Sequence record: NC_047777.1
Length of the DNA stretch: 40,291 nt
Reading direction: 5' to 3' (one strand)
Origin: Escherichia phage ZG49
How positions within the stretch are numbered: position 1 is the first letter of the stretch; each line of letters starts with the position of its first letter. This document shows, one piece after another, positions 1 through 40,291 of this stretch. The notes under the pieces are model-generated. The model was not told the origin of the DNA. It searched no databases and saw only the letters and a list, made by a program, of their open reading frames with translations. Position numbers and translations under genes: made by a program.

Positions 1-401
1 CCTAAGGCTTGCACCGATGGAAGGAGGGTGATATTAATCATAATCCCTCCAATACAGATAGTCACCGACCATAGATACAGGAGGTATGTAGCATATGGCA
101 AAGACCAAAGCTGTACTTAAAGCTCTGGCGACCAATCGAGCTACATACAGGTTTCTTGCTGCTGTTCTACTTGCTGCTGGCGTTACTGCTGGAAGTAAGT
201 GGGTCGGGTGGGTCGAGACTCTCGTATGTTCTCTGGTGTCTCAGTGTAATTAACGCAATCATGGTAACGATTCATGAGCGGAAGACCTAAGGTCAGTACG
301 TGGATAAAGACTCACTCTACTGACCTTAGCTACTGTAGTCAAGGACTTTAGGTAACACCTTAATAGAAGCTCACCTAGGGTCATCCTACTTATTGGTCTA
401 T
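1..401. repeat. Left direct terminal repeat, identical to 39891-40291
   Basis: Bases 1-401 read identically to 39891-40291; window begins and ends exactly on the repeat; T7-like genomes carry direct terminal repeats. Confidence 0.8.
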
Positions 402-689
402 CCTAGTGTCGCCTGACCTACGGTCCTTGACCTACAGTAGCTGCCACCTACGGTCACTCGATGAGTTTTGGACCAAAAGTTTGAGACCACATCTCACAGT
501 TCAAGAACCTCAAGTCTCCCCATAGGCCCTCTTTAAGTCCAGACCAAAGGCCCTACCCCAGTCTATCATAAGGCTGGACCGATGGTCAAGACGTTAGGTC
601 AACGATAGGTCTAGGCTATGGCTGGAGGTCAGGACGATAGGTAGGGACTATGGGTCTGTCTCTGAGTCTCTATCTGTATAACCATAGGT

Positions 690-780
690 CCTACAACCTA
701 GTCCTACAACCTACAGTCCTACAACCTACAGTCCTACAACCTACAGTCCTACAACCTACAGTCCTACAACCTACAGTCTA
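690..780. repeat. Tandem array of about 6 copies of a 15-bp unit (GTCCTACAACCTACA) in the left-end non-coding region
   Basis: Direct reading: a 13-bp partial copy followed by five exact 15-bp copies; no spacers. Confidence 0.8.
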
Positions 781-947
781 ACTAACCTACAGTATCAACC
801 ATAAGACACCAACACCTACGGTCATAGACCCACAGTTAATAGACACAAAGCTATAGACTTAAGGTCTTAAACATGTTAGTCAAAGACTATATCCTATTAC
901 ACCATGGGGCCGACGATAGCTTAATCAATATTATTTAAGATTACCTA

Positions 948-976
948 TTGACTACAGGTCCAGACTATGGCTTAAT
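948..976 (+). promoter_or_regulatory. Candidate host sigma70 early promoter (A1-like): TTGACT, 17-nt spacer, CTTAAT, with AT-rich upstream stretch
   Basis: -35 TTGACT at 948-953; weak -10; AT-rich 925-947; position corresponds to T7 early promoter region. Confidence 0.3.
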
Positions 977-1088
977 AGCTTCCGTCAACACGACACGGCA
1001 ACAACCGGATAGTGAAGACGCCTGGTCATCCCGGTTAAGTAGACAGCCTGATAAGTCATACGAACAACAGGCAGATGACAGAAAGTAG

Positions 1089-1118
1089 TTGACAAGATGT
1101 ACCGACTTAAAGTAGTAT
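1089..1118 (+). promoter_or_regulatory. Candidate host sigma70 early promoter (T7 A3-like): TTGACA, 18 nt, TAGTAT
   Basis: TTGACA 1089-1094, TAGTAT 1113-1118, followed by GTACCACAT as downstream of T7 A3 (from memory). Confidence 0.5.
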
Positions 1119-1309
1119 GTACCACATCAACACGAAACAACGGTGACGACCAACACTGAAACGGTCTACCTGAAGTCCTCTGACTGAAGGGAATGCTCTT
1201 TAACAATCTGGATAAACTCTTAATGTGCGCCGATAGCGACTAACTACAGGGTCTTTGAGTCTACATCTGAAGGCCCTGACTGATAGTCACTAACTAAAGG
1301 ATAAACAAG

Positions 1310-1834
1310 ATGAAACTGATAGGCAAAGGCGCGTTCACTAAGTGCTACCTGAAGGATTGCGGAAAGCGTGTACTTCTGGTCTCTTCAGACCCAATCAAGG
1401 AGTGTATGGCGTGGGGATGGTTCCCTGAGTCTTCACTGTTCCCTGAAGTCAAGATGATTGAGGTGGGCACGTATGAGATGGACTACATGCCACCAACACG
1501 AGGTCTCAAGGCGCATTTAGATGACGACCAGTGGCAACTCTATCAGGTGCTGCGAGATTGCTTCTCACGGTCTCCGGTATTCTCTCGACCTGCTGACCTG
1601 TATCACAAGTGGTACGAGATATTCCAAGCTGCACACGACAGGTCTGAGACCGAGACTGTGCGGGAAGGTCTGATGGATGTACTGATGGCGCTGGACGCTT
1701 GCGCTAACTTCGGGTCTGACATTCAGTTTGAGATAAGCCCACGAAATGTACGGGCTGTGAATGGTAAGCTGATACTAGTGGATTGTTTCTTCCTTGTGTC
1801 CAAGCTGCCAGAGGTGAGGGCGTTAAGATGGTAA
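1310..1834 (+). CDS. gp0.7-like serine/threonine protein kinase (kinase domain only, 174 aa)
   Basis: Glycine-rich loop IGKGAFTKCY resembles T7 gp0.7 LGNGHFSAAY; further similarity (VLRDCF, ILVDCFF); RBS AAGGA upstream; first gene after early promoters. Confidence 0.7.
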   Translation: MKLIGKGAFTKCYLKDCGKRVLLVSSDPIKECMAWGWFPESSLFPEVKMIEVGTYEMDYMPPTRGLKAHLDDDQWQLYQVLRDCFSRSPVFSRPADLYHKWYEIFQAAHDRSETETVREGLMDVLMALDACANFGSDIQFEISPRNVRAVNGKLILVDCFFLVSKLPEVRALRW

Positions 1835-2289
1835 CTTATGGTCTCTGCCAGCACCACGTCACCAACGCCCGGCTTATGGTCGAGACCGGGCAGTTAGACC
1901 ACGAGATGACGACCAGTGGCAACTCTATCAGGTGCTGCGAGATTGCTTCTCACGGTCTCCGGTATTCTCTCGACCTGCTGACCTGTATCACAAGTGGTAC
2001 GAGATATTCCAAGCTGCACACGACAGGTCTGAGACCGAGACTGTGCGGGAAGGTCTGATGGATGTACTGATGGCGCTGGACGCTTGCGCTAACTTCGGGT
2101 CTGACATTCAGTTTGAGATAAGCCCACGAAATGTACGGGCTGTGAATGGTAAGCTGATACTAGTGGATTGTTTCTTCCTTGTGTCCAAGCTGCCAGAGGT
2201 GAGGGCGTTAAGATGGTAACTTATGGTCTCTGCCAGCACCACGTCACCAACGCCCGGCTTATGGTCGAGACCGGGCAGTTAGACCACGA
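1520..2289. repeat. Tandem duplication A: two identical 385-bp copies (1520-1904, 1905-2289)
   Basis: Direct reading; ORFs 1310-1834 and 1932-2219 share an identical C-terminal 95 aa; 1783-2058 and 2168-2362 share their N-terminus. Confidence 0.9.
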
Positions 2290-2362
2290 TTGGGCTATGC
2301 GTCTCTTGAAAGTGGTCTACAGGAGACGCAAGCGCATACACGATAGTTTACACACTGAGTGA
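2213..2362 (+). CDS. Small hypothetical protein (49 aa) overlapping kinase 3' end; start uncertain (track ORF begins at a TTG at 2168)
   Basis: ATG at 2213 preceded by GAGGTGAG; intact only in copy 2 of duplication A; copy at 1828 is chimeric. Confidence 0.3.
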   Translation: MVTYGLCQHHVTNARLMVETGQLDHDWAMRLLKVVYRRRKRIHDSLHTE

Positions 2363-2428
2363 TAGACGAGAGGTCATCGACTGATAGGTGGCCTCAAAGA
2401 TTATCACTTAAATTGATAGGAGTTAACT

Positions 2429-2596
2429 ATGAAATTTACAGGAATAGCACTTTACGTAACGATTATTATGGCGTGGCTGACTGCGGTATTCACTGATGGG
2501 AACGCATTACGACTAGGCTGGATGGCAGTGGATATTATCTTCTCTCCGGTAGGGGTCGTGCGGGGCATCTTGATGTGGTTTGGATTGGCGGGATAA
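2429..2596 (+). CDS. Small hydrophobic early protein (55 aa, predicted membrane peptide)
   Basis: ATG at 2429 with AGGAG RBS; hydrophobic sequence MKFTGIALYVTIIMAWLTAVF...; below the 60-aa cutoff of the ORF track. Confidence 0.4.
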   Translation: MKFTGIALYVTIIMAWLTAVFTDGNALRLGWMAVDIIFSPVGVVRGILMWFGLAG

Positions 2597-2599
2597 ACT

Positions 2600-2743
2600 A
2601 TGAGTGTGGGATATTTGGTATGCCTGTCTCCGGTCATCTTTCTGATAGCTTGGGGGATATACGATTGTATTAAACGGAAATCACGATTCATGTGCAACCT
2701 CGCGAACGTCTGGGATATAGCAACTATTGGGAGCAAACTGTAA
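2600..2743 (+). CDS. Small hydrophobic early protein (47 aa)
   Basis: ATG at 2600 directly after previous stop; stop overlaps next start (TAATG). Confidence 0.3.
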   Translation: MSVGYLVCLSPVIFLIAWGIYDCIKRKSRFMCNLANVWDIATIGSKL

Positions 2744-3069
2744 TGAATAAGTCATACGGGATTAATCTGGTACACTCTATGGATGCAGAAATGAACATGT
2801 TGAGCCTACTGGCTACAGGCTACCGTCACGGGACCTCAAGTCACACCATTCGTCAACAGCAGGAGCGCGACCGTGTACTTCAGGCACGACTCCGGGCAGA
2901 GGGCCATAAGTCCGAACTGATGTGTCTGGCGTATGGCGGACGACCGATCACTGACGATGGTAAACTTCTGGTATCAGGCTGGAAGGCGATAGACCAACGG
3001 TCAACCATCAAGCACACGACCAAAGGTGACTTCAGTCATCTTCACGCTAACCCACTGATATGCAAGTAA
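2743..3069 (+). CDS. Hypothetical early protein (109 aa)
   Basis: ATG at 2743 overlapping upstream stop; in frame with track ORF 2692-3069; no recognisable motif. Confidence 0.5.
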   Translation: MNKSYGINLVHSMDAEMNMLSLLATGYRHGTSSHTIRQQQERDRVLQARLRAEGHKSELMCLAYGGRPITDDGKLLVSGWKAIDQRSTIKHTTKGDFSHLHANPLICK

Positions 3070-3076
3070 TTATGAC

Positions 3077-3094
3077 TTAACTATCACTATAGGA
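3077..3094 (+). promoter_or_regulatory. Phage RNAP promoter TTAACTATCACTATAGGA, upstream of the RNAP gene
   Basis: Matches the 18-bp consensus found at 10 other intergenic sites; predicted +1 at the first G of TATAGG. Confidence 0.65.
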
Positions 3095-3166
3095 CTCAAG
3101 GTCTAAGACTCCAAGTGAAAGACCAAAGAGACTCTAAGTGAAAGACTAATAACAAGGACTTTAAGT

Positions 3167-5848
3167 ATGAGCGTCATCTCTATTGACAAACACGACTTCT
3201 CTGATGTGTCGAACGCCATTGAGCCGTTTAACCTGCTGGCTGACCACTACGGGCAAGACCTTGCAGTCAAACAGCTTCAGCTTGAGCATGAGGCATATAC
3301 AGAAGGCGAGCGACGTTTCATCAAGAACCTTGAGCGACAGACTGAGCGCGGGGAACTGGCAGACAATCAGGTCGCCAAGCCTTTGATGCAGACTCTGGTC
3401 CCTAAGATTGCGCAAGCCGTCAGGGAGTGGCACGAAGGCCTAGACGGGAAGCTGTCAACCTCGCGTCCTAGCGTAGCGTTCACCATGTTGAGCACTGAAG
3501 AGAAGGCCGTAAAGGACCGCTCTATGCGCATCTCCTGTGAGTCCGCTGCGGTTATCATACTGAAGGTCATACTCTCCAAGCTGGTCAAGCCTGAAGGGAT
3601 ACCGATTACACCGATGTCCTCCGCGATAGGTCGCACACTTGAGGACGAAATCCGCTTCGGTCGCATCCGTGACAAAGAGAAGGAGCACTTCAAGAAGACG
3701 ATAGCTGAGAACCTGAACAAGCGAGTTGGGGCATCCTACAAGAAAGCCTACATGCAAGCGGTCGAGGCGTCCATGCTGGAGCAAGGCCAACTGGAAGATG
3801 CATGGGGGACTTGGAGTCCTACAGAGGCTGTCCACGTTGGCATCAAGATGCTCGAGATTGTCATCCAGTCAACACAACTGGTCGAGCTTAAGCGGTACGG
3901 TGCTGGTAATGCAGCGGCTGACGTAGAGATGGTCCACCTGTCAGACTTCTGGGTCAAGAAGATGGCACAACGAGGATTCAGCCTTGCGGGTATCGCCCCA
4001 GTCTACCAGCCTTGCGTCGTTCCACCTAAGCCGTGGACTGGTGTCGTAGGTGGTGGGTACTGGGCCAAAGGTCGCAGACCGTTACCATTGATTCGCTTAG
4101 GGTCTAAGTCTGCGGTAGCACGTTATGAAGACGTATACATGCCTGAAGTCTATGACGCTGTGAACATCATTCAGAATACACCTTGGAAAGTTAACAAGAA
4201 GGTTCTGGACGTGGTGAACATGGTCGAGAAGTTGAACAACACGCCTATTGATGACATCCCTCAGATGGAACCGCTGAAGCCTGAGGACTATGCTGGTGAG
4301 ACCGAGGAGGAACTCAAGGCATGGAAGAAGGCTGCTGCTGGTATCTATCGCCGCGAGAAGGCCAGACAGTCACGCAGATTATCACTGAGCTTTATCGTTA
4401 ACCAAGCAAACAAGTTCTCTCAGTTCAAGACCATCTGGTTCCCGTACAACATGGATTGGCGTGGTCGTGTCTACGCTGTCCCGATGTTCAACCCTCAGGG
4501 TAACGACATGCAGAAGGGTCTCCTGACGCTGGCAGTCGGCAAGCCTATTGGTGCTGACGGTTTCAAATGGCTGAAGGTCCACGGTGCAAACTGTGCGGGT
4601 GTCGATAAAGTCACCTTCGATGAGCGCATCAAGTGGGTGGAAGACAACCACGAAAACATCATGGCTGCTGCTAAGGCACCGATGGATAGTATTGAGTGGT
4701 GGGGCAAGTTAGACTCTCCGTTCTGTTTCCTCGCGTTCTGCTTCGAGTATGCTGGCGTAATGCACCACGGCCTGTCTTACTCCTGCTCGCTGCCGATAGC
4801 GTTCGATGGGTCCTGCTCTGGTATTCAGCACTTCAGTGCGATGCTTCGTGACCACATCGGTGGACATTCAGTAAACCTGACGCCATCCGGTAAGGTACAA
4901 GACATCTACCGCATTGTGTCTGACCGCATTGAGGAGGAGCTTAAAGTCCTGCTGATTAACGGTACTGACAACGAGATGGTCACTCACGAGGATAAGAAAA
5001 CTGGTGAGATTACCGAACGTATCAAGCTGGGGACACGAGAGCTGGCCCGTCAGTGGCTGACATACGGTATGTCACGCAAGGTCACTAAGCGTTCAGTCAT
5101 GACTCTGGCATACGGGTCAAAAGAGTACGGCTTCGCAGACCAAGTTTACGAGGACATCGTGATGCCAGCGATTGACTCAGGGTCTGGCGCTATGTTCACT
5201 GAACCAAGCCAAGCGTCTCGCTTCATGGCAAAGATGATTTGGGAAGCTGTGAGTGTGACAGTAGTTGCTGCGGTTGACGCGATGAAGTGGCTTCAAGGTG
5301 CTGCCAAGCTGCTGGCTGCTGAGGTGAAGGACAAGAAGACTGGAGAAATCCTGAAGCCTTGCCTTCCGGTACACTGGGTCACACCTGATGGGTTCCCGGT
5401 CTGGCAGGAGTACCGCAAGAAGGATACCACTCGTCTGAACCTGATGTTCTTAGGGTCATTCAATCTTCAGCCTACCGTCAACAGAGGTACGAAGAAAGAG
5501 CTGGACAAGCACAAGCAGGAGTCAGGCATTAGCCCTAACTTCGTCCACTCACAAGATGGTAGCCACCTGCGGAAGACTGTAGTCCACACTCACCGCAAGT
5601 ATGGCGTGATGTCATTCGCAGTGATTCACGATAGCTTCGGGACCATCCCTGCTGACGCTGAGTATCTGTTCCGTGGTGTCCGTGAGACGATGGTCGAGAC
5701 ATACCGCGATAACGATGTGCTGCTTGACTTCTACGAGCAGTTTGAATACCAGCTTCATGAAAGCCAGCGCGACAAGTTGCCTGAGCTTCCGAAGAAAGGT
5801 AAACTGAATATCGAAGACATCTTGTCTTCAGACTTTGCATTCGCTTAA
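3167..5848 (+). CDS. Single-subunit DNA-directed RNA polymerase (gp1-like, 893 aa)
   Basis: Near-colinear similarity to T7 RNAP; C-terminus ...HSQDGSHLRKTVV...HDSFGT...SDFAFA matches the T7 C-terminus. Confidence 0.97.
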   Translation: MSVISIDKHDFSDVSNAIEPFNLLADHYGQDLAVKQLQLEHEAYTEGERRFIKNLERQTERGELADNQVAKPLMQTLVPKIAQAVREWHEGLDGKLSTSRPSVAFTMLSTEEKAVKDRSMRISCESAAVIILKVILSKLVKPEGIPITPMSSAIGRTLEDEIRFGRIRDKEKEHFKKTIAENLNKRVGASYKKAYMQAVEASMLEQGQLEDAWGTWSPTEAVHVGIKMLEIVIQSTQLVELKRYGAGNAAADVEMVHLSDFWVKKMAQRGFSLAGIAPVYQPCVVPPKPWTGVVGGGYWAKGRRPLPLIRLGSKSAVARYEDVYMPEVYDAVNIIQNTPWKVNKKVLDVVNMVEKLNNTPIDDIPQMEPLKPEDYAGETEEELKAWKKAAAGIYRREKARQSRRLSLSFIVNQANKFSQFKTIWFPYNMDWRGRVYAVPMFNPQGNDMQKGLLTLAVGKPIGADGFKWLKVHGANCAGVDKVTFDERIKWVEDNHENIMAAAKAPMDSIEWWGKLDSPFCFLAFCFEYAGVMHHGLSYSCSLPIAFDGSCSGIQHFSAMLRDHIGGHSVNLTPSGKVQDIYRIVSDRIEEELKVLLINGTDNEMVTHEDKKTGEITERIKLGTRELARQWLTYGMSRKVTKRSVMTLAYGSKEYGFADQVYEDIVMPAIDSGSGAMFTEPSQASRFMAKMIWEAVSVTVVAAVDAMKWLQGAAKLLAAEVKDKKTGEILKPCLPVHWVTPDGFPVWQEYRKKDTTRLNLMFLGSFNLQPTVNRGTKKELDKHKQESGISPNFVHSQDGSHLRKTVVHTHRKYGVMSFAVIHDSFGTIPADAEYLFRGVRETMVETYRDNDVLLDFYEQFEYQLHESQRDKLPELPKKGKLNIEDILSSDFAFA

Positions 5849-5864
5849 CAGGGGAGAGAGAGTT

Positions 5865-6080
5865 ATGAAATTTGCACACAAGCAGGCTGGAGTTAAGGGC
5901 GGGACTCAAATCGTGACCGTAACAGAACACAACGGCAATGGTCTGGTGAAGACCACGGTCATTCCTACCGAGATGTCAAAGCAGCTTAACGTCCCATTCA
6001 AGACCCTCGTCTATCTTGTGGAATCCAGCCACGAGAAATACCTGAAAGACGCAGTATCCAAGCTGGTGAAGACCAAATGA
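5865..6080 (+). CDS. Hypothetical protein (71 aa) downstream of RNAP
   Basis: ATG at 5865 with GGAGAG RBS; the track ORF begins at a TTG at 5835. Confidence 0.45.
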   Translation: MKFAHKQAGVKGGTQIVTVTEHNGNGLVKTTVIPTEMSKQLNVPFKTLVYLVESSHEKYLKDAVSKLVKTK

Positions 6081-6156
6081 CATACCTACAGTTACTGGCC
6101 TTGTGGCTGGGAGCACTCGCAGTATTCACTTTAATCCAACGCAGAAGAGGTTAACC

Positions 6157-6174
6157 TAAACTATCACTATAGGA
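6157..6174 (+). promoter_or_regulatory. Phage RNAP promoter TAAACTATCACTATAGGA (phi1.1-like position)
   Basis: Exact consensus; intergenic. Confidence 0.7.
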
Positions 6175-6182
6175 TTAGACTC

Positions 6183-6209
6183 AAGGTCATGACTCAAAGT
6201 CGTGGCCTT
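6183..6209 (+). promoter_or_regulatory. RNA hairpin (12-bp stem with G-U pairs, 3-nt loop); candidate RNase III processing site (R1.1-like)
   Basis: AAGGUCAUGACU / AGUCGUGGCCUU pair fully; motif AGACTCAAGGTCAT...GTGGCCTT..ATGATTA recurs at 13549 and 37381. Confidence 0.5.
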
Positions 6210-6246
6210 CATGATTAACCTAACTCATTCAATCAGGAGCTACACC

Positions 6247-6426
6247 ATGTATCAGAACACTATCAACTTCGAGCGCATCCGTGAACGTCAGCAGACTGAA
6301 GACTACATTCCGAAGGGCCGCAAGCTGAACAAGACCAAGCGTGGCGGTGGTGTCAAGGGTGCTTTCCGTAACGCTGAAGGCAAAGACTCTCTGGTCAACC
6401 GAGAGAAGTATTTCATAGGAGCGTAA
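6247..6426 (+). CDS. gp1.1-like small basic protein
   Basis: KGRKLNKTKR motif as in T7 gp1.1 (from memory); AGGAG RBS 7 nt upstream of ATG 6247. Confidence 0.5.
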   Translation: MYQNTINFERIRERQQTEDYIPKGRKLNKTKRGGGVKGAFRNAEGKDSLVNREKYFIGA

Positions 6427-6429
6427 GCC

Positions 6430-6681
6430 ATGAGTGAACGTTGGTTATTCGACGCATCCACGAGCCAGTGGTCAGCGGTAGGCCGGACTCACCGCGCGAT
6501 GAGTGAGGCAGGACTTGATGTCCTAATGGATTACTCGCCGTGCCCCGGAAAAACTCTGGTCAGAGTAATTGAAGCAGATGGTGGGAGGCTTCTGGTCTCC
6601 AGAGAATTTACCGAAGATGAAATCTTTAGCTGTGAGCAATGGTGCTTACAACAATTGAACGATTATAGGAGCTGGAAATAA
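6430..6681 (+). CDS. gp1.2-like protein (dGTPase inhibitor family)
   Basis: 83 aa versus T7 gp1.2 85 aa; similar C-terminal end (DYRSWK versus DQLKDWK); conserved position. Confidence 0.5.
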   Translation: MSERWLFDASTSQWSAVGRTHRAMSEAGLDVLMDYSPCPGKTLVRVIEADGGRLLVSREFTEDEIFSCEQWCLQQLNDYRSWK

Positions 6682-7736
6682 TGACTACGACTATTAAAAC
6701 TAACCCGCACCGCGCTGTAGATTACTCTGAGTCAGGAGTTACGAAAGCACTGGCAGCAGCCGGGTCGCTGGAAGCTGAAGTGAAGTATGATGGTGTGCGG
6801 CTGAACCTCCCGGTCTTCCCTACTGGTGAGACTCAATGGTTGAGCCGTGAGTCTAAACCTCTCCCAGCCCTTGAGTGGCTGTCAGTCCTTACCAACATCG
6901 ACAACATCGTCGGGGACCAGCAAAAAGCTAGCGACTGGCGGTGGTTCCTGAAGCAGGCTGGCTACGAAGGCACTGGTCTGATGATTGACGGTGAGGTCAT
7001 GGTAAAAGGAATGGACTTCAATACGTCTTCAGGTCTCATCCGAACGAAGTGGGTAAAGCAAAAGAACTTTGAGTTTTCAACTGGTGAGCACTGGGGTAAG
7101 GACTGGACGAAAGAGAAGCTACCATTCTGTCTGGACCAGAGGTTCATCAAGGTGGTCGTCTACGGTGTAGTGGACCTTAACGTCATCCTTGACCCGAAAG
7201 CCGAAGGTCCTATCCATAGCGTCACACGCCTGAAGGCCGAAGCTATCGTCCCTCTCCTCCAGAAATACTCCCCTGAAATCGACTGGGTTCTGTCTGAGTC
7301 ACACACGGTCTATGACCTTGAGTCGCTCAGCTCCCTGTACGAAGAGAAGCGGCTGGAAGGACATGAGGGTCTGGTAGTCAAGGACCCACTGGGTAAATAC
7401 AAGCGTGGCAAGAAGTCAGGCATGTGGAAGATGAAGCCAAGCGAAGAGGCAGACGGTCACGTTGTGCGCCCTGTGTGGGGTACGGATGGGTTAGCCAACG
7501 AAGGCATGGTCATCGGATTTGACGTTATGCTTGAGAACGGGATGGAGGTCTCCGCAACTAACATTAGTCGCGCCCTTATGTCCGAGTTCACGGAGAATGT
7601 TAAGTCAGACCCTGACTACTACAAGGGGTGGGCTTGCCAGATTACCTACATGGAGGAGACACCAGATGGCTCATTGCGACACCCCTCGTTCGACCAGTGG
7701 CGTGGAACTGAGGATAACCCGACCATTAAGAGCTAA
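6681..7736 (+). CDS. ATP-dependent DNA ligase (gp1.3-like)
   Basis: Adenylation motif KYDGVR; 351 aa versus T7 ligase 359 aa; conserved position. Confidence 0.9.
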   Translation: MTTTIKTNPHRAVDYSESGVTKALAAAGSLEAEVKYDGVRLNLPVFPTGETQWLSRESKPLPALEWLSVLTNIDNIVGDQQKASDWRWFLKQAGYEGTGLMIDGEVMVKGMDFNTSSGLIRTKWVKQKNFEFSTGEHWGKDWTKEKLPFCLDQRFIKVVVYGVVDLNVILDPKAEGPIHSVTRLKAEAIVPLLQKYSPEIDWVLSESHTVYDLESLSSLYEEKRLEGHEGLVVKDPLGKYKRGKKSGMWKMKPSEEADGHVVRPVWGTDGLANEGMVIGFDVMLENGMEVSATNISRALMSEFTENVKSDPDYYKGWACQITYMEETPDGSLRHPSFDQWRGTEDNPTIKS

Positions 7737-7745
7737 CTAAATGTC

Positions 7746-7783
7746 AACCCAGTGGTCTTAGGACTGCTGGGTTTCTTTGCTTG
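7746..7783 (+). terminator. Candidate intrinsic terminator (TE-like) after the ligase gene
   Basis: 7-bp stem AACCCAG/CTGGGTT followed by TTTCTTTGCTT; T7 places its early terminator after gene 1.3. Confidence 0.45.
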
Positions 7784-7820
7784 TGCTAGCAAGCTATCGT
7801 CTGGGCCACAAGCCTGACCC

Positions 7821-7838
7821 TAAGCTATCACTATAGGA
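7821..7838 (+). promoter_or_regulatory. Phage RNAP promoter TAAGCTATCACTATAGGA
   Basis: One mismatch to consensus; intergenic. Confidence 0.65.
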
Positions 7839-7867
7839 CAACCATAACTCGACCTAAGGAGGCCGAC

Positions 7868-8122
7868 ATGTTTAAGAACTTAATGTTCAATCGTTATACC
7901 AGTACATTCCACCTGTCTCACAACCCATTAGCTTGCATTAAGCGCAACGAGAAGCTGGGCTACTTCGGGAAGGCCGTTAAGCTGTCACCTACAGTCTTCG
8001 CTCTGATTACTCCGGGCAAAGCTGAAGAGGCTCGCCAGAAGCGTGCGACCCACGTACCTGTGGTCTACACTAAGTGGCCTCGAGTTCGTCTGTTCGTTGA
8101 GTTCGTGAAGGAGGTGTTCTGA
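7868..8122 (+). CDS. gp1.6-like hypothetical protein (84 aa)
   Basis: RBS AAGGAGG; position between ligase and gp1.7. Confidence 0.5.
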   Translation: MFKNLMFNRYTSTFHLSHNPLACIKRNEKLGYFGKAVKLSPTVFALITPGKAEEARQKRATHVPVVYTKWPRVRLFVEFVKEVF

Positions 8123-8854
8123 TGGGATGTATAGCTTGCTTAGAGAAACCAGAGGTAACTCCTACAGATGACCAACCTTCCACTGAGTCAATCGACGCTG
8201 TCCGCAAGCCGTCCCACTATCAGGTATTTGACGGAGTGGAGTCCATTGAGATTATCGCTCGGTCCATGACTGTCAGCGAGTTCCGTGGGTTCTGCATGGG
8301 TAACGTCCTGAAGTATCGACTCCGAGCTGGTAAGAAGTCCGAGCTGGCTACTATGGAGAAGGACCTGAACAAAGCGGACTTCTATCAGGAGCTGTTCGAC
8401 CTGAGCTGGGCTACTTCGGGAAGGCCGTTAAGCTGTCACCTACAGTCTTCGCTCTGATTACTCCGGGCAAAGCTGAAGAGGCTCGCCAGAAGCGTGCGAC
8501 CCACGTACCTGTGGTCTACACTAAGTGGCCTCGAGTTCGTCTGTTCGTTGAGTTCGTGAAGGAGGTGTTCTGATGGGATGTATAGCTTGCTTAGAGAAAC
8601 CAGAGGTAACTCCTACAGATGACCAACCTTCCACTGAGTCAATCGACGCTGTCCGCAAGCCGTCCCACTATCAGGTATTTGACGGAGTGGAGTCCATTGA
8701 GATTATCGCTCGGTCCATGACTGTCAGCGAGTTCCGTGGGTTCTGCATGGGTAACGTCCTGAAGTATCGACTCCGAGCTGGTAAGAAGTCCGAGCTGGCT
8801 ACTATGGAGAAGGACCTGAACAAAGCGGACTTCTATCAGGAGCTGTTCGACCTG
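7953..8854. repeat. Tandem duplication B: two identical 451-bp copies (7953-8403, 8404-8854)
   Basis: Direct reading; ORFs 8122-8457 and 8573-8881 share their first 94 aa. Confidence 0.9.
8122..8457 (+). pseudogene. Chimeric gp1.7 copy created by duplication B (native C-terminus replaced by out-of-frame gp1.6 sequence)
   Basis: Identical to 8573-8881 until ...QELFDL, then diverges at the duplication junction. Confidence 0.6.
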
Positions 8855-8881
8855 CACAAAGGTAAGTGTTATGACGTATGA
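8573..8881 (+). CDS. gp1.7-like protein (nucleotide kinase family), 102 aa
   Basis: GCIACLEK...KPEVTPTDDQPS...IARSMTV...KYRLRAGKKSELA...KADFY resembles the T7 gp1.7 C-terminal half (from memory). Confidence 0.65.
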   Translation: MGCIACLEKPEVTPTDDQPSTESIDAVRKPSHYQVFDGVESIEIIARSMTVSEFRGFCMGNVLKYRLRAGKKSELATMEKDLNKADFYQELFDLHKGKCYDV

Positions 8882-8910
8882 AGAACTTAAAGCTGTAATG
8901 GTGAACCGAT

Positions 8911-9009
8911 ATGCTTAAACCGAGTGAGTGGTGCCGGGAGATGTACGAGAAGACTCTCAACCCGGACTACATTACGTTATACAACCAATGGAAGGAGCGT
9001 GGTCTATGA
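8911..9009 (+). CDS. Small ORF (32 aa), gp1.8-like position
   Basis: ATG at 8911, ends overlapping the gp2 start; no motif. Confidence 0.25.
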
Positions 9010-9164
9010 CTGACGTAGAGAAGAAATACATCGTTGAGCTTGAGGGTCGCGTTCAGTCCTTCGAGGTTCCGGTGTACGCAAAGTCTCTTGAAGAGGCTAC
9101 ACTGAAGTCCCAAGAGTATGAGGACGCTGGGTTTGTGGTCGGACGGATTCGTCCTGAGACCTAA
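9006..9164 (+). CDS. gp2-like inhibitor of host RNA polymerase (52 aa)
   Basis: [14 protein letters not shown]...[10 protein letters not shown] versus T7 gp2 SFEVPIYAETLDEA...AGFEVTRVRP; RBS AAGGAG before ATG 9006. Confidence 0.7.
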
Positions 9165-9179
9165 ACTATCACTGTAGGA
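9162..9179 (+). promoter_or_regulatory. Phage RNAP promoter variant TAAACTATCACTGTAGGA (phi2.5-like position)
   Basis: One mismatch (-3 G) to consensus. Confidence 0.5.
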
Positions 9180-9221
9180 CAGACGTCCAGTTCGTAACTT
9201 TAAAATAGGAGATTTACACCG

Positions 9222-9920
9222 ATGGCTAAAGAGCAACTGAAGACTTTCACCACTCCGGTAGCTGGTATCGTTGAGCCTTACGCATGGCTGAACAAAGCAG
9301 ACACCAAGTTTAACGAGCGTGGTGAGCATAAGGTTAACCTGACATTCGACCTGAGCAACCCGAAGGTCCGTAAGATGATTGATGTCTTACAGAAGATTCA
9401 CGACGATGCGTATGCGAAAGCACTTGCAGACCACGAGAAGAACCCACCTCAGGTTCAGCGTGGCAAGAAGCCTATTGAACCACGAGAAGGCGACATGCCG
9501 TGGATTGAGAATGGTGACGGTACTGTTACCATGAAGTTTAAATGCTTCGCGTCTTACCTGAAGGATGGTAAGTCTGAGCCTATCATATTACGGTTCTACG
9601 ACACCGATGCTAAGTTAATCCGTGACGTCCCGAATATTGGCGCTGGCTCAAAGCTGAAGGTCAAGTTTAAAGTCCTGCCGTTTAAGTGGAACGCTGCGAC
9701 TGGTGCAAGCGTTAAGCTACAGCTTGAGTCCTGCCTTCTGGTAGAACTGAAGGAGTGGAAAGGCGATGGTGCTGGTGGCGATGGTGGTTGGGGTGATGAT
9801 GAAGACCTCGGTACTGGCTACAAAGCGTCAACCGATGGTGACTTCGGGTCTGATGACTTCGGTGACGATGGTTCCGAAGGTGGTGACGACTCCAACTCTG
9901 GTGGCGATTACGACTTCTAA
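9222..9920 (+). CDS. Single-stranded DNA-binding protein (gp2.5-like, 232 aa)
   Basis: Same length as T7 gp2.5; acidic Gly/Asp-rich C-terminal tail ending in aromatic F (GGDYDF). Confidence 0.9.
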   Translation: MAKEQLKTFTTPVAGIVEPYAWLNKADTKFNERGEHKVNLTFDLSNPKVRKMIDVLQKIHDDAYAKALADHEKNPPQVQRGKKPIEPREGDMPWIENGDGTVTMKFKCFASYLKDGKSEPIILRFYDTDAKLIRDVPNIGAGSKLKVKFKVLPFKWNAATGASVKLQLESCLLVELKEWKGDGAGGDGGWGDDEDLGTGYKASTDGDFGSDDFGDDGSEGGDDSNSGGDYDF

Positions 9921-9976
9921 TGAAACTTAAAGAGAAACTAGAGGCTTACTCTGAGGTTTCTCCTGGTGGATGTAGT

Positions 9977-10426
9977 ATGAGTAGAGGACATCAAGTAGGT
10001 GCTTATCGCTCTGGACTCGAAGCAAAGAACCAAGAGTGGCTTGAGAAGAATGGCGTAAAAGCTGAATACGAAGCATATAAAATAGGCTACGTAGTACCAT
10101 CCAGCGACCACTTCTACACACCAGATTTTATCCTTCCTAACGGTATCATCGTGGAGACCAAAGGTCTCTTCGATAGTGATGACCGTAAGAAGCACCTTCT
10201 GGTACGAGAACAGCACCCTGAGTTAGACATTCGGTTCGTGTTCTCAAGTTCACGCTCCAAGTTATACAAGGGGTCTCCGACCACGTATGGCGCATGGTGC
10301 GAAAAGAACGGCTTTAAGTTTGCCGACAAGTTTATCCCGGTTGAGTGGCTGAGAGAGGTGACTGTACGTCTACCTTCAGGTATTCTCATCCCCAAGAAGA
10401 AAGGAGTTAAGGATATTCGCACCTAA
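9977..10426 (+). CDS. Endonuclease I (gp3-like Holliday junction resolvase, 149 aa from ATG 9977)
   Basis: Strong similarity to T7 gp3 (GAYRSGLE, YTPDF, PNGI.VETKGL..SDDRKKHLL.REQHPELDIR.VFSSSR.KLYKGSPT); track ORF starts earlier at 9920. Confidence 0.85.
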   Translation: MSRGHQVGAYRSGLEAKNQEWLEKNGVKAEYEAYKIGYVVPSSDHFYTPDFILPNGIIVETKGLFDSDDRKKHLLVREQHPELDIRFVFSSSRSKLYKGSPTTYGAWCEKNGFKFADKFIPVEWLREVTVRLPSGILIPKKKGVKDIRT

Positions 10427-11009
10427 AGCGAGACCCTTAAGTTTATGGCTGAAAAATACTCAGTAAGTGAGACAACCATAAGTCGAATCAGGAACAACAA
10501 GAGGTGGAAATAATAATGGGAAGTAAAGTACAATTCATGCCACGCAAGTCAACTGACGCTATCTTCGTTCACTGTTCGGCTACCAAGCCAGAGATGGACA
10601 TCGGGGTAGAGACCATCCGTATGGTGTTCTCAAGTTCACGCTCCAAGTTATACAAGGGGTCTCCGACCACGTATGGCGCATGGTGCGAAAAGAACGGCTT
10701 TAAGTTTGCCGACAAGTTTATCCCGGTTGAGTGGCTGAGAGAGGTGACTGTACGTCTACCTTCAGGTATTCTCATCCCCAAGAAGAAAGGAGTTAAGGAT
10801 ATTCGCACCTAAAGCGAGACCCTTAAGTTTATGGCTGAAAAATACTCAGTAAGTGAGACAACCATAAGTCGAATCAGGAACAACAAGAGGTGGAAATAAT
10901 AATGGGAAGTAAAGTACAATTCATGCCACGCAAGTCAACTGACGCTATCTTCGTTCACTGTTCGGCTACCAAGCCAGAGATGGACATCGGGGTAGAGACC
11001 ATCCGTATG
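10238..11009. repeat. Tandem duplication C: two identical 386-bp copies (10238-10623, 10624-11009)
   Basis: Direct reading; ORF 10504-10812 has the lysozyme N-terminus fused to the endonuclease I C-terminus. Confidence 0.9.
10504..10812 (+). pseudogene. Chimeric ORF: lysozyme N-terminal 40 aa fused to endonuclease I C-terminal 62 aa
   Basis: N-terminus identical to 10890-11360 and C-terminus identical to 9920-10426; switch at the duplication junction. Confidence 0.6.
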
Positions 11010-11360
11010 TGGCACAAGCAACAAGGCTGGCTGGACGTAGGCTACCACTTTATCATCAAGCGAGATGGCACTGTGGAAGAGGGTCGCCCGGTCAATGTCG
11101 TAGGGTCACACGTTAAGGACTGGAACTCAAAGTCCGTAGGCGTCTGCCTTGTAGGTGGAATTGACGCTAAGGGCAAGTTTGAAGCTAACTTCACTCCGGC
11201 CCAGATGAACTCCCTGCGCAACAAGCTGGCTGACCTGAAGGCCCTGTATCCTCAGGCAGAAATAAAAGCACACCATGATGTAGCACCTAAGGCGTGTCCA
11301 AGTTTCGACTTGCAACGCTGGCTGTCTACCGATGAACTGGTCACTTCCGACCGTGGTTAA
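10902..11360 (+). CDS. Lysozyme / N-acetylmuramoyl-L-alanine amidase (gp3.5-like)
   Basis: Strong similarity to T7 lysozyme (STDAIFVHCSATKP, WLDVGYHFIIKRDGTVE, HH..APKACPSFD, ELVTSDRG); ATG 10902 after GAGGTGGA. Confidence 0.9.
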   Translation: MGSKVQFMPRKSTDAIFVHCSATKPEMDIGVETIRMWHKQQGWLDVGYHFIIKRDGTVEEGRPVNVVGSHVKDWNSKSVGVCLVGGIDAKGKFEANFTPAQMNSLRNKLADLKALYPQAEIKAHHDVAPKACPSFDLQRWLSTDELVTSDRG

Positions 11361-11384
11361 TAAACTCTAAAGGAGAACAACTCA

Positions 11385-11585
11385 ATGATTAAACTTATTG
11401 AATTTCTTGGTCGTCTGGTGGTGCGTGGTTATCGTCGTGCTGCGGTTATGGAACGAAAGGTAGAAAAGAAGACTGCTGACAGTGCGGCTGATGCTGCTGC
11501 TCTGGCTGACAAGCTGACCATCGCGTCACTGGAAGCTGGAATGAAGGCACGTCAAGCTGACACCAAAGCTGACCAGTTGGCTTAG
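11385..11585 (+). CDS. Hypothetical protein (66 aa)
   Basis: ORF with GGAG RBS; no motif recognised. Confidence 0.4.
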   Translation: MIKLIEFLGRLVVRGYRRAAVMERKVEKKTADSAADAAALADKLTIASLEAGMKARQADTKADQLA

Positions 11586-11597
11586 TTCTTCAAAGAC

Positions 11598-11616
11598 TAA
11601 ACTATCACCTTAGGGA
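11598..11616 (+). promoter_or_regulatory. Degenerate phage promoter-like site TAAACTATCACCTTAGGGA upstream of gene 4
   Basis: Two mismatches in the -4/-3 core; position matches T7 phi3.8. Confidence 0.3.
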
Positions 11617-11665
11617 TGGGACCATGAGTCCTTTCCCTTTGTTCGCATTTGTGATTAAGGAGTGA

Positions 11666-13369
<1,704 letters not shown>

Positions 13370-13380
13370 GGAGGAGTACA

Positions 13381-13545
13381 TTGCTAAGAAAACTTAAAGC
13401 TCGCTACCATCGGTTCATGTACAAATGGTGGAGTGATGAAGCAACCTGCCTGTCCAACATTCTGGGAGACCAGAGGTTCGACTCTAAGGCATGGAAGAAA
13501 GCTAACCGGAAGTTTATGTATCACTTCTTGCGTACAGACTTCTAG
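13381..13545 (+). CDS. Small basic ORF (about 54 aa), gp4.3/4.5-like position; start uncertain
   Basis: TTG at 13381 with RBS AAGGAGGA; in frame with track ORF 13348-13545. Confidence 0.25.
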
Positions 13546-13555
13546 GTCTAGACTC

Positions 13556-13580
13556 AAGGTCATTCACATCGAGTGGCCTT
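13556..13580 (+). promoter_or_regulatory. RNA hairpin (10-bp stem, 5-nt loop); candidate RNase III site (R4.7-like)
   Basis: AAGGUCAUUC / GAGUGGCCUU; same flanking motif as 6183 and 37388. Confidence 0.45.
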
Positions 13581-13608
13581 TATGATTAGACTAAACGGAG
13601 GATTAACC

Positions 13609-15780
13609 ATGTTTGACCTTAAGAGTATCTGGGGTTCTGACATAGAGACCAACGGTCTCCTTGATACAGTCTCCCAGTTTCACTGTGGGGTCCTGATTAA
13701 CGCCGAGTCGAATGAGACCCTTAAGTATGGGGTAGCTCCGATGGTCGGTATCGTCGGTGGCTTCAAAGAGTATGTACAGAAGGTGGAAGAGATTGCCGCA
13801 TCACCTGATGGTATGCTGGTATTCCACAACGGTATCAACTATGACGTACCTGCTATTGACAAGCTGAAACGTCTGTACTTTGGGAAACGTTTCAACTTCC
13901 CGAAACACAAGATGATTGATACCTTGGTGCTGGGCCGCTTGATGTATCCCAACATTAAGTTCTCAGACATGGGAGCAGTGAAAGCTGGTCGTCTGCCACC
14001 TAAGATGATGGGACGCCAGTCTCTTGAGGCTTGGGGCTATCGTCTCGGTGAGATGAAAGGTGAGTACAAACACGATTACGTTGCCAAGTGCAAGGCTGAA
14101 GGTATCGAATATAAGGCTGGGGACGAATGGTTGTTCCCATCTCAGGAGATGCTAGACTATAACGTTCAAGACGTTGTGGTCACACTGGCGTTGTTCAAGA
14201 AGTTCCTGACTGACAAGTATTACTTCCAGTCTGAACAGTTTGCTTTCGACCAGATTTATGCGTTGCGTCTGGAACATGATGCTGCGTGGACCTGTGCGAA
14301 GATGGAACGTAACGGCTATCCGATGAACACCGAGATGGTCGAAGGTTTATATCGTGAACTCACCGTCAAACGTGCAGAGCTGTTGGACAAGCTGCGTTCG
14401 ACTTTCGGTAGCTGGTATGCACCAAAGGGAGGCAAGGAGTTCTTCAAGCACCCACGGACAGGCAAGGACCTTCCGAAGTATCCGCGAGTCGTGTATCCTA
14501 AGGTCGGGTCAGTATTCAAGAAGCCGAAGAACAAAGCTCAACGCTTAGGTCTGGAGCCTTGCGAGTTAGACTCACGAGACACGATGGAAGGAGCACCGTT
14601 CACGCCAATCACTTACGTTGAGTTTAATCCGGGAAGCGGAGACCACTTAGCGAAAGTCTTGATGGAGCGTGGTTGGGAGCCTGTGGACTTCACTGACACT
14701 GGGAAACCTGTAGTCGATGACGAGACGTTAGAACACGTTAAGCTACCAGACGCAGAGGCTCAGGCTTGCGTAGAGCTGGTCCGTGAGTATCTGGTAGTCC
14801 AGAAGCGCATCGGTCAGGCGGCTGAAGGTAAGAACGCATGGTTGAAACTTGTAGGTCCAGACGGACGTATGCACGGTTCAATCAACCCATGCGGTGCAGT
14901 AACAGGACGTGCGACTCATAGTTCACCAAACATGGCTCAGGTCCCTGCTAACGGTGCTCCGTATGGTGAGATTTGCCGTGGTGCTTTCGGTGCAGCTTGG
15001 AACAAGACGGATGGTAAGCCAGACCCTTGGATTCAAGTGGGTGTGGATGCTTCAGGTCTTGAGCTTCGTTGTCTGGGGAACCGAGCAGCTCCGTTTGATG
15101 GTGGTGCCTATGCGAAGACTGTGGTCGAAGGTGACATCCACTGGGCCAACGCAGTAAACGCTGGGTTAGCACCTAATGTCCCACGAGATAAGTTGAACCA
15201 CGACCATGATGCTTTCCGTAACAACGCTAAGACGTTCATCTATGCGTTCCTGTATGGTGCAGGGGCCGCTAAGATTGGACTGATAGTCGGCGGTGGTAAG
15301 AAGGAAGGTTCAGCTCTCATGAAGAAATTCATTGAGGGTACACCAGCCATCAAGGACCTCAGGGAAGCTGTGAGTAAGACGTTAATCTCAGACTCTAAGT
15401 GGGTGGACGGAGAGAACATCGTTAAGTGGAAACGCCGTTGGTTGCGTGGACTTGATGGTCGCCGTATCCACATCCGGTCTCCGCACTCAGCACTGAACGC
15501 CTTACTTCAAGGTGACGGTGCGGTAGTTTGTAAAACGTGGTTCACTTGGCTTGAGAGGAACCTAGAAGCTAAAGGCTACGTGCATGGCTGGGATGGTGAC
15601 TTTGCGATTATGGCTTTTGTCCATGACGAAGTTCAGGTTGCCGCAAGGACTATGGAAATAGCTGAGGACATAGTTAGGGTGGCGCAGTCCACAATGCGAG
15701 AGGTTGGAGAGTTCTACCAGTTCAAGTGTGTGCTTGACACCGAGGGTAAGATAGGACCTACGTGGCGCGAATGTCACTAA
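13609..15780 (+). CDS. DNA polymerase (gp5-like, family A) with thioredoxin-binding loop
   Basis: Colinear similarity to T7 DNAP including the thioredoxin-binding insert (TFGSWY.PKGG.E.F.HPRTGK.LPKYPR...PKVG..FKKPKNKAQR); ATG 13609 after GGAGG. Confidence 0.95.
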   Translation: MFDLKSIWGSDIETNGLLDTVSQFHCGVLINAESNETLKYGVAPMVGIVGGFKEYVQKVEEIAASPDGMLVFHNGINYDVPAIDKLKRLYFGKRFNFPKHKMIDTLVLGRLMYPNIKFSDMGAVKAGRLPPKMMGRQSLEAWGYRLGEMKGEYKHDYVAKCKAEGIEYKAGDEWLFPSQEMLDYNVQDVVVTLALFKKFLTDKYYFQSEQFAFDQIYALRLEHDAAWTCAKMERNGYPMNTEMVEGLYRELTVKRAELLDKLRSTFGSWYAPKGGKEFFKHPRTGKDLPKYPRVVYPKVGSVFKKPKNKAQRLGLEPCELDSRDTMEGAPFTPITYVEFNPGSGDHLAKVLMERGWEPVDFTDTGKPVVDDETLEHVKLPDAEAQACVELVREYLVVQKRIGQAAEGKNAWLKLVGPDGRMHGSINPCGAVTGRATHSSPNMAQVPANGAPYGEICRGAFGAAWNKTDGKPDPWIQVGVDASGLELRCLGNRAAPFDGGAYAKTVVEGDIHWANAVNAGLAPNVPRDKLNHDHDAFRNNAKTFIYAFLYGAGAAKIGLIVGGGKKEGSALMKKFIEGTPAIKDLREAVSKTLISDSKWVDGENIVKWKRRWLRGLDGRRIHIRSPHSALNALLQGDGAVVCKTWFTWLERNLEAKGYVHGWDGDFAIMAFVHDEVQVAARTMEIAEDIVRVAQSTMREVGEFYQFKCVLDTEGKIGPTWRECH

Positions 15781-15789
15781 GGAGATAAG

Positions 15790-16116
15790 ATGGGAGGTGT
15801 AGCAACCTTACGCTTCCATAAGATGCCTACTGGATGTATCGTCTGTGTATCACATCGTCGAAACCATGATGGATACTTTCGGTACACGGTAGGCTCTGCC
15901 CGTAAGCCTGGACGCAAGGCGTTTATGTTCCACCGATGGGTGTGGGAACAGAAGCGTGGGCCTATACCAGATGGCTATGAGATAGACCATTTGTGTTTGA
16001 ATCGTGGGTGCTGTAACGTAGAACATCTACAATGTATTCCAAAGCGTGATCACGTCATCAAGACGAACCGTGAGCGCAAACTTATTAAGAAGGAGAAGAC
16101 TAATGGCTATTACTAA
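15790..16116 (+). CDS. HNH family endonuclease (108 aa)
   Basis: H-N-H type motif region HRWVWE...DHLCLNRGCCNVEHL...H; immediately after DNAP. Confidence 0.75.
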   Translation: MGGVATLRFHKMPTGCIVCVSHRRNHDGYFRYTVGSARKPGRKAFMFHRWVWEQKRGPIPDGYEIDHLCLNRGCCNVEHLQCIPKRDHVIKTNRERKLIKKEKTNGYY

Positions 16117-16292
16117 ACGTATTCGTGTAAGTTTCGACCTGAAGATGGTTGTTAGCTCAAAGAAAGAAGAGACCAGGCCCTGAGTCTGCCCTTGAAATTG
16201 CCATCAAGAAGGCCGTCAAGGAGGAGCTGGTAGATGCCTTTGATGATGACCAGTTCGGCGTGTCCAACCTGCGATTCGAGGTCAAGCAATGA
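16103..16292 (+). pseudogene. gp5.5-like gene interrupted by a +1 frame change (26-aa N-terminal ORF 16103-16183, remainder open in the next frame to 16292)
   Basis: N-terminus MAITKRIRVSFD resembles T7 gp5.5 MAMTKKFKVSFD (from memory); stop after 26 codons; adjacent frame open to the gp5.7 start. Confidence 0.4.
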
Positions 16293-16498
16293 GTGAATAC
16301 TTACGGGTCCTAGCGGCCCTTAAGTCCTGCCCGAAGACCTTCCAGTCTAACTATGTGCGCAATAACGCTGCACTTGTGGCTGAGGCTGCGAGTCGTGGAC
16401 ATCTAAGCTGCCTGTCTATGGATGGGCGTAACAACGGTGCGTGGGAGATTACCGCTGCTGGCACCAAGTTCCTGAACCAACACGGAGGCTGTCTGTGA
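16289..16498 (+). CDS. gp5.7-like protein (69 aa)
   Basis: Same length and position as T7 gp5.7; ATG overlaps upstream stop. Confidence 0.5.
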   Translation: MSEYLRVLAALKSCPKTFQSNYVRNNAALVAEAASRGHLSCLSMDGRNNGAWEITAAGTKFLNQHGGCL

Positions 16499-16947
16499 AG
16501 ATACCTGAAAGTCTGAAAGAGCTGGTCCTTGAAATGGGTGAATTCGATAAGGAGCACCGCAAGTACGGTGAGTTCTACGCATCTTGGTCATTCACCCTGA
16601 CTGAGAAGGACGTTGAGGCCTACGCCGAGTCTCCCGCTGAGGTTTATGAGTGGCGTCCGTTCATCGGACTGACCATCGTAGCTAGCGGTATGTGGGATGA
16701 CGGATACGGCTCAGAGGTAAACGACTGGGACGTATATCGCCAAGTTGAGAAGGAGACCGAAATGTCTTCCAACTTCTGGAGCCTGATGTCACACCTCAAC
16801 TCAGAGGATAATGACATGGCCCATGAGTTCGCCAACAAATGGCTGAAGCCTGAGGTGACTCTCGAACGTATTGAGGAGCCGAAAGTTTCCTTGATGCCAG
16901 CTACGGTAGCTATGGCTACAGGAGGTCTGGACGATGACTTCGAATAA
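16495..16947 (+). CDS. Strongly acidic hypothetical protein (about 150 aa), gp5.9-like position
   Basis: GTG at 16495 after GGAGG overlapping upstream stop; large excess of D/E over K/R. Confidence 0.45.
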   Translation: MKIPESLKELVLEMGEFDKEHRKYGEFYASWSFTLTEKDVEAYAESPAEVYEWRPFIGLTIVASGMWDDGYGSEVNDWDVYRQVEKETEMSSNFWSLMSHLNSEDNDMAHEFANKWLKPEVTLERIEEPKVSLMPATVAMATGGLDDDFE

Positions 16948-17803
16948 GAAGATAGCTCTGGTTCTGGATGGTGACTATCTGGTCTTCTCTTCTATGGCTG
17001 CTGCCGAGGACGAGACAGACTGGGGTGATGACATCTGGACCCTTATCTGCGACCACGCCAAGGCTCGTCGTATCCTTGAGAACACCATCGCTGAAATCGT
17101 TAAGAAGCGCAAGGCGTGGAAAGACGCTAAGATTGTGATGTGCTTCACCGACGATTACAACTGGCGTAAGGACGTTCTGCCAACCTATAAGGCCAACCGT
17201 AAAGGTTCCCGCAAGCCTGTAGGTTACAAGAAGTTCGTAGCCGAAGTGATGGCTGACCCACGGTTCAACAGCTTCCTGCGTCCTACGCTTGAAGGTGATG
17301 ACTGTATGGGTATCATCGGGACCCGACCTCAGATTGTTGACTGTGATCATGCGGTTCTGGTGTCCTGTGACAAGGACTTCAAGACCATCCCGAACTGTGA
17401 GTTCTTCTGGTTAACCACTGGTGAAATCCTGAGTCATACGACTGCTGAGGCAGACTATTGGCACATGGAGCAGACCATCAAGGGTGACACTACAGATGGC
17501 TATGGTGGTATTCCGGGGATGGGTGAGGACACCACTCGTGCGTTCCTTGACGAGCCGTACTACTTCGTGCAGGAGAGCCGTGAGCTTAAGACTGGCAAGA
17601 ACAAAGGCCAGATTAAGACCGAATGGAAGAAGTATCCGAAGCGTGAAGACATGACGCTGTGGGACTGCATGGTTACACTGGCTGCTAAGGCTGGCATGAC
17701 CGAGGAGGAACTTCTGGTCCAAGCTCAGGTCGCTCGTATTTGTCGAGCATCTGACTATGACCCTAAGTCCAAGGAGGTCATCCTATGGACACCACCCATG
17801 TAA
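16934..17803 (+). CDS. 5'-3' exonuclease (gp6-like)
   Basis: 289 aa versus T7 gp6 300 aa; conserved position; RBS AGGAGG. Confidence 0.85.
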   Translation: MTSNKKIALVLDGDYLVFSSMAAAEDETDWGDDIWTLICDHAKARRILENTIAEIVKKRKAWKDAKIVMCFTDDYNWRKDVLPTYKANRKGSRKPVGYKKFVAEVMADPRFNSFLRPTLEGDDCMGIIGTRPQIVDCDHAVLVSCDKDFKTIPNCEFFWLTTGEILSHTTAEADYWHMEQTIKGDTTDGYGGIPGMGEDTTRAFLDEPYYFVQESRELKTGKNKGQIKTEWKKYPKREDMTLWDCMVTLAAKAGMTEEELLVQAQVARICRASDYDPKSKEVILWTPPM

Positions 17804-17877
17804 TTTACTGGGTAGGACTTCTTGCCCTTTACTGCATGTACAAGTGGTTCGGGTCGAACAACCGCCCTAAACACTGA
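17785..17877 (+). CDS. Small hydrophobic peptide (30 aa), gp6.3-like
   Basis: ATG 17785 with RBS AAGGAGG 7 nt upstream; hydrophobic; overlaps gp6 3' end. Confidence 0.35.
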   Translation: MDTTHVIYWVGLLALYCMYKWFGSNNRPKH

Positions 17878-17931
17878 GTCTAGCCGATAGTCATATCCTA
17901 TCAATCCAACAGTCATCCATAGGTGAAACAC

Positions 17932-17950
17932 TAAACTATCACTATAGGGA
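17932..17950 (+). promoter_or_regulatory. Phage RNAP promoter TAAACTATCACTATAGGGA (phi6.5-like)
   Basis: Exact consensus; intergenic. Confidence 0.7.
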
Positions 17951-18013
17951 CTTTAGGACCTAAGATATGACTATAAGATAGACTTTAGTCTTAACTTAAA
18001 GAGGAGATTCAAG

Positions 18014-18286
18014 ATGGCTATTACTGCTATTGAAAACGTTGTTAAGCAGTTACAGGAAGAAAGACTTGATGTCCCGAACATCTCACAGTCTGCTATCCAG
18101 TTCCTGCACGTATTGTTCAACGCAAGCTACGCTGAGAAGATGGGAGCTATCAGTCTCCTCAAGCAGCAAGGCTACAGCGATGCGTTCATTGCCGGGTTCA
18201 TCAAGGGTCTCCAGTATTGTTCTGACACTCTCGACTCTGCGATTGCTATGCGTCGTGAGCTGAAAGATACCGTTCAGTTTGATTAA
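18014..18286 (+). CDS. gp6.5-like hypothetical protein
   Basis: Position and size; RBS AGAGGAG. Confidence 0.5.
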   Translation: MAITAIENVVKQLQEERLDVPNISQSAIQFLHVLFNASYAEKMGAISLLKQQGYSDAFIAGFIKGLQYCSDTLDSAIAMRRELKDTVQFD

Positions 18287-18300
18287 CTGTAGGAGGGACT

Positions 18301-18525
18301 ATGTGTTTCAGTCCGAAGATTAGCACTCCGAAGCCTTCGGTCAAAGCACCTGAACCAGCACCTCTGAGTGAGGAAGTTGCGTCAGTTGACATCGGGGCTG
18401 AATCAGATGTGGACACCAACGAGACCAAAGGTATCAAAGACCTGAAGGTCAAGAAGGAGACTGCACCTAAAGATAAATCGTCAGTAAGTCGCGCTATGCG
18501 TAACTCTGGCGTCAACATGGGGTAA
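18301..18525 (+). CDS. gp6.7-like virion protein
   Basis: Position and size; RBS GGAGGG. Confidence 0.5.
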   Translation: MCFSPKISTPKPSVKAPEPAPLSEEVASVDIGAESDVDTNETKGIKDLKVKKETAPKDKSSVSRAMRNSGVNMG

Positions 18526-18529
18526 GATA

Positions 18530-18952
18530 ATGCTACCATATCTCAACTCACGCGAAGGTCGCCACATGTGCGCTTGTCGCCTCTGGGAAGACGGGCAGTC
18601 TAACTTCAAGTCATTCGAGGACTTCAAGGCTCATACTTACCGTATGGCTGACGAGTTCGACGGTGAAGAATACACAATCTACGATGCCTCAGGTCAACCA
18701 GTAGCGTATCTCTACATGCTGGCTACCGCATCTTGGCACCGACCGACTCCCGGTCTTGACCTTTCAATAGTCGCTATTCGTCGTGACTCGCAGTCCTCCC
18801 GCAAGGTTCTTGAGACTGTCAGACACATCATAGACGAAGAGTGCAAGCGTTGGGGTCTTGGCTGGTATTCTCGTGTCAAGCATGTTTCCGGGTCGGTAGA
18901 CATCGTAACAACCAAGTGCGTTAGCACGAACAAGGAGATTAATCGTGGGTAA
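18530..18952 (+). CDS. gp7-like virion protein
   Basis: Position and size (140 aa versus T7 133 aa). Confidence 0.5.
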   Translation: MLPYLNSREGRHMCACRLWEDGQSNFKSFEDFKAHTYRMADEFDGEEYTIYDASGQPVAYLYMLATASWHRPTPGLDLSIVAIRRDSQSSRKVLETVRHIIDEECKRWGLGWYSRVKHVSGSVDIVTTKCVSTNKEINRG

Positions 18953-19199
18953 ATCAATCAGTAAGGCCTTCAAGAAAGTGGTGAAAAGTACGTTAGGGGC
19001 AGTCGGTCTTGGAGCTGATGATGCACCTAAAGTTGTTGAGGCTCAGACCCCAGCACCAGCAGCACCAGTGGAAGTACCGAACGACAAAGTGGAGGATGTG
19101 GATACTGAAGCTACTGCATCTGATGAGAAGAAAGTGAAGCGTTCCGGTAAGCGTAGCCTTCAGGTCTCTCGCACCTCTGGTGGCGGTATTTCTATTTAA
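18945..19199 (+). CDS. gp7.3-like tail-associated protein
   Basis: GTG start after AAGGAG; Ala/Pro-rich, as T7 gp7.3; position. Confidence 0.55.
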   Translation: MGKSISKAFKKVVKSTLGAVGLGADDAPKVVEAQTPAPAAPVEVPNDKVEDVDTEATASDEKKVKRSGKRSLQVSRTSGGGISI

Positions 19200-19210
19200 G
19201 GAGGTGACGA

Positions 19211-20779
19211 ATGGCTGAACGTGAAGGGTTCGCTGCTGAAGGAGCCAAAGCGGTCTATGACCGACTGAAGAACGGTAGACAGCCATATGAGACACGCGCT
19301 CAGAACTGTGCTGCTGTCACTATCCCGTCACTGTTTCCTAAGGAGTCCGACAACTCGTCTACTGAGTACACAACTCCGTGGCAAGCTGTAGGTGCTCGCT
19401 GTTTGAACAACTTGGCTGCAAAGCTGATGTTGGCATTATTCCCTCAGTCACCGTGGATGCGACTGACAGTCTCCGAATATGAGGCCAAGACCTTGAGTCA
19501 GGACTCAGAGGCTGCTGCTCGTGTTGACGAAGGGCTGGCTATGGTCGAGCGTGTGTTGATGGCCTACATGGAGACTAACAGTTTCCGTGTCCCACTGTTC
19601 GAAGCTCTGAAGCAGCTTATCGTCTCCGGTAACTGTCTGCTCTACATTCCAGAGCCTGAACAAGGTACTTACAGTCCTATGCGAATGTACCGCTTAGTGT
19701 CCTACGTTGTTCAACGTGATGCTTTCGGTAATATCTTGCAGATTGTGACTCTCGACAAGGTAGCGTTTAGTGCTCTACCGGAAGACGTTAAGTCACAACT
19801 CAACGCAGACGACTATGAGCCTGACACAGAGCTGGAAGTATATACGCACATCTACCGTCAAGACGACGAGTATCTACGTTATGAAGAAGTGGAAGGCATT
19901 GAGGTAGCAGGGACCGAGGGTTCCTACCCACTGACTGCATGTCCATACATCCCGGTACGAATGGTTCGACTGGATGGTGAAGACTATGGTCGTTCTTACT
20001 GCGAGGAGTATCTGGGAGACCTGAACTCGCTGGAGACGATTACAGAAGCTATCACCAAAATGGCTAAGGTAGCCTCCAAGGTGGTGGGCCTCGTTAACCC
20101 GAACGGTATCACGCAACCTCGTCGTCTGAACAAGGCGGCTACAGGTGAGTTCGTTGCCGGTCGCGTTGAGGACATCAACTTCCTGCAACTGACTAAGGGT
20201 CAGGACTTTACGATTGCCAAGTCGGTGGCTGATGCTATCGAGCAACGTTTAGGCTGGGCCTTCCTTCTTAATAGTGCTGTTCAGCGTAATGCCGAGCGAG
20301 TCACTGCTGAAGAGATTCGTTATGTTGCTGGCGAACTGGAGGCGACCTTAGGTGGCGTGTACTCAGTACAATCCCAAGAGCTTCAGTTACCTATCGTCCG
20401 TGTGCTGATGAACCAACTTCAGTCTGCTGGCATGATTCCTGACCTTCCGAAAGAAGCGGTAGAGCCTACTGTCTCCACTGGTCTGGAAGCGTTAGGTCGT
20501 GGTCAGGACTTGGAGAAGCTAACTCAGGCGGTTAACATGATGACTGGTCTTCAGCCGCTATCTCAGGACCCGGACATCAACTTGCCGACCCTTAAGCTAC
20601 GACTCCTGAACGCTCTGGGTATCGACACCGCTGGCCTACTCCTGACGCAAGACGAGAAGATTCAGCGCATGGCTGAGCAGTCGTCTCAACAGGCAGTTGT
20701 CCAAGGTGCTAGTGCTGCTGGTGCTAACATGGGTGCTGCTGTAGGTCAGGGAGCTGGTGAGGACATGGCTCAAGCCTAA
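19211..20779 (+). CDS. Head-to-tail connector / portal protein (gp8-like)
   Basis: 522 aa versus T7 gp8 536 aa; conserved position before scaffold and capsid; RBS AAGGAGG. Confidence 0.9.
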   Translation: MAEREGFAAEGAKAVYDRLKNGRQPYETRAQNCAAVTIPSLFPKESDNSSTEYTTPWQAVGARCLNNLAAKLMLALFPQSPWMRLTVSEYEAKTLSQDSEAAARVDEGLAMVERVLMAYMETNSFRVPLFEALKQLIVSGNCLLYIPEPEQGTYSPMRMYRLVSYVVQRDAFGNILQIVTLDKVAFSALPEDVKSQLNADDYEPDTELEVYTHIYRQDDEYLRYEEVEGIEVAGTEGSYPLTACPYIPVRMVRLDGEDYGRSYCEEYLGDLNSLETITEAITKMAKVASKVVGLVNPNGITQPRRLNKAATGEFVAGRVEDINFLQLTKGQDFTIAKSVADAIEQRLGWAFLLNSAVQRNAERVTAEEIRYVAGELEATLGGVYSVQSQELQLPIVRVLMNQLQSAGMIPDLPKEAVEPTVSTGLEALGRGQDLEKLTQAVNMMTGLQPLSQDPDINLPTLKLRLLNALGIDTAGLLLTQDEKIQRMAEQSSQQAVVQGASAAGANMGAAVGQGAGEDMAQA

Positions 20780-20794
20780 ACTATCACTATAGGA
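20777..20794 (+). promoter_or_regulatory. Phage RNAP promoter TAAACTATCACTATAGGA (phi9-like)
   Basis: Exact consensus. Confidence 0.7.
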
Positions 20795-20875
20795 ACTTAG
20801 ACAAGATTCACAAAGCATTAGGCCGGGTGAGACTCCCGGTCGGTTCCTATCATCAACTTAAAGGAGAATGACTCA

Positions 20876-21760
20876 ATGTCTCAATCAGTTTATGCCGAGT
20901 TCGGCGTTAGCTCTAATGCAATCACTGGTTCCGTTGAGGACCTGAACGAACACCAGAAGTCTATGCTTGAACAGGACGTATCGGTTCGTGATGGCGACGA
21001 TGCTATTACCTTCAAGCAACTGGAAGCTGAAACCGAAGAGGCTACCGAAGAAGACGATGACGTCGACGAGACTGAAGGTGAAGAAGACCACGAGTCCGAT
21101 GACGAAGAGTCTGAGACCGATGGTGAGCAGCCTGAGTTCATCGAACTAGGTGATGCACCGAAAGAGCTGACTGAAAGTGTCACCGCTCTGGATGAAAACG
21201 AAGCTGCATTTGACGACATGGTGTCTTCTGCTGTAGAAGCTGGCAAGGTCACTGCTGATGAAATTACCGCTATCAAGGCTGAATACGCCAAGGACGGTAA
21301 GCTGTCTGACGCATCCTACGCTAAGTTGCAGGAAGCAGGTTACACCAAGCGTTTCGTAGATTCGTTTGTCCGTGGTCAGGAAGCTCTTGCTGAACAGTAT
21401 GCTGCTGGTGTGGTTCGCTACGCTGGTGGTGCTGAACAGTTTAATCGCATCCTGTCACACCTTGAGTCCAACGACCCGTCAACTCGTGAAGCACTGGAAG
21501 CTGCTATCGTTCGTAAGGACATTGCGACTACCAAAGCTCTGCTGAATCTGGCTGGCAAGACTCTGGGTAAAGCTGTAGGTGTTAAACCTCAGCGAACCAT
21601 CACCACTCAGGCTAAACCTGTGGTCGCACCTAAGGCTCCTCAGACCGAAGCATTCAGCTCCAAGGCTGACATGATTAAGGCTATGAGTGACCCGCGCTAC
21701 CTGCGTGACGCTAAGTACACGATGGAAGTTCGCGCCAAGGTAGCTGCCTCAAGCCTGTAG
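20876..21760 (+). CDS. Capsid assembly scaffolding protein (gp9-like)
   Basis: Highly acidic N-terminal half; position between portal and capsid. Confidence 0.8.
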   Translation: MSQSVYAEFGVSSNAITGSVEDLNEHQKSMLEQDVSVRDGDDAITFKQLEAETEEATEEDDDVDETEGEEDHESDDEESETDGEQPEFIELGDAPKELTESVTALDENEAAFDDMVSSAVEAGKVTADEITAIKAEYAKDGKLSDASYAKLQEAGYTKRFVDSFVRGQEALAEQYAAGVVRYAGGAEQFNRILSHLESNDPSTREALEAAIVRKDIATTKALLNLAGKTLGKAVGVKPQRTITTQAKPVVAPKAPQTEAFSSKADMIKAMSDPRYLRDAKYTMEVRAKVAASSL

Positions 21761-21763
21761 GAC

Positions 21764-21781
21764 TAAACTATCACTATAGGA
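21764..21781 (+). promoter_or_regulatory. Phage RNAP promoter TAAACTATCACTATAGGA (phi10-like)
   Basis: Exact consensus directly upstream of the capsid gene. Confidence 0.75.
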
Positions 21782-21885
21782 GACCAAGAGACAGACTCAA
21801 GGTTCCCCTATTACTTCAGTCCATACGGATTGGGCGTACAGCAAGTAATAAACTTTATCTTTCAATTGAATAGGAGAATTATCAT

Positions 21886-22938
21886 ATGGCAAACGTTCCG
21901 GGTCAGAAAGTAGGTACAGACCAAGGTAAAGGCAAATCTGGTTCCGACGCTCTGGCGTTGTTCCTGAAGGTCTTTGCTGGCGAAGTCCTGACCGCATTCA
22001 CTCGCCGCTCTGTAACTGCTGACAAGCATATTGTCCGTACAATTCAGAACGGTAAGTCTGCTCAGTTCCCGGTCATGGGTCGCACCTCTGGTGTGTATCT
22101 AGCTCCGGGTGAGCGACTGTCCGATAAGCGTAAAGGTATCAAACATACCGAGAAAACAATTACCATTGATGGTCTGCTGACTGCCGATGTGATGATTTTC
22201 GACATTGAAGACGCGATGAACCACTATGACGTGGCTGGTGAGTATTCCAACCAGTTGGGTGAAGCTCTGGCTATCGCTGCTGATGGTGCGGTTCTGGCTG
22301 AAATTGCTATCCTGTGTAACCTCCCAGCTGCATCCAACGAGAACATCGCTGGTCTGGGTACTGCGTCCGTACTGGAAGTTGGTAAGAAAGCTGACCTCAA
22401 CACCCCGGCTAAACTGGGCGAAGCAATCATCGGTCAACTGACCATCGCTCGTGCGAAACTGACCTCCAACTACGTTCCTGCTGGCGACCGTTATTTCTAT
22501 ACAACGCCGGATAACTACTCTGCAATCCTCGCGGCTCTGATGCCGAACGCTGCTAACTATGCTGCGCTGATTGACCCAGAGACTGGTAACATCCGTAACG
22601 TAATGGGCTTCGTGGTTGTTGAAGTCCCACACTTGACTCAGGGTGGTGCTGGTGAAACTCGTGGTGATGATGGTATCACTATTGCGACTGGTCAGAAGCA
22701 CGCCTTCCCAGCTACTACTACTACTGGTAATGCTAAAGTTGCTCTGGACAACGTTGTGGGCCTGTTCTCTCACCGTTCTGCTGTGGGTACTGTGAAGCTT
22801 CGTGACTTGGCGCTGGAACGTGACCGTGACGTCGATGCTCAGGGCGACCTGATTGTTGGTAAGTACGCTATGGGTCACGGTGGTCTGCGTCCTGAAGCGG
22901 CGGGTGCGCTGGTTTTCACAGCAGCGTCAGCGGTCTAA
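21886..22938 (+). CDS. Major capsid protein (gp10A-like, 350 aa)
   Basis: Extensive similarity to T7 gp10A (ALFLKVF.GEVLTAF, GKSAQFPV.GRT, IKHTEK.ITIDGLLTADV, DIEDAMNHYDV, AILAALMPNAANYAALIDPE, HRSAVGTVKLRDLALER, KYAMGHGGLRPEAAGA). Confidence 0.97.
   Translation: MANVPGQKVGTDQGKGKSGSDALALFLKVFAGEVLTAFTRRSVTADKHIVRTIQNGKSAQFPVMGRTSGVYLAPGERLSDKRKGIKHTEKTITIDGLLTADVMIFDIEDAMNHYDVAGEYSNQLGEALAIAADGAVLAEIAILCNLPAASNENIAGLGTASVLEVGKKADLNTPAKLGEAIIGQLTIARAKLTSNYVPAGDRYFYTTPDNYSAILAALMPNAANYAALIDPETGNIRNVMGFVVVEVPHLTQGGAGETRGDDGITIATGQKHAFPATTTTGNAKVALDNVVGLFSHRSAVGTVKLRDLALERDRDVDAQGDLIVGKYAMGHGGLRPEAAGALVFTAASAV
22911..22917 (+). promoter_or_regulatory. Putative -1 ribosomal frameshift heptamer G GTT TTC near the 3' end of the capsid gene (gp10B-type)
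   Basis: Same heptamer occurs at the equivalent position of T7 gene 10 (from memory); -1 frame open from 22917 to 23195. Confidence 0.45.
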
Positions 22939-22948
22939 CGACCTTTAA

Positions 22949-23086
22949 GGCCCTCTCTACAGAGGGTCCTACCTTAGAGACGTACAGTTCTACGGTGGGG
23001 ACCAGCCTTAAGGTTGACTTACCTGAGCTTTCAGATGTGACCGATTGGTCGCTGCTTGAGGTGACTACGCCTGAGTGGTTTTTTTT
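22949..23086 (+). terminator. Candidate late terminator region (Tphi-like): 8-bp hairpin 22949-22968 and a T8 tract 23079-23086
   Basis: Hairpin GGCCCTCT/AGAGGGTC just after gp10 stop; T8 run further downstream; no clean hairpin directly abutting the T-run. Confidence 0.3.
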
Positions 23087-23203
23087 GCTTAAAGTGAGGA
23101 TGATTATGTTTTACTTACTTACAGCCTTGGGACTATTTGTTAGTTTCTGGGCGATTATATTATTAACCGGACCATGCAGTCCTTACGACAGATAGGAGGG
23201 AGT

Positions 23204-23770
23204 ATGGCTCAATACATTCCACTGAATGCTAACGATGACTTAGACGCTATCAACGATATGTTAGCTGCTATCGGTGAACCAGCAGTCCTACAGCTTGACG
23301 AGGGGAATGCTGACGTCTCGAACGCCCAACGTATCCTGCATCGTGTCAATCGTCAGGTCCAAGCTAAAGGCTGGAACTTTAACATCAACGAAGCTGCTGT
23401 CCTGACACCTGATGTCCAAGACAATAGGATTCGATTCTTGCCGTCATACCTTCGTGTAATGACCGCTGGGGCCACCAGCTACTACAGCAACATGGGTGGA
23501 TACCTGTACGACCTGTCCACTCAGTCGACCACTTTCACCGACCCTATCACGGTAGAGCTTGTGGAGATGAAGCCATTCTCAGAGATGCCTGTGGTCTTCA
23601 GGGACTACATCGTCACTAAAGCTAGCCGTGAGTTCAACGCTAAGTTCTTCGGTAGCCCAGAGTCTGAACTGTACCTTCGTGAGCAGGAAGCAGAACTCTA
23701 TCAGCAGGTCATGGAATACGAGATGGATACTGGTCGCTACAACATGATGTCCGACATTGGGAGAGACTAA
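23204..23770 (+). CDS. Tail tubular protein A (gp11-like)
   Basis: Similarity to T7 gp11 (IGEP, RILN/HR.NRQ.Q..GW.FNI, ..YEMD.G.YNM); ATG 23204 after AGGAGGG. Confidence 0.9.
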   Translation: MAQYIPLNANDDLDAINDMLAAIGEPAVLQLDEGNADVSNAQRILHRVNRQVQAKGWNFNINEAAVLTPDVQDNRIRFLPSYLRVMTAGATSYYSNMGGYLYDLSTQSTTFTDPITVELVEMKPFSEMPVVFRDYIVTKASREFNAKFFGSPESELYLREQEAELYQQVMEYEMDTGRYNMMSDIGRD

Positions 23771-26127
23771 TGCCACTAATTACTCAATCAATCAAGAACC
23801 TTAAGGGTGGCATTAGCCAACAGCCTGACATACTGAGGTTCTCAGACCAAGGCGAGTCACAGGTTAACTGCTGGTCATCAGAGAGTGATGGCCTCCAGAA
23901 GCGTCCACCTACAGTCTTCAAGCGACGTCTTAACATCGACGTTGGGAGCAACCCTAAGTTCCACCTGATTAACCGTGATGAGCATGAGCAGTATTACATC
24001 GTGTTCAATGGGTCCAACATTCAGGTAGTTGACTTGAGTGGTAATCAATACTCAGTGTCCGGTGCGGTAGATTACGTTAAGTCCTCCAACCCACGAGATG
24101 ACATCCGTGTCGTTACCGTGGCAGACTATACGTTCGTCGTTAACCGTAAGGTTGTCGTCAAAGGTGGAAGCGAGAAGTCACACTCTGGTTATAACCGCAA
24201 AGCACGAGCTTTAATTAACCTGCGTGGTGGGCAGTATGGTCGAACCCTTAAGGTGGGAATCAACGGTGGCGTCAAGGTCTCGCATAAGCTACCAGCAGGT
24301 AATGATGCCGAGAATGACCCACCTAAGGTGGACGCTCAAGCCATTGGTGCAGCTCTGAGAGACCTTCTTGTTCAGTCCTATCCTGACTTCACGTTTGACC
24401 TTGGGTCTGGCTTCCTGCTAATCACAGCTCCTTCAGGGACCGACATTAACTCAGTGGAGACGGAGGATGGCTACGCTAACCAGCTAATAAGCCCAGTCCT
24501 AGACACTGTGCAGACAATCTCTAAACTACCTCTTGCCGCTCCTAATGGGTATATCATTAAGATTCAAGGTGAAACAAACAGTAGCGCCGATGAATACTAC
24601 GTGATGTATGACTCCAACACTAAGACGTGGAAGGAGACAGTGGAGCCGGGAGTTGTCACTGGGTTCGATAACACCACAATGCCACACGCTCTGGTACGAC
24701 AATCTGATGGCTCCTTTGAGTTCAAGACTCTGGATTGGTCCAAGCGTGGTGCTGGTAACGATGACACAAACCCTATGCCTAGCTTCGTGGATGCTGCGAT
24801 TAATGATGTGTTCTTCTACAGGAACAGGCTAGGGTTCTTGTCGGGTGAGAACGTAATCATGAGCCGTTCAGCCAGCTACTTTGCGTTCTTCCCTAAGAGT
24901 GTGGCGACACTGAGTGATGGTGACCCTATTGATGTAGCTGTAAGTCACCCTCGAATCTCAATCCTTAAGTATGCCGTTCCGTTTAGTGAGCAGCTACTAC
25001 TTTGGTCGGATGAGGTTCAGTTCGTGATGACAAGCTCTGGGGTCCTTACCTCGAAGTCTATCCAGCTTGATGTAGGCTCAGAGTTTGCCTTAGGTGATAA
25101 TGCCAGACCGTTCGCTGTAGGACGCTCAGTCTTCTTCTCAGCTCCTCGTGGGTCATTCACCAGCATTAAGCGATACTTCGCTGTAGCTGATGTGTCTGAT
25201 GTGAAGGATGCTGATGATACAACCGGTCACGTATTGTCCTACATCCCTAACGGGGTGTTTGATATTCAAGGTACAGGGACTGAGAACTACATCTGCGTCA
25301 ACTCTACAGGTGCATACAACCGTATCTACATCTACAAGTTCTTGTTTAAGGACGGCGTACAGCTTCAAGCCTCTTGGTCACACTGGGAGTTCCCTAAAGA
25401 TGATAAGATTCTGGCGTCTGCTTCTATTGGCTCTACCATGTTCATCGTTCGTCAGCATCAAGGAGGGGTAGACATTGAGCACCTTAAGTTCATCAAGGAG
25501 GCAACTGACTTCCCGTCAGAGCCATATAGACTACACATTGACTCCAAGGTGTCTATGGTAATTCCAATTGGCTCATATAATGCTGACACCTATAAGACTA
25601 CGGTTGACATTGGTGCTGCTTATGGTGGCAACGCTCCGTCTCCCGGTCGGTACTATCTGATTGACAGTCAGGGTGCGTATGTGGACCTTGGGGACTTGAC
25701 CAGTATCTCTACTGTGATTACCCTCAACGGCGATTGGTCAGGACGTACAGTGTTCATCGGACGGCCCTATCTGATGTCCTACAAGTTCTCACGGTTCCTG
25801 ATTAAGATTGAAGATGATAGGGGCACTCAGTCTGAAGACACTGGTCGTCTACAGCTTCGTCGGGCTTGGGTAAACTACAAGGACACTGGCGCTCTGAGAC
25901 TCATTGTCAGAAACGGTGAGCGGGAGTTCGTGAACACCTTTAACGGGTACACCCTTGGTCAGCAAACCATCGGGACTACAAACATCGGTGACGGGCAGTA
26001 TCGCTTCGCTATGAATGGTAACGCATTAACCACGAGTCTAACCTTAGAGTCCGACTATCCTACCCCAGTGTCAATCGTTGGTTGTGGCTGGGAGGCGTCA
26101 TACGCTAAGAAAGCTCGTTCCGTTTAA
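23770..26127 (+). CDS. Tail tubular protein B (gp12-like)
   Basis: 785 aa versus T7 gp12 794 aa; conserved position; start overlaps gp11 stop. Confidence 0.9.
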   Translation: MPLITQSIKNLKGGISQQPDILRFSDQGESQVNCWSSESDGLQKRPPTVFKRRLNIDVGSNPKFHLINRDEHEQYYIVFNGSNIQVVDLSGNQYSVSGAVDYVKSSNPRDDIRVVTVADYTFVVNRKVVVKGGSEKSHSGYNRKARALINLRGGQYGRTLKVGINGGVKVSHKLPAGNDAENDPPKVDAQAIGAALRDLLVQSYPDFTFDLGSGFLLITAPSGTDINSVETEDGYANQLISPVLDTVQTISKLPLAAPNGYIIKIQGETNSSADEYYVMYDSNTKTWKETVEPGVVTGFDNTTMPHALVRQSDGSFEFKTLDWSKRGAGNDDTNPMPSFVDAAINDVFFYRNRLGFLSGENVIMSRSASYFAFFPKSVATLSDGDPIDVAVSHPRISILKYAVPFSEQLLLWSDEVQFVMTSSGVLTSKSIQLDVGSEFALGDNARPFAVGRSVFFSAPRGSFTSIKRYFAVADVSDVKDADDTTGHVLSYIPNGVFDIQGTGTENYICVNSTGAYNRIYIYKFLFKDGVQLQASWSHWEFPKDDKILASASIGSTMFIVRQHQGGVDIEHLKFIKEATDFPSEPYRLHIDSKVSMVIPIGSYNADTYKTTVDIGAAYGGNAPSPGRYYLIDSQGAYVDLGDLTSISTVITLNGDWSGRTVFIGRPYLMSYKFSRFLIKIEDDRGTQSEDTGRLQLRRAWVNYKDTGALRLIVRNGEREFVNTFNGYTLGQQTIGTTNIGDGQYRFAMNGNALTTSLTLESDYPTPVSIVGCGWEASYAKKARSV

Positions 26128-26154
26128 CTTATTGAATGGCCTATAGATTTACCT

Positions 26155-26173
26155 TAACTATCACTATAGGGAC
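26155..26173 (+). promoter_or_regulatory. Phage RNAP promoter TTAACTATCACTATAGGGA (phi13-like)
   Basis: Consensus match; intergenic. Confidence 0.7.
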
Positions 26174-26213
26174 TATAGGCCCTTTAAGTTATAATACTTT
26201 AATAGGAGACTTT

Positions 26214-26540
26214 ATGTATATTCGCAAGGCTACGGAACCGGATGTCCACTACTTTCTGTGGCATCTTTCAGCAGATGATGTTAATGAGTGCAAAGCAAAC
26301 TACGGGTCAACCGTTGGTCTCTCTGAAAGACTGCTTAAGCACCTATCTCCGTCATCTGTGGTTTTAACGAACGGTGTAGGCGAAGTGTTTGCCTATGGTG
26401 GAAACCAAGGGGATAACGTATGGTTCTTGACTTCAGGTCTGGTCTATAAGCTGAGACCTAAAGAGAAGCGAGAGTTCATAAAGCGTATCTCTGAGTACAG
26501 GGACTTAATGTTAGACCAATACGGGACCATCTGGAACTGA
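26214..26540 (+). CDS. gp13-like internal virion/assembly protein (108 aa from ATG 26214)
   Basis: ATG 26214 with AGGAG RBS downstream of the promoter; the track ORF start at 26136 would precede the promoter. Confidence 0.55.
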   Translation: MYIRKATEPDVHYFLWHLSADDVNECKANYGSTVGLSERLLKHLSPSSVVLTNGVGEVFAYGGNQGDNVWFLTSGLVYKLRPKEKREFIKRISEYRDLMLDQYGTIWN

Positions 26541-26585
26541 GTATGTGCTATATGCAGGACTTCAGGCCCTAGCAGAGGACTATGC

Positions 26586-26735
26586 GTGGACCATTGCCAT
26601 GACTCCGGTAAGGTGCGTGGTATTCTGTGCCACACCTGCAACATTAAGCTGACACGTCGAAACTATCCGTCTAACTGTGATAATTTTGACGAGAAGGCTG
26701 CCGAGTATCTGGCTACCAGCCAGAAGGGGGATTAG
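26586..26735 (+). CDS. Endonuclease VII-like (His-Me finger) small protein; start unclear (GTG 26586, or continuous with gp13 frame from 26541)
   Basis: CAICRTSG...CVDHCHDSGKVRGILCHTCNIKL...AAEYL fits the CxxC...DHxH..GKVRGLLCxxCN pattern of T4 endonuclease VII family proteins; same frame as gp13 across one TGA. Confidence 0.45.
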   Translation: MDHCHDSGKVRGILCHTCNIKLTRRNYPSNCDNFDEKAAEYLATSQKGD

Positions 26736-26762
26736 AAAATTTGCGAGCCAATTAGCATTGGG

Positions 26763-27326
26763 ATGGGAATCATGTCTGTAGCAGGGGCCACTATGTCCGC
26801 ATCCCAACAGGCCAAGGCTGAAGGAGCAGCAATTGACGCTCAGAACCGACAGGCTCAGGAAATGGTTAAGCAGATGAACTACTCTGACGCCAACCTGAAG
26901 ATGCAGGAGCGAGACCTGAAGGAGCAGCAGATGGCTGAACTGACAGAGACCACTCTAAACGGTATCCGCAATCAGGGGATGGTCCGAGCTGCAGTGGCTG
27001 AGTCAGGTCTGGAAGGTAACTCTATGGACAGGATTGAACGTCAGGTCAAAGGAGATACAGTCAAGGAGCGAGCAGGGATTACCGAAAGTTACAACCGCGA
27101 CTATGCGGCTATCTTCGGGAACCGTATCGCCAACATTGAGAACACAAAGTCTGCTATCCGTGGTCAGGGTAAAATCATCAAGACCAGCCCACTGGCTCAT
27201 GCACTTAATGTTGCTACAGCAGGGATGCAAGGTTACGCCGCTGGTAAGTCAATCTCTGGAGCGTCAAGCTCTGGTGGTGCTGCACCAATTAGTGCTGCTA
27301 AAGGCACACCTACAGGTCATAGCTAA
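26763..27326 (+). CDS. Internal virion protein A (gp14-like)
   Basis: 187 aa versus T7 gp14 196 aa; position. Confidence 0.7.
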   Translation: MGIMSVAGATMSASQQAKAEGAAIDAQNRQAQEMVKQMNYSDANLKMQERDLKEQQMAELTETTLNGIRNQGMVRAAVAESGLEGNSMDRIERQVKGDTVKERAGITESYNRDYAAIFGNRIANIENTKSAIRGQGKIIKTSPLAHALNVATAGMQGYAAGKSISGASSSGGAAPISAAKGTPTGHS

Positions 27327-27337
27327 GAGGAGGACTA

Positions 27338-29620
27338 ATGGCTAGTAATATTGAATCAGCTCTGGCTAATCGGACTATGGGTCGCGGCAGAGCGCCGGGT
27401 AAAACTATCGCCGTCAACTATCAAGCAGCCAGCGTTCAGGCTCCGACTGGTGACTCCGGTCTGGCTCGTGCGTTAACCAACTTCGTTGAGTCTGGGACAG
27501 GATTGTACAAGCAGTTCAAGGACGATGAAAAGACACGGGCCGACGAGAGGTCTAACGAGATTATCCGTAAGCTGACACCTCAGCAAAGACGTGAGGCTAT
27601 CCAGAACGGTACATTGCTGTATCAGGATGACCCTTACGCTATGGAAGCACTTCGAGTCAAGACTGGTCGTAATGCTGCCTTTGCTGTAGACGACGAGATT
27701 AACGTTAAGATTCAGAACGGTGAGTTCCGTACACGTCAGGACATGGAAGAGTATCGCCACCAGCGACTTCAGGACGCCGCTAAGTCCTATGCTGAAGAGG
27801 CAGGTATTAACCCTACCGACGAGTTCTTCCAGCGTGGCTTCAACGATAACATCACGGACAGAAACATCGCTATCTATGGGTCTTTCAATAAGTATTTCAG
27901 CAAGCAGTCTGAAGAGACAGCAATGTTGAACACTCGTATTGAGATGAACTCGTTCCTTAACGATGGGGACCTGATGCGTTCGCCTGAGTCTGGAAAGACC
28001 TTCATGGCCTACCTTCGGGATGGACTAACGACTGCCGCTATCCCTTCGGACCAGCGAGCACGAGAGGTAATTACCCAGACGGTACGTGACGCAATCCAGA
28101 AGTCTGGAGGCTCAAACTTCCTACAGCAAGTCCGTGGTGAGCGTATAAACCTTAACGGTGTTGATGCTACCGTAGAAGAGATTGTAGGACCTGATGTCTT
28201 CAACGCTGCTATTGTTGAGGCACAAGGAACTGAGTACAAGCTGGTGGCTAAGTATCAGGAAGACTTAGCGTTAGGCGTTCAGTCTGCGATTCTTCAGGAT
28301 GACCCAACCATTGGTCTTGCCCAGATTCAGAAACTCAAGGAGCAGAACAACCTGCTTCAGCCGGGTGAAGAACTCACGCCTCAGCGTCAGATGCTTATTA
28401 ATGCCGAAGCCAGCTTACTGGAAGCGGTCAAGCGTAAGTCTGCTGAACAGGCAAAGGAGAACACTAAGTTAATCCAGACCCAGAACAAGCAACTGGTCAT
28501 CGACCAAGTTTATCAGCGACGTCTGGCTGGGGACAACGTGTCCACCAACTATGAGGACCTTCCGGTCTCTGAATCCACAGGAGAGTTCAAGCGTTCAGAC
28601 ATGAACAACTATGCGTCTGCTAAGCTACAGCAGATTGACCAGATGGACATCCCTGAGGCTGCTAAGGACGCACAGAAGGTTGCATTATTAAGAGCTGACA
28701 CTAACAACGGTCCGTTCCGTAATGCCTTCCAGACGCTGACTCAGGACGCTGCTGGTGAGTGGCAAGCTGCGGTCATCCGTGGGCAGTACGACCCAGACAA
28801 GATGCAACGCTTCGAATCTCTTCGTCGTGCCTACACTCAGGACCCTTCAAGTTTTTCTGCTCTGTATCCTGACCAAGCTCAGTTGTTCTCTACGTTCGAC
28901 CAGATGGACAAGATGGGTCTGGACCCTCAGACGATGATTGAAGCTGATAAGCAAGCTGCAAGTCAAAGCCGTGAGATGCGCATGGAGTCAGACAAGGCGT
29001 GGCAGGAGTTGAAGAATGACTCTCGGAATAAGGACCTTTCGCGTCTTCCTACGTCTCTGGACGCAAGTGCTCGTAAGGTCTGGGACTCATGGTACTATCG
29101 TACAGGTAACGCTGACGCTGCAACTCAGCAGACTCAACGCTGGCTGAATGAGAACACCGTAACGTTCCAGTCTGAAGGTTCTGACGGTAAGTCCATCGGC
29201 ATGGTGTCCAAGCACCAGCTTATGGTCGGGGATAACCCAGAGTCGTGGCAGGTGGGTCGAGACATTATCGACACCGCTCGTAAGCAACTCATTAAGGCCA
29301 ACCCTTGGGTAGTGAACTCTCAGTTGTCCGTTGTTGAACAGAACGGCTCTATCTTCCTCCAAGACGCTACAGGGACTATTCGTATTCGCTACGATAAAGA
29401 ACTTGTAGGTAAACTCTACCGCGAACAACAGCAGAAGGCACAAGATGCCGCATACGCTCAGGCAGAACGTGACGCTAACAAGCGAGCGCGTATCGTCGGG
29501 ACTAAAGCTGCTGGTGACAAACGTCGAGCTGACCGAGAGGCCAACATCGAGAAGCGCGGTGGGATGTACAATGACGTCTCACTGGAGGGTATCGCAAACG
29601 TACTAATTGGTAAGGAGTAA
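27338..29620 (+). CDS. Internal virion protein B (gp15-like)
   Basis: 760 aa versus T7 gp15 747 aa; RBS AGAGGAGG; position. Confidence 0.8.
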   Translation: MASNIESALANRTMGRGRAPGKTIAVNYQAASVQAPTGDSGLARALTNFVESGTGLYKQFKDDEKTRADERSNEIIRKLTPQQRREAIQNGTLLYQDDPYAMEALRVKTGRNAAFAVDDEINVKIQNGEFRTRQDMEEYRHQRLQDAAKSYAEEAGINPTDEFFQRGFNDNITDRNIAIYGSFNKYFSKQSEETAMLNTRIEMNSFLNDGDLMRSPESGKTFMAYLRDGLTTAAIPSDQRAREVITQTVRDAIQKSGGSNFLQQVRGERINLNGVDATVEEIVGPDVFNAAIVEAQGTEYKLVAKYQEDLALGVQSAILQDDPTIGLAQIQKLKEQNNLLQPGEELTPQRQMLINAEASLLEAVKRKSAEQAKENTKLIQTQNKQLVIDQVYQRRLAGDNVSTNYEDLPVSESTGEFKRSDMNNYASAKLQQIDQMDIPEAAKDAQKVALLRADTNNGPFRNAFQTLTQDAAGEWQAAVIRGQYDPDKMQRFESLRRAYTQDPSSFSALYPDQAQLFSTFDQMDKMGLDPQTMIEADKQAASQSREMRMESDKAWQELKNDSRNKDLSRLPTSLDASARKVWDSWYYRTGNADAATQQTQRWLNENTVTFQSEGSDGKSIGMVSKHQLMVGDNPESWQVGRDIIDTARKQLIKANPWVVNSQLSVVEQNGSIFLQDATGTIRIRYDKELVGKLYREQQQKAQDAAYAQAERDANKRARIVGTKAAGDKRRADREANIEKRGGMYNDVSLEGIANVLIGKE

Positions 29621-29624
29621 CATA

Positions 29625-32600
29625 ATGGCGACTCGTGGTATTCGCAATAACAATCCGGGTAACATCCGGGTAGGTAAGGACCAATGGGAAGGAATGACTG
29701 GAGATGATGGCGCATTCGTCACCTTCGATAGTCCAGAGTCTGGCGTCCGAGCTTTAGGTAAAAACCTGCTGTCCTACGGTCGCCAAGGCTATGACTCCAT
29801 CGAGAAGATTATTAACCGATGGGCACCTCCTAACGAGAACGACACTAAGGCTTATATCGACTCAGTGGTGGCTGCAACTGGTATTCCAGCTACCCAGAGT
29901 CTCGACCTATCGGACCATGACACCCTGTCTTCTCTGGCTCAAGCTATCAGCTTCCATGAGACAGGCTCCCGGTACGACCCTGAAGTCTATCAGAAGGGAG
30001 TCGCACGCGCACTCAATGGCATTAGCCCAAAGACTCCACCAGTAAGCGCTAACGTATTTGACGCACTCACGGAAGGACTCAAGGCTAAACCTAAAGTAGC
30101 TCTGGGTGAGAACCTTCCGACCGCTGCTGGTCTAAACATTGAGGGTCAAGCACCTGAAGCTCCCAACGAATCGTTCGGTGAGATGTTCTATAAGTCTACT
30201 GGCGATACCATGCAGGAGCGAGAAGACCGCTCTACGTGGTTCGGTTTTGGTGCTGCTACAGAAGCTGAAGTGAAGAACTCTATGGTCGGCGTGGCTATCC
30301 GCGCTGGTAAGACCGAGGACTCACTTGATGTCATTGGCGATGTGTTTAACCCTACCAGATGGAACAACCATAAGTGGACTCGCGAGGAGCTGGACCAGAT
30401 TCGTAACGCTGGGGTTCTGCCTCAGTATTATGGAGTCATTACTGGTGGGTCTCCTCAGAACCTGACCGAGCTTATTAACTTGGCTCTTGAGAACCAGAAG
30501 TTGGACCAAGAGAAGGCCAAGGCTGGGACTGGTGCTCAGTTAGCTGCTGGTGTGATTGGCGCTGGTGTAGACCCTCTGACATACGTTCCTATCGCTGGAC
30601 AGGTTGGTAAAGGCGGTAAGTTGGTCAACAAGATGTTCACCGTGGCTGCTCAATCTGGAGCACTGGCTGGTGTGTCCGAGATGGCCCGTACCTCAGTGGC
30701 TGGTGGTGATGCTCATGTGGCTGAAGCTATCCTTGGTGGTGCTCTCTTTGGTGGTGGTATGACTGCTATCGCTGATGGGTTAGGCAGAGCCTTGGGTCGC
30801 AACACTAATGAGTTTGCTGGTCCAGCTACACGTCTGGAAGCTCGTGAGACCGCTCGTAACGTTGATGGTCAGGACCTGTCTCGTCTCCCTATTCAGGAAG
30901 GTGAGCAGACCTTTAGTCATCAAGGCGTTAAGTTCGCTGACGTTCCGAACGAGCCGGGTAGTGTACGACTGGAAGATGGTTCAATCCTGATTGGTGAGAA
31001 CCCTCTGAACCCTAAGACACGTCAAGTCTTTGATGAAGTGATTGAGCCTGAACGTGCCGCTGCTGGTGTGAACCTTGGTGGGCTGACTGAGATTGGCCTG
31101 AAGCTGCTTCGGTCAGAGAACCCTGAGATTCGTGGAGTCGCTGCTGACTTAGTGCGTTCACCAACCGGTATGCAGTCAGGGGCCTCAGGTAAAATCGGGA
31201 CCACTGCGTCAGACGTATTCGAGAGACTTCGTGCTGTGGACCATCGGTTCTACAACGACATCGACGATGCGGTTACTGAGGCGCTCAAGGACCCATACTT
31301 CCAGACAGCATTCTGGCGAGACTCTGGCGCATTCCGTCAGGACATCTACCAGCGTGTGTCTATGGCTATTGAAGACGGAAGTGGGAACCTGAAGGCTGAA
31401 CTGACTCCGGGAGAACTGAAAGTCTATGACCTGCTGAAGAACCAGTTTGACGCCAAGCGTGAGATGATGGAGAACCCGGCGATGTTTGGTCGTCCAGACG
31501 CTCAGTCTATCTTTCCGGGCAGCCGATTCAAGGGAACCTACGTCCCGCATGTGTATAGCAACCAGATGAAGGAGCTGTACATCAAGGAGCTTGGGAGTCC
31601 AGAGGCACTACAGGAGGCCATCAAGAAGTCATGGTTGACCAGCTATGCGTCTCGACCTGAGGTCAAGAAACGTGTGGACGAGGCACTCTTAGAGGCTGAC
31701 CCTACGTTGACTCCAGAAGGACTTGCGGCTGCGGTCGATAAGTACGCCAACGATAAGGCTTATGGTATCTCTCACACCGAGCAGTTCGAGCGTTCATCCG
31801 TAATGGAAGAGAACATCAATGGTCTGGTTGGTCTTGAGAACAACAGCTTCCTTGAGGCTCGTAACCTGTTCGATAGCGATATGTCAATCGTTCTTCCTAA
31901 CGGTCAGACCTTCAGTGTCAACAACCTGCGTGAGTGGGACATGGACAAGATTGTCCCGGCCTACAACCGTCGAGTTAATGGTGATATTGCTATCATGGCT
32001 GGTACAGGCAAGACCACGAAGGAAATGAAGGACTTGGTTGAGACCATGATGAACAAGGCTGGTGATGACGGAAAGTTGAAAGGTGAAGTATCTACCTTAC
32101 GTGACACCTTGAAGATTCTAACGGGTCGTTCTCGACGTGATGGTGCTGATGATGCAGCCTTCGCTACCGTGATGCGCACAATGACAGACCTATCGTTCTT
32201 CGCTAAGAATGCCTACATGGGTGTTCAGAACTTAACGGAGATTGGTGGTATGCTGGCTCGTGGCAACGTTCGTGCAATGCTGCATGGAGTCCCAATTTTC
32301 CGTGACCTAGCCTTCCGTAACAAGAAGGTTGGGGCCTCAGAGATTAAGGACCTTCACAATGTTCTCTTCGGTAAGGAACTTGATGACTCAATCCGTCCGT
32401 CTAAACAGGATGTCATTGACCGTCTGCGATCTTACAGTGACCTCGGTCGTGGTACAGCTACAGCTCTGGGGACTGCCAAGTATTACACTGGCGAACTTGC
32501 AGTACGCTCTCCGTTCACTAAAGTCCTCAACGGTACGACCAACTACCTGTTAGATGCTGGACGTCAAGGCTTCCTGTCTGACATCGTGGAGCATAGCCTG

Positions 32601-33512
32601 ACTGGTAGTAAGCGTAAGTTCGATGACCGCTGGCTTAAGACCGCTGGTATCTCTGACGAGCAGTGGAAGGGCATTAAGTCCCTAATCCGTGAGTCAGTGA
32701 CTCGTGGTCCAGACGGGAAGTACACCATCAAGGATAAGAAGGCGTTCAGTCAGGACCCAAGGGCTATGGACCTATGGCGTATGGGTGACACCATCGCAGA
32801 TGAAACGTTACTCCGTCCTCATAAGCTGTCCAACATGGACGCCAAGGCTTATGGTCCTCTCGCTAAGACTGTCCTTCAGTTTAAGAACTTCGTCATCAAG
32901 TCCATCAATGGTCGAACCATGCGAACATTCTATAACGCCACGAAGAACAACCGAGCGATGGACGCTGCACTGTCTACTGTGATGTCTATGGGTCTGGCTG
33001 GTATCTACTACATGGCTCAGGCGCACGTCAAGGCTTACGCTATGCAGGACGGTCGAGACCGAGATTATCTCAAGCAAGCTCTGGACCCAACGATGATTGG
33101 CTATGCGGCCCTGTCCCGTAGTTCACATCTGGGTGGACCACTTGGGGTAGCTAACATTCTAGGTGGCATCGCTGGGTATGAGGACACTAAGATGCTCCGT
33201 TCGTCTATCCTCCCGCGTTCACCTACAGAGAAACCCGAACGTGCCATCCCATATGGTGCGGCTACAAGTGACCCTGTGATGAATGTCGTTGGTAACTTCT
33301 TGGAGCAGGTCCCGGCTTTCGGCTATGCTGCTAACGTTGGCGCTTCGGCATACAACTTGGCTGGCTACCTCAAGGCTGATACTCGTGTCAACGAGCGGGA
33401 CTACATGACCGGGATGTATAATACGTTCCGTGAACTGGTTCCGAACGACCCCATTACCCAGAAGTTGCTGCTTGGAACGTTTGAGGAGCAAGGTATCCAC
33501 ATCAAGGACTAA
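29625..33512 (+). CDS. Internal virion protein D (gp16-like) with a divergent N-terminal domain
   Basis: From about residue 190 onward colinear with T7 gp16 (RSTFFGF, TPTRWN, VVTGGSP.NL, RLEARETARN, LVRSPTGMQSGASGK, NSFLEARNLFDSD, RRVNGDIAIM, LLNGTTNYLLDA, RAMDLWR, YALSRSS); first about 145 aa unlike the T7 transglycosylase domain; ATG 29625. Confidence 0.9.
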   Translation: MATRGIRNNNPGNIRVGKDQWEGMTGDDGAFVTFDSPESGVRALGKNLLSYGRQGYDSIEKIINRWAPPNENDTKAYIDSVVAATGIPATQSLDLSDHDTLSSLAQAISFHETGSRYDPEVYQKGVARALNGISPKTPPVSANVFDALTEGLKAKPKVALGENLPTAAGLNIEGQAPEAPNESFGEMFYKSTGDTMQEREDRSTWFGFGAATEAEVKNSMVGVAIRAGKTEDSLDVIGDVFNPTRWNNHKWTREELDQIRNAGVLPQYYGVITGGSPQNLTELINLALENQKLDQEKAKAGTGAQLAAGVIGAGVDPLTYVPIAGQVGKGGKLVNKMFTVAAQSGALAGVSEMARTSVAGGDAHVAEAILGGALFGGGMTAIADGLGRALGRNTNEFAGPATRLEARETARNVDGQDLSRLPIQEGEQTFSHQGVKFADVPNEPGSVRLEDGSILIGENPLNPKTRQVFDEVIEPERAAAGVNLGGLTEIGLKLLRSENPEIRGVAADLVRSPTGMQSGASGKIGTTASDVFERLRAVDHRFYNDIDDAVTEALKDPYFQTAFWRDSGAFRQDIYQRVSMAIEDGSGNLKAELTPGELKVYDLLKNQFDAKREMMENPAMFGRPDAQSIFPGSRFKGTYVPHVYSNQMKELYIKELGSPEALQEAIKKSWLTSYASRPEVKKRVDEALLEADPTLTPEGLAAAVDKYANDKAYGISHTEQFERSSVMEENINGLVGLENNSFLEARNLFDSDMSIVLPNGQTFSVNNLREWDMDKIVPAYNRRVNGDIAIMAGTGKTTKEMKDLVETMMNKAGDDGKLKGEVSTLRDTLKILTGRSRRDGADDAAFATVMRTMTDLSFFAKNAYMGVQNLTEIGGMLARGNVRAMLHGVPIFRDLAFRNKKVGASEIKDLHNVLFGKELDDSIRPSKQDVIDRLRSYSDLGRGTATALGTAKYYTGELAVRSPFTKVLNGTTNYLLDAGRQGFLSDIVEHSLTGSKRKFDDRWLKTAGISDEQWKGIKSLIRESVTRGPDGKYTIKDKKAFSQDPRAMDLWRMGDTIADETLLRPHKLSNMDAKAYGPLAKTVLQFKNFVIKSINGRTMRTFYNATKNNRAMDAALSTVMSMGLAGIYYMAQAHVKAYAMQDGRDRDYLKQALDPTMIGYAALSRSSHLGGPLGVANILGGIAGYEDTKMLRSSILPRSPTEKPERAIPYGAATSDPVMNVVGNFLEQVPAFGYAANVGASAYNLAGYLKADTRVNERDYMTGMYNTFRELVPNDPITQKLLLGTFEEQGIHIKD

Positions 33513-33527
33513 ACTATCACTATAGGA
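33510..33527 (+). promoter_or_regulatory. Phage RNAP promoter TAAACTATCACTATAGGA (phi17-like)
   Basis: Exact consensus upstream of the tailspike gene. Confidence 0.75.
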
Positions 33528-33576
33528 AACGGGAGGCGCTACCATAGGTCTCCGTTTAAATAACAAAGGAGGCATA

Positions 33577-35637
33577 ATGTCCACGATTACACAATTCCCT
33601 TCAGGAAACACTCAGTACAGGATTGAGTTCGACTACCTAGCCAGAACGTTTGTTGTTGTTACGCTGGTGAATAGCTCTAACCCTACCCTGAACCGTGTAC
33701 TGGAAGTTGGTCGAGATTACCGATTCCTTAACCCAACGATGATTGAGATGTTGGTTGACCAATCAGGTTTCGACATCGTTCGTATTCACCGTCAGACTGG
33801 AACTGACTTAGTGGTAGACTTCAGGAATGGCTCAGTGTTGACAGCTAGTGACCTGACCAATTCAGAGCTTCAGGCTATCCATATTGCAGAAGAAGGTCGA
33901 GACCAAACGGTTGACTTAGCGAAGGAATATGCCGATGCTGCTGGTAGCTCTGCTGGCAACGCTAAGGATAGCGAGGACGAAGCACGCCGAATCGCTGCGA
34001 GTATCAGGGAAGCTGGTCTAATTGGCTATATTACCCGTCGCTCCTTCGAGAAAGGCTACAACGTTACAACATGGAGCGAGGTCCTGCTATGGGAAGAGGA
34101 TGGTGATTATTACCGCTGGGATGGTACGCTTCCAAAGAACGTTCCTGCTGGTTCAACTCCTGAAACTTCCGGTGGGATTGGATTAGGTGCGTGGGTTAGT
34201 GTTGGTGATGCTGCTTTAAGAAGTCAGATTTCAAACCCGGAAGGGGCAATACTCTACCCGGAATTGCAGATGGCAAGATGGCGTGATGAGGGTGATGTTC
34301 GAGGCTGGGGTGCTAAAGGGGATGGTGTAACAGATAGTACGGAGAATATAGCTGCTTCACTAAATTCTCAAAAAGCTGTCGTAGCATCAGAAGGTGTATT
34401 CTCTAGTTCTGGTATTAATAGTAATTACTGTAACTTAGACGGTAGAGGCAGTGGTGTACTAAGTCACCGTTCAAGTACAGGTAACTACTTAGTATTTAAC
34501 AATCTACGCTCAGGTCGCTTAAGTAATATTACGGTAGAAAGTAATAAGGCGACCGATACCACTCAAGGGCAGCAGGTATCTCTTGCTGGTGGCAGTGATG
34601 TTACTATAAGTGATGTTAATTTCTCAAACGTTAAGGGCGCTGGTTTCAGTTTAATCACATACCCTAATGATGCACCCTCTGATGGGCTTATGATTAAAGG
34701 CATTCGAGGTAGCTACTCCGGCTATGCTACTAATAAGGCGGCTGGATGCATACTTGCTGATTCCTCAGTTAACTCCCTCATAAATAACGTCATTGCTAAG
34801 AACTACCCTCAGTTCGGGGCTGTAGAACTGAAAGGTACAGCCAGTTATAACATAGTCAGCAATGTTATAGGGGCAGACTGCCAGCATGTAACTTACAACG
34901 GTACAGAAGGGTCAATAGCTCCCTCTAACAACCTTATCAATGGGGTAGTGGCTAATAATCCTAAATATGCAGCGGTTGTTGCAGGCAAAGGTAGTACCAA
35001 CTTAATCTCCGATGTGCTTGTAGATTTCTCAACCTCTGATGCTAGGCAGGCTCATGGTGTTACAGTAGAAGGTTCTGATAACGTCATAAATAATGTGCTT
35101 ATGTCAGGGTGTGATGGTACTAACTCTTTAGGGCAAGCTCAGACTGCTACAATTGCGCGCTTTATAGATACGGCTAATAACAACTATGCGTCTGTATTTC
35201 CTAGCTACAGTGCTACAGGTGTTATTACTTTCGAATCAGGTTCTACCCGTAACTTCGTAGAGGTAAAGCATCCGGGAAGGAGAAACGACCTTCTCAGTGC
35301 TACTGGTACTATTGAAGGTAAAGTTACTATTGACGGCACTAGTAATAGCAACGTAGTGCACGCTCCTGCATTAGGACAGTACATAGGCAGTATGTCCGGT
35401 AGGTTCGAATGGCGGATTAAGTCCATGTCACTTCCGTCAGGCGTTCTTACCTCGGCTGATAAGTACAGAATGCTTGGGGATGGTGCTGTGTCATTAGCTG
35501 TAGGTGGGGGTACTTCTTCTCAAGTTCGCCTATTTACTTCTGATGGTACTTATCGGACAGTATCACTCACCAACGGTAACGTGCGTCTTCCTACCAGTAG
35601 CACAGGTTATTTGCAGTTAGGTTCTAGCTCCCTCTAA
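33577..35637 (+). CDS. Tailspike (gp17-like), N-terminal 686-aa fragment truncated by tandem duplication D
   Basis: N-terminal 150 aa resemble the T7 gp17 adaptor domain (EFDYLARTFVVVTL, DYRF, VDFRNGSVL.ASDL, IAEEGRD); then a beta-helix-like region (WGAKGDGVTD); reading frame breaks at the duplication junction at 35625. Confidence 0.8.
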   Translation: MSTITQFPSGNTQYRIEFDYLARTFVVVTLVNSSNPTLNRVLEVGRDYRFLNPTMIEMLVDQSGFDIVRIHRQTGTDLVVDFRNGSVLTASDLTNSELQAIHIAEEGRDQTVDLAKEYADAAGSSAGNAKDSEDEARRIAASIREAGLIGYITRRSFEKGYNVTTWSEVLLWEEDGDYYRWDGTLPKNVPAGSTPETSGGIGLGAWVSVGDAALRSQISNPEGAILYPELQMARWRDEGDVRGWGAKGDGVTDSTENIAASLNSQKAVVASEGVFSSSGINSNYCNLDGRGSGVLSHRSSTGNYLVFNNLRSGRLSNITVESNKATDTTQGQQVSLAGGSDVTISDVNFSNVKGAGFSLITYPNDAPSDGLMIKGIRGSYSGYATNKAAGCILADSSVNSLINNVIAKNYPQFGAVELKGTASYNIVSNVIGADCQHVTYNGTEGSIAPSNNLINGVVANNPKYAAVVAGKGSTNLISDVLVDFSTSDARQAHGVTVEGSDNVINNVLMSGCDGTNSLGQAQTATIARFIDTANNNYASVFPSYSATGVITFESGSTRNFVEVKHPGRRNDLLSATGTIEGKVTIDGTSNSNVVHAPALGQYIGSMSGRFEWRIKSMSLPSGVLTSADKYRMLGDGAVSLAVGGGTSSQVRLFTSDGTYRTVSLTNGNVRLPTSSTGYLQLGSSSL

Positions 35638-36333
35638 CAACCTTATCAATGGGGTAGTGGCTAATAATCCTAAATATGCAGCGGTTGTTGCAGGCAAAGG
35701 TAGTACCAACTTAATCTCCGATGTGCTTGTAGATTTCTCAACCTCTGATGCTAGGCAGGCTCATGGTGTTACAGTAGAAGGTTCTGATAACGTCATAAAT
35801 AATGTGCTTATGTCAGGGTGTGATGGTACTAACTCTTTAGGGCAAGCTCAGACTGCTACAATTGCGCGCTTTATAGATACGGCTAATAACAACTATGCGT
35901 CTGTATTTCCTAGCTACAGTGCTACAGGTGTTATTACTTTCGAATCAGGTTCTACCCGTAACTTCGTAGAGGTAAAGCATCCGGGAAGGAGAAACGACCT
36001 TCTCAGTGCTACTGGTACTATTGAAGGTAAAGTTACTATTGACGGCACTAGTAATAGCAACGTAGTGCACGCTCCTGCATTAGGACAGTACATAGGCAGT
36101 ATGTCCGGTAGGTTCGAATGGCGGATTAAGTCCATGTCACTTCCGTCAGGCGTTCTTACCTCGGCTGATAAGTACAGAATGCTTGGGGATGGTGCTGTGT
36201 CATTAGCTGTAGGTGGGGGTACTTCTTCTCAAGTTCGCCTATTTACTTCTGATGGTACTTATCGGACAGTATCACTCACCAACGGTAACGTGCGTCTTCC
36301 TACCAGTAGCACAGGTTATTTGCAGTTAGGTTC
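34916..36333. repeat. Tandem duplication D: two identical 709-bp copies (34916-35624, 35625-36333) inside the tailspike gene
   Basis: Direct reading; ORFs 33577-35637 and 35657-36817 share about 230 identical residues. Confidence 0.9.
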
Positions 36334-36817
36334 CAATGCAATGACCCCAGATAGTACTAATACATACGCATTAGGTTCCGCAAGTCGAGCATGGTCTGGC
36401 GGTTTTACTCAATCAGCATTCACTGTTGTCTCAGATGCTAGGGATAAAACAGAGCCTCTTAATATCTCAGATGCTTTACTGGATGCTTGGTCTGAAGTTG
36501 ACTTTGTGCAGTTTCAGTACTTGGACCGAATTGAGGAGAAGGGTGCAGACTCAGCTAGATGGCACTTCGGCATCATCGCTCAGCGAGCTACGGAGGCCTT
36601 CGAACGTCACGGTATAGATGCACATCGCTATGGCTTCCTGTGCTTCGACAGTTGGGATGATGTGTACGAGGAAGATGCCAATGGCTCTCGTAAACTGATT
36701 ACACCAGCAGGTTCCCGCTATGGTATTCGTTACGAGGAAGTACTGATATTAGAGGCTGCGTTGATGCGGCGTACTATTAAGCGTATGCAGGAAGCATTAG
36801 CTGTTATGTCTAAGTGA
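35657..36817 (+). CDS. Tailspike C-terminal fragment (386 aa) including an intramolecular-chaperone-like domain
   Basis: C-terminus GSASRAWSGGFTQSAFTVVSDARDKTEP... resembles peptidase S74-type chaperone domains of phage tailspikes; begins at an internal Met created by the duplication. Confidence 0.65.
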   Translation: MANNPKYAAVVAGKGSTNLISDVLVDFSTSDARQAHGVTVEGSDNVINNVLMSGCDGTNSLGQAQTATIARFIDTANNNYASVFPSYSATGVITFESGSTRNFVEVKHPGRRNDLLSATGTIEGKVTIDGTSNSNVVHAPALGQYIGSMSGRFEWRIKSMSLPSGVLTSADKYRMLGDGAVSLAVGGGTSSQVRLFTSDGTYRTVSLTNGNVRLPTSSTGYLQLGSNAMTPDSTNTYALGSASRAWSGGFTQSAFTVVSDARDKTEPLNISDALLDAWSEVDFVQFQYLDRIEEKGADSARWHFGIIAQRATEAFERHGIDAHRYGFLCFDSWDDVYEEDANGSRKLITPAGSRYGIRYEEVLILEAALMRRTIKRMQEALAVMSK

Positions 36818-36921
36818 GTAATACTGGTACGGTATTTTCGCACAATGAAATCGTTGAACACGCTAACCAACGTATGTAACAACTTTGGGTCACGGACGAC
36901 CCGCTTTAAACTGGAGGTTTT

Positions 36922-37116
36922 ATGATTGAGTTAGACTTCAAGAATGAGGTCCTTAAAGCCTCTCCTATCGTCGGGACCGCTGCGGCTGATGGTGCCAGTC
37001 GGTTCTTCTTCGGACTTACACTGAACGAATGGTTCTACGTTGCAGCTATCGCGTACACCGTTGTCCAGATTGGTGTGCTAGTCTACAAAACGATTAAAGG
37101 AGGTGGTAAAACATGA
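36922..37116 (+). CDS. Holin (gp17.5-like, 64 aa)
   Basis: Single hydrophobic segment FYVAAIAYTVVQIGVLVY; position between tail fiber and terminase small subunit; RBS GGAGG. Confidence 0.65.
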   Translation: MIELDFKNEVLKASPIVGTAAADGASRFFFGLTLNEWFYVAAIAYTVVQIGVLVYKTIKGGGKT

Positions 37117-37376
37117 CGCAGATGGACTTAGAGAAGTTCCTCTTGATGCTTGATACTGAACGTGCTCGACTCATGCTGCAAGACCTGCGGGATGACACTA
37201 AGCGTTCACCTCAGCTCTACAACGCCATTGAGAAGCTGCTTGCTCGTCACAACTTTGTGTTAAGCAAGGTGTCCGTGGACGAGAAGACTCTGGCTGATAT
37301 GGAGGCCCTGAACGCAGAGTACGATAAGGTGCTTTCAGTGACTGAGGATAATGACACCGGGTATGGTGTTCAATAA
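37113..37376 (+). CDS. Terminase small subunit (gp18-like, 87 aa)
   Basis: Size and position (T7 gp18 89 aa); RBS AAGGAGGTGG. Confidence 0.7.
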   Translation: MTQMDLEKFLLMLDTERARLMLQDLRDDTKRSPQLYNAIEKLLARHNFVLSKVSVDEKTLADMEALNAEYDKVLSVTEDNDTGYGVQ

Positions 37377-37387
37377 GTGTTAGACTC

Positions 37388-37414
37388 AAGGTCATTACTA
37401 TATGTAGTGGCCTT
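37388..37414 (+). promoter_or_regulatory. RNA hairpin (10-bp stem); candidate RNase III site (R18.5-like)
   Basis: AAGGUCAUUA / UAGUGGCCUU; same flanking motif as 6183 and 13556. Confidence 0.45.
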
Positions 37415-37477
37415 TATGGTTAACACTAACTAGTGGAGGCGACTCTACGTGAAATCTGATAAACCGGGAGGACAACT

Positions 37478-37927
37478 ATGCTCGAATTTTTAAAGAGAGC
37501 GGCTCCGTGGGTACTCGCAGCAGTGATGTTTGCTGGTGGCTACCACACCGCTAACAATAAGTGGGAGGCTAAGGTAAATGCAGAATACACCTCGAATCTT
37601 AAGGCATCGGAGGATACAAGGCTTGCTGTCCAAGCTGAAGTCAACAAAGTGTCCAAACGGTTTCAGGACGAAATGTCCTCGTTGGAAGGCAGCACTGATA
37701 GGATTATTGCTGACCTTAAGTCTGACAATAAGCGGCTGCGCATCCGAGTCAAACCTACGAGTGGAACCACGCAAAGTGACGGTAGATGCGTCATTGATGA
37801 TTTCGCCGAACTTGACGAACGAGATGCTAAACGTCTTATCGCCATCGGAGTGAAAGGAGACAAATGGATTAAGGCGCTTCAGGACACTGTGAGAGCCTTG
37901 CAGCAAGATAAGGAGGTGATGCATTGA
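37478..37927 (+). CDS. Rz-like i-spanin (gp18.5-like)
   Basis: N-terminal TM segment then coiled-coil-like charged region; 149 aa versus T7 gp18.5 143 aa. Confidence 0.65.
37578..37853 (+). CDS. Rz1-like o-spanin embedded in the +1 frame of the Rz gene; true start unclear
   Basis: Embedded ORF with lipoprotein-like segment [15 protein letters not shown] (lipobox-like ISGC); embedded arrangement as in T7 18.5/18.7. Confidence 0.4.
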   Translation: MQNTPRILRHRRIQGLLSKLKSTKCPNGFRTKCPRWKAALIGLLLTLSLTISGCASESNLRVEPRKVTVDASLMISPNLTNEMLNVLSPSE

Positions 37928-39687
37928 GTAAAGATTTAGTGGCGCGTCGGGCGCTAGTGACTACCCGTATGAAGGCAGACTTCGTGTTCTTCCTGTTCGT
38001 CCTGTGGAAAGCCTTGTCACTCCCAGTCCCGACTCGCTGTCAGATTGACATGGCGAAGAAACTATCGGCTGGGGACAACAGGCGTTTCATCCTACAGGCG
38101 TTCCGTGGTATCGGGAAGTCCTTCATTACGTGTGCCTTCGTGGTCTGGAAGCTATGGAACAACCCAGACTTGAAGTTCATGATTGTGTCGGCCTCAAAGG
38201 AACGAGCCGATGCTAACTCCATCTTCATCAAGCGAATCATCGACCTCATGCCTCAGCTTAAGGAACTCAAACCTAAGCAGGGGCAGCGAGATGCGGTTAT
38301 CAGCTTCGACGTTGGACCAGCCAAGCCAGACCACTCACCTTCGGTTAAGTCCGTTGGTATCACTGGTCAGTTGACTGGTAGTCGTGCTGACATCCTGATT
38401 GCCGATGACGTGGAGGTTCCGAACAACTCAGCGACTCAGGCTGCACGAGACCGTCTGTCAGAGCTTGTGAAAGAGTTCGACGCTATCCTGAAGCCGGGAG
38501 GTACAATCATCTATCTGGGTACTCCTCAGAACGAGATGACCTTGTATCGTGAGCTGGAAGGCCGTGGATACACCACTACCATCTGGCCTGCTCGTTATCC
38601 ACGCGACAGGAAGGACTGGCAGTCTTACGGCGACCGTCTGGCACCGATGCTTCAGGCAGAGCTTGAAGAGGACCCTGAGTCCTTCTACTGGCGTCCGACC
38701 GATGAAGTACGATTCGATGATACGGACCTGAAGGAACGTGAGCTGTCCTATGGTAAAGCTGGCTTCGCTCTACAGTTCATGCTTAACCCTAACCTGAGTG
38801 ATGCTGAGAAGCACCCTCTGAAGCTCCGTGACCTTATCGTAGCCGACTTGGACCCAGCGTCTAGCCCAATGGTATACCAATGGCTTCCTAACCCTCAGAA
38901 CAAGCGTGAGGACGTTCCTAACGTTGGACTCATGGGTGACTCATACCACACGTATCAGACTGTAGGTTCTGCCTTCAGTTCGTACACCCAGAAGATTCTG
39001 GTCATTGACCCTAGTGGTCGTGGTAAGGATGAAACTGGTTATGCGGTACTGTACCAGCTAAACGGCTACATCTTCGCTATGGAAGTTGGCGGTATGCGAG
39101 GTGGCTATGAAGACTCTACGCTGGAAGCCTTGGCTAAGATTGGTCGTAAGTGGAAGGTCAACGAATACGTCATTGAGGGTAACTTCGGTGATGGTATGTA
39201 CCTTGAGCTATTCAAGCCTGTAGCTTCCCGTATTCATCCTGCTGCTGTAACTGAAGTGAAGAGTAAGGGTCAGAAGGAACTCCGCATCTGTGACGTTCTG
39301 GAGCCTATCATGGGGTCTCACCGACTTATCGTCAACGCTTCTGCTATCGTCCAAGACTACCAGACAGCCTCTGATAAGGATGGTGTGCGTAACCCTATCT
39401 ACTCTCTCTTCTATCAGATGACCCGTATCTCTCGTGAACGTGGAGCACTGGCACACGATGACCGACTTGATGCGCTGGCTATCGGTGTACAGTTCTTCGT
39501 TGAGTCTATGGCTAAGGATGCCAACAAAGGCGAACGTGAAGTCACTGAGGAGTGGCTGGAGGAACAGATGGAGAACCCACGGAAAGGCTTTGAGTCCATC
39601 CACACTGAGTTCTGGGACAATGGGGTCCGGGTAACTCACGATACTGACGACGAGCTGGGGCTAGGGTCCTACGTTACGTTCCACTAG
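37924..39687 (+). CDS. Terminase large subunit (gp19-like), apparent TTG start
   Basis: Near-colinear similarity to T7 gp19 ([91 protein letters not shown]); N-terminus aligns from the TTG at 37924, 7 nt after GGAGG. Confidence 0.93.
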
Positions 39688-39783
39688 CTGAATGAATAAC
39701 TATAGGCGAAAACTGAATTAATAAGCAGTTAGTAACCTATAGTTACTACCAGTCTAACCTACTGTTTTACAAGGAGTTTGGAC

Positions 39784-39802
39784 TTAACTATCACTATAGG
39801 GA
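39784..39802 (+). promoter_or_regulatory. Phage RNAP promoter TTAACTATCACTATAGGGA (phiOR-like)
   Basis: Consensus match about 90 bp before the right terminal repeat. Confidence 0.7.
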
Positions 39803-39890
39803 AGACCCCCGGTTACTTATAGTATTACTGTAGTGAATATACATATGCAGACTTTATGCAAGACCTTAGGAGGCAGACTCCGAGTTCTTA

Positions 39891-40291
39891 CCTAAGGCTT
39901 GCACCGATGGAAGGAGGGTGATATTAATCATAATCCCTCCAATACAGATAGTCACCGACCATAGATACAGGAGGTATGTAGCATATGGCAAAGACCAAAG
40001 CTGTACTTAAAGCTCTGGCGACCAATCGAGCTACATACAGGTTTCTTGCTGCTGTTCTACTTGCTGCTGGCGTTACTGCTGGAAGTAAGTGGGTCGGGTG
40101 GGTCGAGACTCTCGTATGTTCTCTGGTGTCTCAGTGTAATTAACGCAATCATGGTAACGATTCATGAGCGGAAGACCTAAGGTCAGTACGTGGATAAAGA
40201 CTCACTCTACTGACCTTAGCTACTGTAGTCAAGGACTTTAGGTAACACCTTAATAGAAGCTCACCTAGGGTCATCCTACTTATTGGTCTAT
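39891..40291. repeat. Right direct terminal repeat, identical to 1-401
   Basis: Direct comparison of both ends. Confidence 0.8.

What the first reader, a model, noticed from the sequence alone, without database searches (positions are those of the whole stretch)
1..401. Long terminal repeat with a perfect 12-bp inverted repeat and a small ORF
The 401-bp terminal repeat is longer than I recall for T7 (about 160 bp). It contains a perfect inverted repeat CTAAGGTCAGTA (287-298) / TACTGACCTTAG (318-329) with a 19-nt loop, and a 51-aa ORF with one hydrophobic segment (95-250, duplicated at 39985-40140) downstream of the phiOR-like promoter in the right copy. The region just inside the left repeat is rich in CCTA(C/A/T)(A/G)G-type motifs. 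These are candidates for packaging/terminase recognition; alternatively the 401-bp identity could be a circularisation overlap.
Basis: partly seen in the sequence, partly recalled or inferred. Interest (0 to 1): 0.45.

Follow-up and report, generated by a model that had tools for sequence, protein, structure and literature searches.

The report
Assembly overlap, not a terminal repeat
The identical 401 bases at the two ends of this K1F-type (T7-like) phage genome are almost certainly an un-merged assembly overlap: the real terminal repeat of about 180 bases lies at 492-671, and the overlap holds only the phage's ordinary last gene (19.5) and a conserved hairpin.

Summary
The sequence facts are real. 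Positions 1-401 equal 39891-40291 exactly. The 12-bp inverted repeat at 287-298/318-329 is perfect. The ORF at 95-253 exists, though it is 52 aa, not 51.

The 401-bp identity is not the physical terminal repeat. The window is a Kayfunavirus. K1F, EcoDS1, GA2A, SH3 and others start at the homologue of window 492 (TCTCACAGTTCAAG) and end at the homologue of about 670-675. SH3's ends were mapped by run-off sequencing. That block of about 180 bp occurs once in the window.

Joining 40291 to 402 gives sequence collinear with single-copy DNA in every relative. The window also carries four internal perfect tandem duplications of 385-709 bp. None is a multiple of 3, all are single-copy in relatives, and one splits the tailspike gene. 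The end identity is a fifth duplication of the same kind.

What lies in 1-401 is the ordinary T7-type right-end region: gene 19.5 downstream of phiOR, then a hairpin 34 nt after its stop. The hairpin is supported by covariation and matches in position a T7/T3 hairpin. CCTAAAG-like motifs follow. Interest is low.

The parts
1..401 (.). Left copy of the exact 401-bp end redundancy. In biological terms it is part of the unique right-end region of the genome, running from 92 nt downstream of the phiOR start to 90 nt before the true terminal repeat.
   Evidence: Exact identity. It maps to one single-copy stretch in pO2 and is collinear with the right ends of K1F, EcoDS1, GA2A and SH3.
39891..40291 (.). 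Right copy of the same 401 bp. This copy is in its natural context, downstream of gene 19 and phiOR.
39782..39804 (+). phiOR-type phage RNA polymerase promoter (ACTTAACTATCACTATAGGGAAG). It lies outside the duplicated block.
   Evidence: Homologous to the phiOR annotated in EcoDS1 at 38500-38522. Sequence read.
95..253 (+). Gene 19.5, a 52-aa small hydrophobic protein, with a second copy at 39985-40143. Its ribosome-binding site AGGAGGT is at 79-85.
   Evidence: Same length and position as the EcoDS1 CDS annotated gp19.5. BLASTP to T7 gp19.5 gives 2e-5. phrog_2193 matches at 1.7e-24. The T7/T3 alignment shares an R-x-T-x-R-F-L motif (TYRFL in the window and T7, TWRFL in T3) and a CS motif.
287..329 (.). 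Conserved hairpin or cruciform element, with a second copy at 40177-40219. It has a 12-bp perfect outer stem, a 1-nt bulge and an inner stem GTG/CAC (300-302/313-315). It starts 34 nt after the gene 19.5 stop, and its centre is 184 bp left of the true terminal repeat.
   Evidence: The arms are conserved while the loop comes in at least 3 alleles. There are 4 pairs with two-sided changes and 96% of cells paired. L046 has two compensatory changes in the outer stem. T7 and T3 have a positional counterpart.
328..442 (.). Second, imperfect inverted repeat (328-353 / 416-442) built from CCTAAAG-like motifs in opposite orientation. It straddles the 401|402 boundary of the redundancy.
   Evidence: (I2 and I11). 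The region is conserved in relatives.
459..491 (.). Nearly invariant block immediately left of the cleavage site (CGATGAGTTTTGGACCAAAAGTTTGAGACCACA). It contains the palindrome TTTTGG-A-CCAAAA at 466-478.
   Evidence: Nearly invariant in the 18 Kayfunavirus sequences aligned, although that set was collected with a 20-nt pattern covering 480-499, so the last 12 nt are identical by selection. Coordinates.
492..671 (.). Predicted true direct terminal repeat, about 180 bp (right boundary 670-675). It is present once in the window and begins TCTCACAGTTCAAG.
   Evidence: Records of K1F, EcoDS1, GA2A, SH3, YZ1, NS1 and HC13 start here. Right ends of K1F, EcoDS1, SH3 and several IMG/VR contigs stop at the homologue of 670-675. 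EcoDS1 annotates a terminal repeat at 1-178 and at 39075-39252. The block is single-copy in the window. SH3 ends were determined by run-off sequencing (PMC4925675).
670..677 (+). CTATCTGT, the counterpart of the 'concatemeric junction' element annotated in EcoDS1 at 177-184. It resembles the T7 ATCTGTT-type RNA polymerase pause signal.
   Evidence: The pause function is taken from the literature (PMC3276506, citing Zhang and Studier 2004).
701..793 (+). Five tandem copies of GTCCTACAACCTACA plus degenerate copies. This is the short-repeat array to the right of the true terminal repeat, analogous to the T7 SRL array.
   Evidence: (D1).
34916..36333 (.). Perfect 709-bp tandem duplication that splits the tailspike gene 17. 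It is one of four internal duplications of the same class as the end redundancy. The others are 1519-2288 (385 bp), 7953-8854 (451 bp) and 10238-11009 (386 bp).
   Evidence: In the 12 closest listed records (18 cover at least 80% of the query) the 3241-bp query maps to 2532 bp, which is 3241 minus 709. All four are single-copy in pO2. No phage record carries the junction.

Best explanation
The window is a computer-assembled Kayfunavirus (K1F-like, T7-like) genome that was opened about 490 bp upstream of the true left end. Overlapping pieces were not merged. As a result the last 401 bases repeat the first 401, and four internal stretches are written twice in tandem.

The virion DNA most likely starts at window 492 (TCTCACAGTTCAAG...). 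It most likely ends with a second copy of about 492-671, which is the real terminal repeat of about 180 bp. The assembly collapsed that repeat to one copy.

The duplicated 401 bp is ordinary unique right-end sequence with three components:
- gene 19.5, transcribed from phiOR;
- a conserved hairpin 34 nt after its stop;
- the first CCTAAAG-like motifs that flank the terminal repeat.

Shown here: identity, collinearity, conserved ends in relatives, single-copy status, broken genes, and hairpin covariation.

Inferred:
- The duplications come from un-trimmed contig overlaps.
- The hairpin acts at the DNA level in concatemer processing. This follows the hairpin intermediate reported for T7 by Chung, Nardone and Hinkle (1990), which lets the single repeat at a concatemer junction be duplicated. 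Confidence in this last step alone is about 0.4-0.5.
For: Ends of relatives:
- Seven relatives' records begin exactly at the homologue of window 492, and several annotate repeats of 178-197 bp there.
- K1F and EcoDS1 have exact 178-bp repeats. PP328844 has 179 bp starting TCTCACAG.
- SH3, SH4 and SH5 ends were determined by run-off sequencing at 183-190 bp, and K1F is reported at 179 bp.
- Right ends of relatives stop at the homologue of 670-675, and window 492-680 is single-copy.

The 401 bp is single-copy elsewhere:
- Window ...40291 followed by 402... is collinear with the unique right ends of relatives.
- Both 401-bp copies map to one stretch of pO2.
- The 401 bp contains a complete gene, 19.5.
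- Its boundaries cut through conserved sequence and through a second inverted repeat.

Other duplications in the same assembly:
- Four further perfect tandem duplications have periods of 385, 451, 386 and 709, none divisible by 3.
- Removing one copy of the 709-bp unit restores a single 860-codon stop-to-stop frame for the tailspike.
- Relatives have single copies.

Hairpin:
- It is the only perfect 12-bp inverted repeat in the window, and 5 of 5000 shuffles of the 401 bp give one.
- Covariation supports it.
- T7 (39568-39608) and T3 have a hairpin at the same position, with 4 compensatory pairs between them.
- Hairpins lie 13-45 nt after the gene 19.5 stop in diverse lineages.
Against: - No reads are available, so the physical termini of this particular phage are inferred from relatives that are 90-98% identical in this region.
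- 401 bp is not a typical assembler k-mer overlap, and the mechanism producing the duplications is not known.
- The hairpin arms are invariant within most Kayfunavirus sequences. Covariation therefore rests on a few divergent sequences (8 variants).
- The mapped position of the T7 hairpin intermediate is my recollection. The 1990 paper is not in the held library.
Confidence: 0.92

Rival explanations
1. The 401 bp is a genuine direct terminal repeat. In this phage the terminase cuts at window 1 and 401, giving a longer repeat that includes gene 19.5 and the hairpin.
For: The identity at both ends is exact. The repeat contains a significant, conserved inverted repeat and CCTA-type motifs. Terminal-repeat length varies among T7-like phages, from 160 to 242 bp.
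Against: - The canonical end sequence TCTCACAG..., the pre-cleavage block 459-491 and the junction element CTATCTGT are all intact and conserved at 492-677, and are present once.
- No relative starts or ends at the homologues of 1 or 401.
- Both boundaries fall inside conserved contiguous sequence.
- The repeat would be coding, unlike the terminal repeats of T7-like phages, which are described as non-coding (PMC5923468).
- The same assembly has four other perfect duplications that cannot be real.
Confidence: 0.03
2. The phage genome really carries a 401-bp tandem duplication of the 19.5-hairpin region just upstream of its right terminal repeat, and the circularised assembly happened to be opened between the two copies.
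For: On circularisation the two copies are directly adjacent, so they form a tandem duplication. This non-coding and non-essential region tolerates insertions in relatives, some of which carry extra small ORFs between 19.5 and the hairpin.
Against: - No relative has it. Of 18 distinct Kayfunavirus right ends plus pO2, all are single-copy.
- Being opened exactly at the duplication junction would be a coincidence.
- The sister duplications in the same assembly disrupt the tailspike gene and others, so they are artefacts.
Confidence: 0.04
3. For the hairpin alone: it acts in RNA, as a 3' stabilising stem-loop, processing site or terminator for the phiOR-19.5 transcript. It is not a DNA hairpin in concatemer processing.
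For: It lies 13-45 nt after the stop of the last gene in many lineages. It is on the transcribed strand. One inner-stem pair is G-U in 3 variants.
Against: - No T-run follows it and no terminator-like site was found.
- There is no Rfam match.
- The outer stem shows only Watson-Crick pairs, which would fold on both strands.
- T7 RNA polymerase is reported to continue to a pause at the concatemer junction.
- From my recollection of Dunn and Studier, not checked here, none of the mapped T7 RNase III sites lies after gene 19.5.
Confidence: 0.35

Closest known systems
Physical genome ends of Kayfunavirus phages K1F, EcoDS1, SH3 and GA2A (direct terminal repeats of 178-197 bp)
   Same: Window 492-671 is 90-98% identical to their terminal repeats. 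It starts with the same TCTCACAGTTCAAG and ends in the same GAGTCTC(T) followed by ATCTGT. It is preceded by the same phiOR, gene 19.5, hairpin and motif region.
   Different: In the window the repeat is written once and internally. The record ends are instead an arbitrary 401-bp redundancy that those genomes lack.
Bacteriophage T7 right end and concatemer junction (phiOR, gene 19.5, inverted repeat at 39568-39608, short repeats, 160-bp terminal repeat, pause site)
   Same: The order and spacing are the same.
- The hairpin starts 30 nt (T7) or 34 nt (window) after the 19.5 stop.
- Its centre lies 190 bp (T7) or 184 bp (window) left of the repeat.
- Heptamer CCTAAAG-type arrays lie on both sides.
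- An ATCTGT-type element lies at the right edge of the repeat.

   Different: There is no sequence similarity between the hairpins. T7 has a 19-nt imperfect stem with a 3-nt loop, whereas the window has a 12-bp perfect stem plus an inner stem and a larger loop. gp19.5 is only about 31-33% identical.
Terminal overlaps of circularised phage or viral contigs, which completeness tools routinely flag as 'DTR'
   Same: The identity is exact, the start point is arbitrary, and the join reproduces single-copy sequence of relatives.
   Different: The length (401) is not a typical k-mer. The assembly also has four internal un-merged overlaps, which suggests that overlapping contigs were concatenated rather than a simple circular graph walk.

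Membership tests
T7-like (Studiervirinae) direct terminal repeat, meaning the physical ends of virion DNA | The repeat begins with the conserved left-end sequence TCTCAC/TAG... | tested here: not met
   The 401-bp block begins CCTAAGGCTTGC. TCTCACAGTTCAAG occurs once, at 492, which is where relatives' records start.
T7-like (Studiervirinae) direct terminal repeat, meaning the physical ends of virion DNA | The repeat is non-coding and about 160-240 bp long in this subfamily | tested here: not met
   The 401 bp contains the whole of gene 19.5. Reported lengths are 160-242 bp.
T7-like (Studiervirinae) direct terminal repeat, meaning the physical ends of virion DNA | The right edge of the repeat abuts the concatemer-junction pause element, and the repeat is flanked by short-repeat arrays | tested here: not met
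   Position 401|402 lies in conserved unique sequence. The element CTATCTGT and the 15-bp array follow 671, not 401. Window 492-671 meets this feature.
T7-like (Studiervirinae) direct terminal repeat, meaning the physical ends of virion DNA | Virion DNA molecules start and end at the repeat boundaries, shown by read pile-up, run-off sequencing and doubled coverage | not testable with these tools
   No reads or DNA are available. This is inferred only from relatives with mapped ends.
Assembly or circularisation overlap (artefactual redundancy) | The redundancy is exact, and removing one copy yields sequence collinear with single-copy DNA of close relatives | tested here: met
Assembly or circularisation overlap (artefactual redundancy) | There is independent evidence of un-merged overlaps in the same assembly | tested here: met
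   Four perfect tandem duplications have periods not divisible by 3. One splits gene 17, and all are single-copy in relatives.
Assembly or circularisation overlap (artefactual redundancy) | Read coverage over the redundant block equals the genome average, and no reads span two tandem copies | not testable with these tools
   No reads are available.
T7 gene 19.5 family | A small (about 49-52 aa) hydrophobic protein encoded between phiOR and the right terminal repeat, with sequence similarity to T7 gp19.5 | tested here: met
   Position. BLASTP 2e-5 to T7 gp19.5. phrog_2193 at 1.7e-24. Conserved R-x-T-x-R-F-L motif. A transmembrane segment is reported for the AP5 homologue.
T7 concatemer-processing hairpin (Chung, Nardone and Hinkle 1990) | An inverted repeat in the unique right-end DNA about 190 bp left of the terminal repeat | tested here: met
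   The window hairpin centre at 308 is 184 bp left of 492. The T7 inverted repeat centre at 39588 is 190 bp left of 39778. That this T7 repeat is the mapped hairpin site is my recollection, because the paper is not held.
T7 concatemer-processing hairpin (Chung, Nardone and Hinkle 1990) | Sequence homology to the T7/T3 element | tested here: not met
   The stem sequences are unrelated. T7 and T3 have AGGGAT...ATCCCT, whereas the window has CTAAGGTCAGTA...TACTGACCTTAG. The window element is a positional analogue only.
T7 concatemer-processing hairpin (Chung, Nardone and Hinkle 1990) | Hairpin-ended DNA intermediates form in infected cells, and the element is needed for duplication of the repeat | not testable with these tools
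   This requires infection experiments.
Intrinsic (rho-independent) or T7 class I terminator | A GC-rich stem followed by a T/U run | tested here: not met
   No terminator-like site was found in 1-1400. The stem is followed by CTACTGTAGTC.

The most novel reading that the evidence does not exclude
The hairpin just downstream of gene 19.5 may be a structure-selected cis element shared across T7-like phages.
- It lies 13-45 nt after the stop and 184-211 bp left of the terminal repeat in the four lineages measured (window, T7, T3, L046).
- Its sequence is lineage-specific.
- Compensatory changes separate T7 from T3 and occur within the K1F group.

If so, it would be the DNA fold-back site that lets the single repeat at a concatemer junction be duplicated. 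That would give comparative support, and a set of natural stem variants, for a packaging step in T7-like phages that is still described as poorly understood.

A separate reading, a genuine 401-bp terminal repeat, is not strictly excluded without reads, but I put it at about 0.03.
Probability: 0.35. Interest if true: 0.4.

Novelty: not a real feature. Interest (0 to 1): 0.12.

Why it matters
The main value is for curation.
- The record should not be annotated with a 401-bp terminal repeat.
- It should be re-opened at 492, with a repeat of about 180 bp added at the right end.
- The four internal duplications should be collapsed. Gene 17 (the tailspike) is otherwise reported as two fragments, and the genome length is overstated by about 2.2 kb (about 38.1 kb expected).

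The case also shows that tools which flag exact terminal identity as a 'DTR' can mislabel assembly overlaps in phages that do have real, but different, terminal repeats.

The only biological point of some interest is the conserved, covarying hairpin after gene 19.5. It could serve as a handle for testing the old T7 model of terminal-repeat duplication.

Tried and rejected
- Source record: I looked for it, or any record with the same ends or duplication junctions, in the phage collection. None was found, and the closest genome is pO2 at about 96.7%.
- Known RNA family in 1-1300: no Rfam match at E <= 1.
- Terminator reading of the hairpin: no terminator-like site.
- Pfam for the 52-aa ORF: no family. 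PHROGs gave only a family of unknown function.
- T7 hairpin coordinates: I tried to retrieve Chung, Nardone and Hinkle (1990) and reviews giving the mapped position. The paper is not held, and the papers found cite it without coordinates.
- PP328844: its match offset (489) suggested that this record might share the window's start point. It actually starts at TCTCACAG with a 179-bp repeat and has its own odd extra repeat copies.
- Real internal duplications: I considered that they might be genuine. This was rejected because their periods are not multiples of 3, the tailspike frame is broken, and relatives are single-copy.

Full report
**Observation**

The first 401 bases and the last 401 bases of the window are identical without a mismatch, and 401 is the longest such match. 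The inverted repeat CTAAGGTCAGTA (287-298) / TACTGACCTTAG (318-329) is perfect with a 19-nt loop (I4). Only 5 of 5000 shuffles of the 401 bp contain a perfect 12-bp inverted repeat with a loop of 3-40. The two copies of this one are the only such repeats in the whole 40-kb window.

A strong ribosome-binding site, AGGAGGT, lies at 79-85. CCTAHRG motifs are three-fold over-represented in the window (84 against 25.4 +/- 5.4), and 15 of them lie in 1-830.

**What the genome is**

Megablast places the window in Kayfunavirus, the K1F-like T7-like podophages. The closest genome is Escherichia phage pO2, at about 96.7% identity. No record in the collection is the window itself.

**Where the real ends are**

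The decisive result comes from a search with window 480-700. The records of K1F, EcoDS1, GA2A, SH3, YZ1, NS1 and HC13 all begin at the base homologous to window 492, TCTCACAGTTCAAG.
- EcoDS1 annotates 1-178 and 39075-39252 as 'terminal repeat' and 177-184 as 'concatemeric junction'.
- GA2A and SH3 annotate terminal repeats of 197 and 184 bp.
- K1F and EcoDS1 have exact 178-bp end repeats by direct comparison. PP328844 has 179 bp.
- The SH3, SH4 and SH5 ends were determined experimentally by run-off sequencing on phage DNA, at 183-190 bp. K1F is reported at 179 bp (PMC4925675).
- The right ends of these genomes and of several IMG/VR contigs stop at the homologue of window 670-675.

In the window this block (492-680) occurs once. 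It is followed by CTATCTGT (670-677), which matches the EcoDS1 junction element. A 15-bp tandem array then follows at 701-793.

**What the 401 bp is**

If the window is joined as ...40291 then 402..., the result is collinear, base for base, with the unique right-end sequence of K1F, EcoDS1, GA2A, SH3 and 14 further distinct relatives. Against pO2, window 37969-40291 and window 1-793 map to overlapping coordinates, so both 401-bp copies fall on one single-copy stretch.

The two boundaries of the 401 bp lie within conserved contiguous sequence. The right one cuts through a second inverted repeat, 328-353/416-442. The 401 bp also contains a complete gene.

**Independent evidence that the assembly carries un-merged overlaps**

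A self-comparison shows four more perfect tandem duplications:

| Unit / copy | Period (bp) |
|---|---|
| 1519-1903 / 1904-2288 | 385 |
| 7953-8403 / 8404-8854 | 451 |
| 10238-10623 / 10624-11009 | 386 |
| 34916-35624 / 35625-36333 | 709 |

None of the periods is a multiple of 3. The 709-bp unit splits the tailspike gene into ORFs of 686 and 386 aa. Deleting one copy restores a single frame of 860 codons. In the 12 closest listed records the 3241-bp query maps to 2532 bp, which is exactly 3241 minus 709. All four units are single-copy in pO2, and no phage record holds the duplication junction.

When the window is circularised, the end redundancy is simply a fifth perfect tandem duplication of similar size. 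The simplest inference is that overlapping contigs were concatenated without trimming. After removing the redundancies and adding a second copy of the true repeat, the expected mature genome is about 38.1 kb.

**Anatomy of the region** (natural order, window coordinates)

| Feature | Coordinates |
|---|---|
| Gene 19 (large terminase) | ends 39687 |
| phiOR promoter | 39782-39804 |
| Gene 19.5 | 39985-40143 (= 95-253) |
| Hairpin | 40177-40219 (= 287-329) |
| Motif-rich spacer with a second inverted repeat | to about 458 |
| Nearly invariant block CGATGAGTTTTGGACCAAAAGTTTGAGACCACA | 459-491 |
| True terminal repeat | 492 to about 671 |
| Junction element | 670-677 |
| 15-bp array | 701-793 |

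Host-type promoters and the early genes follow.

The ORF is gene 19.5. It has the same length and place as the EcoDS1 CDS annotated gp19.5. BLASTP to T7 gp19.5 gives 2e-5, and phrog_2193 matches at 1.7e-24. The alignment shows conserved R-x-T-x-R-F-L and CS motifs. The AP5 homologue is predicted to have a transmembrane segment. Its function is unknown.

**The hairpin**

Among 18 distinct Kayfunavirus right ends the two arms are essentially invariant. The loop comes in at least three alleles. Some relatives have extra small ORFs inserted exactly at the left edge of the hairpin.

A more divergent relative, L046, has TTAAGGTCTGTA/TACAGACCTTAA, which is two compensatory changes in the outer stem, at the same 34 nt after the stop. 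On eight variants, 96% of cells pair, and four pairs change on both sides. The covariation score is 0.181 against 0.093 in shuffles (0 of 500), and slid controls collapse. The sample is small and the structure was derived from one member, so this is supportive rather than conclusive.

T7 has an imperfect 19-nt inverted repeat at 39568-39608. It starts 30 nt after the 19.5 stop, and its centre is 190 bp left of the right repeat. T3 has the homologous one. Read directly from the sequences, the two differ by four two-sided compensatory changes while keeping the same mismatches.

A scan of 43 distinct loci shows hairpins 13-45 nt after the 19.5 stop in several further lineages, with unrelated sequences. 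No T-run follows the hairpin, no terminator-like site is found, and no Rfam family matches.

**Mechanism**

Established knowledge, cited:
- T7-type concatemers share one repeat per junction.
- The repeat must be duplicated during packaging.
- A hairpin-ended intermediate has been reported.

My recollection, which I could not verify because the paper is not held, is that the T7 hairpin intermediate maps about 190 bp left of the repeat, at the inverted repeat found here. On that basis I take the window hairpin to be the positional analogue of that element. It would act as a DNA fold-back site, and the CCTAAAG-like motifs and the 459-491 block would form part of the terminase recognition and cleavage context. 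An RNA-level role for the hairpin remains a serious alternative.

**Verdict**

The 'long terminal repeat' is not a real biological feature of the phage. What the overlap contains is the ordinary, already known right-end architecture of T7-like phages.

Noticed in passing
window 1519-2288, 7953-8854, 10238-11009, 34916-36333: Four perfect tandem duplications with periods of 385, 451, 386 and 709 bp, none a multiple of 3. All are single-copy in relatives. They create spurious partial ORFs and inflate the genome by 1931 bp.
   Followed up: yes
window 33577-36817: The tailspike gene 17 is written as two ORFs (686 and 386 aa) because of the 709-bp duplication. Its distal part matches genes annotated as K5 lyase or tail spike in unrelated coliphages (Vectrevirus and 73-76-kb phages), which suggests a K5-capsule-specific tailspike acquired by module exchange.
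   Followed up: partly
L004 (K1F), L011, L012, L015, L020, L021, aligned to window 278-282: Several relatives carry one of at least two different small extra ORFs (with AGGAGG and ATG) inserted between gene 19.5 and the hairpin, ending exactly at the left edge of the hairpin (AAGACCTAAGG). The window, EcoDS1 and SH3 lack them.
   Followed up: no
window 328-353 / 416-442: A second, 26/27-nt imperfect inverted repeat (24 matched positions, one bulge, 62-nt spacer) lies immediately right of the hairpin. It is made of CCTAAAG-like motifs in opposite orientation and is conserved in most relatives. T7 also has further inverted repeats in the equivalent spacer.
   Followed up: partly
window 466-478: The palindrome TTTTGG-A-CCAAAA sits 14-26 bp left of the predicted cleavage site at 491|492, inside a block that is nearly invariant across Kayfunavirus. 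T7 and T3 have ACCA(T/C)AAAAATCTGA at the same place.
   Followed up: no
hairpin loops: window 299-317; L034/L035, L046, L092: The loop alleles share a GGATAAA core and an inner stem that covaries (GTG/CAC, GTGG/CCAC, GTAGG/CCTAC). A similar loop, GGATAAAGACTC, appears in L092, whose gp19.5 is closer to that of T7 and whose outer stem is different.
   Followed up: partly
L070 (PP328844.1) 1-679 and 40586-41264: This GenBank Kayfunavirus record contains four copies of the 179-bp terminal repeat (at 1, 501, 40586 and 41086) and other duplicated blocks near both ends. This is probably another assembly or finishing problem in a public record.
   Followed up: no
window 1310-2700: The first early gene (174 aa, 1310-1834) and its surroundings have almost no match in the closest genome, pO2, which has an Ocr gene in this region. 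The early region therefore appears to be mosaic. The 174-aa protein was not characterised.
   Followed up: no

Follow-up and report, generated by a model that had tools for sequence, protein, structure and literature searches.

Genome and gene layout

The window analysed here, the whole 40,291 nt of sequence record NC_047777.1 (Escherichia phage ZG49), is a permuted contig of a Kayfunavirus genome, that is, of a K1F-like member of the Studiervirinae in the T7 family. Its T7-type gene order is colinear with that of the genus, it encodes a single-subunit RNA polymerase, and it shows 92-97% nucleotide identity over most of its length to IME177, R1, YZ1, pO2, and K1F. The 11 phage-promoter matches found, against 0.03 expected, were also counted toward membership.

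Direct repeats of at least 100 bp in the window number only five (385, 386, 401, 451, and 709 bp), all perfect, and repeats this long cannot have arisen by chance. Four are two-copy tandem duplications that had been predicted earlier; all are present, with copies that are 100% identical and abut exactly, with nothing between them. The fifth, which is of similar size and was absent from the earlier list, pairs positions 1-401 with 39891-40291.

1519..1903, + strand: duplication 1, copy A, 385 bp; covers the final 316 nt of the gene 0.3-like ORF and the first 76 nt of the small gene after it
1904-2288, plus ambiguous base 2289, + strand: duplication 1, copy B; junction 1903/1904; single-copy in YZ1
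7953..8403, + strand: duplication 2, copy A, 451 bp; runs from the 3' end of gene 1.6 through codon 94 of the gene 1.7-like ORF
8404..8854, + strand: duplication 2, copy B; junction 8403/8404, microhomology 0 nt; one copy in about 12 relatives
10238..10623, + strand: duplication 3, copy A, 386 bp; covers 63 codons at the end of gene 3, an intergenic stretch, and codons 1-36 of gene 3.5
10624..11009, + strand: duplication 3, copy B; junction 10623/10624, microhomology 0 nt; one copy in about 18 relatives
34916..35624, + strand: duplication 4, copy A, 709 bp; entirely within tailspike gene 17, native residues ~447-682
35625..36333, + strand: duplication 4, copy B; junction 35624/35625, microhomology 0 nt; one copy in IME177, R1, L028, L031, and L032

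At the junction of duplication 1 a single 'A' is ambiguous, and 1520-2289 and 1519-2288 are consequently equivalent registrations. The original prediction had stated that no period is a multiple of 3, that junction microhomology is at most 1-2 nt, and that about 1.9 kb is added; the periods leave remainders of 1, 1, 2, and 1 (duplications 1-4), the microhomology measures 1, 0, 0, and 0 nt, and the extra DNA amounts to 1931 bp. Its argument that perfect identity implies either very recent events or an artefact is sound, and there are no mismatches between copies.

A comparison with the closest relatives, which had been proposed as a check, covered K1F, PE3-1, IME177, R1, and YZ1 from GenBank, 17 IMG/VR loci, and further contigs; the contigs compared across the tailspike region are 97-98.6% identical. 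In all of these relatives, about 30, each site is single-copy, and only the window has the duplications. Furthermore, no internal direct repeat of at least 100 bp is found in any of the ~30, the only such repeat being the true 178-bp terminal repeat of K1F.

Genes at duplications 1-3

1310..1834, + strand: gene 0.3-like ORF, 174 aa; intact via copy A, full-length 97% match to YZ1 gp02
1828..2058, + strand: duplication 1 junction ORF; opens with 25 codons native to the small gene and runs on into gene 0.3 sequence read out of frame (by coordinate arithmetic)
2213..2362, + strand: small gene, 49 aa; intact via copy B, full-length matches in R1, PE3-1, and IME177
7868..8122, + strand: gene 1.6, 84 aa; intact
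8122..8457, + strand: duplication 2 junction ORF, 111 aa; begins with 94 gene 1.7 codons and ends in a tail read out of frame
8573..8881, + strand: gene 1.7-like ORF, 102 aa, DUF3310; intact via copy B
9920..10426, + strand: gene 3, endonuclease I (Phage_endo_I); intact
10516..10812, + strand: duplication 3 junction ORF; amidase codons 1-36 joined in frame to endonuclease I codons 107-168
10902..11360, + strand: gene 3.5, amidase (Amidase_2), 152 aa; intact via copy B

It had been claimed that each junction creates a chimeric or truncated ORF. Such an ORF does lie at all four, but less is damaged than the claim implies: duplications 1-3 span gene boundaries, so that one intact copy of each affected gene is retained, and only duplication 4 disrupts a gene. 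Similarly, the description "out-of-frame" holds for all the periods but not for the junction product of duplication 3, which is an in-frame fusion by coordinate arithmetic (10516-10812, within an ORF listed as 10504-10812).

Duplication 4 and the tailspike

33577..35637, + strand: tailspike ORF, truncated to 686 aa; native residues 1-682 followed by a few that stem from the junction/frameshift (C-terminus ...GSSSL, then stop)
35657..36817, + strand: second tailspike fragment; native residues 458-843, with the Peptidase_S74 intramolecular chaperone domain
26214..26540, + strand: truncated gene 13, 108 aa; private 320-bp deletion

Duplication 4 splits gene 17, placing the spike body and the C-terminal Peptidase_S74 chaperone domain on different ORFs. 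The truncated ORF keeps Phage_T7_tail and Tail_spike_N and lacks the chaperone; the second fragment has a GTG start without a clear ribosome-binding site. Once the duplication is collapsed, the tailspike is colinear across 843 aa with those of IME177 and R1 at 97%. The truncated product has no record in the protein collection, and the 40-mer spanning the junction has no match in IMG/VR.

The spikes of K1F and phi29 aggregate when expressed without the Peptidase_S74 domain (PMC3357383), and the K1F tailspike is essential, with stop codons inside it generally not tolerated (PMC12632334). Duplication 4 should result in loss of infectivity. A second virion gene is also altered: a private 320-bp deletion with no junction homology, at 26539/26540, shortens gene 13, removing 44-48 conserved C-terminal residues. 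A viable phage requires intact essential virion genes; here gene 17 is split and gene 13 is shortened. Further private deletions of 93 bp (at 16175) and ~158 bp (at 23079) were observed.

Contig ends and genome length

1..401, + strand: contig-end overlap, left copy, 401 bp; holds gene 19.5 (95-253); not a physical genome end
492..670, + strand: site of the T7-type direct terminal repeat, ~179 bp; one copy only in the window
39891..40291, + strand: contig-end overlap, right copy, 401 bp

The possibility that the 401-bp end repeat is a T7-type terminal repeat was considered and rejected. Position 1 of K1F, which has a 178-bp terminal repeat, maps to window position 492 and its end to 670; the terminal repeat of Penshu1 is 1-179 by PhageTerm, and the YZ1 and KM02 sequences begin at window 492. 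The 401-bp repeat lies upstream of this true genome end, indicating an uncurated permuted contig that extends beyond 100% of the genome. Such over-extended contigs are named as an artefact in the Phage Annotation Guide, which advises that contigs be checked for duplicated regions (PMC8785237).

Without the 401-bp redundancy, the window holds 39,890 bp of unique-plus-duplicated sequence, or ~40.07 kb with a terminal repeat of ~179 bp, a length within those of the listed relatives (38.4-40.9 kb). Given this length and the harmlessness of duplications 1-3, these would be physically tolerable in a real phage. Removal of the duplications leaves 38,360 bp; the collapsed genome, 37,959 bp unique plus the ~179-bp terminal repeat, comes to ~38.1 kb, below every listed relative. 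This shortfall, together with the three private deletions, could suggest that the duplications are real fillers, selected to restore DNA content from ~38.1 to ~40.1 kb, and size-compensating duplications are indeed classical in lambda deletion mutants. However, T7-type packaging does not follow a headful mechanism but cuts at specific concatemer junctions, and T7 withstands the deletion of several percent of its genome. Moreover, 1.9 kb has been added against a deficit of only ~0.3 kb relative to the smallest relative, and a size filler is not expected inside the essential tailspike gene. Selection for DNA content is thus extremely improbable.

Breakpoints and content of the duplicated units

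The placement of the units resembles that of random breakpoints. Under random breakpoints on this genome, a total junction microhomology of at most 1 nt has P=0.30; under random placement, one of four units inside a gene has P=0.29 and no period of four divisible by 3 has P=0.20. The intragenic fraction and the frame thus fit random placement and give no signal of selection. Of the tandem duplications that arise de novo in bacteria and fungi, 13% have 0 bp of microhomology and 70% at least 3 bp (bioRxiv 10.64898/2026.02.28.708716). Microhomology-mediated tandem duplication was accordingly rejected, the 1, 0, 0, and 0 nt seen here contrasting with a typical flanking repeat of at least 3 bp.

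None of the 11 phage-promoter matches or the terminator-like sites in the window lies within a duplicated unit, sigma-70-like matches inside the units are as frequent as in shuffled sequence, and no unit contains a complete gene. With no promoter, terminator-like site, or whole gene in the units, an adaptive or regulatory duplication of an evolved T7-type phage was also rejected.

Origin of the duplications

Taken together, these features suggest an explanation that lies outside the phage. If adjacent pieces overlapping by X bp were laid end to end unmerged, a perfect two-copy repeat of X bp would result, with arbitrary endpoints and zero junction homology, and a last piece overlapping the first would generate end redundancy in the same way. 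The window would then consist of five overlapping pieces (1-1903, 1904-8403, 8404-10623, 10624-35624, and 35625-40291), with unmerged overlaps of 385, 451, 386, and 709 bp between neighbours and a further 401 bp where the circle closes. The same pattern would be produced by an equivalent assembler or polisher error or by an erroneous in-silico duplication. Judging from the sequence, it is likely that overlapping pieces were joined unmerged, or that an equivalent mis-assembly or in-silico edit took place, and that the duplications are absent from the phage DNA; we infer the joining mechanism itself.

Several observations are those expected of an artefact. The copies are exactly identical and abutting, the breakpoints are indifferent to homology and gene structure, the structure is missing from independently sequenced close relatives, and the record looks uncurated in other respects as well: its ends overlap by 401 bp at a non-physical position, the true terminal repeat occurs once, and gene 13 is truncated. 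The 320-bp deletion is compatible with sequence missing between two pieces, or with a record that is unreliable overall. The original prediction had left both lab evolution and mis-assembly open; mis-assembly is now favoured by the private occurrence, random breakpoints, lack of microhomology, absence of any detected regulatory element from the units, lost tailspike, and 401-bp overlap, whereas lab evolution has weak precedent. Counted against an artefact are the harmlessness of duplications 1-3 and the natural occurrence of homology-free tandem duplications (~13% of events). Common de Bruijn-graph assemblers produce end overlaps of k-mer length, ~55-141 bp. Overlaps of 385-709 bp are not of this length, so that an artefact presupposes a less common pipeline, for example one in which contigs came from overlap-layout or long-read assembly, pieces were ordered on a reference and naively concatenated, or joins were made by hand.

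That the duplications are real and recent is unlikely. A specific form of this idea, which we regard as improbable, is that they arose very recently and spontaneously, by illegitimate recombination without homology or by template switching as T7-type concatemers replicated, and reached high frequency in the sequenced stock; duplications 1-3 would be near-neutral passengers, and duplication 4 would persist in a mixed population or be complemented by co-infecting wild type. In its favour, every gene is intact at duplications 1-3, the total length lies inside the genus range, and the private indels (93, ~158, and 320 bp) may mean that the lineage is structurally labile. Evolving T7 does duplicate in tandem, as in the 154 bp of T7:LME_2000 (PMC3737178), and ~13% of de novo events are homology-free (bioRxiv 10.64898/2026.02.28.708716). 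However, four independent homology-free events in 38 kb are improbable, the likelihood ratio being ~130:1 for random breakpoints with a prior taken from short duplications in cellular organisms, not T7-like phages. None of the ~30 relatives shares any of the duplications, the units have no selectable content that was found, duplication 4 is expected to be lethal with the truncated gene 13 as a second defect, and the 401-bp overlap at non-physical ends is left unexplained. In addition, deletion between direct repeats in T7 climbs exponentially with repeat length, on the account of Pierce et al. 1991 as cited in PMC4362386. By that cited account, a recombination-proficient T7-like phage should rapidly lose long perfect repeats, and four repeats of 385-709 bp should be hard to keep at consensus without selection.

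A broader biological version, slightly more doubtful, is that a wild Kayfunavirus lineage underwent a burst of homology-independent change, comprising the four duplications (385-709 bp), several deletions, and the split tailspike. End-joining-like repair or a defective replication/recombination apparatus could be the cause, and the tailspike would be complemented by co-infection or would function as two overlapping polypeptides with the chaperone acting in trans.

K1F-type phages without a functional tailspike gene, such as the ORACLE acceptor phage, do grow when the protein is provided in trans (PMC12632334), and this raises the question of a deliberate construct, either a helper-dependent engineered phage with gp17 in trans or structural variants introduced in vitro or in silico. 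The breakpoints do look random, and two of the five inter-junction pieces, at 6500 and 25001 nt, deviate from a multiple of 500 by no more than 1 nt (post hoc P ~4e-4), which hints at a computational origin. However, that pattern is post hoc and inconsistent (6500 versus 25001), recombinase sites, barcodes, markers, and foreign inserts are absent at all junctions, and there is no engineering reason for duplicating parts of genes 0.3, 1.6/1.7, and 3/3.5. An in-silico edit would also look like the artefact from sequence alone. A deliberate construct is very unlikely.

If, as seems likely, unmerged joining or an equivalent error is responsible, the biological importance is probably nil, but the importance for quality control is real. 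In a public or working collection the record would bring 1.9 kb of false DNA, three spurious chimeric ORFs, and a false "terminal repeat", and a tailspike appearing as a pseudogene could mislead host-range prediction. A better working hypothesis for the phage sequence is the form of 38,360 bp that results from collapsing the duplications, with its ends re-opened at window position 492. Were the junctions supported by reads, the phage would be unusual among T7-like phages in having fixed multiple homology-free duplications together, and it would make possible a direct test of the Peptidase_S74 chaperone domain acting in trans.

Comparison with known systems

Microhomology-mediated tandem duplication, by slippage or template switching, likewise yields a two-copy, head-to-tail arrangement of a once single-copy segment. 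Its events, however, are mostly short and have flanking microhomology, whereas the units in the window lack it and are much longer. T7:LME_2000, in which a 154-bp duplication with the phi13 promoter appeared after 2000 generations of T7 evolution (PMC3737178), also has a tandem duplication at consensus frequency in a T7-family genome. That was one short, intergenic, promoter-bearing event under strong selection; the window has four, of 385-709 bp, one of which destroys gene 17. The T7-type direct terminal repeat shares with the 401-bp repeat its perfect identity and its position at both ends of a linear T7-family sequence, but the terminal repeat of the genus is ~178-179 bp, at 492-670, and the 401-bp repeat sits upstream and includes gene 19.5.

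Contig over-extension differs in that the textbook case has a single redundancy at the contig ends, whereas the window has four more that are internal and need several unmerged pieces or a local reassembly or polishing error; the overlaps of 385-709 bp also exceed the usual k-mer overlaps. Nevertheless, over-extended or unmerged contigs resemble the window in their perfect redundancy, its arbitrary placement relative to genes and physical ends, and its absence from relatives, and the 401-bp end overlap is the textbook form of such over-extension (Phage Annotation Guide, PMC8785237).

Four perfect duplications and a repeat at the ends

Three approaches (a search for repeats, Tandem Repeats Finder, and base-by-base extension) agree that the window contains four two-copy tandem duplications whose copies are 100% identical, as had been claimed in the original prediction. 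These duplications and the junctions (J1-J4) at which copy A meets copy B are as follows.

Tandem duplications in Escherichia phage ZG49 (NC_047777.1)
Duplication 1: copies 1519-1903 and 1904-2288; period 385; one ambiguous 'A' at the boundary; microhomology 1 nt; J1, GACCGGGCAGTTAGACCACG / AGATGACGACCAGTGGCAAC
Duplication 2: copies 7953-8403 and 8404-8854; period 451; microhomology 0 nt; J2, ATCAGGAGCTGTTCGACCTG / AGCTGGGCTACTTCGGGAAG
Duplication 3: copies 10238-10623 and 10624-11009; period 386; microhomology 0 nt; J3, GGGTAGAGACCATCCGTATG / GTGTTCTCAAGTTCACGCTC
Duplication 4: copies 34916-35624 and 35625-36333; period 709; microhomology 0 nt; J4, GGTTATTTGCAGTTAGGTTC / TAGCTCCCTCTAACAACCTT

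The accompanying claims also hold: none of the periods (385, 451, 386, and 709) is divisible by 3, junction microhomology (1, 0, 0, and 0 nt) stays within the predicted 1-2 nt, and the "about 1.9 kb" of extra DNA amounts to 1931 bp, giving 38,360 bp for the collapsed form, in which each duplication is cut to a single copy. In addition, positions 1-401 are repeated perfectly at 39891-40291, a fifth repeat of similar size that links the ends of the window. A search for inverted repeats and chimera signatures yielded a single weak 36-nt pair.

Genome type and physical ends

The window represents the complete genome of a Kayfunavirus (K1F-like, T7 family). Over most of the window, identity to IME177, vB_EcoP-R1, YZ1, pO2, and K1F is 92-97%, and the genome's own phage-promoter consensus is matched at 11 sites. 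Apart from these relatives, no identical record or parent contig turned up in the collections consulted; exact-protein look-ups for the RNA polymerase, gp16, and the capsid protein were negative, and the E. coli RefSeq and plasmid collections gave no match. In alignment, position 1 of K1F falls at window 492, which is also the start point of the YZ1 and KM02 records, and the K1F right end falls at window 670; the terminal repeat of K1F itself is 178 bp, and that of Penshu1 has been annotated by PhageTerm as 1-179. Thus, the genus-typical terminal repeat of ~179 bp (~492-670) is internal here and present in single copy. Furthermore, gene 19.5 opens the window, as it does the permuted PE3-1 record. 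The window is a permuted contig beginning in the gene 19.5 region rather than a genome written from its physical ends. The 401-bp end repeat reflects a contig that overruns 100% of a circularised assembly, not a physical terminal repeat; such overruns are a common artefact, and checking contigs for duplicated regions is advised (Phage Annotation Guide, PMC8785237).

Directly to the right of the inferred terminal repeat, at 688-793, lies a tandem array with a 15-bp unit, GTCCTACAACCTACA, in 7.1 copies, in a region that shows indels among relatives. The array is similar to the arrays of short repeats bordering the terminal repeat of T7.

Copy number in relatives

The relatives examined are all single-copy at the duplication sites; they include five GenBank genomes, the 17 IMG/VR loci that have unit-end 20-mers in common with the window, and three contigs whose tailspike region is 97-98.6% identical. 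The unit-end 20-mers match contigs from IMG/VR, metagenomes, and GTDB genomes, always once per locus, and no relative with any of the duplications was found by this search. Internal direct repeats of at least 100 bp are present in none of 23 related sequences. The 40-mer spanning the junction of duplication 4 is absent from IMG/VR, as is a native 40-mer.

Genes at duplications 1-3

A duplication damages a gene only when the whole unit lies inside it. Duplications 1-3 straddle gene boundaries and consequently spare their neighbours, the upstream gene being whole by way of copy A and the downstream gene by way of copy B.

Genes and junction reading frames at duplications 1-3
Duplication 1: 0.3-like ORF, 1310-1834, and small gene, 2213-2362, both intact; junction ORF 1828-2058, by-product
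Duplication 2: gene 1.6, 7868-8122, and 1.7-like ORF, 8573-8881, both intact; junction ORF 8122-8457, by-product
Duplication 3: endonuclease I, 9920-10426, and amidase, 10902-11360, both intact; junction ORF 10516-10812, by-product

Four of these six genes align over their full length to homologues in relatives, and the matches of the other two cover the conserved core (residues 19-164 of 168 for endonuclease I and 7-101 of 102 for the 1.7-like ORF). A chimeric or truncated ORF had been predicted at each junction, and this is borne out by the three junction ORFs and, at duplication 4, by a split tailspike gene. The description "out-of-frame" fits all four periods but not every product, since coordinate arithmetic shows amidase joined in frame to endonuclease I in the junction ORF of duplication 3. 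The spacer between endonuclease I and amidase, ~103 nt (10412-10514, copied at 10798-10900), is unlike that of any relative, where it is 216 or about 461 nt (gene 3.2 variants).

As a point against an assembly artefact, duplications 1-3 are harmless and the total length lies within the range of the genus, so that these three could exist physically. That the four duplications are real and recent, perhaps in a mixed population, is judged unlikely, an engineered or edited construct is considered a distinctly improbable source, and the idea that the duplications compensate for genome size is highly implausible.

Duplication 4 and the tailspike

Duplication 4 lies wholly within tailspike gene 17. 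In the collapsed form, this gene encodes 843 aa, 97% identical to and colinear with the IME177 and R1 tailspikes. As written, it is divided into a first ORF of 686 aa (native residues 1-682, followed by a few junction/frameshift residues) and a second fragment (native residues 458-843) that has a GTG start without a clear ribosome-binding site. By Pfam, the T7-tail adaptor and Tail_spike_N domains are in the first fragment, and the Peptidase_S74 intramolecular chaperone is in the second only. The K1F and phi29 spikes aggregate when expressed without the C-terminal chaperone domain (PMC3357383), and stop codons are mostly not tolerated in the K1F tailspike, an essential protein (PMC12632334). 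In its written form, the sequence should therefore be unable to specify an infectious phage. An exact-protein look-up returned no record identical to the truncated tailspike.

From ~residue 150-175 to its end, the tailspike is 95-98% identical to that of three contigs, a 48.9-kb metagenome contig, CYGL01000936, and a Pantoea eucrina scaffold, which over the stretches fetched have nothing else in common with the window. That the match is confined to this receptor-binding part (window about 34100-36800; collapsed coordinates 32871-34936) suggests that the tailspike module has been exchanged horizontally.

A private deletion at gene 13 and other indels

Similarity to all relatives ends exactly at window 26538. 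Alignment to Penshu1 reveals a clean 320-bp deletion relative to Penshu1/ST21/CY1-type relatives, with its junction at 26539/26540; its length is not a multiple of 3, and it lacks microhomology. The deletion strips gene 13 (26214-26540) of its last 44-48 conserved codons, leaving a gp13 of 108 aa that, as far as the break, matches IME177 gp13 at 100% identity. It also takes about the first half to two-thirds of an endonuclease VII gene, leaving a C-terminal remnant at 26586-26735. Among the best 30 of 163 matching phage records, none bridges 26539/26540 in one piece, and in the five that cover it the match is split in two and spans an extra 320 bp; the 22-mer across the junction has no match in IMG/VR. 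Gene 13 is thus, after the tailspike gene, the second conserved virion gene to be damaged, here by a private event without homology. The break at 26538-26766 was also considered as another duplication-type rearrangement, a reading rejected in favour of the endonuclease VII remnant plus this private deletion.

Two further unbridged points, ~8900 and ~9972, are bridged by other relatives and represent ordinary mosaicism. At ~16175, a small gene 5.5-like ORF has a clean 93-bp in-frame deletion relative to IME177, R1, YZ1, Penshu1, and KM02; microhomology at its junction is 2 nt ('CA'), and all the top database matches need extra sequence to bridge it. At ~23069-23083, the window lacks about 158 bp that IME177, R1, and pO2 have (junction microhomology ~3-4 nt); this deletion extends from the small ORF that follows gene 10 into a T-phi-like terminator stem and leaves the T-run alone, so that the late terminator hairpin may be missing from this genome. 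In IME177, the closest relative (MZ398247), DNA ligase (13374-14449) is annotated as two CDSs, 13374-13928 and 14117-14449, a hint that this public record, too, has a frameshift or was misassembled.

Origin of the duplications

Taken together, these results indicate that the duplications are probably not present in phage DNA and, as biology, are most likely not a real feature. Two origins had been offered in the original prediction without a choice between them, mis-assembly and a lab-evolved T7-type genome; the artefact is favoured here and the evolved genome less so. Most likely, overlapping pieces of one genome would have been joined end to end with their overlaps unmerged, and the 320-bp deletion could mark a place where such pieces left a gap. 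Unmerged overlap is the most economical account because there are five perfect repeats of similar size, their ends are random and homology-free, the contig ends are non-physical, and the repeats are absent from relatives. However, the usual short-read assemblers leave k-mer overlaps shorter than 385-709 bp, which counts against this account, and an error of local reassembly, polishing, or in-silico duplication would leave the same signature.

The breakpoints themselves were compared with uniformly random placement, simulated on the de-duplicated genome. The probabilities of at most one of four units being intragenic (P=0.29), of all four periods not being multiples of 3 (P=0.20), and of junction microhomology summing to at most 1 nt (P=0.30) are all unremarkable and consequently give no hint of selection or of a homology-driven mechanism. 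Selection had been considered because three of the four duplications spare genes, but boundary-crossing units always spare both. In bacteria and fungi, deep sequencing has shown microhomology of 0 bp at just 13% of de novo tandem duplications and of at least 3 bp at 70% (bioRxiv 10.64898/2026.02.28.708716). The 0, 0, 0, 1 pattern is about 130x likelier with random breakpoints than with that distribution, a figure that is indicative only because the distribution is drawn from short events in cellular organisms. The natural-looking indels of this genome, at ~8900, 16175, and 23079, have 2-4 nt of junction microhomology.

Junction-to-junction pieces (junctions 1904, 8404, 10624, and 35625) measure 1903, 6500, 2220, 25001, and 4667 nt, and two of the five (6500 and 25001) differ by no more than 1 nt from a multiple of 500 (calculated post hoc, P about 4e-4 if placement is random). 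Such round lengths may point to a computational origin or may be coincidence; as proof they were rejected, being post hoc and, at 6500 versus 25001, mutually inconsistent, and they count only as a lead of low weight.

In practice, the duplications serve as a warning flag on this sequence record, and the 38,360-bp collapsed form, re-opened at 492, is proposed as a better hypothesis for the phage genome.

Comparison with T7

None of the four units contains a phage promoter or terminator-like site, sigma-70-like matches occur in them at the frequency expected from shuffled sequence, and no selectable content was found inside them. According to a passage in PMC4362386 citing Pierce et al. (1991), deletion between direct repeats in T7 rises exponentially with repeat length; if so, four unselected repeats of 385-709 bp should be short-lived. 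The adaptive duplication documented in evolved T7 is a single 154-bp intergenic one carrying promoter phi13, which was found after 2000 generations (PMC3737178). The duplications of ZG49 differ from it in kind, being four units with no phage promoter inside.

What the first reader, a model, noticed from the sequence alone, without database searches (positions are those of the whole stretch)
1520..2289. 385-bp duplication at the 3' end of the kinase gene
The unit includes the last third of the kinase gene, its stop, and the start of an overlapping downstream ORF. The kinase itself is intact in copy 1 and a headless kinase fragment lies in copy 2. The kinase (174 aa) also has only the catalytic domain, about half the length of T7 gp0.7, so it lacks the T7 C-terminal region.
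Basis: partly seen in the sequence, partly recalled or inferred. Interest (0 to 1): 0.45.

Follow-up and report, generated by a model that had tools for sequence, protein, structure and literature searches.

The report
Probable assembly-stitching duplication in phage genome
The 385-base repeat is really in the sequence, but it is one of four perfect back-to-back duplications (plus a 401-base end overlap) in this T7-like phage genome, one of which breaks the only tailspike gene, so it is most likely a sequence-assembly artefact rather than biology.

Summary
Window 1519-1903 and 1904-2288 are 100% identical, head to tail, with 1 nt of junction microhomology. Copy 1 completes an intact 174-aa gene. 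Copy 2 holds a headless fragment of it (codons 71-174, 60% of the gene, not a third) and the only intact copy of the overlapping 49-aa gene.

The duplication is not alone. The window, a circularly permuted Kayfunavirus genome, carries three more exact tandem duplications of 451, 386 and 709 nt, and an exact 401-nt overlap of its two ends. No junction occurs in any relative, and 0 of 8 complete relatives have any such duplication. Removing the second copies restores collinearity.

The 709-nt duplication lies inside the only tailspike gene and truncates it from 843 to 686 aa. Every other large gene is intact. The best explanation (about 0.7) is overlapping pieces joined without trimming. A real, very recent duplication remains possible (about 0.2). 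Only reads or PCR can settle it.

The "kinase" is a high-confidence protein-kinase-like fold. It belongs to a separate family of 155-180-aa proteins (phrog_11084), not to gp0.7, so it is not a truncated gp0.7. Interest is low.

The parts
1519..1903 (+). Copy 1 of the 385-nt tandem unit. It holds codons 71-174 and the stop of the 174-aa gene, and the first 25 codons of the overlapping small ORF.
   Evidence: Exact period-385 match. Collinear with single-copy YZ1 and SH4.
1904..2288 (+). Copy 2 of the 385-nt unit, 100% identical to copy 1. The junction is 1903|1904, with 1 nt (A) of microhomology.
   Evidence: The junction is absent from 111 phage records, IMG/VR, metagenome contigs and genome contigs.
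1310..1834 (+). Intact 174-aa early gene with a protein-kinase-like fold (phrog_11084). Conserved motifs: GKGAFT (glycine loop), K30-E31, FEISPRN (catalytic-loop equivalent, with Glu where kinases have Asp) and LVDCF (DFG equivalent).
   Evidence: The register with the CK2 catalytic loop is shown.
1905..2219 (+). Headless fragment of the 174-aa gene (codons 71-174 plus stop) in copy 2. It has no start codon of its own with a ribosome-binding site; the frame is open from 1827.
   Evidence: Translation.
1828..2058 (+). Chimeric 76-aa ORF. The first 25 aa are those of the small gene; it then reads out of frame across the junction into copy 2.
   Evidence: Residues 1-27 match positions 1-27 of phrog_5058.
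2213..2362 (+). The only intact copy of the 49-aa downstream gene (phrog_5058). Its ATG overlaps the stop of the upstream reading frame (ATGGTAA).
   Evidence: It corresponds to YZ1 CDS 1296-1445.
7953..8854 (+). Second exact tandem duplication, 2 x 451 nt (7953-8403 | 8404-8854), with no junction microhomology. It spans the boundary between an 84-aa gene and the gp1.7-like nucleotide-kinase gene.
10238..11009 (+). Third exact tandem duplication, 2 x 386 nt (10238-10623 | 10624-11009), with no microhomology. It spans the end of endonuclease I and the start of the amidase/lysozyme gene.
34916..36333 (+). Fourth exact tandem duplication, 2 x 709 nt (34916-35624 | 35625-36333), with no microhomology. 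It lies wholly inside the tailspike gene and shifts the reading frame.
33577..36817 (+). Tailspike gene (gp17-type adaptor plus K5-lyase domain), split by the 709-nt duplication. As written it stops at 35637 (686 aa). With copy 2 removed it is 843 aa and aligns to the last residue of the UE-S5b K5 lyase and of the vB_Ec-G9 tailspike.
   Evidence: IME177 has a 2532-nt (843-codon) CDS at the matching place.
1..401 (.). Left arm of the exact 401-nt overlap between the two ends of the window. It is not the phage terminal repeat.
39891..40291 (.). Right arm of the exact 401-nt end overlap.
492..671 (+). Equivalent of the physical direct terminal repeat of Kayfunavirus genomes. The true left end (TCTCACAGTT...) is at about 492, so the window is a circularly permuted assembly.
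   Evidence: blastn of the annotated Vec13 and SH4 terminal repeats against the window (annotations).

Best explanation
The 385-nt duplication is most likely not in the phage DNA. It looks like one of five untrimmed overlaps left when the sequence was put together from overlapping pieces (contigs, chunks or amplicons).

If piece A ends with segment X and piece B begins with X, plain concatenation gives ...XX.... That is a perfect tandem duplication whose junction falls at arbitrary piece ends. The four internal joints would be 1903|1904, 8403|8404, 10623|10624 and 35624|35625, and the fifth would be the circular closure seen as the 401-nt end overlap.

Shown here: the five exact redundancies, their uniqueness to this record, the restoration of normal gene structure when they are removed, and the truncation of the tailspike gene by one of them. 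Inferred: that they share one technical cause, and what kind of cause it is.
For: 1. There are four exact tandem duplications (385, 451, 386 and 709 nt; 1,931 duplicated bases without a mismatch), plus an exact 401-nt overlap of the window ends. Four of the five lengths cluster at 385-451 nt.
2. Junction microhomology is 1, 0, 0 and 0 nt.
3. No junction is contiguous in any relative. Junction-centred queries match as two pieces in every record listed, out of 111, 201, 219 and 52 matching phage records. The first junction is also absent from IMG/VR, metagenome and genome contigs.
4. As a control, 0 of 8 complete Kayfunavirus genomes carry any tandem duplication with a unit of 100-3000 nt at 98% identity or more; the window carries 4.
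5. Deleting each second copy gives segments that align collinearly with relatives. For the 709-nt case the alignment is gapless over 1309 nt.
6. The 709-nt duplication is internal to the only tailspike gene and cuts it from 843 to 686 aa. The lost 160 C-terminal residues are conserved to the last residue in related tailspikes.
7. All other large genes are full length, so base-level quality is high and the defects are purely structural.
8. The end overlap is not the biological terminal repeat, which maps to 492-671. The record is therefore an untrimmed automated assembly.
Against: No reads are available, so the junctions cannot be tested directly. De Bruijn-graph assemblers cannot invent a junction k-mer, so the artefact needs an overlap-unaware joining or stitching step whose existence I cannot show. 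Three of the four duplications, including the one in the finding, leave one intact copy of every gene and would be viable. Real tandem duplications do arise in T7: a 154-bp one fixed in an evolved line (PMC3737178). The total genome length with the duplications (39,890 nt circular, plus about 180 nt of terminal repeat) is within the range of the genus.
Confidence: 0.7

Rival explanations
1. It is a real, very recent tandem duplication in the phage, made by illegitimate recombination or template switching during concatemer replication. It would be neutral or slightly harmful. The 174-aa gene stays intact in copy 1 and the 49-aa gene in copy 2. A 76-aa chimeric ORF and a headless fragment are by-products.
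For: The sequence shows a clean head-to-tail duplication with both genes preserved. The copies are 100% identical while relatives differ by 2-8%, which fits a very young event. A 154-bp tandem duplication was fixed in an evolved T7 line (PMC3737178). Genome size stays within the range of the genus.
Against: It would have to be one of four simultaneous, mismatch-free duplications, of which one inactivates the tailspike. None is seen in relatives. There is only 0-1 nt of microhomology. From established knowledge of T7 genetics, not tested here: T7 rearrangements typically use short direct repeats, and 385-709-bp direct repeats are quickly lost by T7's active recombination unless selected.
Confidence: 0.2
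2. The duplications exist only in minority or defective genomes, or in chimeric library molecules, of a deeply sequenced lysate. The assembler walked each low-frequency loop once, so the consensus shows variants that the viable majority lacks.
For: This would explain how junction sequences can be present in reads while a lethal tailspike disruption appears in the record. It also fits the otherwise error-free sequence.
Against: Four independent minority loops would all have to be taken into one consensus path, which is unusual. It does not explain the 401-nt end overlap or the clustering of lengths near 400 nt.
Confidence: 0.08

Closest known systems
Untrimmed contig-overlap or circularisation redundancy in phage assemblies
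   Same: The sequence is repeated exactly at a joint, there is no biological junction signature, the repeat is absent from relatives, and the same record has overlapping ends. Other records in the same search show assembly-length problems: a 78,696-bp and a 56,270-bp record among phages of about 39 kb.
   Different: Here four of the redundancies are internal rather than terminal. That requires concatenation of several pieces, and I could not identify the pipeline.
Tandem duplications arising in T7 during experimental evolution (154-bp duplication including promoter phi13, PMC3737178)
   Same: A head-to-tail duplication in a T7-like genome, in or near the early/regulatory region.
   Different: That case was a single event, carried a promoter, and rose under selection over about 2000 generations. 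Here there are four at once, none with an obvious regulatory payload (one search finds no promoter-like or terminator-like site in the unit), and one is lethal on its face.
T7 gp0.7 protein kinase (T7K; phrog_2828, PF27024)
   Same: An early gene just upstream of the RNA polymerase gene. It has a kinase-like fold. A glycine loop (GxGxF) and an FxxxxxN catalytic-loop motif fall in the same order and spacing in the hhalign register. A 380-aa phage 'protein kinase' is a structural match.
   Different: There is no significant sequence similarity, and it belongs to a different PHROG. It is 174 aa against 359 aa, and it ends 16 residues after the DFG-like Asp. It therefore lacks both the rest of a normal kinase C-lobe and the basic C-terminal DNA-binding/shut-off domain (residues 243-359 of T7K, bioRxiv 10.1101/2024.12.20.629319). 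An invariant Glu stands where kinases have the catalytic Asp.
Protein-kinase-like superfamily small members (Rio2, APH(2''), choline kinase)
   Same: These are among the best solved-structure matches.

Membership tests
Real tandem segmental duplication | Two adjacent head-to-tail copies, with a single-copy state in relatives | tested here: met
   Exact 385-nt unit, two copies. YZ1, SH4 and 111 records are single copy.
Real tandem segmental duplication | The junction is present in the physical DNA (reads or PCR) | not testable with these tools
   No reads are available. The junction is absent from all public collections searched, and the source genome itself is not in them.
Real tandem segmental duplication | The genome carrying it is viable (essential genes intact) | tested here: not met
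   The 385-nt unit itself preserves both genes. However, the same sequence carries a sister duplication that truncates the only tailspike gene.
Real tandem segmental duplication | Short direct repeat or microhomology at the end points, as is typical of T7 illegitimate recombination (established knowledge) | tested here: not met
   Microhomology of 1, 0, 0 and 0 nt at the four junctions.
Assembly or stitching artefact (untrimmed overlaps) | Copies are exactly identical | tested here: met
   1,931 duplicated bases with no mismatch.
Assembly or stitching artefact (untrimmed overlaps) | Recurs at several joints of the same record, including the ends, with a similar length scale | tested here: met
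   Internal redundancies of 385, 451, 386 and 709 nt, plus a 401-nt end overlap. Eight relatives have none.
Assembly or stitching artefact (untrimmed overlaps) | Removal restores normal gene structure and collinearity | tested here: met
Assembly or stitching artefact (untrimmed overlaps) | Reads do not support the junctions | not testable with these tools
   No read data.
T7 gp0.7-type protein kinase (phrog_2828 / PF27024) | Sequence membership in the family | tested here: not met
   BLASTP finds nothing. hhalign probability is 5%. The protein is in phrog_11084, not phrog_2828. No precomputed PF27024 hit on any of the 120 listed homologues, while all listed gp0.7 homologues have it.
T7 gp0.7-type protein kinase (phrog_2828 / PF27024) | C-terminal basic DNA-binding / host shut-off domain | tested here: not met
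   The protein ends at residue 174, 16 residues after D158.
Protein-kinase-like (PKL) fold superfamily | Bilobal kinase-like fold | tested here: met
Protein-kinase-like (PKL) fold superfamily | Nucleotide- and metal-binding motifs: glycine loop, Asn of the catalytic loop, Asp of DFG | tested here: met
   G7, N146 and D158 are invariant and G5 and F9 nearly invariant across the 36 aligned sequences; E141 to N146 is 5 residues and N146 to D158 is 12, close to canonical spacing. Register with CK2 HRDVKPxN...D.
Protein-kinase-like (PKL) fold superfamily | Catalytic Asp (HRD) and beta3 Lys | tested here: inconclusive
   An invariant Glu (E141) replaces the Asp. The beta3 position is Val in the window protein and not conserved. 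An invariant K30-E31 pair sits at the start of the next helix.
Protein-kinase-like (PKL) fold superfamily | Phosphotransfer activity | not testable with these tools
   Needs biochemistry.

The most novel reading that the evidence does not exclude
All four duplications are real and coexist in the sequenced phage DNA. That would mean a T7-like phage population caught in a burst of microhomology-independent tandem duplication (for example polymerase template switching during concatemer replication), including a split tailspike gene that is tolerated or complemented.
Probability: 0.05. Interest if true: 0.5.

Novelty: not a real feature. Interest (0 to 1): 0.1.

Why it matters
If it is an artefact, as I judge, it matters only for curation. 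The record over-counts about 1.9 kb. It predicts spurious chimeric ORFs (76 aa at 1828-2058, 111 aa at 8122-8457, 102 aa at 10504-10812) and a falsely split tailspike. Any downstream gene catalogue or host-range inference from the tailspike would be wrong until the four second copies and the 401-nt end overlap are removed.

If it were real, it would be a modest example of a young, probably unstable duplication with no evident function.

The more useful by-product is the 174-aa gene. It belongs to a widespread and, as far as my searches show, uncharacterised family of very small kinase-like proteins. This family occupies the early-gene slot where sister phages carry Ocr, so it is a plausible counter-defence candidate worth testing.

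Tried and rejected
- **Independent assemblies carrying the junction.** I searched phage records, IMG/VR, metagenome contigs and genome contigs and found none.
- **The same genome elsewhere, to see it without duplications.** A specific 40-mer and exact-protein look-ups of the 174-aa, 76-aa, 49-aa and RNA polymerase products found nothing, so no second assembly exists to compare.
- **A regulatory payload that could give selection for the duplication.** No promoter-like or terminator-like site lies in the unit or at the junction; the only plus-strand sigma-70-like site is at 1089-1118, upstream of the gene. Rejected.
- **In-frame fusion.** The small ORF reads into copy 2 out of frame with the kinase-like gene, because 385 = 3 x 128 + 1. 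No functional fusion results.
- **'Truncated gp0.7'.** Rejected, because the length is the family norm.
- **'Protein kinase' labels in relatives (Vec13, IME177, phiYIO1-1) as support.** Those proteins are Ocr homologues, so the labels are misannotations and give no support.
- **Sequence searches of the family profile against solved structures.** These gave only non-significant hits.
- **A noisy long-read assembly as the cause.** Rejected, because all other large ORFs are intact.

Full report
**What the window is.** The 40,291-nt window is a complete genome of a K1F-like podovirus (Kayfunavirus, Autographiviridae). Its early region is 90-97% identical to phages YZ1, SH4, KM02 and others. A 24-kb block is 94-96% identical to IME177, pO2 and YZ1. 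The window is a circularly permuted assembly. Its first 401 nt are repeated exactly at its end (1-401 = 39891-40291). The annotated physical terminal repeats of Vec13 and SH4 map to 492-671. The end overlap is therefore an assembly leftover, not the biological terminal repeat.

**The observation.** A period-385 exact match runs over 386 nt (1519-1904 = 1904-2289).

- The 174-aa ORF (1310-1834) is complete in copy 1.
- Copy 2 carries codons 71-174 plus the stop (1905-2219). That is 60% of the gene rather than a third.
- The small downstream ORF starts at ATG 1828, overlapping the TAA stop. In copy 1 it runs out of frame into copy 2 and gives a 76-aa chimera (1828-2058).
- Only the copy-2 version (2213-2362, 49 aa, phrog_5058) is intact.
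- YZ1 and SH4 align collinearly with a single copy.
- A 251-nt query centred on the junction matches 111 phage records. In every listed record it matches as two pieces spanning about 386 nt, which is the single-copy arrangement.
- The junction is absent from IMG/VR, metagenome contigs and genome contigs.

A scan of the whole window shows three more exact tandem duplications:

| Unit | Copies | Junction microhomology |
|---|---|---|
| 451 nt | 7953-8403 / 8404-8854 | 0 nt |
| 386 nt | 10238-10623 / 10624-11009 | 0 nt |
| 709 nt | 34916-35624 / 35625-36333 | 0 nt |

Junction-centred queries for these three also split into two pieces in every relative listed, out of 201, 219 and 52 matching records. 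As a control I ran the same scan (units of 100-3000 nt, at least 98% identity) on eight complete Kayfunavirus genomes. None has a single such duplication, while the window has four. When the second copy is removed, each region aligns collinearly with relatives. For the 709-nt case the alignment to IME177 and EcoIv10b_Midid is gapless over 1309 nt.

**Consequences for genes.** The 385-, 451- and 386-nt units each span a gene boundary, so one intact copy of every gene survives. That is what random placement would give among the small early genes.

The 709-nt unit lies wholly inside the only tailspike gene, and 709 = 3 x 236 + 1. The ORF that starts at 33577 therefore stops at 35637, three codons after the junction (686 aa). 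The remainder is left as a start-less 386-codon frame. With copy 2 deleted, the ORF is 843 aa with a single terminal stop. It aligns at 92-94% identity right up to the last residue of the UE-S5b K5 lyase and the vB_Ec-G9 tailspike. It also has the length of the corresponding IME177 CDS, 2532 nt.

All other large genes are full length: RNA polymerase, ligase, SSB, primase/helicase, DNA polymerase, exonuclease, portal, scaffold, capsid, tail tube A and B, the internal virion proteins and terminase. The sequence is therefore accurate base by base but structurally odd at exactly four internal sites and at its ends.

**Interpretation.** The record has five exact redundancies of similar size: 385, 386, 401, 451 and 709 nt. 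They have essentially no junction homology, they are unique to this record, they can be removed without loss, and one is lethal as written. This is the signature of overlapping pieces joined without trimming, not of four independent biological events. I put this at about 0.7.

Several points limit that confidence. I have no reads. I cannot name the pipeline. A k-mer-graph assembler alone would not invent junctions. The particular duplication in the finding would be viable. Real tandem duplications do occur in T7; a 154-bp one carrying promoter phi13 was fixed in an evolved line (PMC3737178). A real, very recent duplication therefore keeps about 0.2, and a minority-variant or chimeric-molecule loop captured by the assembler about 0.08.

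From established knowledge of T7 genetics (not tested here), T7 illegitimate recombination usually uses short direct repeats. Also, direct repeats of several hundred base pairs are rapidly resolved by the phage's own recombination. Both points argue further against four stable, mismatch-free duplications. No promoter-like or terminator-like site lies in the unit that could give a selective reason for it.

**The 'kinase'.**
- *Sequence.* The 174-aa protein has no Pfam or NCBIfam hit and falls in phrog_11084, 'unknown function'. BLASTP against T7 gp0.7 finds nothing. Profile-profile comparison with a gp0.7 alignment gives only 5% probability. Even so, the alignment places the glycine loop (IGKGAFTKCY / LGNGHFSAAY) and the catalytic-loop motif (FEISPRN / FDMHSGN) in register.
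- *Family size.* The family is large: 737 cluster representatives at E <= 0.001. Nearly all listed members are 156-183 aa. Invariant residues are G7, K30, E141, S143, P144, R145, N146 and D158.
- *Conclusion.* The fold is protein-kinase-like, with the nucleotide- and metal-binding residues in place. An invariant Glu replaces the catalytic Asp. The chain ends 16 residues after the DFG-like Asp, so most of the usual C-lobe is missing, as is the basic C-terminal domain of T7K (residues 243-359; bioRxiv 10.1101/2024.12.20.629319). It is not a truncated gp0.7; gp0.7 is phrog_2828 / PF27024. Activity is untested.

**Comparison and verdict.** As a sequence feature the duplication is confirmed. As biology it is most likely not real. 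It resembles untrimmed overlap redundancy far more than the selected single duplications known from T7 evolution experiments. Novelty: not a real feature. Interest: about 0.1. Read mapping or a single PCR would settle it.

Noticed in passing
window 7953-8854, 10238-11009, 34916-36333: Three further exact tandem duplications (451, 386 and 709 nt units), all absent from relatives. The 709-nt one frameshifts and truncates the only tailspike gene.
   Followed up: yes
window 1-401 and 39891-40291: An exact 401-nt overlap of the two ends of the window. It does not coincide with the phage's physical terminal repeat, which maps to 492-671. The record is therefore a circularly permuted, untrimmed assembly.
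   Followed up: yes
window junctions 1904, 8404, 10624, 35625: The second-copy starts are spaced by exactly 6500, then 2220, then 25001 nt. Two near-round numbers look more like a scripted or chunked process than biology, but this is a post-hoc observation.
   Followed up: no
window 1310-1834: The 174-aa protein belongs to a large family of 155-180-aa proteins with a confident protein-kinase-like fold, an invariant Glu in place of the catalytic Asp, and almost no C-lobe after the DFG-like Asp. I found no paper describing it. It may be one of the smallest kinase-like proteins.
   Followed up: partly
window 1310-1834 compared with L003:1610-1942, L008:8174-8677, L011:808-1152: In the same early-gene slot, sister Kayfunaviruses (Vec13, IME177, phiYIO1-1, pO2) carry an Ocr-type anti-restriction gene instead of the kinase-like gene. 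This suggests interchangeable counter-defence cassettes. Several of those Ocr genes are mislabelled 'protein kinase' in GenBank.
   Followed up: partly
window 33577-36817: The tailspike has a K5-lyase domain that is 92-94% identical to tailspikes of unrelated phage groups: Gamaleyavirus UE-S5b (Schitoviridae) and Vectrevirus vB_Ec-G9. This points to horizontal exchange of the receptor-binding module and to a K5-capsulated E. coli host.
   Followed up: partly
window 700-793: An array of about five copies of a 15-nt unit (AGTCCTACAACCTAC) lies just to the right of the terminal-repeat equivalent. It recalls the short repeat arrays next to the T7 terminal repeats.
   Followed up: no
window 3071-3093, 7820-7840, 17925-17948, 20790-20810, 21763-21785, 26147-26170, 33509-33530, 39777-39800: A recurrent motif, TAAACTATCACTATAGG (with variants such as TTAACTATCACTATAGG), was picked up as a repeat family. 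These are presumably the promoters for the phage's own RNA polymerase.
   Followed up: no

Follow-up and report, generated by a model that had tools for sequence, protein, structure and literature searches.

Conserved early genes directly upstream of the RNA polymerase gene of phage ZG49: catalogued, uncharacterised families, one of them reduced to an in-frame fusion

Of all lytic phages, the T7-like ones are best understood, and several of the genes that they express first are, to our knowledge, still without a function. Within this group, members of the genus Kayfunavirus are widely used in work on phage therapy, against K1 and other E. coli, Salmonella Typhi and Enterobacter. The early region of the Kayfunavirus ZG49 raises the question directly: what are the small genes that separate its first early gene from the RNA polymerase gene, and what could they contribute to infection? 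We analyzed the complete sequence of 40,291 nucleotides (NC_047777.1; hereafter, the window) and list the features of the region in Table 1. A previous sequence-only reading had reported two small hydrophobic peptides of 55 and 47 aa and a third protein of 109 aa between the first gene and the polymerase. Both peptide ORFs were confirmed, with two and one hydrophobic segments, respectively, and the third ORF was found where expected, although its product has 108 aa, as the larger figure counts the stop codon. The inventory was therefore right in its three ORFs, but it omitted the intact 49-aa gene and the 385-bp duplication that precede them.

Table 1. Features of the ZG49 early region (window positions).
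Feature	Position	Strand	Description
Sigma-70-type early promoter candidate	1089..1118	+	TTGACA, 18 nt, TAGTAT; 5' of the first early gene
First early gene, p174 (ZG49 gp01)	1310..1834	+	174 aa; slot of Ocr in most relatives
Perfect tandem duplication, 385-bp unit	1519-1903 and 1904-2288		Copies identical
49-aa gene (K1F gp0.35), intact copy	2213-2362	+	Remote T7 gp0.4 homologue; PHROG 5058
Conserved R0.5-like hairpin	2357-2409	+	Homologous to the T7 gene 0.4-0.5 intergenic region
Early gene block	2429-3069	+	Distal portion of the ZG49 class I (early) operon (Kayfunavirus)
Gene 0.36 (ZG49 gp03)	2429-2596	+	55 aa, two hydrophobic helices
47-aa chimeric ORF	2600-2743	+	orf29 codons 1-28 and last 19 codons of gene 0.37
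Gene 0.38 (ZG49 gp04)	2743-3069	+	108 aa, basic, helical, soluble
Phage-RNA-polymerase promoter	3075..3097	+	Core ACTATCACTATAGG at 3080-3093; between gene 0.38 and gene 1; outer limits inferred from the T7 -17 to +6 convention
Gene 1, T7-type single-subunit RNA polymerase	3167-5848	+	893 aa; right-hand boundary of the block; from the ORF list

The ORFs of the block correspond to genes 0.36, 0.37 and 0.38 of phage K1F, names that come from the K1F and CLB_P1 records and that denote "hypothetical" products in more than 200 genomes. The same families occur in the same order directly 5' of gene 1 in K1F, CLB_P1, EcoDS1, Dev2 and CR8, and the homologues of gene 1 carry an RNA polymerase annotation in relatives. 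The block's genes are real and conserved rather than chance ORFs, as each matches a PHROG family and these families are under purifying selection across relatives, with pN/pS values of 0.18 (0.36), 0.25 (orf29, a small gene described below), 0.36 (0.37) and 0.21 (0.38). Shine-Dalgarno sequences and stop/start coupling contexts are also seen in the block. We rejected a minus-strand ORF of 94 aa (2452-2736), since the conserved genes are all on the plus strand and the signal of purifying selection lies in plus-strand frames. Because the families were already catalogued as K1F genes 0.36 to 0.38, the block is ordinary rather than new, and what follows re-describes catalogued hypothetical genes. 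Searches of Pfam, NCBIfam and PADLOC returned zero matches for any of the three products, and PDB and fold searches gave no match that would assign a function. Our literature search found no paper that mentions gp0.36, gp0.37 or gp0.38, nor are they discussed in the ZG49 genome note. The earlier description of the block as uncharacterised thus holds, in that no characterised homologue was found by sequence, profile or fold.

The distribution of these families is limited to T7-like phages, and within these limits their presence varies. Among the 30 related loci that we mapped, genes 0.36 and orf29 are variously present, absent or both present, and one locus (L023) lacks 0.36, orf29 and 0.37 altogether. 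Natural lesions were also found, namely an in-frame stop early in gene 0.38 of K1F and a frameshift in gene 0.36 of MopsHU1. The block genes are dispensable in natural variants.

The gene that opens the early region had been read from the sequence as a kinase placed where T7 carries the acidic protein Ocr. A confident structure model of its product, p174, shows a minimal protein-kinase-like fold, and p174 resembles T7 gp0.7 in this predicted fold, in the Gly-loop GxGxF(S/T)xxY and in a catalytic-loop pattern that reads FDMHSGN in T7 gp0.7 and FEISPRN in p174. Unlike kinases, however, p174 has Glu at the position of the catalytic Asp, and it occupies the gene 0.3 slot, whereas T7 gp0.7 lies in the 0.7 slot. 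T7 gp0.7 matches PHROG 2828, 15752 and 18305, none of which is matched by p174 at E<=0.1, and an hhalign comparison of the two proteins aligned 18 Gly-loop columns with a probability of 6.5%. By sequence, p174 is not detectable as a relative of T7 gp0.7; the kinase assignment agrees with the predicted fold and motifs and finds no counterpart in family models, so we refer to p174 as a putative kinase. The claim that there is no Ocr-type first gene was borne out, as a tblastn search of the whole window with K1F Ocr (E<=1e-3) found no homologue, and Ocr was found in 17 related loci. In most Kayfunavirus Ocr (gp0.3) is the first early gene, directly before gp0.35, which is the place of p174 in ZG49; among the related loci the first-gene slot varies and holds Ocr, p174 or a kinase. 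The block products themselves have isoelectric points of 8.3, 9.0 and 9.5, none of them acidic, compared with 4.1 for Ocr.

The perfect tandem duplication takes in the last two-thirds of the p174 gene together with the first half of the 49-aa gene; it repeats the p174 gene in part and creates a chimeric ORF of 76 aa. Neither the 50,697 phage records searched nor IMG/VR contain its junction, and the 76-aa chimera is absent from a collection of 15 billion proteins. The duplication could have arisen recently or as an artefact of assembly, a point to which we return below.

The 49-aa gene lies 5' of the block and outside it. Its product matches PHROG 5058 (E=8e-25) and, more weakly, the T7 gp0.4 family PHROG 7202 (E=1.2e-3), while T7 gp0.4 reciprocally matches PHROG 5058 at E=9e-5. 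BLASTP gave 37% identity to T7 gp0.4 (E=0.011) and 38% to K11 gp0.4 (E=1e-4). T7 gp0.4 is an inhibitor of FtsZ (PMC9372555). The length and position of the two genes agree. The hairpin that follows folds with -18.6 kcal/mol (z=-2.85) and aligns with T7 1428-1479 (z=-3.6), with which it shares a stem/internal-loop/stem fold; in the upper stem the T7 and ZG49 sequences differ and both still pair. We found this hairpin at 23 places, in 15 sequence variants, in the window and the scanned loci, T7 and CR8 included. In T7, R0.5 was reportedly described as an RNase III site by Dunn and Studier in 1983. By analogy, the ZG49 hairpin would mark the 5' edge of the mRNA segment that carries the block. An Rfam scan of positions 1-3400 found nothing.

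The block lies in the early operon, as it follows the gp0.4-like gene and a hairpin that aligns to the T7 0.4-0.5 intergenic region. A candidate sigma-70-type promoter, with 10 of 12 consensus matches in a region whose count of such sites is not above chance, was retained because of its position 5' of the first early gene and its analogy to the T7 A promoters. A phage promoter lies at the other end of the block. Its core has eight exact occurrences on the plus strand, all intergenic and spread through the genome, and 15 matches with <=3 mismatches, compared with 3.0 expected. The promoter region is identical in SH4, YZ1 and MopsHU1, and a predicted promoter is annotated at the same place in CR8. 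Both the hairpin and this promoter had been overlooked in the sequence-only reading. We discarded an R1-type RNase III site between 0.38 and gene 1, since this segment folds no better than its shuffled versions (z=-1.0) and bears no evident resemblance to the T7 R1 region.

Gene 0.36 is the first gene past the hairpin and is preceded at 7 nt by the Shine-Dalgarno sequence AGGAG. Its product matches PHROG 7319 with E=8.9e-25, residues 1-54 covering the 54-position profile, and is 78-91% identical to its counterparts in K1F, SH4, CLB_P1 and PE3-1 (78% in K1F). The family comprises 50 phage records, and 19 clusters among 5.8 billion proteins. Hydropathy peaks at residues 3-21 and 36-54. T7 gp0.5 (47 aa) is likewise the first cistron after the R0.5 hairpin, very hydrophobic and of similar size; however, the two proteins share no detectable sequence similarity and belong to different PHROGs (16572 for T7 gp0.5), so we keep gp0.5 as a positional counterpart only.

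The second ORF of the block, which had been taken for a normal small gene, proved to be a deletion-derived fusion rather than the representative of a family of its own. In BLASTP its residues 1-28 correspond to orf29 of Bas105 and residues 28-47 to the C-terminus of K1F gp0.37, and the DNA alignment with ST31 and Bas105 shows a 140-bp gap in ZG49. A 140-bp deletion that is unique to the ZG49 genome produced this 47-aa ORF by joining two genes in frame. In ZG49, codons 1-46 of gene 0.37, including the conserved core of gp0.37, are gone and the rest is fused to orf29. The upstream partner, orf29 (Bas105_0011 type; 89 records), normally encodes a single-helix membrane peptide of about 29 aa, M(S/N)(V/I)G(Y/H)WVCL(A/S)PVI...DCIKRKSL, just 5' of gene 0.37; the ZG49 version is 79% identical to that of Bas105 over residues 1-28, and it has lost its natural stop and gained 19 foreign residues. 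The downstream partner, gene 0.37, is found in about 214 records and is near-universal in Kayfunavirus. The full-length gp0.37 is a homologue of K11 gp0.6A (65 aa; 43% identity over 63 residues): both are products of early genes, in which an N-terminal hydrophobic helix is followed by a basic region with RxTVRxPNGRF. ZG49 retains the last 19 residues of this family only. Members of the gp0.37 family have an N-terminal transmembrane helix and the basic core KARKVYKFNYVRLGRWTVRQPNGRF, and the 47-aa ORF lacks this combination and matches PHROG 2385 over residues 25-46 only, at profile positions 48-69 of 70. It is, thus, a gp0.37 remnant fused to orf29 and not a member of the K1F gp0.37/K11 gp0.6A family (PHROG 2385). 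Despite its name, the K11 gp0.6A family is unrelated to T7 gp0.6A (PHROG 8393; no similarity). T7 gp0.6 is an inhibitor of MreB; a relationship of gp0.37 to it was also discarded, as the two fall in different PHROGs and do not align.

It is possible, though we rather doubt it, that the 47-aa ORF is a non-functional leftover and that both the 140-bp deletion and the 385-bp duplication are assembly or laboratory variants. The deletion junction, like that of the duplication, occurs in no other record or viral contig searched, the exact 47-aa protein, like the 76-aa chimera, is missing from the 15-billion-protein collection, and the part lost includes the conserved core of gp0.37. The assembly also has its oddities. 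According to the ZG49 genome paper, it was built from MiSeq reads with SPAdes plus GapFiller; besides the perfect duplication, its termini are mis-set, as the stated 401-bp terminal repeat disagrees with the genome ends of K1F, SH4 and MopsHU1, which fall at window position 492 when aligned. Nevertheless, the deletion joins two overlapping reading frames exactly in phase (140 = 3 x 46 + 2), and short-read assemblers seldom make clean deletions without flanking repeats. It also leaves in place the start context of orf29 and, at the 3' end, the ribosome-binding site of gene 0.38, as one would expect of a viable natural variant. The deletion could still be a laboratory or assembly variant, and the chimera may be functionless, but such an origin would leave genes 0.36 and 0.38 untouched, as both are intact.

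The start of gene 0.38 overlaps the preceding stop in the sequence TAATG (2740-2745); both such an overlap and the place directly 5' of the promoter and gene 1 were seen in ZG49 and in all 30 mapped loci. An upstream GTG start at 2692, which would give 125 aa, was discarded, since relatives use the ATG at 2743 and a GGGAG site lies upstream of it. The product, a protein of 12 kDa with a pI of 9.5 and an arginine-rich helix, matches PHROG 7066 with E=1.5e-45. The family is present in 222 phage records, 167 of which match over >=80% of the length, and in 151 clusters; an HMMER profile search of 1.84 billion proteins returned 13 representatives at 50% identity, all of them small proteins of the same family. 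ZG49 gp0.38 shows all 20 invariant columns of the family alignment, whose conserved features are a core, ERD..LQ.RL.AEG...DDGKLL..G.KA..., and a C-terminal tail, HTTxGDF(S/T)HL. Its K1F counterpart is 88% identical over residues 41-108, and that of CR8 carries an internal duplication of 17 aa. In Dev2 only TTKGDFSHLHANPLICK is retained, on a different N-terminal part, and distant representatives retain T(T/E)xGDF(S/T)HL; because the motif persists in both, the tail may behave as a module. Synonymous divergence drops toward the 3' end of the gene (pS from 0.44 to 0.19), so the conservation of the tail may in part reflect recombination or nucleotide-level constraint near the control region of gene 1.

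The AlphaFold2 model of gp0.38 contains four helices with moderate confidence (pLDDT 68.5), the conserved tail scoring about 50. No PDB sequence was recovered by a profile search (best E 0.46), Foldseek with the model had no PDB match at E<=0.001, and in BFVD the matches were limited to the protein's own family. When all 32 aligned members were compared with Pfam at E<=10, only scattered chance matches appeared, in the insert of the 130-139-aa variants. We also considered a His3Cys zinc site (H91, H99, H101, C107) and rejected it, as the largest cluster (P0003, 405 members) has other residues in place of H99 and C107, and CR8, P0032 and P0114 have them in place of C107 or H101.

What, then, could the block do? 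The membrane or soluble character of its products and its place in the early operon are observed; RNase III processing, translation and a host-directed role we infer. In the model that we propose, host RNA polymerase would transcribe the block from the left-end promoters, by analogy with T7, and the transcript would probably be cut at the R0.5-type hairpin, after which three coupled cistrons would be translated. Gene 0.36 would yield a two-helix inner-membrane peptide of 55 aa, the second cistron the 47-aa single-helix chimera left after most of gene 0.37 was deleted, and gene 0.38 a basic helical cytoplasmic protein with the conserved tail as its likely interaction surface. These would be lineage-restricted accessory proteins, each most likely binding a host component in the first minutes of infection, with the inner membrane as the site of action of the peptides and a cytoplasmic target for gp0.38. 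Taken as a whole, this account of R0.5-type processing, three coupled cistrons and dispensable accessory proteins that act early on the host is the one we favor, with fair but not high confidence. Position in the early operon makes a host-takeover or anti-defence role a reasonable prior, and our homologue and structural-analogue searches linked none of the three products to a host target.

A more specific proposal is that the block is a counter-defence island, in which at least one product inhibits host immunity, be it restriction, abortive infection or a membrane-bound effector. Such a function would explain the cassette-like gain and loss of genes between close phages. Gene content is indeed mosaic between genomes with about 90-97% identity over the block region, the neighboring first-gene slot is occupied by the anti-restriction DNA mimic Ocr in some phages and by p174 or a kinase in others, and in T7-like phages the early genes are the first to enter the cell and to be expressed. 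However, the block products have no similarity to solved anti-defence proteins in PDB sequence and Foldseek searches, and PADLOC gave no matches, with a library that holds defence rather than anti-defence proteins. Moreover, genes 0.37 and 0.38 are near-universal in the genus (about 214 and 222 records) and not sporadic, so a core takeover role fits them better than that of an arms-race accessory. We consider the counter-defence proposal unlikely.

Somewhat less probable still is that gp0.38 works on its own in place of the basic C-terminal domain by which T7-type gp0.7 shuts off host transcription, binding host RNA polymerase or an associated factor and aiding the switch to the phage enzyme. 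Host shut-off maps to the C-terminal part of gp0.7, and gp0.38 lies immediately 5' of gene 1, a place that in T7 and K11 belongs to the 3' part of gene 0.7; it has an arginine-rich helix and is basic, as is the gp0.7 C-terminal part. T7 gp0.7 (359 aa) and K11 gp0.7 (334 aa) have the basic C-terminal region, and both phages lack gp0.38; K11 differs from ZG49 in this absence and in its full-length gp0.7. Conversely, every gp0.38-bearing genome that we examined has either no 0.7-type kinase or a kinase-only version of 242-244 aa that lacks that region (CR8, Dev2, L014, L015, L019-L021 and L024). In the Teseptimavirus CHRF_10027, the C-terminal part of gp0.7 is even a separate ORF of 104 aa directly 5' of gene 1. 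Nevertheless, this complementary distribution tracks phage lineage and is perhaps a coincidence, and the profile search of 1.84 billion proteins with gp0.38 recovered no gp0.7-like protein. Homology of gp0.38 to T7 gp0.7 or to the CHRF_10027 stand-alone ORF was rejected, as we found no similarity, with hhalign probabilities of 0.2% and 0.06%, respectively. A broader form of the proposal strikes us as equally improbable, namely that gp0.38 is a new small host-takeover factor whose tail docks on a host machine, most plausibly that of transcription, as the Kayfunavirus/Caroctavirus replacement for gp0.7 shut-off, with the upstream peptides being separate and envelope-directed.

That the membrane peptides (0.36, orf29 and 0.37) serve superinfection exclusion or an inner-membrane change of the envelope, for example by blocking DNA entry of a second phage or interfering with division or cell-wall synthesis, much as small membrane proteins do in other phages, also seems improbable: they are small, have one or two helices, are expressed early and have a relative of the FtsZ inhibitor gp0.4 as a neighbor, with 0.36 in the slot of the equally hydrophobic T7 gp0.5, but the argument is purely one of analogy, the peptides are unrelated in sequence to T7 gp0.5 and to characterised exclusion proteins, and ZG49 lacks most of 0.37 and other phages 0.36 or orf29, without a known consequence.

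For the model of early accessory proteins that we favor, the locus offers several experimental handles: a gp0.38 tail that can be deleted, a positional framework relative to T7, and a set of natural knock-outs, comprising ZG49 without gp0.37, other phages without 0.36 or orf29, and K1F with its stop in 0.38. If the shut-off proposal were true, gp0.38 would stand in where 0.7-type kinases lack the shut-off domain or are missing. The host targets of genes 0.37 and 0.38, once known, would fill a gap in the takeover programme of these phages.

The block between the first early gene, whose 174-aa product we call p174, and the RNA polymerase gene (gene 1) of ZG49 contains three open reading frames, which the sequence-only reading had located correctly, although the last product measures 108 aa plus the stop and not 109 aa. 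The products have no matches in Pfam, NCBIfam, or PADLOC. The homology check proposed in that reading did return PHROGs families, namely phrog_7319 for the 55-aa product, phrog_7066 for the 108-aa product, and phrog_2385 for the 47-aa product (through its final 22 residues only), but all are of unknown function and none supplied a characterized relative. The names 0.36, 0.37, and 0.38 are used in the second K1F record and in that of CLB_P1, and 0.38 also in EcoDS1, Dev2, and CR8; in ZG49, exact matches identify p174 as gp01, the 55-aa product as gp03, and the 108-aa product as gp04. Pooled pN/pS values in related genomes were 0.18 for 0.36, 0.25 for orf29 (the gene for a 29-aa membrane peptide), 0.36 for 0.37, and 0.21 for 0.38, and therefore these reading frames are maintained as proteins. 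The translation starts in the block are plausible: AGGAG lies ahead of gene 0.36, the 47-aa ORF begins with a stop-N3-ATG coupling, and gene 0.38 has GGGAG and a TAATG overlap.

The 47-aa ORF is, by sequence comparison, a fusion. Its residues 1-28 match the single-helix peptide gene orf29 (annotated in Bas105, also present in ST31 and PE3-1), and its final 19 residues correspond to the gp0.37 C-terminus. In ST31 and PE3-1 the genes are ordered 0.36, orf29, 0.37, 0.38, which is presumably the ancestral arrangement, and DNA alignment with ST31 and Bas105 revealed a 140-bp gap in the window, which starts just ahead of the stop of orf29 and reaches codon 47 of gene 0.37. The join is in frame because orf29 and gene 0.37 overlap out of frame (ATGA) and the deletion comprises 140 bp (3 x 46 + 2). 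The deletion has thus cost ZG49 the transmembrane helix and the basic core that are conserved in gp0.37; the chimera consists of a single hydrophobic helix, a short basic stretch, and a conserved tail. The 3′ end of gene 0.37, with the gene 0.38 ribosome-binding site, is retained. We found neither the fusion junction in other phage records or IMG/VR contigs nor the 47-aa protein in a collection of 15 billion proteins.

The parental families are widespread. We identified gp0.38 in 222 phage records, essentially all from Kayfunavirus, plus CR8. In a collection of 5.8 billion proteins this family forms 151 clusters (90% identity), and in one of 1.84 billion it has 13 representatives (50% identity). 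We found gp0.36 in 50 records (19 clusters among the 5.8 billion), orf29 in 89, and gp0.37 in about 214 at ≥80% identity, with about 283 distant copies, mostly from Klebsiella phages. The counterpart of these distant copies is K11 gp0.6A (43% identity, full length). We rejected the assignment of gp0.37 to the T7 gp0.6 family, as PHROG matches and alignment set the K11 gp0.6A family apart from it. When reference proteins were mapped to 30 related loci, 0.36 and orf29 occurred either alone, together, or not at all, and one related genome (L023) lacks 0.36, orf29, and 0.37. Moreover, gene 0.36 of MopsHU1 is frameshifted, gene 0.38 of K1F has an in-frame stop close to its start, and gene 0.38 of CR8 contains a 17-aa internal tandem duplication.

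Features of the ZG49 early region and of related loci (L numbers denote the related loci)
Genome	Feature	Coordinates	Remark
ZG49	terminal repeat of the record	1-401 = 39891-40291	401 bp
ZG49	52-aa conserved ORF	95-253	entirely inside the terminal repeat; phrog_2193
ZG49	15-bp direct-repeat array	650-800	AGTCCTACAACCTAC
ZG49	p174 gene	1310-1834 (+)	
ZG49	tandem duplication	1519-1903 and 1904-2288	385-bp unit
ZG49	76-aa chimeric ORF	1828-2058	duplication by-product
ZG49	49-aa gene	2213-2362	conserved; remote T7 gp0.4 homologue
ZG49	R0.5-type hairpin	2357-2409	spacer
ZG49	gene 0.36	2429-2596 (+)	55 aa
ZG49	chimeric ORF	2600-2743 (+)	47 aa
ZG49	gene 0.38	2743-3069 (+)	108 aa
ZG49	phage promoter	3075-3097	core ACTATCACTATAGG at 3080-3093
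ZG49	gene 1	3167-5848 (+)	RNA polymerase
T7	hairpin counterpart	L004:1428-1479	between genes 0.4 and 0.5
CR8	hairpin, two copies	L006:1762-1813, 2555-2608	
MopsHU1	gene 0.36	L003:1542-1702	frameshift
K1F	gene 0.38	L005:2208-2468	in-frame stop
CR8	gene 0.38	L006:2932-3288	internal duplication
CHRF_10027	104-aa ORF	L034:2378-2692	gp0.7 C-terminal part

The ORFs listed earlier between the first gene and the polymerase gene are real, but the list omitted a 49-aa gene and a perfect tandem duplication located between the first gene and the block. In the duplication, the 174-aa gene stays intact in its first copy and the 49-aa gene in its second, and a chimeric ORF and a start-less copy of p174 residues 71-174 are generated. 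We found the duplication junction in none of 50,697 phage records and nowhere in IMG/VR; the duplication may have arisen recently or may be an artefact of assembly. The 49-aa gene shows reciprocal PHROG cross-matches with T7 gp0.4 and 37-38% identity to T7 and K11 gp0.4; since its product is missing from the ZG49 protein collection, it appears to be unannotated. T7 gp0.4 is an FtsZ inhibitor, and K1F infection is reported to cause FtsZ mislocalisation (PMC9372555). The spacer 3′ of this gene forms a stem/internal-loop/stem hairpin (z=-2.85) that aligns base for base with its T7 counterpart and is found at the same position in Kayfunavirus loci. The R0.5 RNase III site is located in the T7 gene 0.4-0.5 interval (Dunn and Studier 1983). 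On this alignment, gene 0.36 is therefore the cistron that directly follows an R0.5-type site, the position occupied in T7 by gene 0.5; gp0.5 and gp0.36 are both very hydrophobic and alike in size, yet share no detectable similarity. The hairpin marks the border at which genomes differ in their early gene cassettes, and thus may also be a recombination joint. At the other end of the block, 3′ of gene 0.38, lies a phage promoter whose core recurs along the + strand, with 8 exact copies genome-wide (15 matches with ≤3 mismatches, against 3.0 expected); its sequence is invariant in relatives, and in CR8 it is annotated as a predicted promoter. Whereas the corresponding T7 site carries a host promoter alone, ZG49 has a phage-RNA-polymerase promoter directly upstream of its own gene 1, which implies positive feedback on gene 1.

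Across positions 1200-3200, identity to Kayfunavirus genomes, for instance those of Citrobacter phage SH4 and Escherichia phage YZ1, is 92-97%, and the phage is classified as Kayfunavirus ZG49, Studiervirinae. Its genome note reports MiSeq reads, assembly with SPAdes and GapFiller, and 44 ORFs, and does not discuss the block genes. When aligned to ZG49, K1F, SH4, and MopsHU1 each have their left end at window position 492 (TCTCACAGTT...), and SH4 and MopsHU1 are annotated with terminal repeats of about 191-195 bp, so the termini of the ZG49 record look mis-set; its 401-bp repeat is probably an assembly overlap. The TCTCACAGTT start resembles the T7 left end. A direct-repeat array lies upstream of the early promoters, in non-coding DNA of the left end.

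Regarding the remaining products, gp0.36 has hydrophobic segments at residues 3-21 and 36-54, a conserved loop DGNALRLGW, and the motif FSPVG(V/I)VRG. The basic gp0.38 (pI 9.5, net charge +5) was modeled with AlphaFold from 32 sequences, giving helices at 9-25, 36-52, 56-63, and 71-88 and a mean pLDDT of 68.5 (86-88 for residues 41-80, about 50 for the tail, 89-108); we found no resembling structure, solved or predicted, outside the family. Its N-terminal 24 residues are variable or missing, and size variants of 83-87 aa and, with an insert, 130-139 aa exist. The tail behaves as a module: the 70-aa Dev2 protein retains just TTKGDFSHLHANPLICK, attached to a helical N-terminal part that is unrelated, and T(T/E)xGDF(S/T)HL persists in the most distant representatives. 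Toward the 3′ end pS drops from 0.44 to 0.19 while pN/pS remains at 0.2-0.3; these values clearly point to protein-level selection, and the conservation probably also owes something to recombination close to the gene 1 control region. We consider it improbable that gp0.38 is a stand-in for the basic C-terminal region of T7-type gp0.7, with which it has no sequence similarity. The 0.7-type kinases found beside gp0.38 are all 242-244 aa long and without that region, present in T7 gp0.7 (359 aa) and K11 gp0.7 (334 aa), and many gp0.38 genomes have no such kinase; nevertheless, this pattern may merely track lineage. In the Teseptimavirus CHRF_10027, a Salmonella phage, the C-terminal part of gp0.7 has an ORF of its own, which is like gp0.38 in position, size, and basic character. 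That ORF has a GTG start and lies directly upstream of gene 1, with no preceding kinase domain.

Finally, no Ocr homologue was found anywhere in the window; the sequence-only reading had noted the lack of an Ocr-like first gene. Most genomes carry Ocr in the first-gene slot, and the others p174 (ZG49, SH4, YZ1, ST31, and GA2A) or a T7-0.7-like kinase. p174, which had been called a kinase, matches only phrog_11084 (function unknown) and nothing in Pfam; its family comprises 36 Kayfunavirus records and members in Dickeya, Klebsiella, Ralstonia, Cellulophaga, and Pseudomonas phages, a few of whose records say serine/threonine kinase. Its AlphaFold model is very confident (pLDDT 95.7, pTM 0.89) and resembles a minimal protein kinase, with Glu at the catalytic Asp position. 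The invariant residues are G5 and G7 of a Gly-loop, K30-E31, an ExSPRN loop (141-146), and D158, and the spacing of loop and D158 is that of a kinase catalytic loop and metal-binding Asp. In a non-significant alignment with CK2-alpha they fall on HRDxKPxN. Given the confident model and this spacing, yet no detectable relation to T7 gp0.7, we accept a predicted kinase-like fold and reject p174 as a gp0.7 homologue. p174 occupies the exact Ocr slot of most Kayfunavirus genomes, and its family extends across unrelated phage groups; it may be an alternative leading-edge counter-defence enzyme. Taken together, the original observation is real and its inventory incomplete: it is a correct yet partial account of already catalogued hypothetical early genes, and we see no sign of a new kind of system. 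What the present analysis adds is the fusion origin of the 47-aa ORF, a positional framework taken from T7, the conserved gp0.38 tail, and predicted-fold support for p174 as a minimal kinase at the position of Ocr.

Follow-up and report, generated by a model that had tools for sequence, protein, structure and literature searches.

Eleven promoters of Escherichia phage ZG49 and their predicted cognate RNA polymerase belong to the already published K1F type

The DNA of Escherichia phage ZG49 (NC_047777.1; the whole stretch of 40,291 nucleotides analysed here is termed the window) carries a repeated 18-mer, TAAACTATCACTATAGGA, which raises the question of whether the phage uses promoters with a recognition sequence of their own. 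The original prediction took the repeats for promoters of a T7-like phage RNA polymerase (RNAP) and, because the promoter and the RNAP loop region both differ from those of T7, proposed a potentially uncharacterised orthogonal RNAP/promoter pair. Our analysis supports the promoters and leads to another conclusion about the pair. With a probability of about 96%, the window represents a Kayfunavirus genome, from a K1F-like coliphage of the T7 group, and the 11 repeats are class II and class III promoters for its own RNAP, gp1.

Searching the whole window for TAAACTATCACTATAGGA with up to three mismatches returned 11 sites, all on the + strand (starting at 3077, 6157, 7821, 9162, 11598, 17932, 20777, 21764, 26154, 33510, and 39784), compared with a chance expectation of 0.03 matches (mean of dinucleotide-preserving shuffles, which never reached 11). 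Ten of the 11 positions had been predicted exactly, and the remaining one, given as 26155, should read 26154. A position-weight matrix spanning −17 to +6 was then built from the 11 sites and used to scan both strands for additional, weaker promoters, and none was found. The sites score 30.3 to 37.6 bits, the runner-up (at 17959) 15.2 bits, and everything else ≤7.3 bits; therefore, the promoter set is complete at 11. Both the number of matches and the gap between 30.3 and 15.2 bits bear out the view of the 18-mer as a phage promoter set. A search of the whole window against Rfam at gathering thresholds gave no match.

The 11 sites are invariant at −16 (C), −15 (T), −13 (A), −11 to −5 (CTATCAC), and −2 to +2 (TAGG), and their −17 to −13 segment reads nCT(A/T)A. 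Upstream of the CACTATAGG core, 10 of the 11 carry ACTAT at −12 to −8 and ACTATC at −12 to −7, the exception being φ1.6, with G at −12. The features of T7-group promoters are present: a length of ∼23 bp, location on one strand upstream of middle and late genes, and a −8 to +2 core related to TCACTATAGG. The predicted departure of the recognition sequence from T7 and T3 is borne out within −12 to −9, and the tetranucleotides given for −11 to −8 (GACT in T7, CCCT in T3, and CTAT in the window) were all right. A Shine-Dalgarno sequence and an ATG follow within 32 to 107 nt of each site, except for φOR, where the distance is 186 nt. The description of the sites as always intergenic is essentially right, apart from four of them: the TAA at −15 to −13 doubles as the stop codon of the upstream gene at 9162 (gp2), 20777 (gp8), and 33510 (gp16), and the 26154 site lies inside a longest ORF that begins upstream, with the start of gene 13 placed at 26214 by homology to K1F gp13.

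Ten of the 11 promoters occupy promoter positions of the T7 RefSeq annotation (φ1.1, 1.6, 2.5, 3.8/4, 6.5, 9, 10, 13, 17, and OR), as had been claimed for all of them; the site at 3077 has no counterpart in T7 or T3, both of which carry E. coli promoter C there. This promoter (3075 to 3097, + strand like all those below; +1 at 3092, 75 nt before the RNAP gene, gene 1; 35.0 bits) is identical in K1F at 2476, and every Kayfunavirus locus that was checked keeps it at −91 of gene 1. The φ1.1-like promoter (6155 to 6177; +1 at 6172; 34.0 bits; K1F site 5554) lies upstream of a gp1.15-like gene, gene 1.2, and the ligase gene and is followed by an RNase III-type hairpin (6175 to 6219; fold computed). 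Such hairpins adjoin some of the sites, as might be expected if the repeats were another kind of dispersed signal, for RNA processing, replication, or packaging. We regard that reading as having a practically negligible probability, since the repeats share the core TCACTATAGG with T7 promoters and lie on one strand only, upstream of genes and at T7 promoter positions, and since an RNAP of 94% identity starts transcription from the same sequence in vitro (PMC12272871).

Among the five class II promoters, three that precede DNA metabolism genes depart from the consensus. The φ1.6 promoter (7819 to 7841; +1 at 7836; 33.0 bits) shares its G at −12 with K1F (at 7185), and the homologous Ro45lw site is annotated as φ1.6. 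The φ2.5 promoter (9160 to 9182; +1 at 9177; 33.6 bits), which contains the gp2 stop codon, has a G at −3 that is also found in K1F at 8501. The promoter before gene 4 (primase/helicase; the T7 φ3.8/4 position; 11596 to 11618; +1 at 11613; 30.3 bits) is the weakest match of the 11, with three mismatches including C at −4 and T at −3, and it may be a weak promoter; from −25 to +15 it is the same as K1F at 10868.

Consensus-perfect sites precede the structural genes 6.5, 9, 10, 13, and 17 and are joined by φOR near the right end. They are φ6.5, at a class III position (17930 to 17952; +1 at 17947; 36.2 bits; K1F site 17179), φ9 (20775 to 20797; +1 at 20792; 36.9 bits; K1F site 20000), which includes the gp8 stop codon, φ10, before the major capsid gene (21762 to 21784; +1 at 21779; 35.3 bits; K1F site 20999), φ13 (26152 to 26174; +1 at 26169; 34.9 bits; K1F site 25323), φ17, before the tailspike gene and including the gp16 stop codon (33508 to 33530; +1 at 33525; 37.6 bits; K1F site 32599), and φOR (39782 to 39804; +1 at 39799; 35.4 bits; K1F site 38854). 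Positions 39782 to 39802 are a verbatim copy of the published Ro45lw minimal promoter 21-mer, ACTTAACTATCACTATAGGGA. Two terminator candidates, both on the + strand, accompany the promoters. A TE-like hairpin with a T-rich tail follows the ligase gene (7746 to 7773; fold of −20.5 kcal/mol, z score of −3.75) at the same position as T7 TE and probably marks the end of early transcription by the host RNAP. A candidate Tφ, a hairpin followed by U8, lies between genes 10 and 11 (23051 to 23086; weak fold, z score of −0.9), where T7 Tφ and an Ro45lw terminator are annotated.

Gene 1 (3167 to 5848, + strand) encodes a single-subunit DNA-dependent RNAP of 893 amino acids with the Pfam domains RNA_pol and RPOL_N. 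The protein is identical to K1F gp1 at 876 of 893 residues (98%), with no gaps, and to Ro45lw gp1 at 837 of 893 (93.7%; 56 residues differ), and the nucleotide identity of the RNAP region to K1F, LS3, and other Kayfunavirus genomes is 95 to 98%. Alignment with T7, T3, and K1F located the promoter recognition β-hairpin, TTRLNLMFLGSFNLQPTV, at codons 754 to 771 (5426 to 5479, + strand); it is the equivalent of T7 Q744 to I761 and is identical in K1F. Its base-contacting positions R756, N758, N766, and Q768 correspond to T7 R746, N748, R756, and Q758, and it carries S, N, and V at T7 positions 754, 756, and 761 (Q754, R756, and I761 in T7). T7 R756 contacts the −9 base pair, and the loss of this arginine, which is N in the window, goes with the change of −9 from C to A, the known K1F specificity. 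T7 or T3 specificity proper would pair CGACT (T7) or ACCCT (T3) with an R at position 756 in T7 numbering; the window combines ACTAT with N766. The claim that the loop region differs from that of T7 holds, and the T7 peptide quoted for it is correct (T7 residues 758 to 774); however, the stretch chosen flanks the loop on its C-terminal side, lies mostly downstream of the base-contacting residues, and in T7 holds only one of the four (Q758). The determinants that separate the window from T7 (Q754S, R756N, and I761V) lie upstream, and the window peptide has one difference from K1F, R773 in place of K.

Loops and promoters co-vary across the relatives, with T7-type loops accompanied by CGACTC and D/R loops by ACCCTC. 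In the loci with S/N loops (the window, K1F, Ro45lw, and 18 IMG/VR loci), the modal −12 to −7 sequence is ACTATC in every one tabulated, and the exact 18-mer was found in 22 IMG/VR contigs, mostly of 39 to 40 kb.

Earlier work has described and purified the K1F-type RNAP/promoter pair and put it to use in synthetic biology; it is not a new specificity. The K1F loop grafted into T7 RNAP reads ACTAT at −12 to −8 and is orthogonal to T7, T3, and N4, the T7 Q744-to-I761 segment being enough to transfer K1F specificity (Temme 2012, PMC3458549). The graft corresponds to 754S/756N/761V with the cognate −12 to −8 sequence ACTAT (Table 2 of PMC11880802, from which we took the published K1F promoter string), and the K1F loop found a further use as the K1FR sigma fragment (Segall-Shapiro et al. 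2014, PMC4299498). The native Ro45lw RNAP has been purified, its minimal promoter is ACTTAACTATCACTATAGGGA, and 5′-end sequencing in vitro identified its +1 as G (Takatsuki et al. 2025, PMC12272871). For the K1F-loop chimeras and the Ro45lw enzyme, others have shown activity in vitro and in vivo, initiation at the +1 G of such sites, and discrimination against T7 and T3 promoters. A further report gives the consensus of another Kayfunavirus as CTWAACTATCACTATAGG.

It is therefore very improbable that the window holds an uncharacterised promoter specificity and a novel orthogonal pair. The promoter is indeed unlike that of T7 at −16 to −14 and −12 to −9 and unlike that of T3 at −10 and −9, and the loop region is unlike that of T7, but K1F has the same promoters and the same recognition hairpin, the specificity has been both published and engineered (PMC3458549, PMC4299498, and PMC11880802), an identical promoter has served to characterise a native Kayfunavirus enzyme (PMC12272871), and the consensus CTWAACTATCACTATAGG is on record for a further member of the genus. 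Set against characterised promoters, the 18-mer matches those of K1F and Ro45lw; by the original prediction's own terms such a match counts against a new pair, and we reject a new specificity on this ground.

A narrower alternative keeps the K1F-type promoters and places the novelty in the enzyme. Window gp1 has 17 differences from K1F gp1, including K773R, and either R773 (K in both K1F and Ro45lw) or the 16 others could shift promoter preference, making the enzyme functionally distinct from K1F RNAP. Residue 773, the equivalent of T7 T763, does fall within the extended specificity loop (the T7 739-to-770 region). We nevertheless consider such a shift very unlikely: the window promoters are the same as those of K1F from −20 to +2; two IMG/VR loci (L010 and L012) also have R773 and carry ACTATC promoters; residues 773 to 775 vary among the tabulated loci (K/R, G, and T/S/M) and the promoter is unchanged; and position 773 lies outside the grafted Q744-to-I761 segment that suffices for K1F specificity. 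R773 was accordingly rejected as a mark of a new specificity, being found elsewhere with unchanged promoters and outside the grafted hairpin. Subtle quantitative differences between window gp1 and the K1F or Ro45lw RNAP are conceivable.

For the preferred K1F-type reading, T7 homology suggests the following course of transcription. The host RNAP would read the left-end early genes, including gene 1, as far as the TE hairpin (7746 to 7773), and gp1 would then bind each ∼23-bp promoter; judged from the sequences, it should be active on the 11 window sites. Its recognition β-hairpin (residues 754 to 771) would contact ACTATC at −12 to −7 in the major groove, TATA at −4 to −1 would melt, and the RNA would begin at the first G of GG(A/G). 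The promoter before gene 1, which is conserved in the Kayfunavirus loci checked and absent from T7 and T3, could let the RNAP raise its own synthesis by positive autoregulation and so alter the early-to-middle switch, or R773 could subtly retune preference. We think both unlikely, and either would leave the identity of the promoter family unchanged.

The assembled window also contains four perfect tandem duplications that are absent from relatives (junctions at 1903/1904, 8403/8404, about 10623/10624, and 35624/35625), one of which splits the tailspike gene; a tandem duplication junction was sought in GenBank phage records and IMG/VR and was found in neither. The window sequence is also circularly permuted, its two ends overlapping by 401 bp; this overlap and the duplications may be either real or artefacts of assembly. 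We rejected the 401-bp end repeat as a true terminal repeat, as K1F position 1 and the 178-bp repeat of K1F map to window positions 492 to 670.

Beyond annotation the window adds little; all 11 promoters, the RNAP, and the terminators can be placed with confidence in its genome. The comparison confirms K1F-type specificity as conserved across the genus Kayfunavirus. For synthetic biology, T7 chimeras with the K1F loop already supply the pair, as does the purified Ro45lw enzyme, and the window offers only a near-identical allele.

Among known systems, T3 differs from the window in its promoter at −10 and −9. T7 resembles it in having promoters of ∼23 bp on one strand with the core TCACTATAGG, TE and Tφ in the same places, and strong consensus sites before genes 6.5, 9, 10, 13, and 17 and close to the right end, whereas its promoters differ at −16 to −14 and −12 to −9, its hairpin has R756 where the window has N, and it has 17 promoters rather than 11, the window being without φOL and having the extra gene 1 promoter. 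The T7(K1F) chimera with PK1F (Temme et al. 2012; Segall-Shapiro et al. 2014) shares the 754S/756N/761V hairpin and ACTAT at −12 to −8 but is built on the T7 backbone and uses the T7 TAATA at −17 to −13, in contrast to nCT(A/T)A in the window. Ro45lw belongs to the same genus and has the same residues at the equivalents of T7 746, 748, 756, and 758 and the same +1 G; it differs by the loop changes M760L, R773K, and T775S and by a CACTAAAGG variant at the gene 1 upstream site, and a regular expression finds 10 sites in its genome, 6 of which are annotated as promoters in its record. K1F differs in the sequence downstream of +3 at φ1.6, φ6.5, φ9, φ10, and φOR and in its tailspike, which is an endosialidase where the window has a K5-lyase-like module. 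With K1F the window nevertheless shares an orthologous RNAP, the S/N/V hairpin, and ACTAT promoters, and each of its 11 promoters has a syntenic partner in K1F that lies at the same gene junction and does not differ from it between −20 and +2.

We searched the window with the 18-mer TAAACTATCACTATAGGA, allowing up to three mismatches, and obtained 11 matches, all on the + strand (match starts 3077, 6157, 7821, 9162, 11598, 17932, 20777, 21764, 26154, 33510, and 39784); the chance expectation from shuffled sequences was a mean of 0.03 matches, and 11 was never reached. With the first G of the GG numbered +1, all sites shared −16 C, −15 T, −13 A, CTATCAC at −11 to −5, and TAGG at −2 to +2. A weight matrix spanning −17 to +6 gave the 11 sites 30.3 to 37.6 bits, and when both strands of the window were scanned, the best nonsite reached 15.2 bits (17959), with the remainder at or below 7.3 bits. 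There are therefore, given the gap between 30.3 and 15.2 bits, exactly 11 promoters. Matching, shuffles, and weight matrix thus bear out the 11 +-strand repeats of the original prediction, and ten of its coordinates hold, the exception being 26155, which should read 26154. A Shine-Dalgarno sequence and an ATG follow each promoter at 32 to 107 nt (186 nt for the last site). Overlap with the preceding gene occurs at three sites (9162-9164, 20777-20779, and 33510-33512) and is restricted to the stop codon, with the promoter TAA at −15 to −13 doubling as the stop of gp2 (9162), gp8 (20777), and gp16 (33510). The repeats are promoters, and their assignment as such is correct. The sole subthreshold match in the genome is the degenerate promoter-like sequence CCTAAGATATGACTATAAGATAG (17959-17981, 15.2 bits), located 27 nt 3' of phi6.5.

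Many Kayfunavirus genomes, LS3, LS2, ECG4, YZ1, and K1F among them, have 95 to 98% DNA identity to the RNA polymerase (RNAP) region of the window; the remainder of the window likewise resembles Kayfunavirus genomes, and tblastn of K1F proteins onto the window recovered the gene order of the T7 group, running from gene 0.1 to gene 19.4. K1F (DQ111067) itself contains 11 matches to the 18-mer, at the same gene junctions, and positions −20 to +2 are identical between the two phages at 11/11 promoters, including three deviant sites common to both (phi1.6 with G-12, phi2.5 with G-3, and the gene 4 promoter with C-4/T-3). Five promoters diverge from K1F beyond this range: phi1.6 at −22/−21 and 3' of +2, and phi6.5, phi9, phi10, and phiOR downstream of +2. 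The RNAP, gp1, is identical to K1F gp1 at 876/893 residues. The exact 18-mer CTAAACTATCACTATAGG was also found in 22 IMG/VR contigs, mostly of 39 to 40 kb.

To compare the specificity loops, the C-terminal 180 residues were aligned with T7 and T3 gp1 (RefSeq records). Window residues 754-771 (TTRLNLMFLGSFNLQPTV) are the equivalent of T7 Q744-I761 (QTRLNLMFLGQFRLQPTI) and have the same sequence as in K1F. The base-specific contacts of T7 RNAP are R746, N748, R756, and Q758 (PMC11880802), and their equivalents are R756, N758, N766, and Q768, so that the notable change relative to T7 is R756 to N. The peptide QPTVNRGTKKELDKHKQ, originally proposed as the specificity-loop region, does differ from its T7 equivalent but flanks the loop on its C-terminal side: it aligns with T7 758-774 and holds only Q758 of the four contact residues. 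It has one difference from K1F, R773 instead of K, aligned to T7 T763 and outside the segment swapped by Temme et al. for specificity transfer.

The loops of phage RNAPs, together with PHIRE-predicted promoters, were mined by Temme et al. in 2012, who grafted the K1F loop into T7 RNAP and changed −12 to −7 of the T7 promoter to the K1F consensus; the resulting pair was active and orthogonal to T7, T3, and N4 (PMC3458549). Table 2 of PMC11880802 lists the K1F graft as 754S, 756N, and 761V with the cognate −12 to −8 sequence ACTAT, and the window loop and promoter match both exactly. The same source describes limited orthogonality for the Temme et al. set, with a value of 8 (PMC11880802). The K1F graft was reused in 2014 by Segall-Shapiro et al. 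as the K1FR sigma fragment (PMC4299498). In 2025, Takatsuki et al. purified the native RNAP of the Kayfunavirus Ro45lw, whose minimal promoter is ACTTAACTATCACTATAGGGA with G at +1 as determined by sequencing (PMC12272871). This 21-mer occurs verbatim at 39782-39802 of the window, and Ro45lw gp1 is identical to the window gp1 at 837/893 residues, with the four contact positions alike. For another Kayfunavirus, a 2026 genome note gives the repeat consensus CTWAACTATCACTATAGG. The search for a characterised match to the consensus thus led to the K1F graft and Ro45lw, and the proposal of an uncharacterised orthogonal RNAP/promoter pair does not hold: the pair has the specificity of K1F and its genus, Kayfunavirus, and this specificity has previously been described, engineered, and characterised biochemically.

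We tabulated the loop against the modal −12 to −7 hexamer of promoter-like sites in 80 IMG/VR loci encoding gp1 relatives. The loop GSFNLQPT(V/I) was accompanied by ACTATC in all loci carrying it, across the 773-775 variants NKGT, NRGT, NKGS, and NKGM, while CGACTC accompanied T7-type loops. R773 was seen again in two loci (L010 and L012), and on this comparison it shows no visible consequence for the promoter. Two further loci, L021 (3300045988_000030) and L047 (2974571109_000001), encode RNAPs 87 to 88% identical to the window gp1 with the loop TTRLDLMFLGTFRLQPTV, which has D at T7-748 and R at T7-756, and their hexamer is the T3-type ACCCTC; they are a natural case of switched specificity among RNAPs closely related to those of Kayfunavirus. 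This covariation supports the proposed mechanism of promoter reading.

The window contains four tandem duplications with perfect copies and at most 3 nt of junction homology: 1519-1903/1904-2288 (385 bp), 7953-8403/8404-8854 (451 bp), about 10238-10623/10624-11009 (386 bp), and 34916-35624/35625-36333 (709 bp). None of these lengths is divisible by three, and in K1F, Ro45lw, IME177, and vB_EcoP-R1 each segment is single copy where homologous. The 709-bp duplication splits gene 17 into ORFs 33577-35637 (686 aa) and 35657-36817 (386 aa), and removal of one copy yields an 843-aa ORF, equal in length to vB_EcoP-R1 gene 17; its junction was absent from GenBank phage records and IMG/VR contigs. The duplications seem more likely to be an assembly or construction artefact than to represent a viable phage. 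Positions 1-401 are identical to 39891-40291. We rejected this 401-bp overlap as a terminal repeat, since 492-670 is where position 1 of K1F and the 178-bp direct terminal repeat of that phage align; together with a gp19.4 homologue within the overlap (95-250, identical to 39985-40140), this indicates that the assembly is circularly permuted with overlapping ends and that the terminal repeat is collapsed.

The tailspike (33577-36817) is modular. Its first 263 residues are 93.5% identical to K1F gp17, the de-duplicated protein contains the Pfam domains Phage_T7_tail, Tail_spike_N, and Peptidase_S74, and the C-terminal Peptidase_S74 chaperone domain shares about 30% identity with the C-terminal domain of the K1F endosialidase. 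DNA around the 709-bp junction matches genes annotated "K5 lyase," and the host is therefore probably K5-capsulated rather than K1 E. coli. The 3' end of gene 13 is replaced by some 200 nt (26545-26745) that have no relation to K1F or vB_EcoP-R1 sequence, and gp13 is truncated at 26540. A 49-aa fragment encoded there (26586-26735) matches the C-terminal half of Pfam Endonuclease_7. Penshu1, ST21, and other phages have homologous "recombination endonuclease VII" genes at this location, and the fragment therefore resembles what remains of a homing endonuclease. Downstream of gene 5 lies an HNH_3 homing endonuclease gene (15790-16116), whose product is 43% identical to the endonuclease inside the split K1F gene 5, whereas gene 5 of the window is uninterrupted.

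By homology with T7, host RNAP would transcribe through gene 1 in the early phase, as far as 7746-7773, where a strong hairpin and its T-rich tail lie immediately 3' of the ligase gene, at the position of T7 TE; in the next phase, gp1 would initiate at the 11 promoters. The likely Tphi, between genes 10 and 11 (23051-23086), is a hairpin with a subsequent U8 run; its fold is weak, but terminators are annotated at the same position in T7 and Ro45lw. A repeated family of RNase III-type hairpins was also observed (6175-6219, 37380-37424, and 1262-1306), with no matches to Rfam families. The first two are 84% identical and fold at −17 and −22 kcal/mol (z scores of −3.3 and −4.8), and copies of the family occupy the positions of the T7/T3 RNase III sites R1.1 and R18.5.

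The T7 promoters phiOL, 1.3, 1.5, 4c, 4.3, and 4.7 have no counterpart in the window, whereas ten of its promoters lie at the T7 positions phi1.1, 1.6, 2.5, 3.8, 6.5, 9, 10, 13, 17, and OR. The eleventh (3075-3097, + strand) is directly upstream of the RNAP gene. It implies positive autoregulation, with the enzyme expected to transcribe the gene that encodes it. All Kayfunavirus loci checked have this promoter at −91 relative to gene 1, with the variant CACTAAAGG in the Ro45lw subgroup, and the sequence flanking it upstream shares 83% identity with the corresponding flank of phiOR (39754-39800). T7 and T3 lack a counterpart of this promoter; in both, the position is occupied by the E. coli promoter C.

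What the first reader, a model, noticed from the sequence alone, without database searches (positions are those of the whole stretch)
3077..3166. Phage promoter directly upstream of the RNAP gene
A consensus promoter sits 73 bp upstream of the RNAP start, implying the polymerase could transcribe its own gene. I do not recall a class II/III promoter immediately before gene 1 in T7. It is followed by two near-identical 19-20 bp direct repeats (AGACTC[C/T]AAGTGAAAGAC at about 3104-3146) of unknown function.
Basis: partly seen in the sequence, partly recalled or inferred. Interest (0 to 1): 0.5.

Follow-up and report, generated by a model that had tools for sequence, protein, structure and literature searches.

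The report
Phage promoter before its own polymerase gene
This K1F-like (T7-family) phage carries one of its own polymerase's promoters directly in front of the polymerase gene, followed by a tightly conserved repeat-containing leader; the promoter is real but is already annotated in close relatives, so it is a tidy detail rather than a discovery.

Summary
The window is a Kayfunavirus (K1F-like relative of T7). Bases 3076-3094 (CTTAACTATCACTATAGGA, predicted start G3092) match the genome's own promoter consensus with no mismatch; it is one of 11 copies and the leftmost. The site lies 75 nt upstream of the 893-aa RNA polymerase gene (3167-5848).

It is present throughout the genus and follows each lineage's promoter type. 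CCCT-type phages have CCCT here too, and one of them has a T3-like D748/R756 specificity loop. So self-transcription of gene 1 is well supported, though no transcript data were available.

The site is not new. The identical promoter is annotated "phi" in EcoDS1 and "predicted promoter" in CR44b, and a mapped equivalent exists in Pseudomonas phage LUZ100. T7, 13a, BA14 and K11 instead have an RNase III-type hairpin at this position and a phiOL promoter further left.

The two repeats are a 23-bp tandem duplication (3106-3128 / 3129-3151, 19/23). They sit in a leader of six RGACY-initiated units. The leader's first 24 nt copy the 5' half of the phage's promoter/RNase III cassette, but it fails a covariance model of such sites. 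It is as conserved as amino-acid-determining codon positions. Its function remains inferred.

The parts
2692..3069 (+). Last early ORF before the polymerase gene (gp0.38 homologue). Its stop codon lies 6 nt before the promoter.
   Evidence: ORF list. The homologous CDS is named gp0.38 in EcoDS1 and PE3-1. No Pfam family matches. It is highly variable among relatives, with pi about 0.20.
3076..3094 (+). Phage-polymerase promoter 'phi1' (-16 to +3), CTTAACTATCACTATAGGA, with predicted +1 at G3092. It is the leftmost phage promoter of the genome.
   Evidence: 0 mismatches to the consensus; 11 sites in the window against 0 expected. The identical sequence is annotated 'phi' in EcoDS1 at 2244-2266. 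It follows lineage-specific promoter variants. pi = 0.004.
3092..3166 (+). 75-nt leader of the phi1 transcript. It consists of six units that begin with RGACY at 3092, 3106, 3120, 3129, 3143 and 3156 (spacing 14, 14, 9, 14, 13).
   Evidence: Highest RGACY density in the window. The same six-unit layout is seen in five diverged subgroups. pi = 0.015, against 0.134 at polymerase third codon positions.
3093..3116 (+). GACTCAAGGTCTAAGACTCCAAGT, a copy of the 5' half and top of the phage's promoter-adjacent RNase III hairpin (compare 6178-6201).
   Evidence: Local alignment to the phi1.1 leader gives 21/24 identities; 0 of 2000 shuffles reach that score. ACTCAAGGTC occurs exactly four times in the window, and the other three copies lie in canonical hairpins.
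3100..3124 (+). Predicted small hairpin: GGUCU / AGACC (3100-3104 with 3120-3124), capped by ACU-CCA-AGU (3108-3116).
   Evidence: It appears in the MFE of both the phi1-start and the read-through RNAs. Variation among relatives falls in loops or gives G-U. There are no compensatory changes and z-scores are weak.
3106..3128 (+). Repeat copy 1: AGACTCCAAGTGAAAGACCAAAG.
   Evidence: 3106-3126 as reference copy. This copy diverges in the Enterobacter (C) subgroup.
3129..3151 (+). Repeat copy 2: AGACTCTAAGTGAAAGACTAATA (19/23 to copy 1). Bases 3128-3141 are partly complementary to the promoter core 3084-3097.
   Evidence: Only one variable site (3134) was found in 28 haplotypes. Duplex energy with the promoter core is -8.9 kcal/mol, reached by 29 of 300 shuffles.
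3154..3166 (+). Ribosome-binding region: Shine-Dalgarno AAGGA (3154-3158) plus a fourth partial repeat copy GACTTTAAGT (3157-3166).
   Evidence: Sequence. It is invariant in 28 haplotypes.
3167..5848 (+). Gene 1, the T7-type single-subunit RNA polymerase (893 aa).
   Evidence: Pfam RNA_pol E = 1.7e-106 and RPOL_N E = 4.7e-15. The specificity loop has N748/N756 in T7 numbering.

Best explanation
Bases 3076-3094 are a working class-II-type promoter for the phage's own RNA polymerase.

Proposed sequence of events. Early in infection, host polymerase starting at the left-end promoters reads through genes 0.3 to 0.38 and gene 1, and the first phage polymerase is made. That polymerase then initiates at G3092 and makes more gene-1 mRNA, together with the downstream class I/II genes. 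This gives positive feedback, and it keeps polymerase mRNA synthesis going after host polymerase is shut off. In this genus it is the leftmost phage promoter. It takes the place of two features of T7, 13a, BA14 and K11: the phiOL promoter, and the R1 RNase III-type hairpin that sits before gene 1.

The 75-nt leader is a remodelled copy of the phage's own 'promoter + RNase III hairpin' cassette. Its first 24 nt retain the cassette's 5' half and top. The canonical 3' half has been lost. A 23-bp tandem duplication produced the two repeats. The leader is under strong purifying selection and most probably acts in the mRNA, as a small 5'-proximal hairpin followed by an open, A-rich ribosome-loading stretch.

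What is shown and what is inferred. Shown: the consensus match, conservation across the genus, co-variation with polymerase specificity, sequence constraint on the leader, and homology of its 5' part to the cassette. Inferred: that initiation actually occurs at 3092, the feedback role, and what the leader does.
For: - Consensus: 0 mismatches to the 19-mer; 11 sites, all on the + strand, against 0 expected.
- Conservation: present at the same position in 42 distinct relatives from phage, IMG/VR and metagenome collections.
- Co-variation: the Enterobacter IJM phage has AACCCTCACTATAGG at all its promoters, including this one. Kc166A has the CACTGTAGG form, which it shares with its other early promoters. 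EcpYZU01, which has CCCT at this site, carries D748/R756 in the specificity loop, where the K1F type carries N748/N756.
- Constraint: promoter pi = 0.004, leader 0.015, SD-to-ATG 0, against 0.134 at polymerase third codon positions.
- Independent annotation: the same site is annotated as a phage promoter in EcoDS1 and CR44b and noted in a 2026 Kayfunavirus paper (PMC13298934).
- Precedent: LUZ100 has a mapped phage promoter directly upstream of its polymerase gene, with positive feedback proposed (PMC10134795).
- Enzyme and promoter pair: K1F polymerase with its cognate promoter works and is orthogonal in vivo (PMC12218169).
- Leader origin: 21/24 identity to the phi1.1/R1.1 cassette, reached by 0 of 2000 shuffles.
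- Sister genera: phiOL plus an R1-type hairpin (model hits in T7, 13a and BA14; seen only in the fold for K11), and no phi before gene 1.
Against: - No transcript 5'-end data were available for any Kayfunavirus.
- The leader's predicted folding is no better than that of shuffled sequence (z from +0.46 to -1.5).
- No compensatory base changes support the hairpin: 0 of 19 pairs.
- Nothing explains why every base of repeat copy 2 is conserved.
- In the Dev2 subgroup this promoter alone carries A at -2 (CACTAAAGG). It may therefore be weak there, or constrained by something other than promoter strength.
- The feedback role is an inference from position only.
Confidence: 0.65

Rival explanations
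1. The region is a composite promoter and RNase III processing site, the functional counterpart of T7 R1. In read-through transcripts made by host polymerase, the RNA copy of the promoter core (3084-3097) pairs with repeat copy 2 (3128-3141). Copy 1 forms the top of the hairpin. The result is an interrupted helix of about 22 bp that RNase III cuts, separating the 0.38 and gene-1 mRNAs. Transcripts starting at 3092 lack the 5' arm and escape cutting.
For: - The map position is the same as the R1 hairpin in T7, 13a, BA14 and K11.
- GGACUCAAGGUC is identical to the 5' half of canonical sites.
- The MFE of read-through RNA forms this hairpin in subgroups A, B, C and D.
- In the Dev2 subgroup the outer stem is a perfect 10-11 bp (AUCACUAAAG / CUUUAGUGAU). 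The unique -2A promoter variant is what makes it perfect. Its duplex energy is -12.8 kcal/mol, reached by 2 of 300 shuffles.
- T7 R6.5 and R13 also embed promoters in their hairpins (R6.5 is found by the model).
Against: - A covariance model built from 20 T7 and Kayfunavirus sites finds five sites in the window but gives no hit on the leader, even at E <= 10 with filters off.
- The conserved 3' half, GGCCUUUAUGAU, which by analogy with T7 sites (from memory, not tested here) would carry the cut site, is absent.
- In the window's own subgroup the promoter/copy-2 duplex is not exceptional: 29 of 300 shuffles match it, and phi9 and phiOR have stronger downstream complements.
- There is no covariation.
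- Subgroup E lacks the pairing.
Confidence: 0.2
2. The repeats are operator sites for a protein, acting on the DNA or on the mRNA, that restrains the natural 'autogene'. Such a protein could limit initiation from phi1 or translation of gene 1.
For: - Base-by-base conservation of copy 2 and of the SD region, without any structural covariation.
- The 11-mer AAGTGAAAGAC is found only in this leader, and at least one copy is kept in subgroups A, B and C.
- A fourth partial copy overlaps the ribosome-binding site.
- From memory: a cloned T7 polymerase gene under its own promoter is unstable unless tightly controlled (Dubendorff and Studier 1991).
Against: - Spacing between copies differs among subgroups (23 versus 14 nt), and copy 1 is poorly conserved in subgroup C. 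This argues against a fixed dimeric binder.
- No candidate regulator is annotated in EcoDS1 or Dev2.
- There is no direct evidence for any binding.
Confidence: 0.1
3. The promoter mainly serves a purpose other than making mRNA, as has been proposed for phiOL and phiOR in T7. For example, it could prime DNA replication or help drive genome entry. The purine-rich repeat leader would then be part of an origin-like region.
For: - The genus lacks phiOL, and this is its leftmost phage promoter.
- The leader RNA is purine-rich, and GACCA at 3121 matches a T7 primase recognition core (the primase specificity is from memory).
Against: - The site sits exactly one leader length in front of a gene with a good ribosome-binding site.
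- Only one canonical primase-type site is present.
- No AT-rich unwinding stretch was seen.
- Nothing in the data points to replication.
Confidence: 0.05

Closest known systems
Annotated 'phi' promoter upstream of gene 1 in Escherichia phage EcoDS1 (EU734172, 2244-2266), and 'predicted promoter' in Citrobacter phage CR44b (HG818823, 1814-1836)
   Same: It is the orthologous site. The promoter sequence, the position after gp0.38/0.42 and the leader are identical.
   Different: Nothing of substance differs. The window has C instead of T at 3134, in repeat copy 2. PE3-1 labels the same site 'host RNAP promoter', which the consensus match contradicts.
LUZ100 phi1, a phage-specific promoter directly upstream of the polymerase gene of a T7-like Pseudomonas phage (PMC10134795)
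   Same: A phage-polymerase promoter lies immediately before the polymerase gene, and positive feedback after initial host transcription was proposed.
   Different: In LUZ100 the start site was mapped experimentally, and the promoter is thought to be repressed by a MarR-like regulator in a temperate-like module. No such regulator or integrase is annotated in EcoDS1 or Dev2, and there is no transcript mapping here.
T7 intergenic region between genes 0.7 and 1: minor E. coli promoter C at 3113 and RNase III site R1 (about 3138)
   Same: The map position and length class are the same. The Kayfunavirus leader keeps the ACUCAAGGUC-type 5' motif of T7-group RNase III sites.
   Different: T7 has no phage promoter here and has a canonical hairpin (model score 37.8 bits). 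The window has a phage promoter and no model hit.
T7 phiOL, the leftmost T7 promoter at 405
   Same: It is the leftmost phage-polymerase promoter, rightward-facing and upstream of gene 1 with no phage terminator between them, so it too allows the polymerase to read its own gene.
   Different: phiOL lies about 2.8 kb upstream, before the host promoters. Kayfunaviruses lack it and instead place the leftmost promoter 75 nt before gene 1.
Promoter + RNase III hairpin cassettes of the T7 group (for example window 6156-6223; T7 phi1.1A/R1.1)
   Same: A promoter is followed within a few bases by GACUCAAGGUC and then GACUC-AAGU. Identity is 21/24.
   Different: The 3' half of the hairpin is missing, the upper stem has a 3x3 internal loop, and a 23-bp duplication follows.

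Membership tests
T7-group single-subunit RNA polymerase promoter | Match to the genome's own ~19-23 bp promoter consensus, including the -12 to -8 specificity region and the TATA-GG start | tested here: met
   0 mismatches to CTWAACTATCACTATAGGR; 11 sites against 0 expected.
T7-group single-subunit RNA polymerase promoter | Same orientation as the genes, and located in or at the edge of an intergenic region | tested here: met
   On the + strand, 6 nt after the stop of ORF 2692-3069 and 75 nt before the ATG at 3167.
T7-group single-subunit RNA polymerase promoter | Co-evolves with the cognate polymerase's specificity | tested here: met
   Lineages with CCCT-type promoters have CCCT at this site. 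EcpYZU01 has D748/R756 where K1F-type phages have N748/N756.
T7-group single-subunit RNA polymerase promoter | Primary transcript 5' end at +1 that depends on the phage polymerase | not testable with these tools
   No transcriptome of a Kayfunavirus was found in the held literature.
T7-type RNase III processing site | Match to a covariance model of the hairpin (lower stem, internal loop, ~10-bp upper stem) | tested here: not met
   Model R1 (20 sites, 16 pairs, 10 of them covarying) finds sites at 1234, 2357, 6170, 13543 and 37375, but nothing at 3080-3150 at E <= 10 with filters off.
T7-type RNase III processing site | Conserved 5' motif ACUCAAGGUC | tested here: met
   Exact match at 3094-3103.
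T7-type RNase III processing site | Conserved 3' motif GGCCUUUAUGAU | tested here: not met
   The leader has AGACCAAAGAGACU instead.
T7-type RNase III processing site | Cleavage by RNase III | not testable with these tools
   This needs an in vitro or in vivo assay.
Self-transcribed polymerase gene with repressor control (LUZ100-type) | Phage promoter directly upstream of the polymerase gene | tested here: met
   compare.
Self-transcribed polymerase gene with repressor control (LUZ100-type) | Adjacent MarR-like regulator and integrase module | tested here: not met
   No such genes appear among the annotated features of EcoDS1 or Dev2. The window itself was not scanned for them.
Structured regulatory leader RNA | Folding better than shuffled sequence and/or compensatory base changes | tested here: inconclusive
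   z from +0.46 to -1.5. 97% of cells are paired, but 0 of 19 pairs show a double change. No Rfam family matches.

The most novel reading that the evidence does not exclude
The leader is a dedicated control element for a natural T7-type 'autogene'. The promoter lies inside one arm of a hairpin, so host-made read-through transcripts and phage-made transcripts of gene 1 would differ in structure. They would then differ in processing, stability or translation. Alternatively, the conserved AAGTGAAAGAC repeats could bind a factor that caps the positive feedback.
Probability: 0.12. Interest if true: 0.55.

Novelty: already known. Interest (0 to 1): 0.25.

Why it matters
The finding shows that one whole genus of T7 relatives wires its polymerase gene differently from T7. 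The RNase III site before gene 1 and the left-end phiOL promoter are replaced by a phage promoter placed 75 nt before the gene, so the polymerase should amplify its own mRNA.

This is useful background for people who engineer K1F-type polymerase/promoter pairs or K1F-based therapeutic phages. It also offers a natural example of how a self-activating polymerase gene is tolerated. The promoter itself is already in public annotations. Only the constrained, repeat-bearing leader appears undescribed in the records and papers searched here, and its role is modest unless it proves to be a feedback control.

Tried and rejected
- Leader RNA as a significantly stable structure: not supported. z = +0.46 for 3092-3180, -0.21 for 3040-3200, and -0.6 to -1.5 in five subgroups.
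- Rfam: no family matches at gathering thresholds in the whole window. There is only a chance snoRNA hit at E = 0.61 in 2950-3300.
- Canonical RNase III site: rejected by the covariance model.
- Covariation in the proposed hairpin: none. The pairs are invariant, so the test says nothing either way.
- A 'switch' in which phi1-start and read-through transcripts differ in ribosome-binding-site accessibility: no consistent difference across six representatives.
- Special pairing between promoter core and downstream sequence in the window: not exceptional. 29 of 300 shuffles match it, and phi9 and phiOR are stronger.
- Tandem Repeats Finder: no array above score 30. There are too few copies and they are too diverged.
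- Host sigma-70 promoter or intrinsic terminator in 2800-3400: none.
- Mini-ORFs starting at the GTGs inside the repeats (3115, 3138): no Shine-Dalgarno sequence, and the reading frames are not conserved in subgroup B. Dropped, by inspection.
- Repeats as neutral duplication debris: contradicted by pi = 0.015, against 0.134 at silent-type positions.
- Primary K1F genome paper and the Chen and Schneider promoter paper: not held in the library.

Full report
**What the window is.** The 1.1 kb around the finding matches 218 phage records, nearly all Kayfunavirus (K1F-like Studiervirinae), at 80-99% identity. A 221-bp query across the finding matches 228 records. ORF 3167-5848 (893 aa) is a T7-type single-subunit RNA polymerase (Pfam RNA_pol E = 1.7e-106 and RPOL_N). 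The ORF ending at 3069 corresponds to gp0.38 of EcoDS1 and PE3-1.

**Checking the promoter.**
- TCACTATAGGA with up to 1 mismatch occurs 10 times, all on the + strand, against 0.93 expected.
- The extended 19-mer CTWAACTATCACTATAGGR finds 11 sites at up to 3 mismatches, against 0 in 100 shuffles.
- The copy at 3076-3094 has 0 mismatches and is the leftmost.
- By analogy with T7, +1 is G3092. That is 75 nt before the ATG at 3167.
- No sigma-70-like promoter or intrinsic terminator lies in 2800-3400.

**Checking the repeats.**
- The repeat finder gives 3106-3126 and 3129-3149 at 19/21 identity with a spacing of 23.
- Read head to tail, this is a 23-bp tandem duplication: AGACTCCAAGTGAAAGACCAAAG followed by AGACTCTAAGTGAAAGACTAATA, at 19/23.
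- Weaker copies start at 3093 and at 3157. The latter overlaps the ribosome-binding region.
- The whole leader can be read as six units beginning RGACY, at 3092, 3106, 3120, 3129, 3143 and 3156.
- RGACY density here is 6 per 75 nt. This is the highest in the window; the mean is 0.54 and the next-highest value is 4.
- AAGTGAAAGAC occurs nowhere else in the window. In relatives it is essentially confined to this leader, apart from one extra copy inside the polymerase gene of EcoDS1.

**Is the promoter used?** There are no transcript data, so the argument is comparative.

1. *Position.* I collected the region from GenBank phages, IMG/VR contigs and metagenome contigs. This gave 74 loci and 42 distinct sequences. 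All of them have a promoter at this position.
2. *Lineage-specific variants.*
   - In Enterobacter phage 04_vB_Eclo_IJM every promoter reads AAACCCTCACTATAGG, and so does the copy before gene 1.
   - In Kosakonia phage Kc166A the early promoters read CACTGTAGGA, and so does this one.
3. *Polymerase specificity loop.* EcpYZU01 has CCCTCACTGTAGG at this site. Its polymerase carries D and R at the positions equivalent to T7 N748 and R756. The window, Dev2 and Kc166A carry N and N. That these residues read the -11 to -8 bases, and that T3 differs from T7 by N748D, is from my memory of the T7/T3 literature.
4. *Sequence constraint.* Among 28 haplotypes of the window's own subgroup, diversity is as follows:

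| Region | Mean pi |
|---|---|
| Promoter (3076-3094) | 0.004 |
| Leader (3095-3153) | 0.015 |
| SD to ATG (3154-3166) | 0 |
| Polymerase codon position 1 | 0.014 |
| Polymerase codon position 2 | 0.009 |
| Polymerase codon position 3 | 0.134 |

5. *The enzyme and its promoter.* The K1F polymerase and its cognate promoter are used as an orthogonal pair in vivo (PMC12218169).

A site that follows the polymerase's specificity and is this conserved is very likely a working promoter.

**Is it new?** No.
- EcoDS1 (EU734172) annotates the identical sequence at 2244-2266 as promoter 'phi'. It is one of 12 phage promoters in that record, and no phiOL is annotated.
- CR44b annotates it as 'predicted promoter'.
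- PE3-1 labels it 'host RNAP promoter', which the consensus match contradicts.
- A 2026 paper on another Kayfunavirus lists the CTWAACTATCACTATAGG repeats, including one at the 3' end of the gene immediately before the polymerase gene (PMC13298934).
- In Pseudomonas phage LUZ100 a phage-specific promoter directly upstream of the polymerase gene was mapped by ONT-cappable-seq, and a positive feedback loop was proposed (PMC10134795).

**Comparison with T7 and other genera.**
- T7 has only the minor E. coli promoter C (3113) between genes 0.7 and 1.
- 13a, BA14 and K11 have phiOL near the left end and no phage promoter before gene 1. Their records (EU734171, EU734173, EU734174) are adjacent in accession to EcoDS1 (EU734172) and use the same annotation style.
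- All four have a strong hairpin of the RNase III type just before gene 1.
- T7's phiOL at 405 faces gene 1 with no phage terminator between them. Self-transcription is therefore possible in T7 too. What differs in Kayfunavirus is where the promoter sits.

**What is the leader?**
- The bases right after +1, GACTCAAGGTC, are the hallmark 5' half of T7-group RNase III sites.
- ACTCAAGGTC occurs exactly four times in the window. The copies at 6179, 13552 and 37384 lie in canonical hairpins.
- I aligned 20 such sites from T7 and four Kayfunaviruses. That gave 16 pairs, 10 of them with compensatory changes. I built a covariance model from them.
- With filters off, the model finds five sites in the window: 37375-37430 (71 bits), 13543-13596 (70), 6170-6223 (62.5), 2357-2411 (37) and 1234-1294 (22). 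It finds nothing in the leader, even at E <= 10.
- The model does generalise. It detects T7 R6.5 and the R1 sites of 13a and BA14, none of which were in the training set.
- The leader is therefore not a canonical RNase III site.
- Its first 24 nt nevertheless align at 21/24 with the start of the phi1.1/R1.1 cassette (GACTCAAGGTC-ATGACTCAAAGT). None of 2000 shuffles reach that score. Beyond that point the similarity is not significant.
- The simplest history, which is an inference, has three steps. A promoter + hairpin cassette was copied in front of gene 1. Its 3' half decayed. In the K1F and Enterobacter lineages a 23-bp piece then duplicated. The Dev2 and Kc166A lineages have the same units in a different arrangement.

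**Structure tests.**
- A small hairpin (3100-3104 with 3120-3124, capped by 3108-3116) appears in all folds.
- Natural variation fits it. Sites 3098, 3099, 3111, 3112 and 3125 are unpaired, and 3123 C>T gives a G-U pair. Only 3097 breaks a pair.
- Read-through RNA can extend the helix by pairing the promoter core (3084-3097) with repeat copy 2 (3128-3141).
- In the Dev2 subgroup this outer stem is a perfect 10-11 bp. It depends on a -2A promoter variant found at no other Dev2 promoter. Its duplex energy is -12.8 kcal/mol, reached by 2 of 300 shuffles.
- The support is weak overall:
  - Fold z-scores range from +0.46 to -1.5.
  - In the window the duplex is matched by 29 of 300 shuffles.
  - Other promoters (phi9, phiOR) have stronger downstream complements.
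  - The formal pair count shows 97% pairing but no double changes in 19 pairs.
- A model in which the two kinds of transcript differ in ribosome-binding-site exposure found no consistent difference.

**Conclusion.** The promoter is real. It most likely gives the polymerase positive feedback on its own gene, and it replaces the phiOL/R1 arrangement of sister genera. The repeats are a duplication inside a strongly constrained leader derived from a promoter/RNase III cassette. What the leader does (stabilising hairpin plus ribosome loading, residual processing, or a binding site) is not settled by computation. Because the promoter is already annotated and the concept has a mapped precedent, I rate the finding as already known and of low to moderate interest.

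Noticed in passing
window 1519-2288, 7953-8854, 10228-10999, 34916-36333: Four perfect or near-perfect tandem duplications: periods 385, 451, 386 and 709 bp, each with at least 300 nt at 99-100% identity. They fall in the early region, near genes 1.6-1.8, near genes 3-3.5, and in the tail-fibre region. ECG4 (first 5.9 kb), EcoDS1 and Dev2 show no such repeats. They are either real in this isolate or assembly artefacts.
   Followed up: partly
window 1-300 and 39891-40190 (possibly 1-401 and 39891-40291): The direct terminal repeat is at least 300 bp, and the spacing of 39890 implies up to 401 bp. That is longer than the 178-bp terminal repeat annotated in EcoDS1.
   Followed up: no
window 1234-1294, 2357-2411, 6170-6223, 13543-13596, 37375-37430: Five T7-type RNase III hairpins are detected by a covariance model built here. 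None are annotated in the Kayfunavirus records seen. In Dev2 and Kc166A the site before gene 5 is directly preceded by a phage promoter, which the window lacks.
   Followed up: partly
window 39783-39850 and 20776-20840: The phiOR and phi9 promoters are each followed, within about 40 nt, by a 9-10 bp complement of the promoter core (-12.4 and -11.1 kcal/mol, reached by 3 and 8 of 300 shuffles). Promoter-containing hairpins in read-through RNA may be a recurring theme, as at T7 R6.5 and R13.
   Followed up: no
L005 (PE3-1, KJ748011) 2874-2896: The orthologous promoter is annotated there as 'host RNAP promoter', which looks like a mislabel.
   Followed up: no
L079 (EcpYZU01) polymerase residues equivalent to T7 748 and 756: Within one genus the polymerase specificity loop switches from N/N (K1F type, promoter CTAT at -11 to -8) to D/R (T3-like, promoter CCCT). 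This is a compact natural example of polymerase and promoter co-evolving.
   Followed up: partly

Follow-up and report, generated by a model that had tools for sequence, protein, structure and literature searches.

Five hairpins in the K1F-like coliphage ZG49 as probable RNase III processing signals of the T7 group

The R1.1 site of phage T7 is the standard test substrate for E. coli RNase III. Dunn and Studier reportedly described in 1983 the T7 sites R0.3, R0.5, R1.1, R4.7 and R18.5, along with the exact T7 cleavage coordinates that are our basis for placing the predicted cuts given below. Ten RNase III processing sites are known in T7 mRNAs (PMC6938266; PMC4858673), and R1.1, a 60-nt RNA, has an internal loop that is asymmetric (4/5 nt) and one primary cut, used both in vivo and in vitro (PMC6121014). 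Internal loops limit RNase III to one cut, leaving a protective 3' hairpin (PMC1540722). Growth of T7 is possible without RNase III (PMC6938266), and thus the sites are probably not essential. The T7 records NC_001604 and V01146, as displayed, hold no RNase III features, and we therefore took the RefSeq annotation of T3 (NC_003298), which has ten sites from R0.3 to R18.5, as an independent reference. In RefSeq, the Kayfunavirus reference phages K1F and EcoDS1 have annotated promoters and terminators but no RNase III sites, and within the literature searched we found no paper naming both 'RNase III' and 'Kayfunavirus'.

The window analysed here is the complete 40,291-nucleotide genome of Escherichia phage ZG49 (NC_047777.1), a K1F-like coliphage of the T7 group (Kayfunavirus) whose genes all lie on the + strand. 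A preliminary description of this DNA reported three copies of a hairpin motif at positions matching T7 R1.1, R4.7 and R18.5, and proposed that they share a processing signal. All three copies are present, and the T3 RefSeq record annotates an 'RNase III recognition site' at each of these positions. However, two more consensus copies, both degenerate (2352-2418 and 1229-1301), had been overlooked, as had three non-consensus candidates (11612-11649, 17887-17974 and 26125-26191). We put the probability that the consensus hairpins are T7-group RNase III processing signals at roughly nine in ten, with cleavage deduced from their resemblance to known sites.

The sequence AGACTCAAGGTCAT occurs in exactly three exact copies, at 6177, 13550 and 37382, all on the + strand, and GTGGCCTTYATGRTTA is found exactly at 6202, 13573 and 37407. 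When up to three mismatches are allowed, AGACTCAAGGTCAT has 25 matches against 4.9 expected, a number reached in 0 of 100 shuffles. The internal loop is flanked by a conserved CUCAAGGUC...GUGGCCUUUAUGAUU, exact in the three copies and degenerate in the other two, and the fuller motif ACUCAAGGUC...GUGGCCUU(U/C)AUG(A/G)UUA is common to the three copies, to T7 R0.3, R0.5, R1.1, R4.7 and R18.5, and to the annotated T3 sites. The coordinates first reported were right within 1-2 nt, the corrected spans being 13550-13588 and 37382-37422 for the second and third copies.

In the predicted fold of each of these three copies, the upper stem is 10-11 bp long and carries two conserved G.U pairs; an asymmetric 4/5-nt internal loop separates it from a lower stem of 6-9 bp. 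The previously noted '10-12 bp stem' is therefore real, but it is the upper stem alone, with the lower stem beneath it. Fold prediction, which had been proposed as a check, gives a stable hairpin in every copy (-19.8 to -23.4 kcal/mol; z -3.5 to -4.5), with 0 of 200 shuffles equalling the observed stability.

Hairpin C, at the R1.1 position (6170-6222, + strand; -19.8 kcal/mol, z -4.5; 39.9 bits with the covariance model described below), carries the exact motif and comprises an 11-bp upper stem, an internal loop of ACUC/CAUGA and a lower stem, with a single cut predicted at 6212/6213. It follows the RNA polymerase gene and a phage RNA polymerase promoter and precedes the gene 1.1/1.2/ligase block. 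The promoter, CCTAAACTATCACTATAGG (6155-6175, + strand), matches the ACTATCACTATAGG family, whose eight exact members and three near-exact ones (1-2 mismatches) all lie on the + strand, and its start site falls within the 5' arm of the lower stem. T3 has the closest arrangement to that of ZG49: its phi1.1 promoter (5984-6006) likewise overlaps the 5' arm of R1.1 (6003-6053), its R4.7 directly precedes gene 5 and its R18.5 is flanked by genes 18 and 18.5. The corresponding ZG49 elements are hairpin D (13545-13592, + strand; -22.0 kcal/mol, z -3.5; 49.4 bits), directly upstream of the DNA polymerase gene with its ATG at 13609, and hairpin E (37376-37427, + strand; -23.4 kcal/mol, z -4.2; 55.5 bits), between gp18 (small terminase) and gp18.5 (Rz-like spanin). 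Their predicted cuts are at 13583/13584 and 37417/37418, respectively. Flanking genes were assigned by the open reading frame map and PHROG, and these assignments agree with the original placement of the copies after the RNA polymerase region, before the DNA polymerase gene and between gp18 and gp18.5.

The two additional consensus-class hairpins reside in the early region. Hairpin B (2356-2410, + strand; -24.8 kcal/mol, z -4.8; 39.9 bits, E 6e-7) is R0.5-like, carries a degenerate motif and has a predicted cut at 2398/2399. Hairpin A, a divergent member at the R0.3 position (1234-1292, + strand; 32.4 bits, E 4e-5; -22.9 kcal/mol, z -2.35), lies just upstream of the first early open reading frame, which starts at 1310, and its cut is predicted at 1281/1282. 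It is weaker than the other consensus hairpins in both score and fold (32 bits, z -2.35). The predicted cuts are all placed by analogy with T7, whose reported cleavage coordinates fall at one motif position across six T7 sites.

A covariance model trained on seven T7 sites only scores the three reported hairpins at 39.9-55.5 bits (E 6e-7 to 9e-11) and gives five + strand matches in the window (32-55 bits), whereas the next best match reaches 12.9 bits. The same model recovers T7 R6.5, which is outside its training set, and 8 of the 10 annotated RNase III sites of T3 with no extra matches. These scores, set against a background of at most 13 bits in the window, support the proposal of a shared processing signal, as do the T3 positions and the identity of hairpin D, whose upper stem and 4/5 internal loop equal those of T7 R1.1 letter for letter. 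A scan at Rfam gathering scores gave no match anywhere in the window, as would be expected if Rfam lacks a family for such phage processing signals. Three partial matches to the 5' motif in the window, at 855, 3092 and 21793, were rejected because they fold weakly (z -0.2, -2.1 and -2.0, respectively) and the model does not detect them; the one at 3092 lies at the R1 position, just after the promoter that precedes the RNA polymerase gene. No model match occurs at the R1 position in the window or in relatives.

Orthologous hairpins are widespread among relatives. K1F has them at the same positions, with six model matches that include 5562-5629, 12849-12914 and 36442-36509 and also matches before gene 0.3 equivalent to hairpin A, and EcoDS1 has orthologous matches at 6044-6111 and 13037-13101. 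The R1.1-position site is present in 23 of 23 Kayfunavirus loci, the R4.7-position site in 21 of 22 relatives and the R18.5-position site in 22 of 22; relatives also carry two to three early sites upstream of gene 1. No consensus matches were found in the loci of distant relatives (46-69% protein identity) or in Pseudomonas phage gh-1, where none of the 13 annotated 'putative' sites matches the consensus, and so this class seems confined to enterobacterial phages of the T7, T3 and K1F-like groups.

A model-independent alignment of the five copies in the window yields the same two-helix fold, with compensatory changes at 8 of 18 pairs. In a set of 62 distinct sequences, pairing holds in 94.9% of cells, and compensatory changes on both sides are seen at 14 of the 19 pairs (slid-register controls, 23-52% paired; 0 of 500 shuffles match the observed values), although this alignment was fitted to the covariance model and leans towards structure; the five-copy alignment agrees with it. 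The RNA structure of the consensus hairpins is maintained in evolution.

Alternatively, the hairpins could be structural RNA elements that protect 3' ends, modulate downstream translation or bind RNase III, all without cutting, and R1.1 variants that bind the enzyme yet resist cleavage are known (PMC1540722). In addition, the minimum-energy fold of the R4.7-position copy pairs 13539-13543 with the Shine-Dalgarno sequence at 13597-13601 in an outer helix. Relatives, among them L104 and EcoDS1, do not keep that pairing, and we dropped sequestration of the Shine-Dalgarno sequence as an explanation for this copy. Moreover, the upper stem and loop of this copy are exactly those of T7 R1.1, which is efficiently cleaved, and a hairpin acting at a 3' end needs an upstream event that creates the end, and no terminator follows the sites. 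We therefore regard uncut elements as quite improbable.

Even less probable is that the copies act as DNA, whether in protein binding, replication or recombination, or that they are a dispersed repeat which duplication has spread. The motif is indeed a dispersed repeat with nearly identical copies. However, every copy is oriented with transcription, and compensatory changes keep the stems paired even as the sequences of the loops and lower stem diverge. In addition, the pairing depends on conserved G.U wobbles, and on the other strand these become C-A mismatches. The fold is strand-specific because of these pairs, and the minus strand of the window scores only 11-13 bits against 40-55 bits for the reported hairpins. 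Finally, intrinsic terminators or attenuators, which like the consensus hairpins would be stable, intergenic and on the coding strand, are hardly credible here, since none of the five is detected by a terminator scan that does find the true early-region terminator at 7746-7773, no U tract follows any of them, and hairpin C lies immediately downstream of a promoter.

RNase III processing signals remain our preferred reading, and from the likeness to T7 we infer that the enzyme cleaves them, at which phosphodiester bond it does so, and how this affects translation and RNA stability. Each site would be read through as part of a long polycistronic transcript, synthesised by the host polymerase in the early region and by the phage polymerase over the remainder. 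The RNA would form about two helical turns, with the asymmetric internal loop of 4/5 nt breaking them. This structure would be bound by E. coli RNase III, which, owing to the internal loop, would cut one strand only, 3' of the loop, at CCUU(U/C)AU|G(A/G)UUA. The upstream message would thereby acquire a new 3' end protected by the stable hairpin, and the downstream message would start a few dozen nucleotides before its own ribosome-binding site.

The upper stem and internal loop are near-invariant in sequence, both among paralogous sites and between T7, T3 and K1F-like phages, and their two G.U wobbles stay wobbles in 56 or more of the 62 distinct sequences. It is conceivable, but in our view unlikely, that this sequence serves more than RNase III recognition; it might also be bound by another factor, from host or phage, or take part in gene conversion that keeps the copies alike.

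Three non-consensus candidate hairpins, in part with weaker support, occupy the R3.8, R6.5 and R13 positions and are undetected by the T7-only consensus model in the window. A stem is present at all three, with similarity to T7 sequence limited to the R3.8-like site. This short hairpin (11612-11649, + strand) lies upstream of the primase/helicase gene, is followed by CCCTTTGTTCGCATT and is built from the first transcribed bases of a promoter. It has CCCTTT|GTTCGCATT as in T7 R3.8, and its position is that of the annotated T3 R3.8, in the leader before gene 4. Its fold is modest (z -2.0), and its inner stem covaries in relatives (GGGAC/GUCC to GAGAC/GUCU). The R6.5-like candidate (17887-17974, + strand; z -3.0) is an 11-bp long-range stem of 17887-17897 with 17964-17974 that encloses the promoter upstream of gene 6.5, as T3 R6.5 (17135-17206) encloses phi6.5, and relatives show three independent compensatory double changes in it. 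The R13-like candidate (26125-26191, + strand; -20.3 kcal/mol, z -3.4) has a 9-bp stem of GGCCUAUAG/CUAUAGGCC, separated by an internal loop from a lower stem of 6 bp; it encloses the promoter upstream of gene 13, and T3 R13 is likewise annotated as overlapping phi13. Different complementary arms (GTCCCCTAT/ATAGGGGAC; GTCTCCCT/AGGGAGAC) stand at the R13 position in other relatives and in T3 and T7, and both the R6.5-like and the R13-like stems differ in sequence from those of T3. Against the ten annotated sites of T3, ZG49 has five consensus sites and three candidates.

ZG49 and T7 are alike in the conserved sequence, in the succession of upper stem, 4/5 internal loop and lower stem, and in the strand, intergenic placement and gene neighbourhoods of the sites. 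They differ in terminal loops and lower-stem sequences, in the lack of gene 4.7 in ZG49, where the 'R4.7' site consequently abuts gene 5, and in the lack of a consensus site at the R1 or R1.3 position. A further difference concerns the gp0.7 kinase of T7, a stimulator of RNase III: early open reading frames in the window are all 175 amino acids or shorter, leaving no apparent gp0.7, and the protein is absent from the K1F and EcoDS1 annotation. The K1F-like group seems to do without this kinase, and the efficiency of RNase III processing may thus differ from that in T7.

RNase III sites of the T7/T3 type are already known biology, so that the finding is correct but ordinary, and the ZG49 sites open no new biological question. 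The main value of the finding is for annotation, in that a simple model built from T7 sites yields five in the window and six in K1F, with similar numbers in relatives. K1F-like phages are specific for K1 and K5 capsules, and RNase III sites help to define mRNA boundaries for phage transcriptomes and engineering.

All three copies of the conserved hairpin motif listed in the preliminary description are exact, and each is predicted to fold. The 14-mer AGACTCAAGGTCAT is found on the plus strand at positions 6177, 13550 and 37382 (hairpins C, D and E, respectively), accompanied on the same strand by the partner motif GTGGCCTTYATGRTTA at 6202, 13573 and 37407, and the counts of both far exceed shuffle expectation. 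RNA fold prediction returns a hairpin for each copy, with energies of -19.8, -22.0 and -23.4 kcal/mol and z-scores of -4.5, -3.5 and -4.2. In this structure, an internal loop with 4 nt (ACUC) on one side and 5 nt ((U/C)AUG(A/G)) on the other separates an upper stem of 10-11 base pairs, two of which are G.U, from a lower stem of 6-9 base pairs whose sequence varies among the copies while complementarity is kept.

The same motif, ACTCAAGGTC...GTGGCCTTTAT|GATT, is present around the RNase III sites of T7, with site coordinates after Dunn and Studier (1983). T7 R1.1 reads ACTC-AAGGTCATTC-GCAA-GAGTGGCCTT-TATGA and hairpin D reads ACTC-AAGGTCATTC-ACATC-GAGTGGCCTT-TATGA, such that the terminal loop is the sole difference across the compared segment. 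Because hairpin D otherwise matches R1.1, it is improbable that these hairpins are structural RNAs that remain uncleaved. A role at the DNA level is unlikely because the conserved G.U pairs make the pairing strand-specific, and intrinsic terminators are excluded because the hairpins carry no U tract and a terminator scan flags none of them.

As a test beyond mere resemblance, seven T7 sites were aligned, a consensus fold was derived, and a covariance model built from T7 alone was used to search the ZG49 genome with filters off. Five matches were recovered, all on the plus strand: hairpin E (37370-37437, 55.5 bits), hairpin D (13538-13602, 49.4 bits), hairpin C (6165-6232, 39.9 bits), and two early-region sites that render the original count of three incomplete, namely hairpin B (2352-2418, 39.9 bits) and hairpin A (1229-1301, 32.4 bits, E 4e-5). 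Beyond these, the best match in the genome reaches 12.9 bits, and the real sites give 11-13 bits when scored on the reverse strand. The model also picks up T7 R6.5, which was outside the training set, and recovers eight of the ten stem-loops labelled 'RNase III recognition site' in the T3 RefSeq record and nothing else. It gives zero matches in Pseudomonas phage gh-1, and finds no consensus site at the R1 or R1.3 position in ZG49.

The proposed correspondence of the three copies to the gene positions of R1.1, R4.7 and R18.5 holds, and the T3 layout is the best match. The promoter phi1.1 of T3 (5984-6006) runs into the beginning of R1.1 (6003-6053), and ZG49 shows the same overlap between its promoter at 6155-6175 and hairpin C. 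Likewise, T3 R4.7 (12970-13018) is immediately followed by gene 5 (13043) and hairpin D by the polymerase gene, whose ATG is at 13609, and both T3 R18.5 and hairpin E lie between genes 18 and 18.5. A strong intrinsic early terminator (7746-7773), made up of a 12-bp stem and a T-rich tail, directly follows the ligase gene, in agreement with the position of the early terminator TE in T7, T3 and EcoDS1. Hairpins A, B and C are upstream of this element and thus inside the host-polymerase transcription unit, as are the early sites of T7 (PMC4858673).

The large ORFs of ZG49 are all on the plus strand in T7 order, and PHROG-identified neighbours of the reported sites are RNA polymerase, the gene 1.1-position ORF, the gene 1.2 dGTPase inhibitor, ligase, primase/helicase, DNA polymerase, small terminase and an Rz-like spanin. 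The phage promoter core ACTATCACTATAGG is found at 11 plus-strand places (8 exact, 3 with 1-2 mismatches). A megablast search with positions 5000-15000 matched 301 phage records; Escherichia Kayfunavirus genomes were the top matches, with 92-96% identity.

Relatives' loci were retrieved from IMG/VR via neighbouring proteins. Of the Kayfunavirus-type loci, 22 of 22 carry the R18.5-position site, 23 of 23 the R1.1-position site, and 21 of 22 the R4.7-position site; relatives also have two or three early sites ahead of gene 1. The exception is the close relative L100 (IMGVR_UViG_2757321099_000001): at 480-700, just ahead of its DNA polymerase gene, it has another coding sequence in place of the expected hairpin, which suggests that a gene was inserted at this junction. 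In an alignment of 77 matches (62 distinct sequences) fitted to the model, 94.9% of cells are paired, versus 23-52% in slid-register controls, and compensatory changes occur in 14 of 19 pairs. The covariation score is 0.366 versus 0.128 for shuffles, none of 500 of which reaches the observed value. Plain MAFFT/RNAalifold analysis of the five ZG49 copies also recovers the two-helix structure, and 8 of its 18 pairs show compensatory changes. In many relatives (loci L103 and L112-L121), a phage promoter (TAAGCTATCACTGTAGG) directly abuts the 5' side of the R4.7-position hairpin, whose lower-stem arm it provides; ZG49 (13520-13550), K1F and EcoDS1 lack that promoter, and a different 5' arm, GGTCTAG, pairs instead.

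Three promoter-associated candidates, with weaker support, are probably also sites. An R3.8-like candidate (11612-11649) resides, as in T3, in the helicase gene leader and shares CCCTTTGTTCGCATT with T7 R3.8; its fold is modest (z -2.0) and its inner stem covaries among relatives. An R6.5-like candidate pairs 17887-17897 with 17964-17974 as an 11-bp stem (z -3.0) around the gene 6.5 promoter, just as T3 R6.5 encloses phi6.5. Three independent double changes among relatives preserve its pairing (AUAUC/GAUAU to AUAAC/GUUAU, CAUAU/AUAUG to CUUAU/AUAAG, and UCAUAU/AUAUGA to UCCUAU/AUAGGA). In an R13-like candidate (26125-26191, z -3.4), the gene 13 promoter is enclosed by a 9-bp stem and, across an internal loop, a 6-bp lower stem, and in other phages the arms at this position differ in sequence and are still complementary.

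Several other features of this genome were observed. Positions 1-401 and 39891-40291 form an exact 401-bp direct repeat, versus an annotated 178-bp terminal repeat in EcoDS1, and therefore the genome looks complete, with ends that may include assembly overlap. The non-coding left end holds, at 700-793 and ahead of the early genes, about five tandem copies of a 15-nt unit (AGTCCTACAACCTAC). There are also four tandem duplications in head-to-tail arrangement, 385-709 bp long and 99-100% identical: 1519-1903 ~ 1904-2289, 7953-8403 = 8404-8854, 10228-10613 ~ 10614-10999, and 34916-35624 = 35625-36333. The last, a 709-bp duplication within a K5-lyase-type tailspike gene, is absent from relatives (2301 nt of the query correspond to 1592 nt in their records), appears to be either an assembly artefact or a duplication of very recent origin, and would disrupt ORFs 33577..35637 and 35657..36817. 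Finally, an exact phage promoter (3080-3093) lies directly upstream of the RNA polymerase gene (start 3167), which would let the phage polymerase transcribe its own gene. EcoDS1 is annotated similarly (promoter 2244-2266, gene 1 at 2336), whereas in T7 and T3 the sole promoter at this place is an E. coli one. The leader that follows opens with GGACTCAAGGTC, but carries no convincing RNase III-type hairpin by folding or by the covariance model.

Such elements have belonged to textbook T7/T3 biology since the 1970s-80s, in sequence and in position alike. The sole new point is one of bookkeeping, in that RNase III sites are unannotated in the K1F and EcoDS1 RefSeq records, and our literature search found no paper naming RNase III along with Kayfunavirus.

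We infer that hairpins A (1234..1292), B (2356..2410), C, D and E would undergo T7-like RNase III processing, with cuts predicted between nucleotides 1281 and 1282, 2398 and 2399, 6212 and 6213, 13583 and 13584, and 37417 and 37418, as placed by homology from the T7 coordinates. In T7, polycistronic early and late transcripts are processed at ten sites by E. coli RNase III (PMC4858673; PMC6938266), and in R1.1, with its asymmetric 4/5 internal loop, one primary cut is used in vivo (PMC6121014). RNase III substrates are approximately two helical turns long; the internal loop holds cleavage to one phosphodiester, and the remaining 3' hairpin protects against 3'-5' exonucleases (PMC1540722). The gp0.7 kinase raises RNase III activity during T7 infection (PMC4858673), whereas none is apparent in the phage group of ZG49: no ORF in the early region (1310-3167) is long enough, the largest being 174 aa, and the K1F and EcoDS1 annotations include no such kinase. 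The kinase-mediated stimulation of RNase III known from T7 probably does not apply in ZG49.
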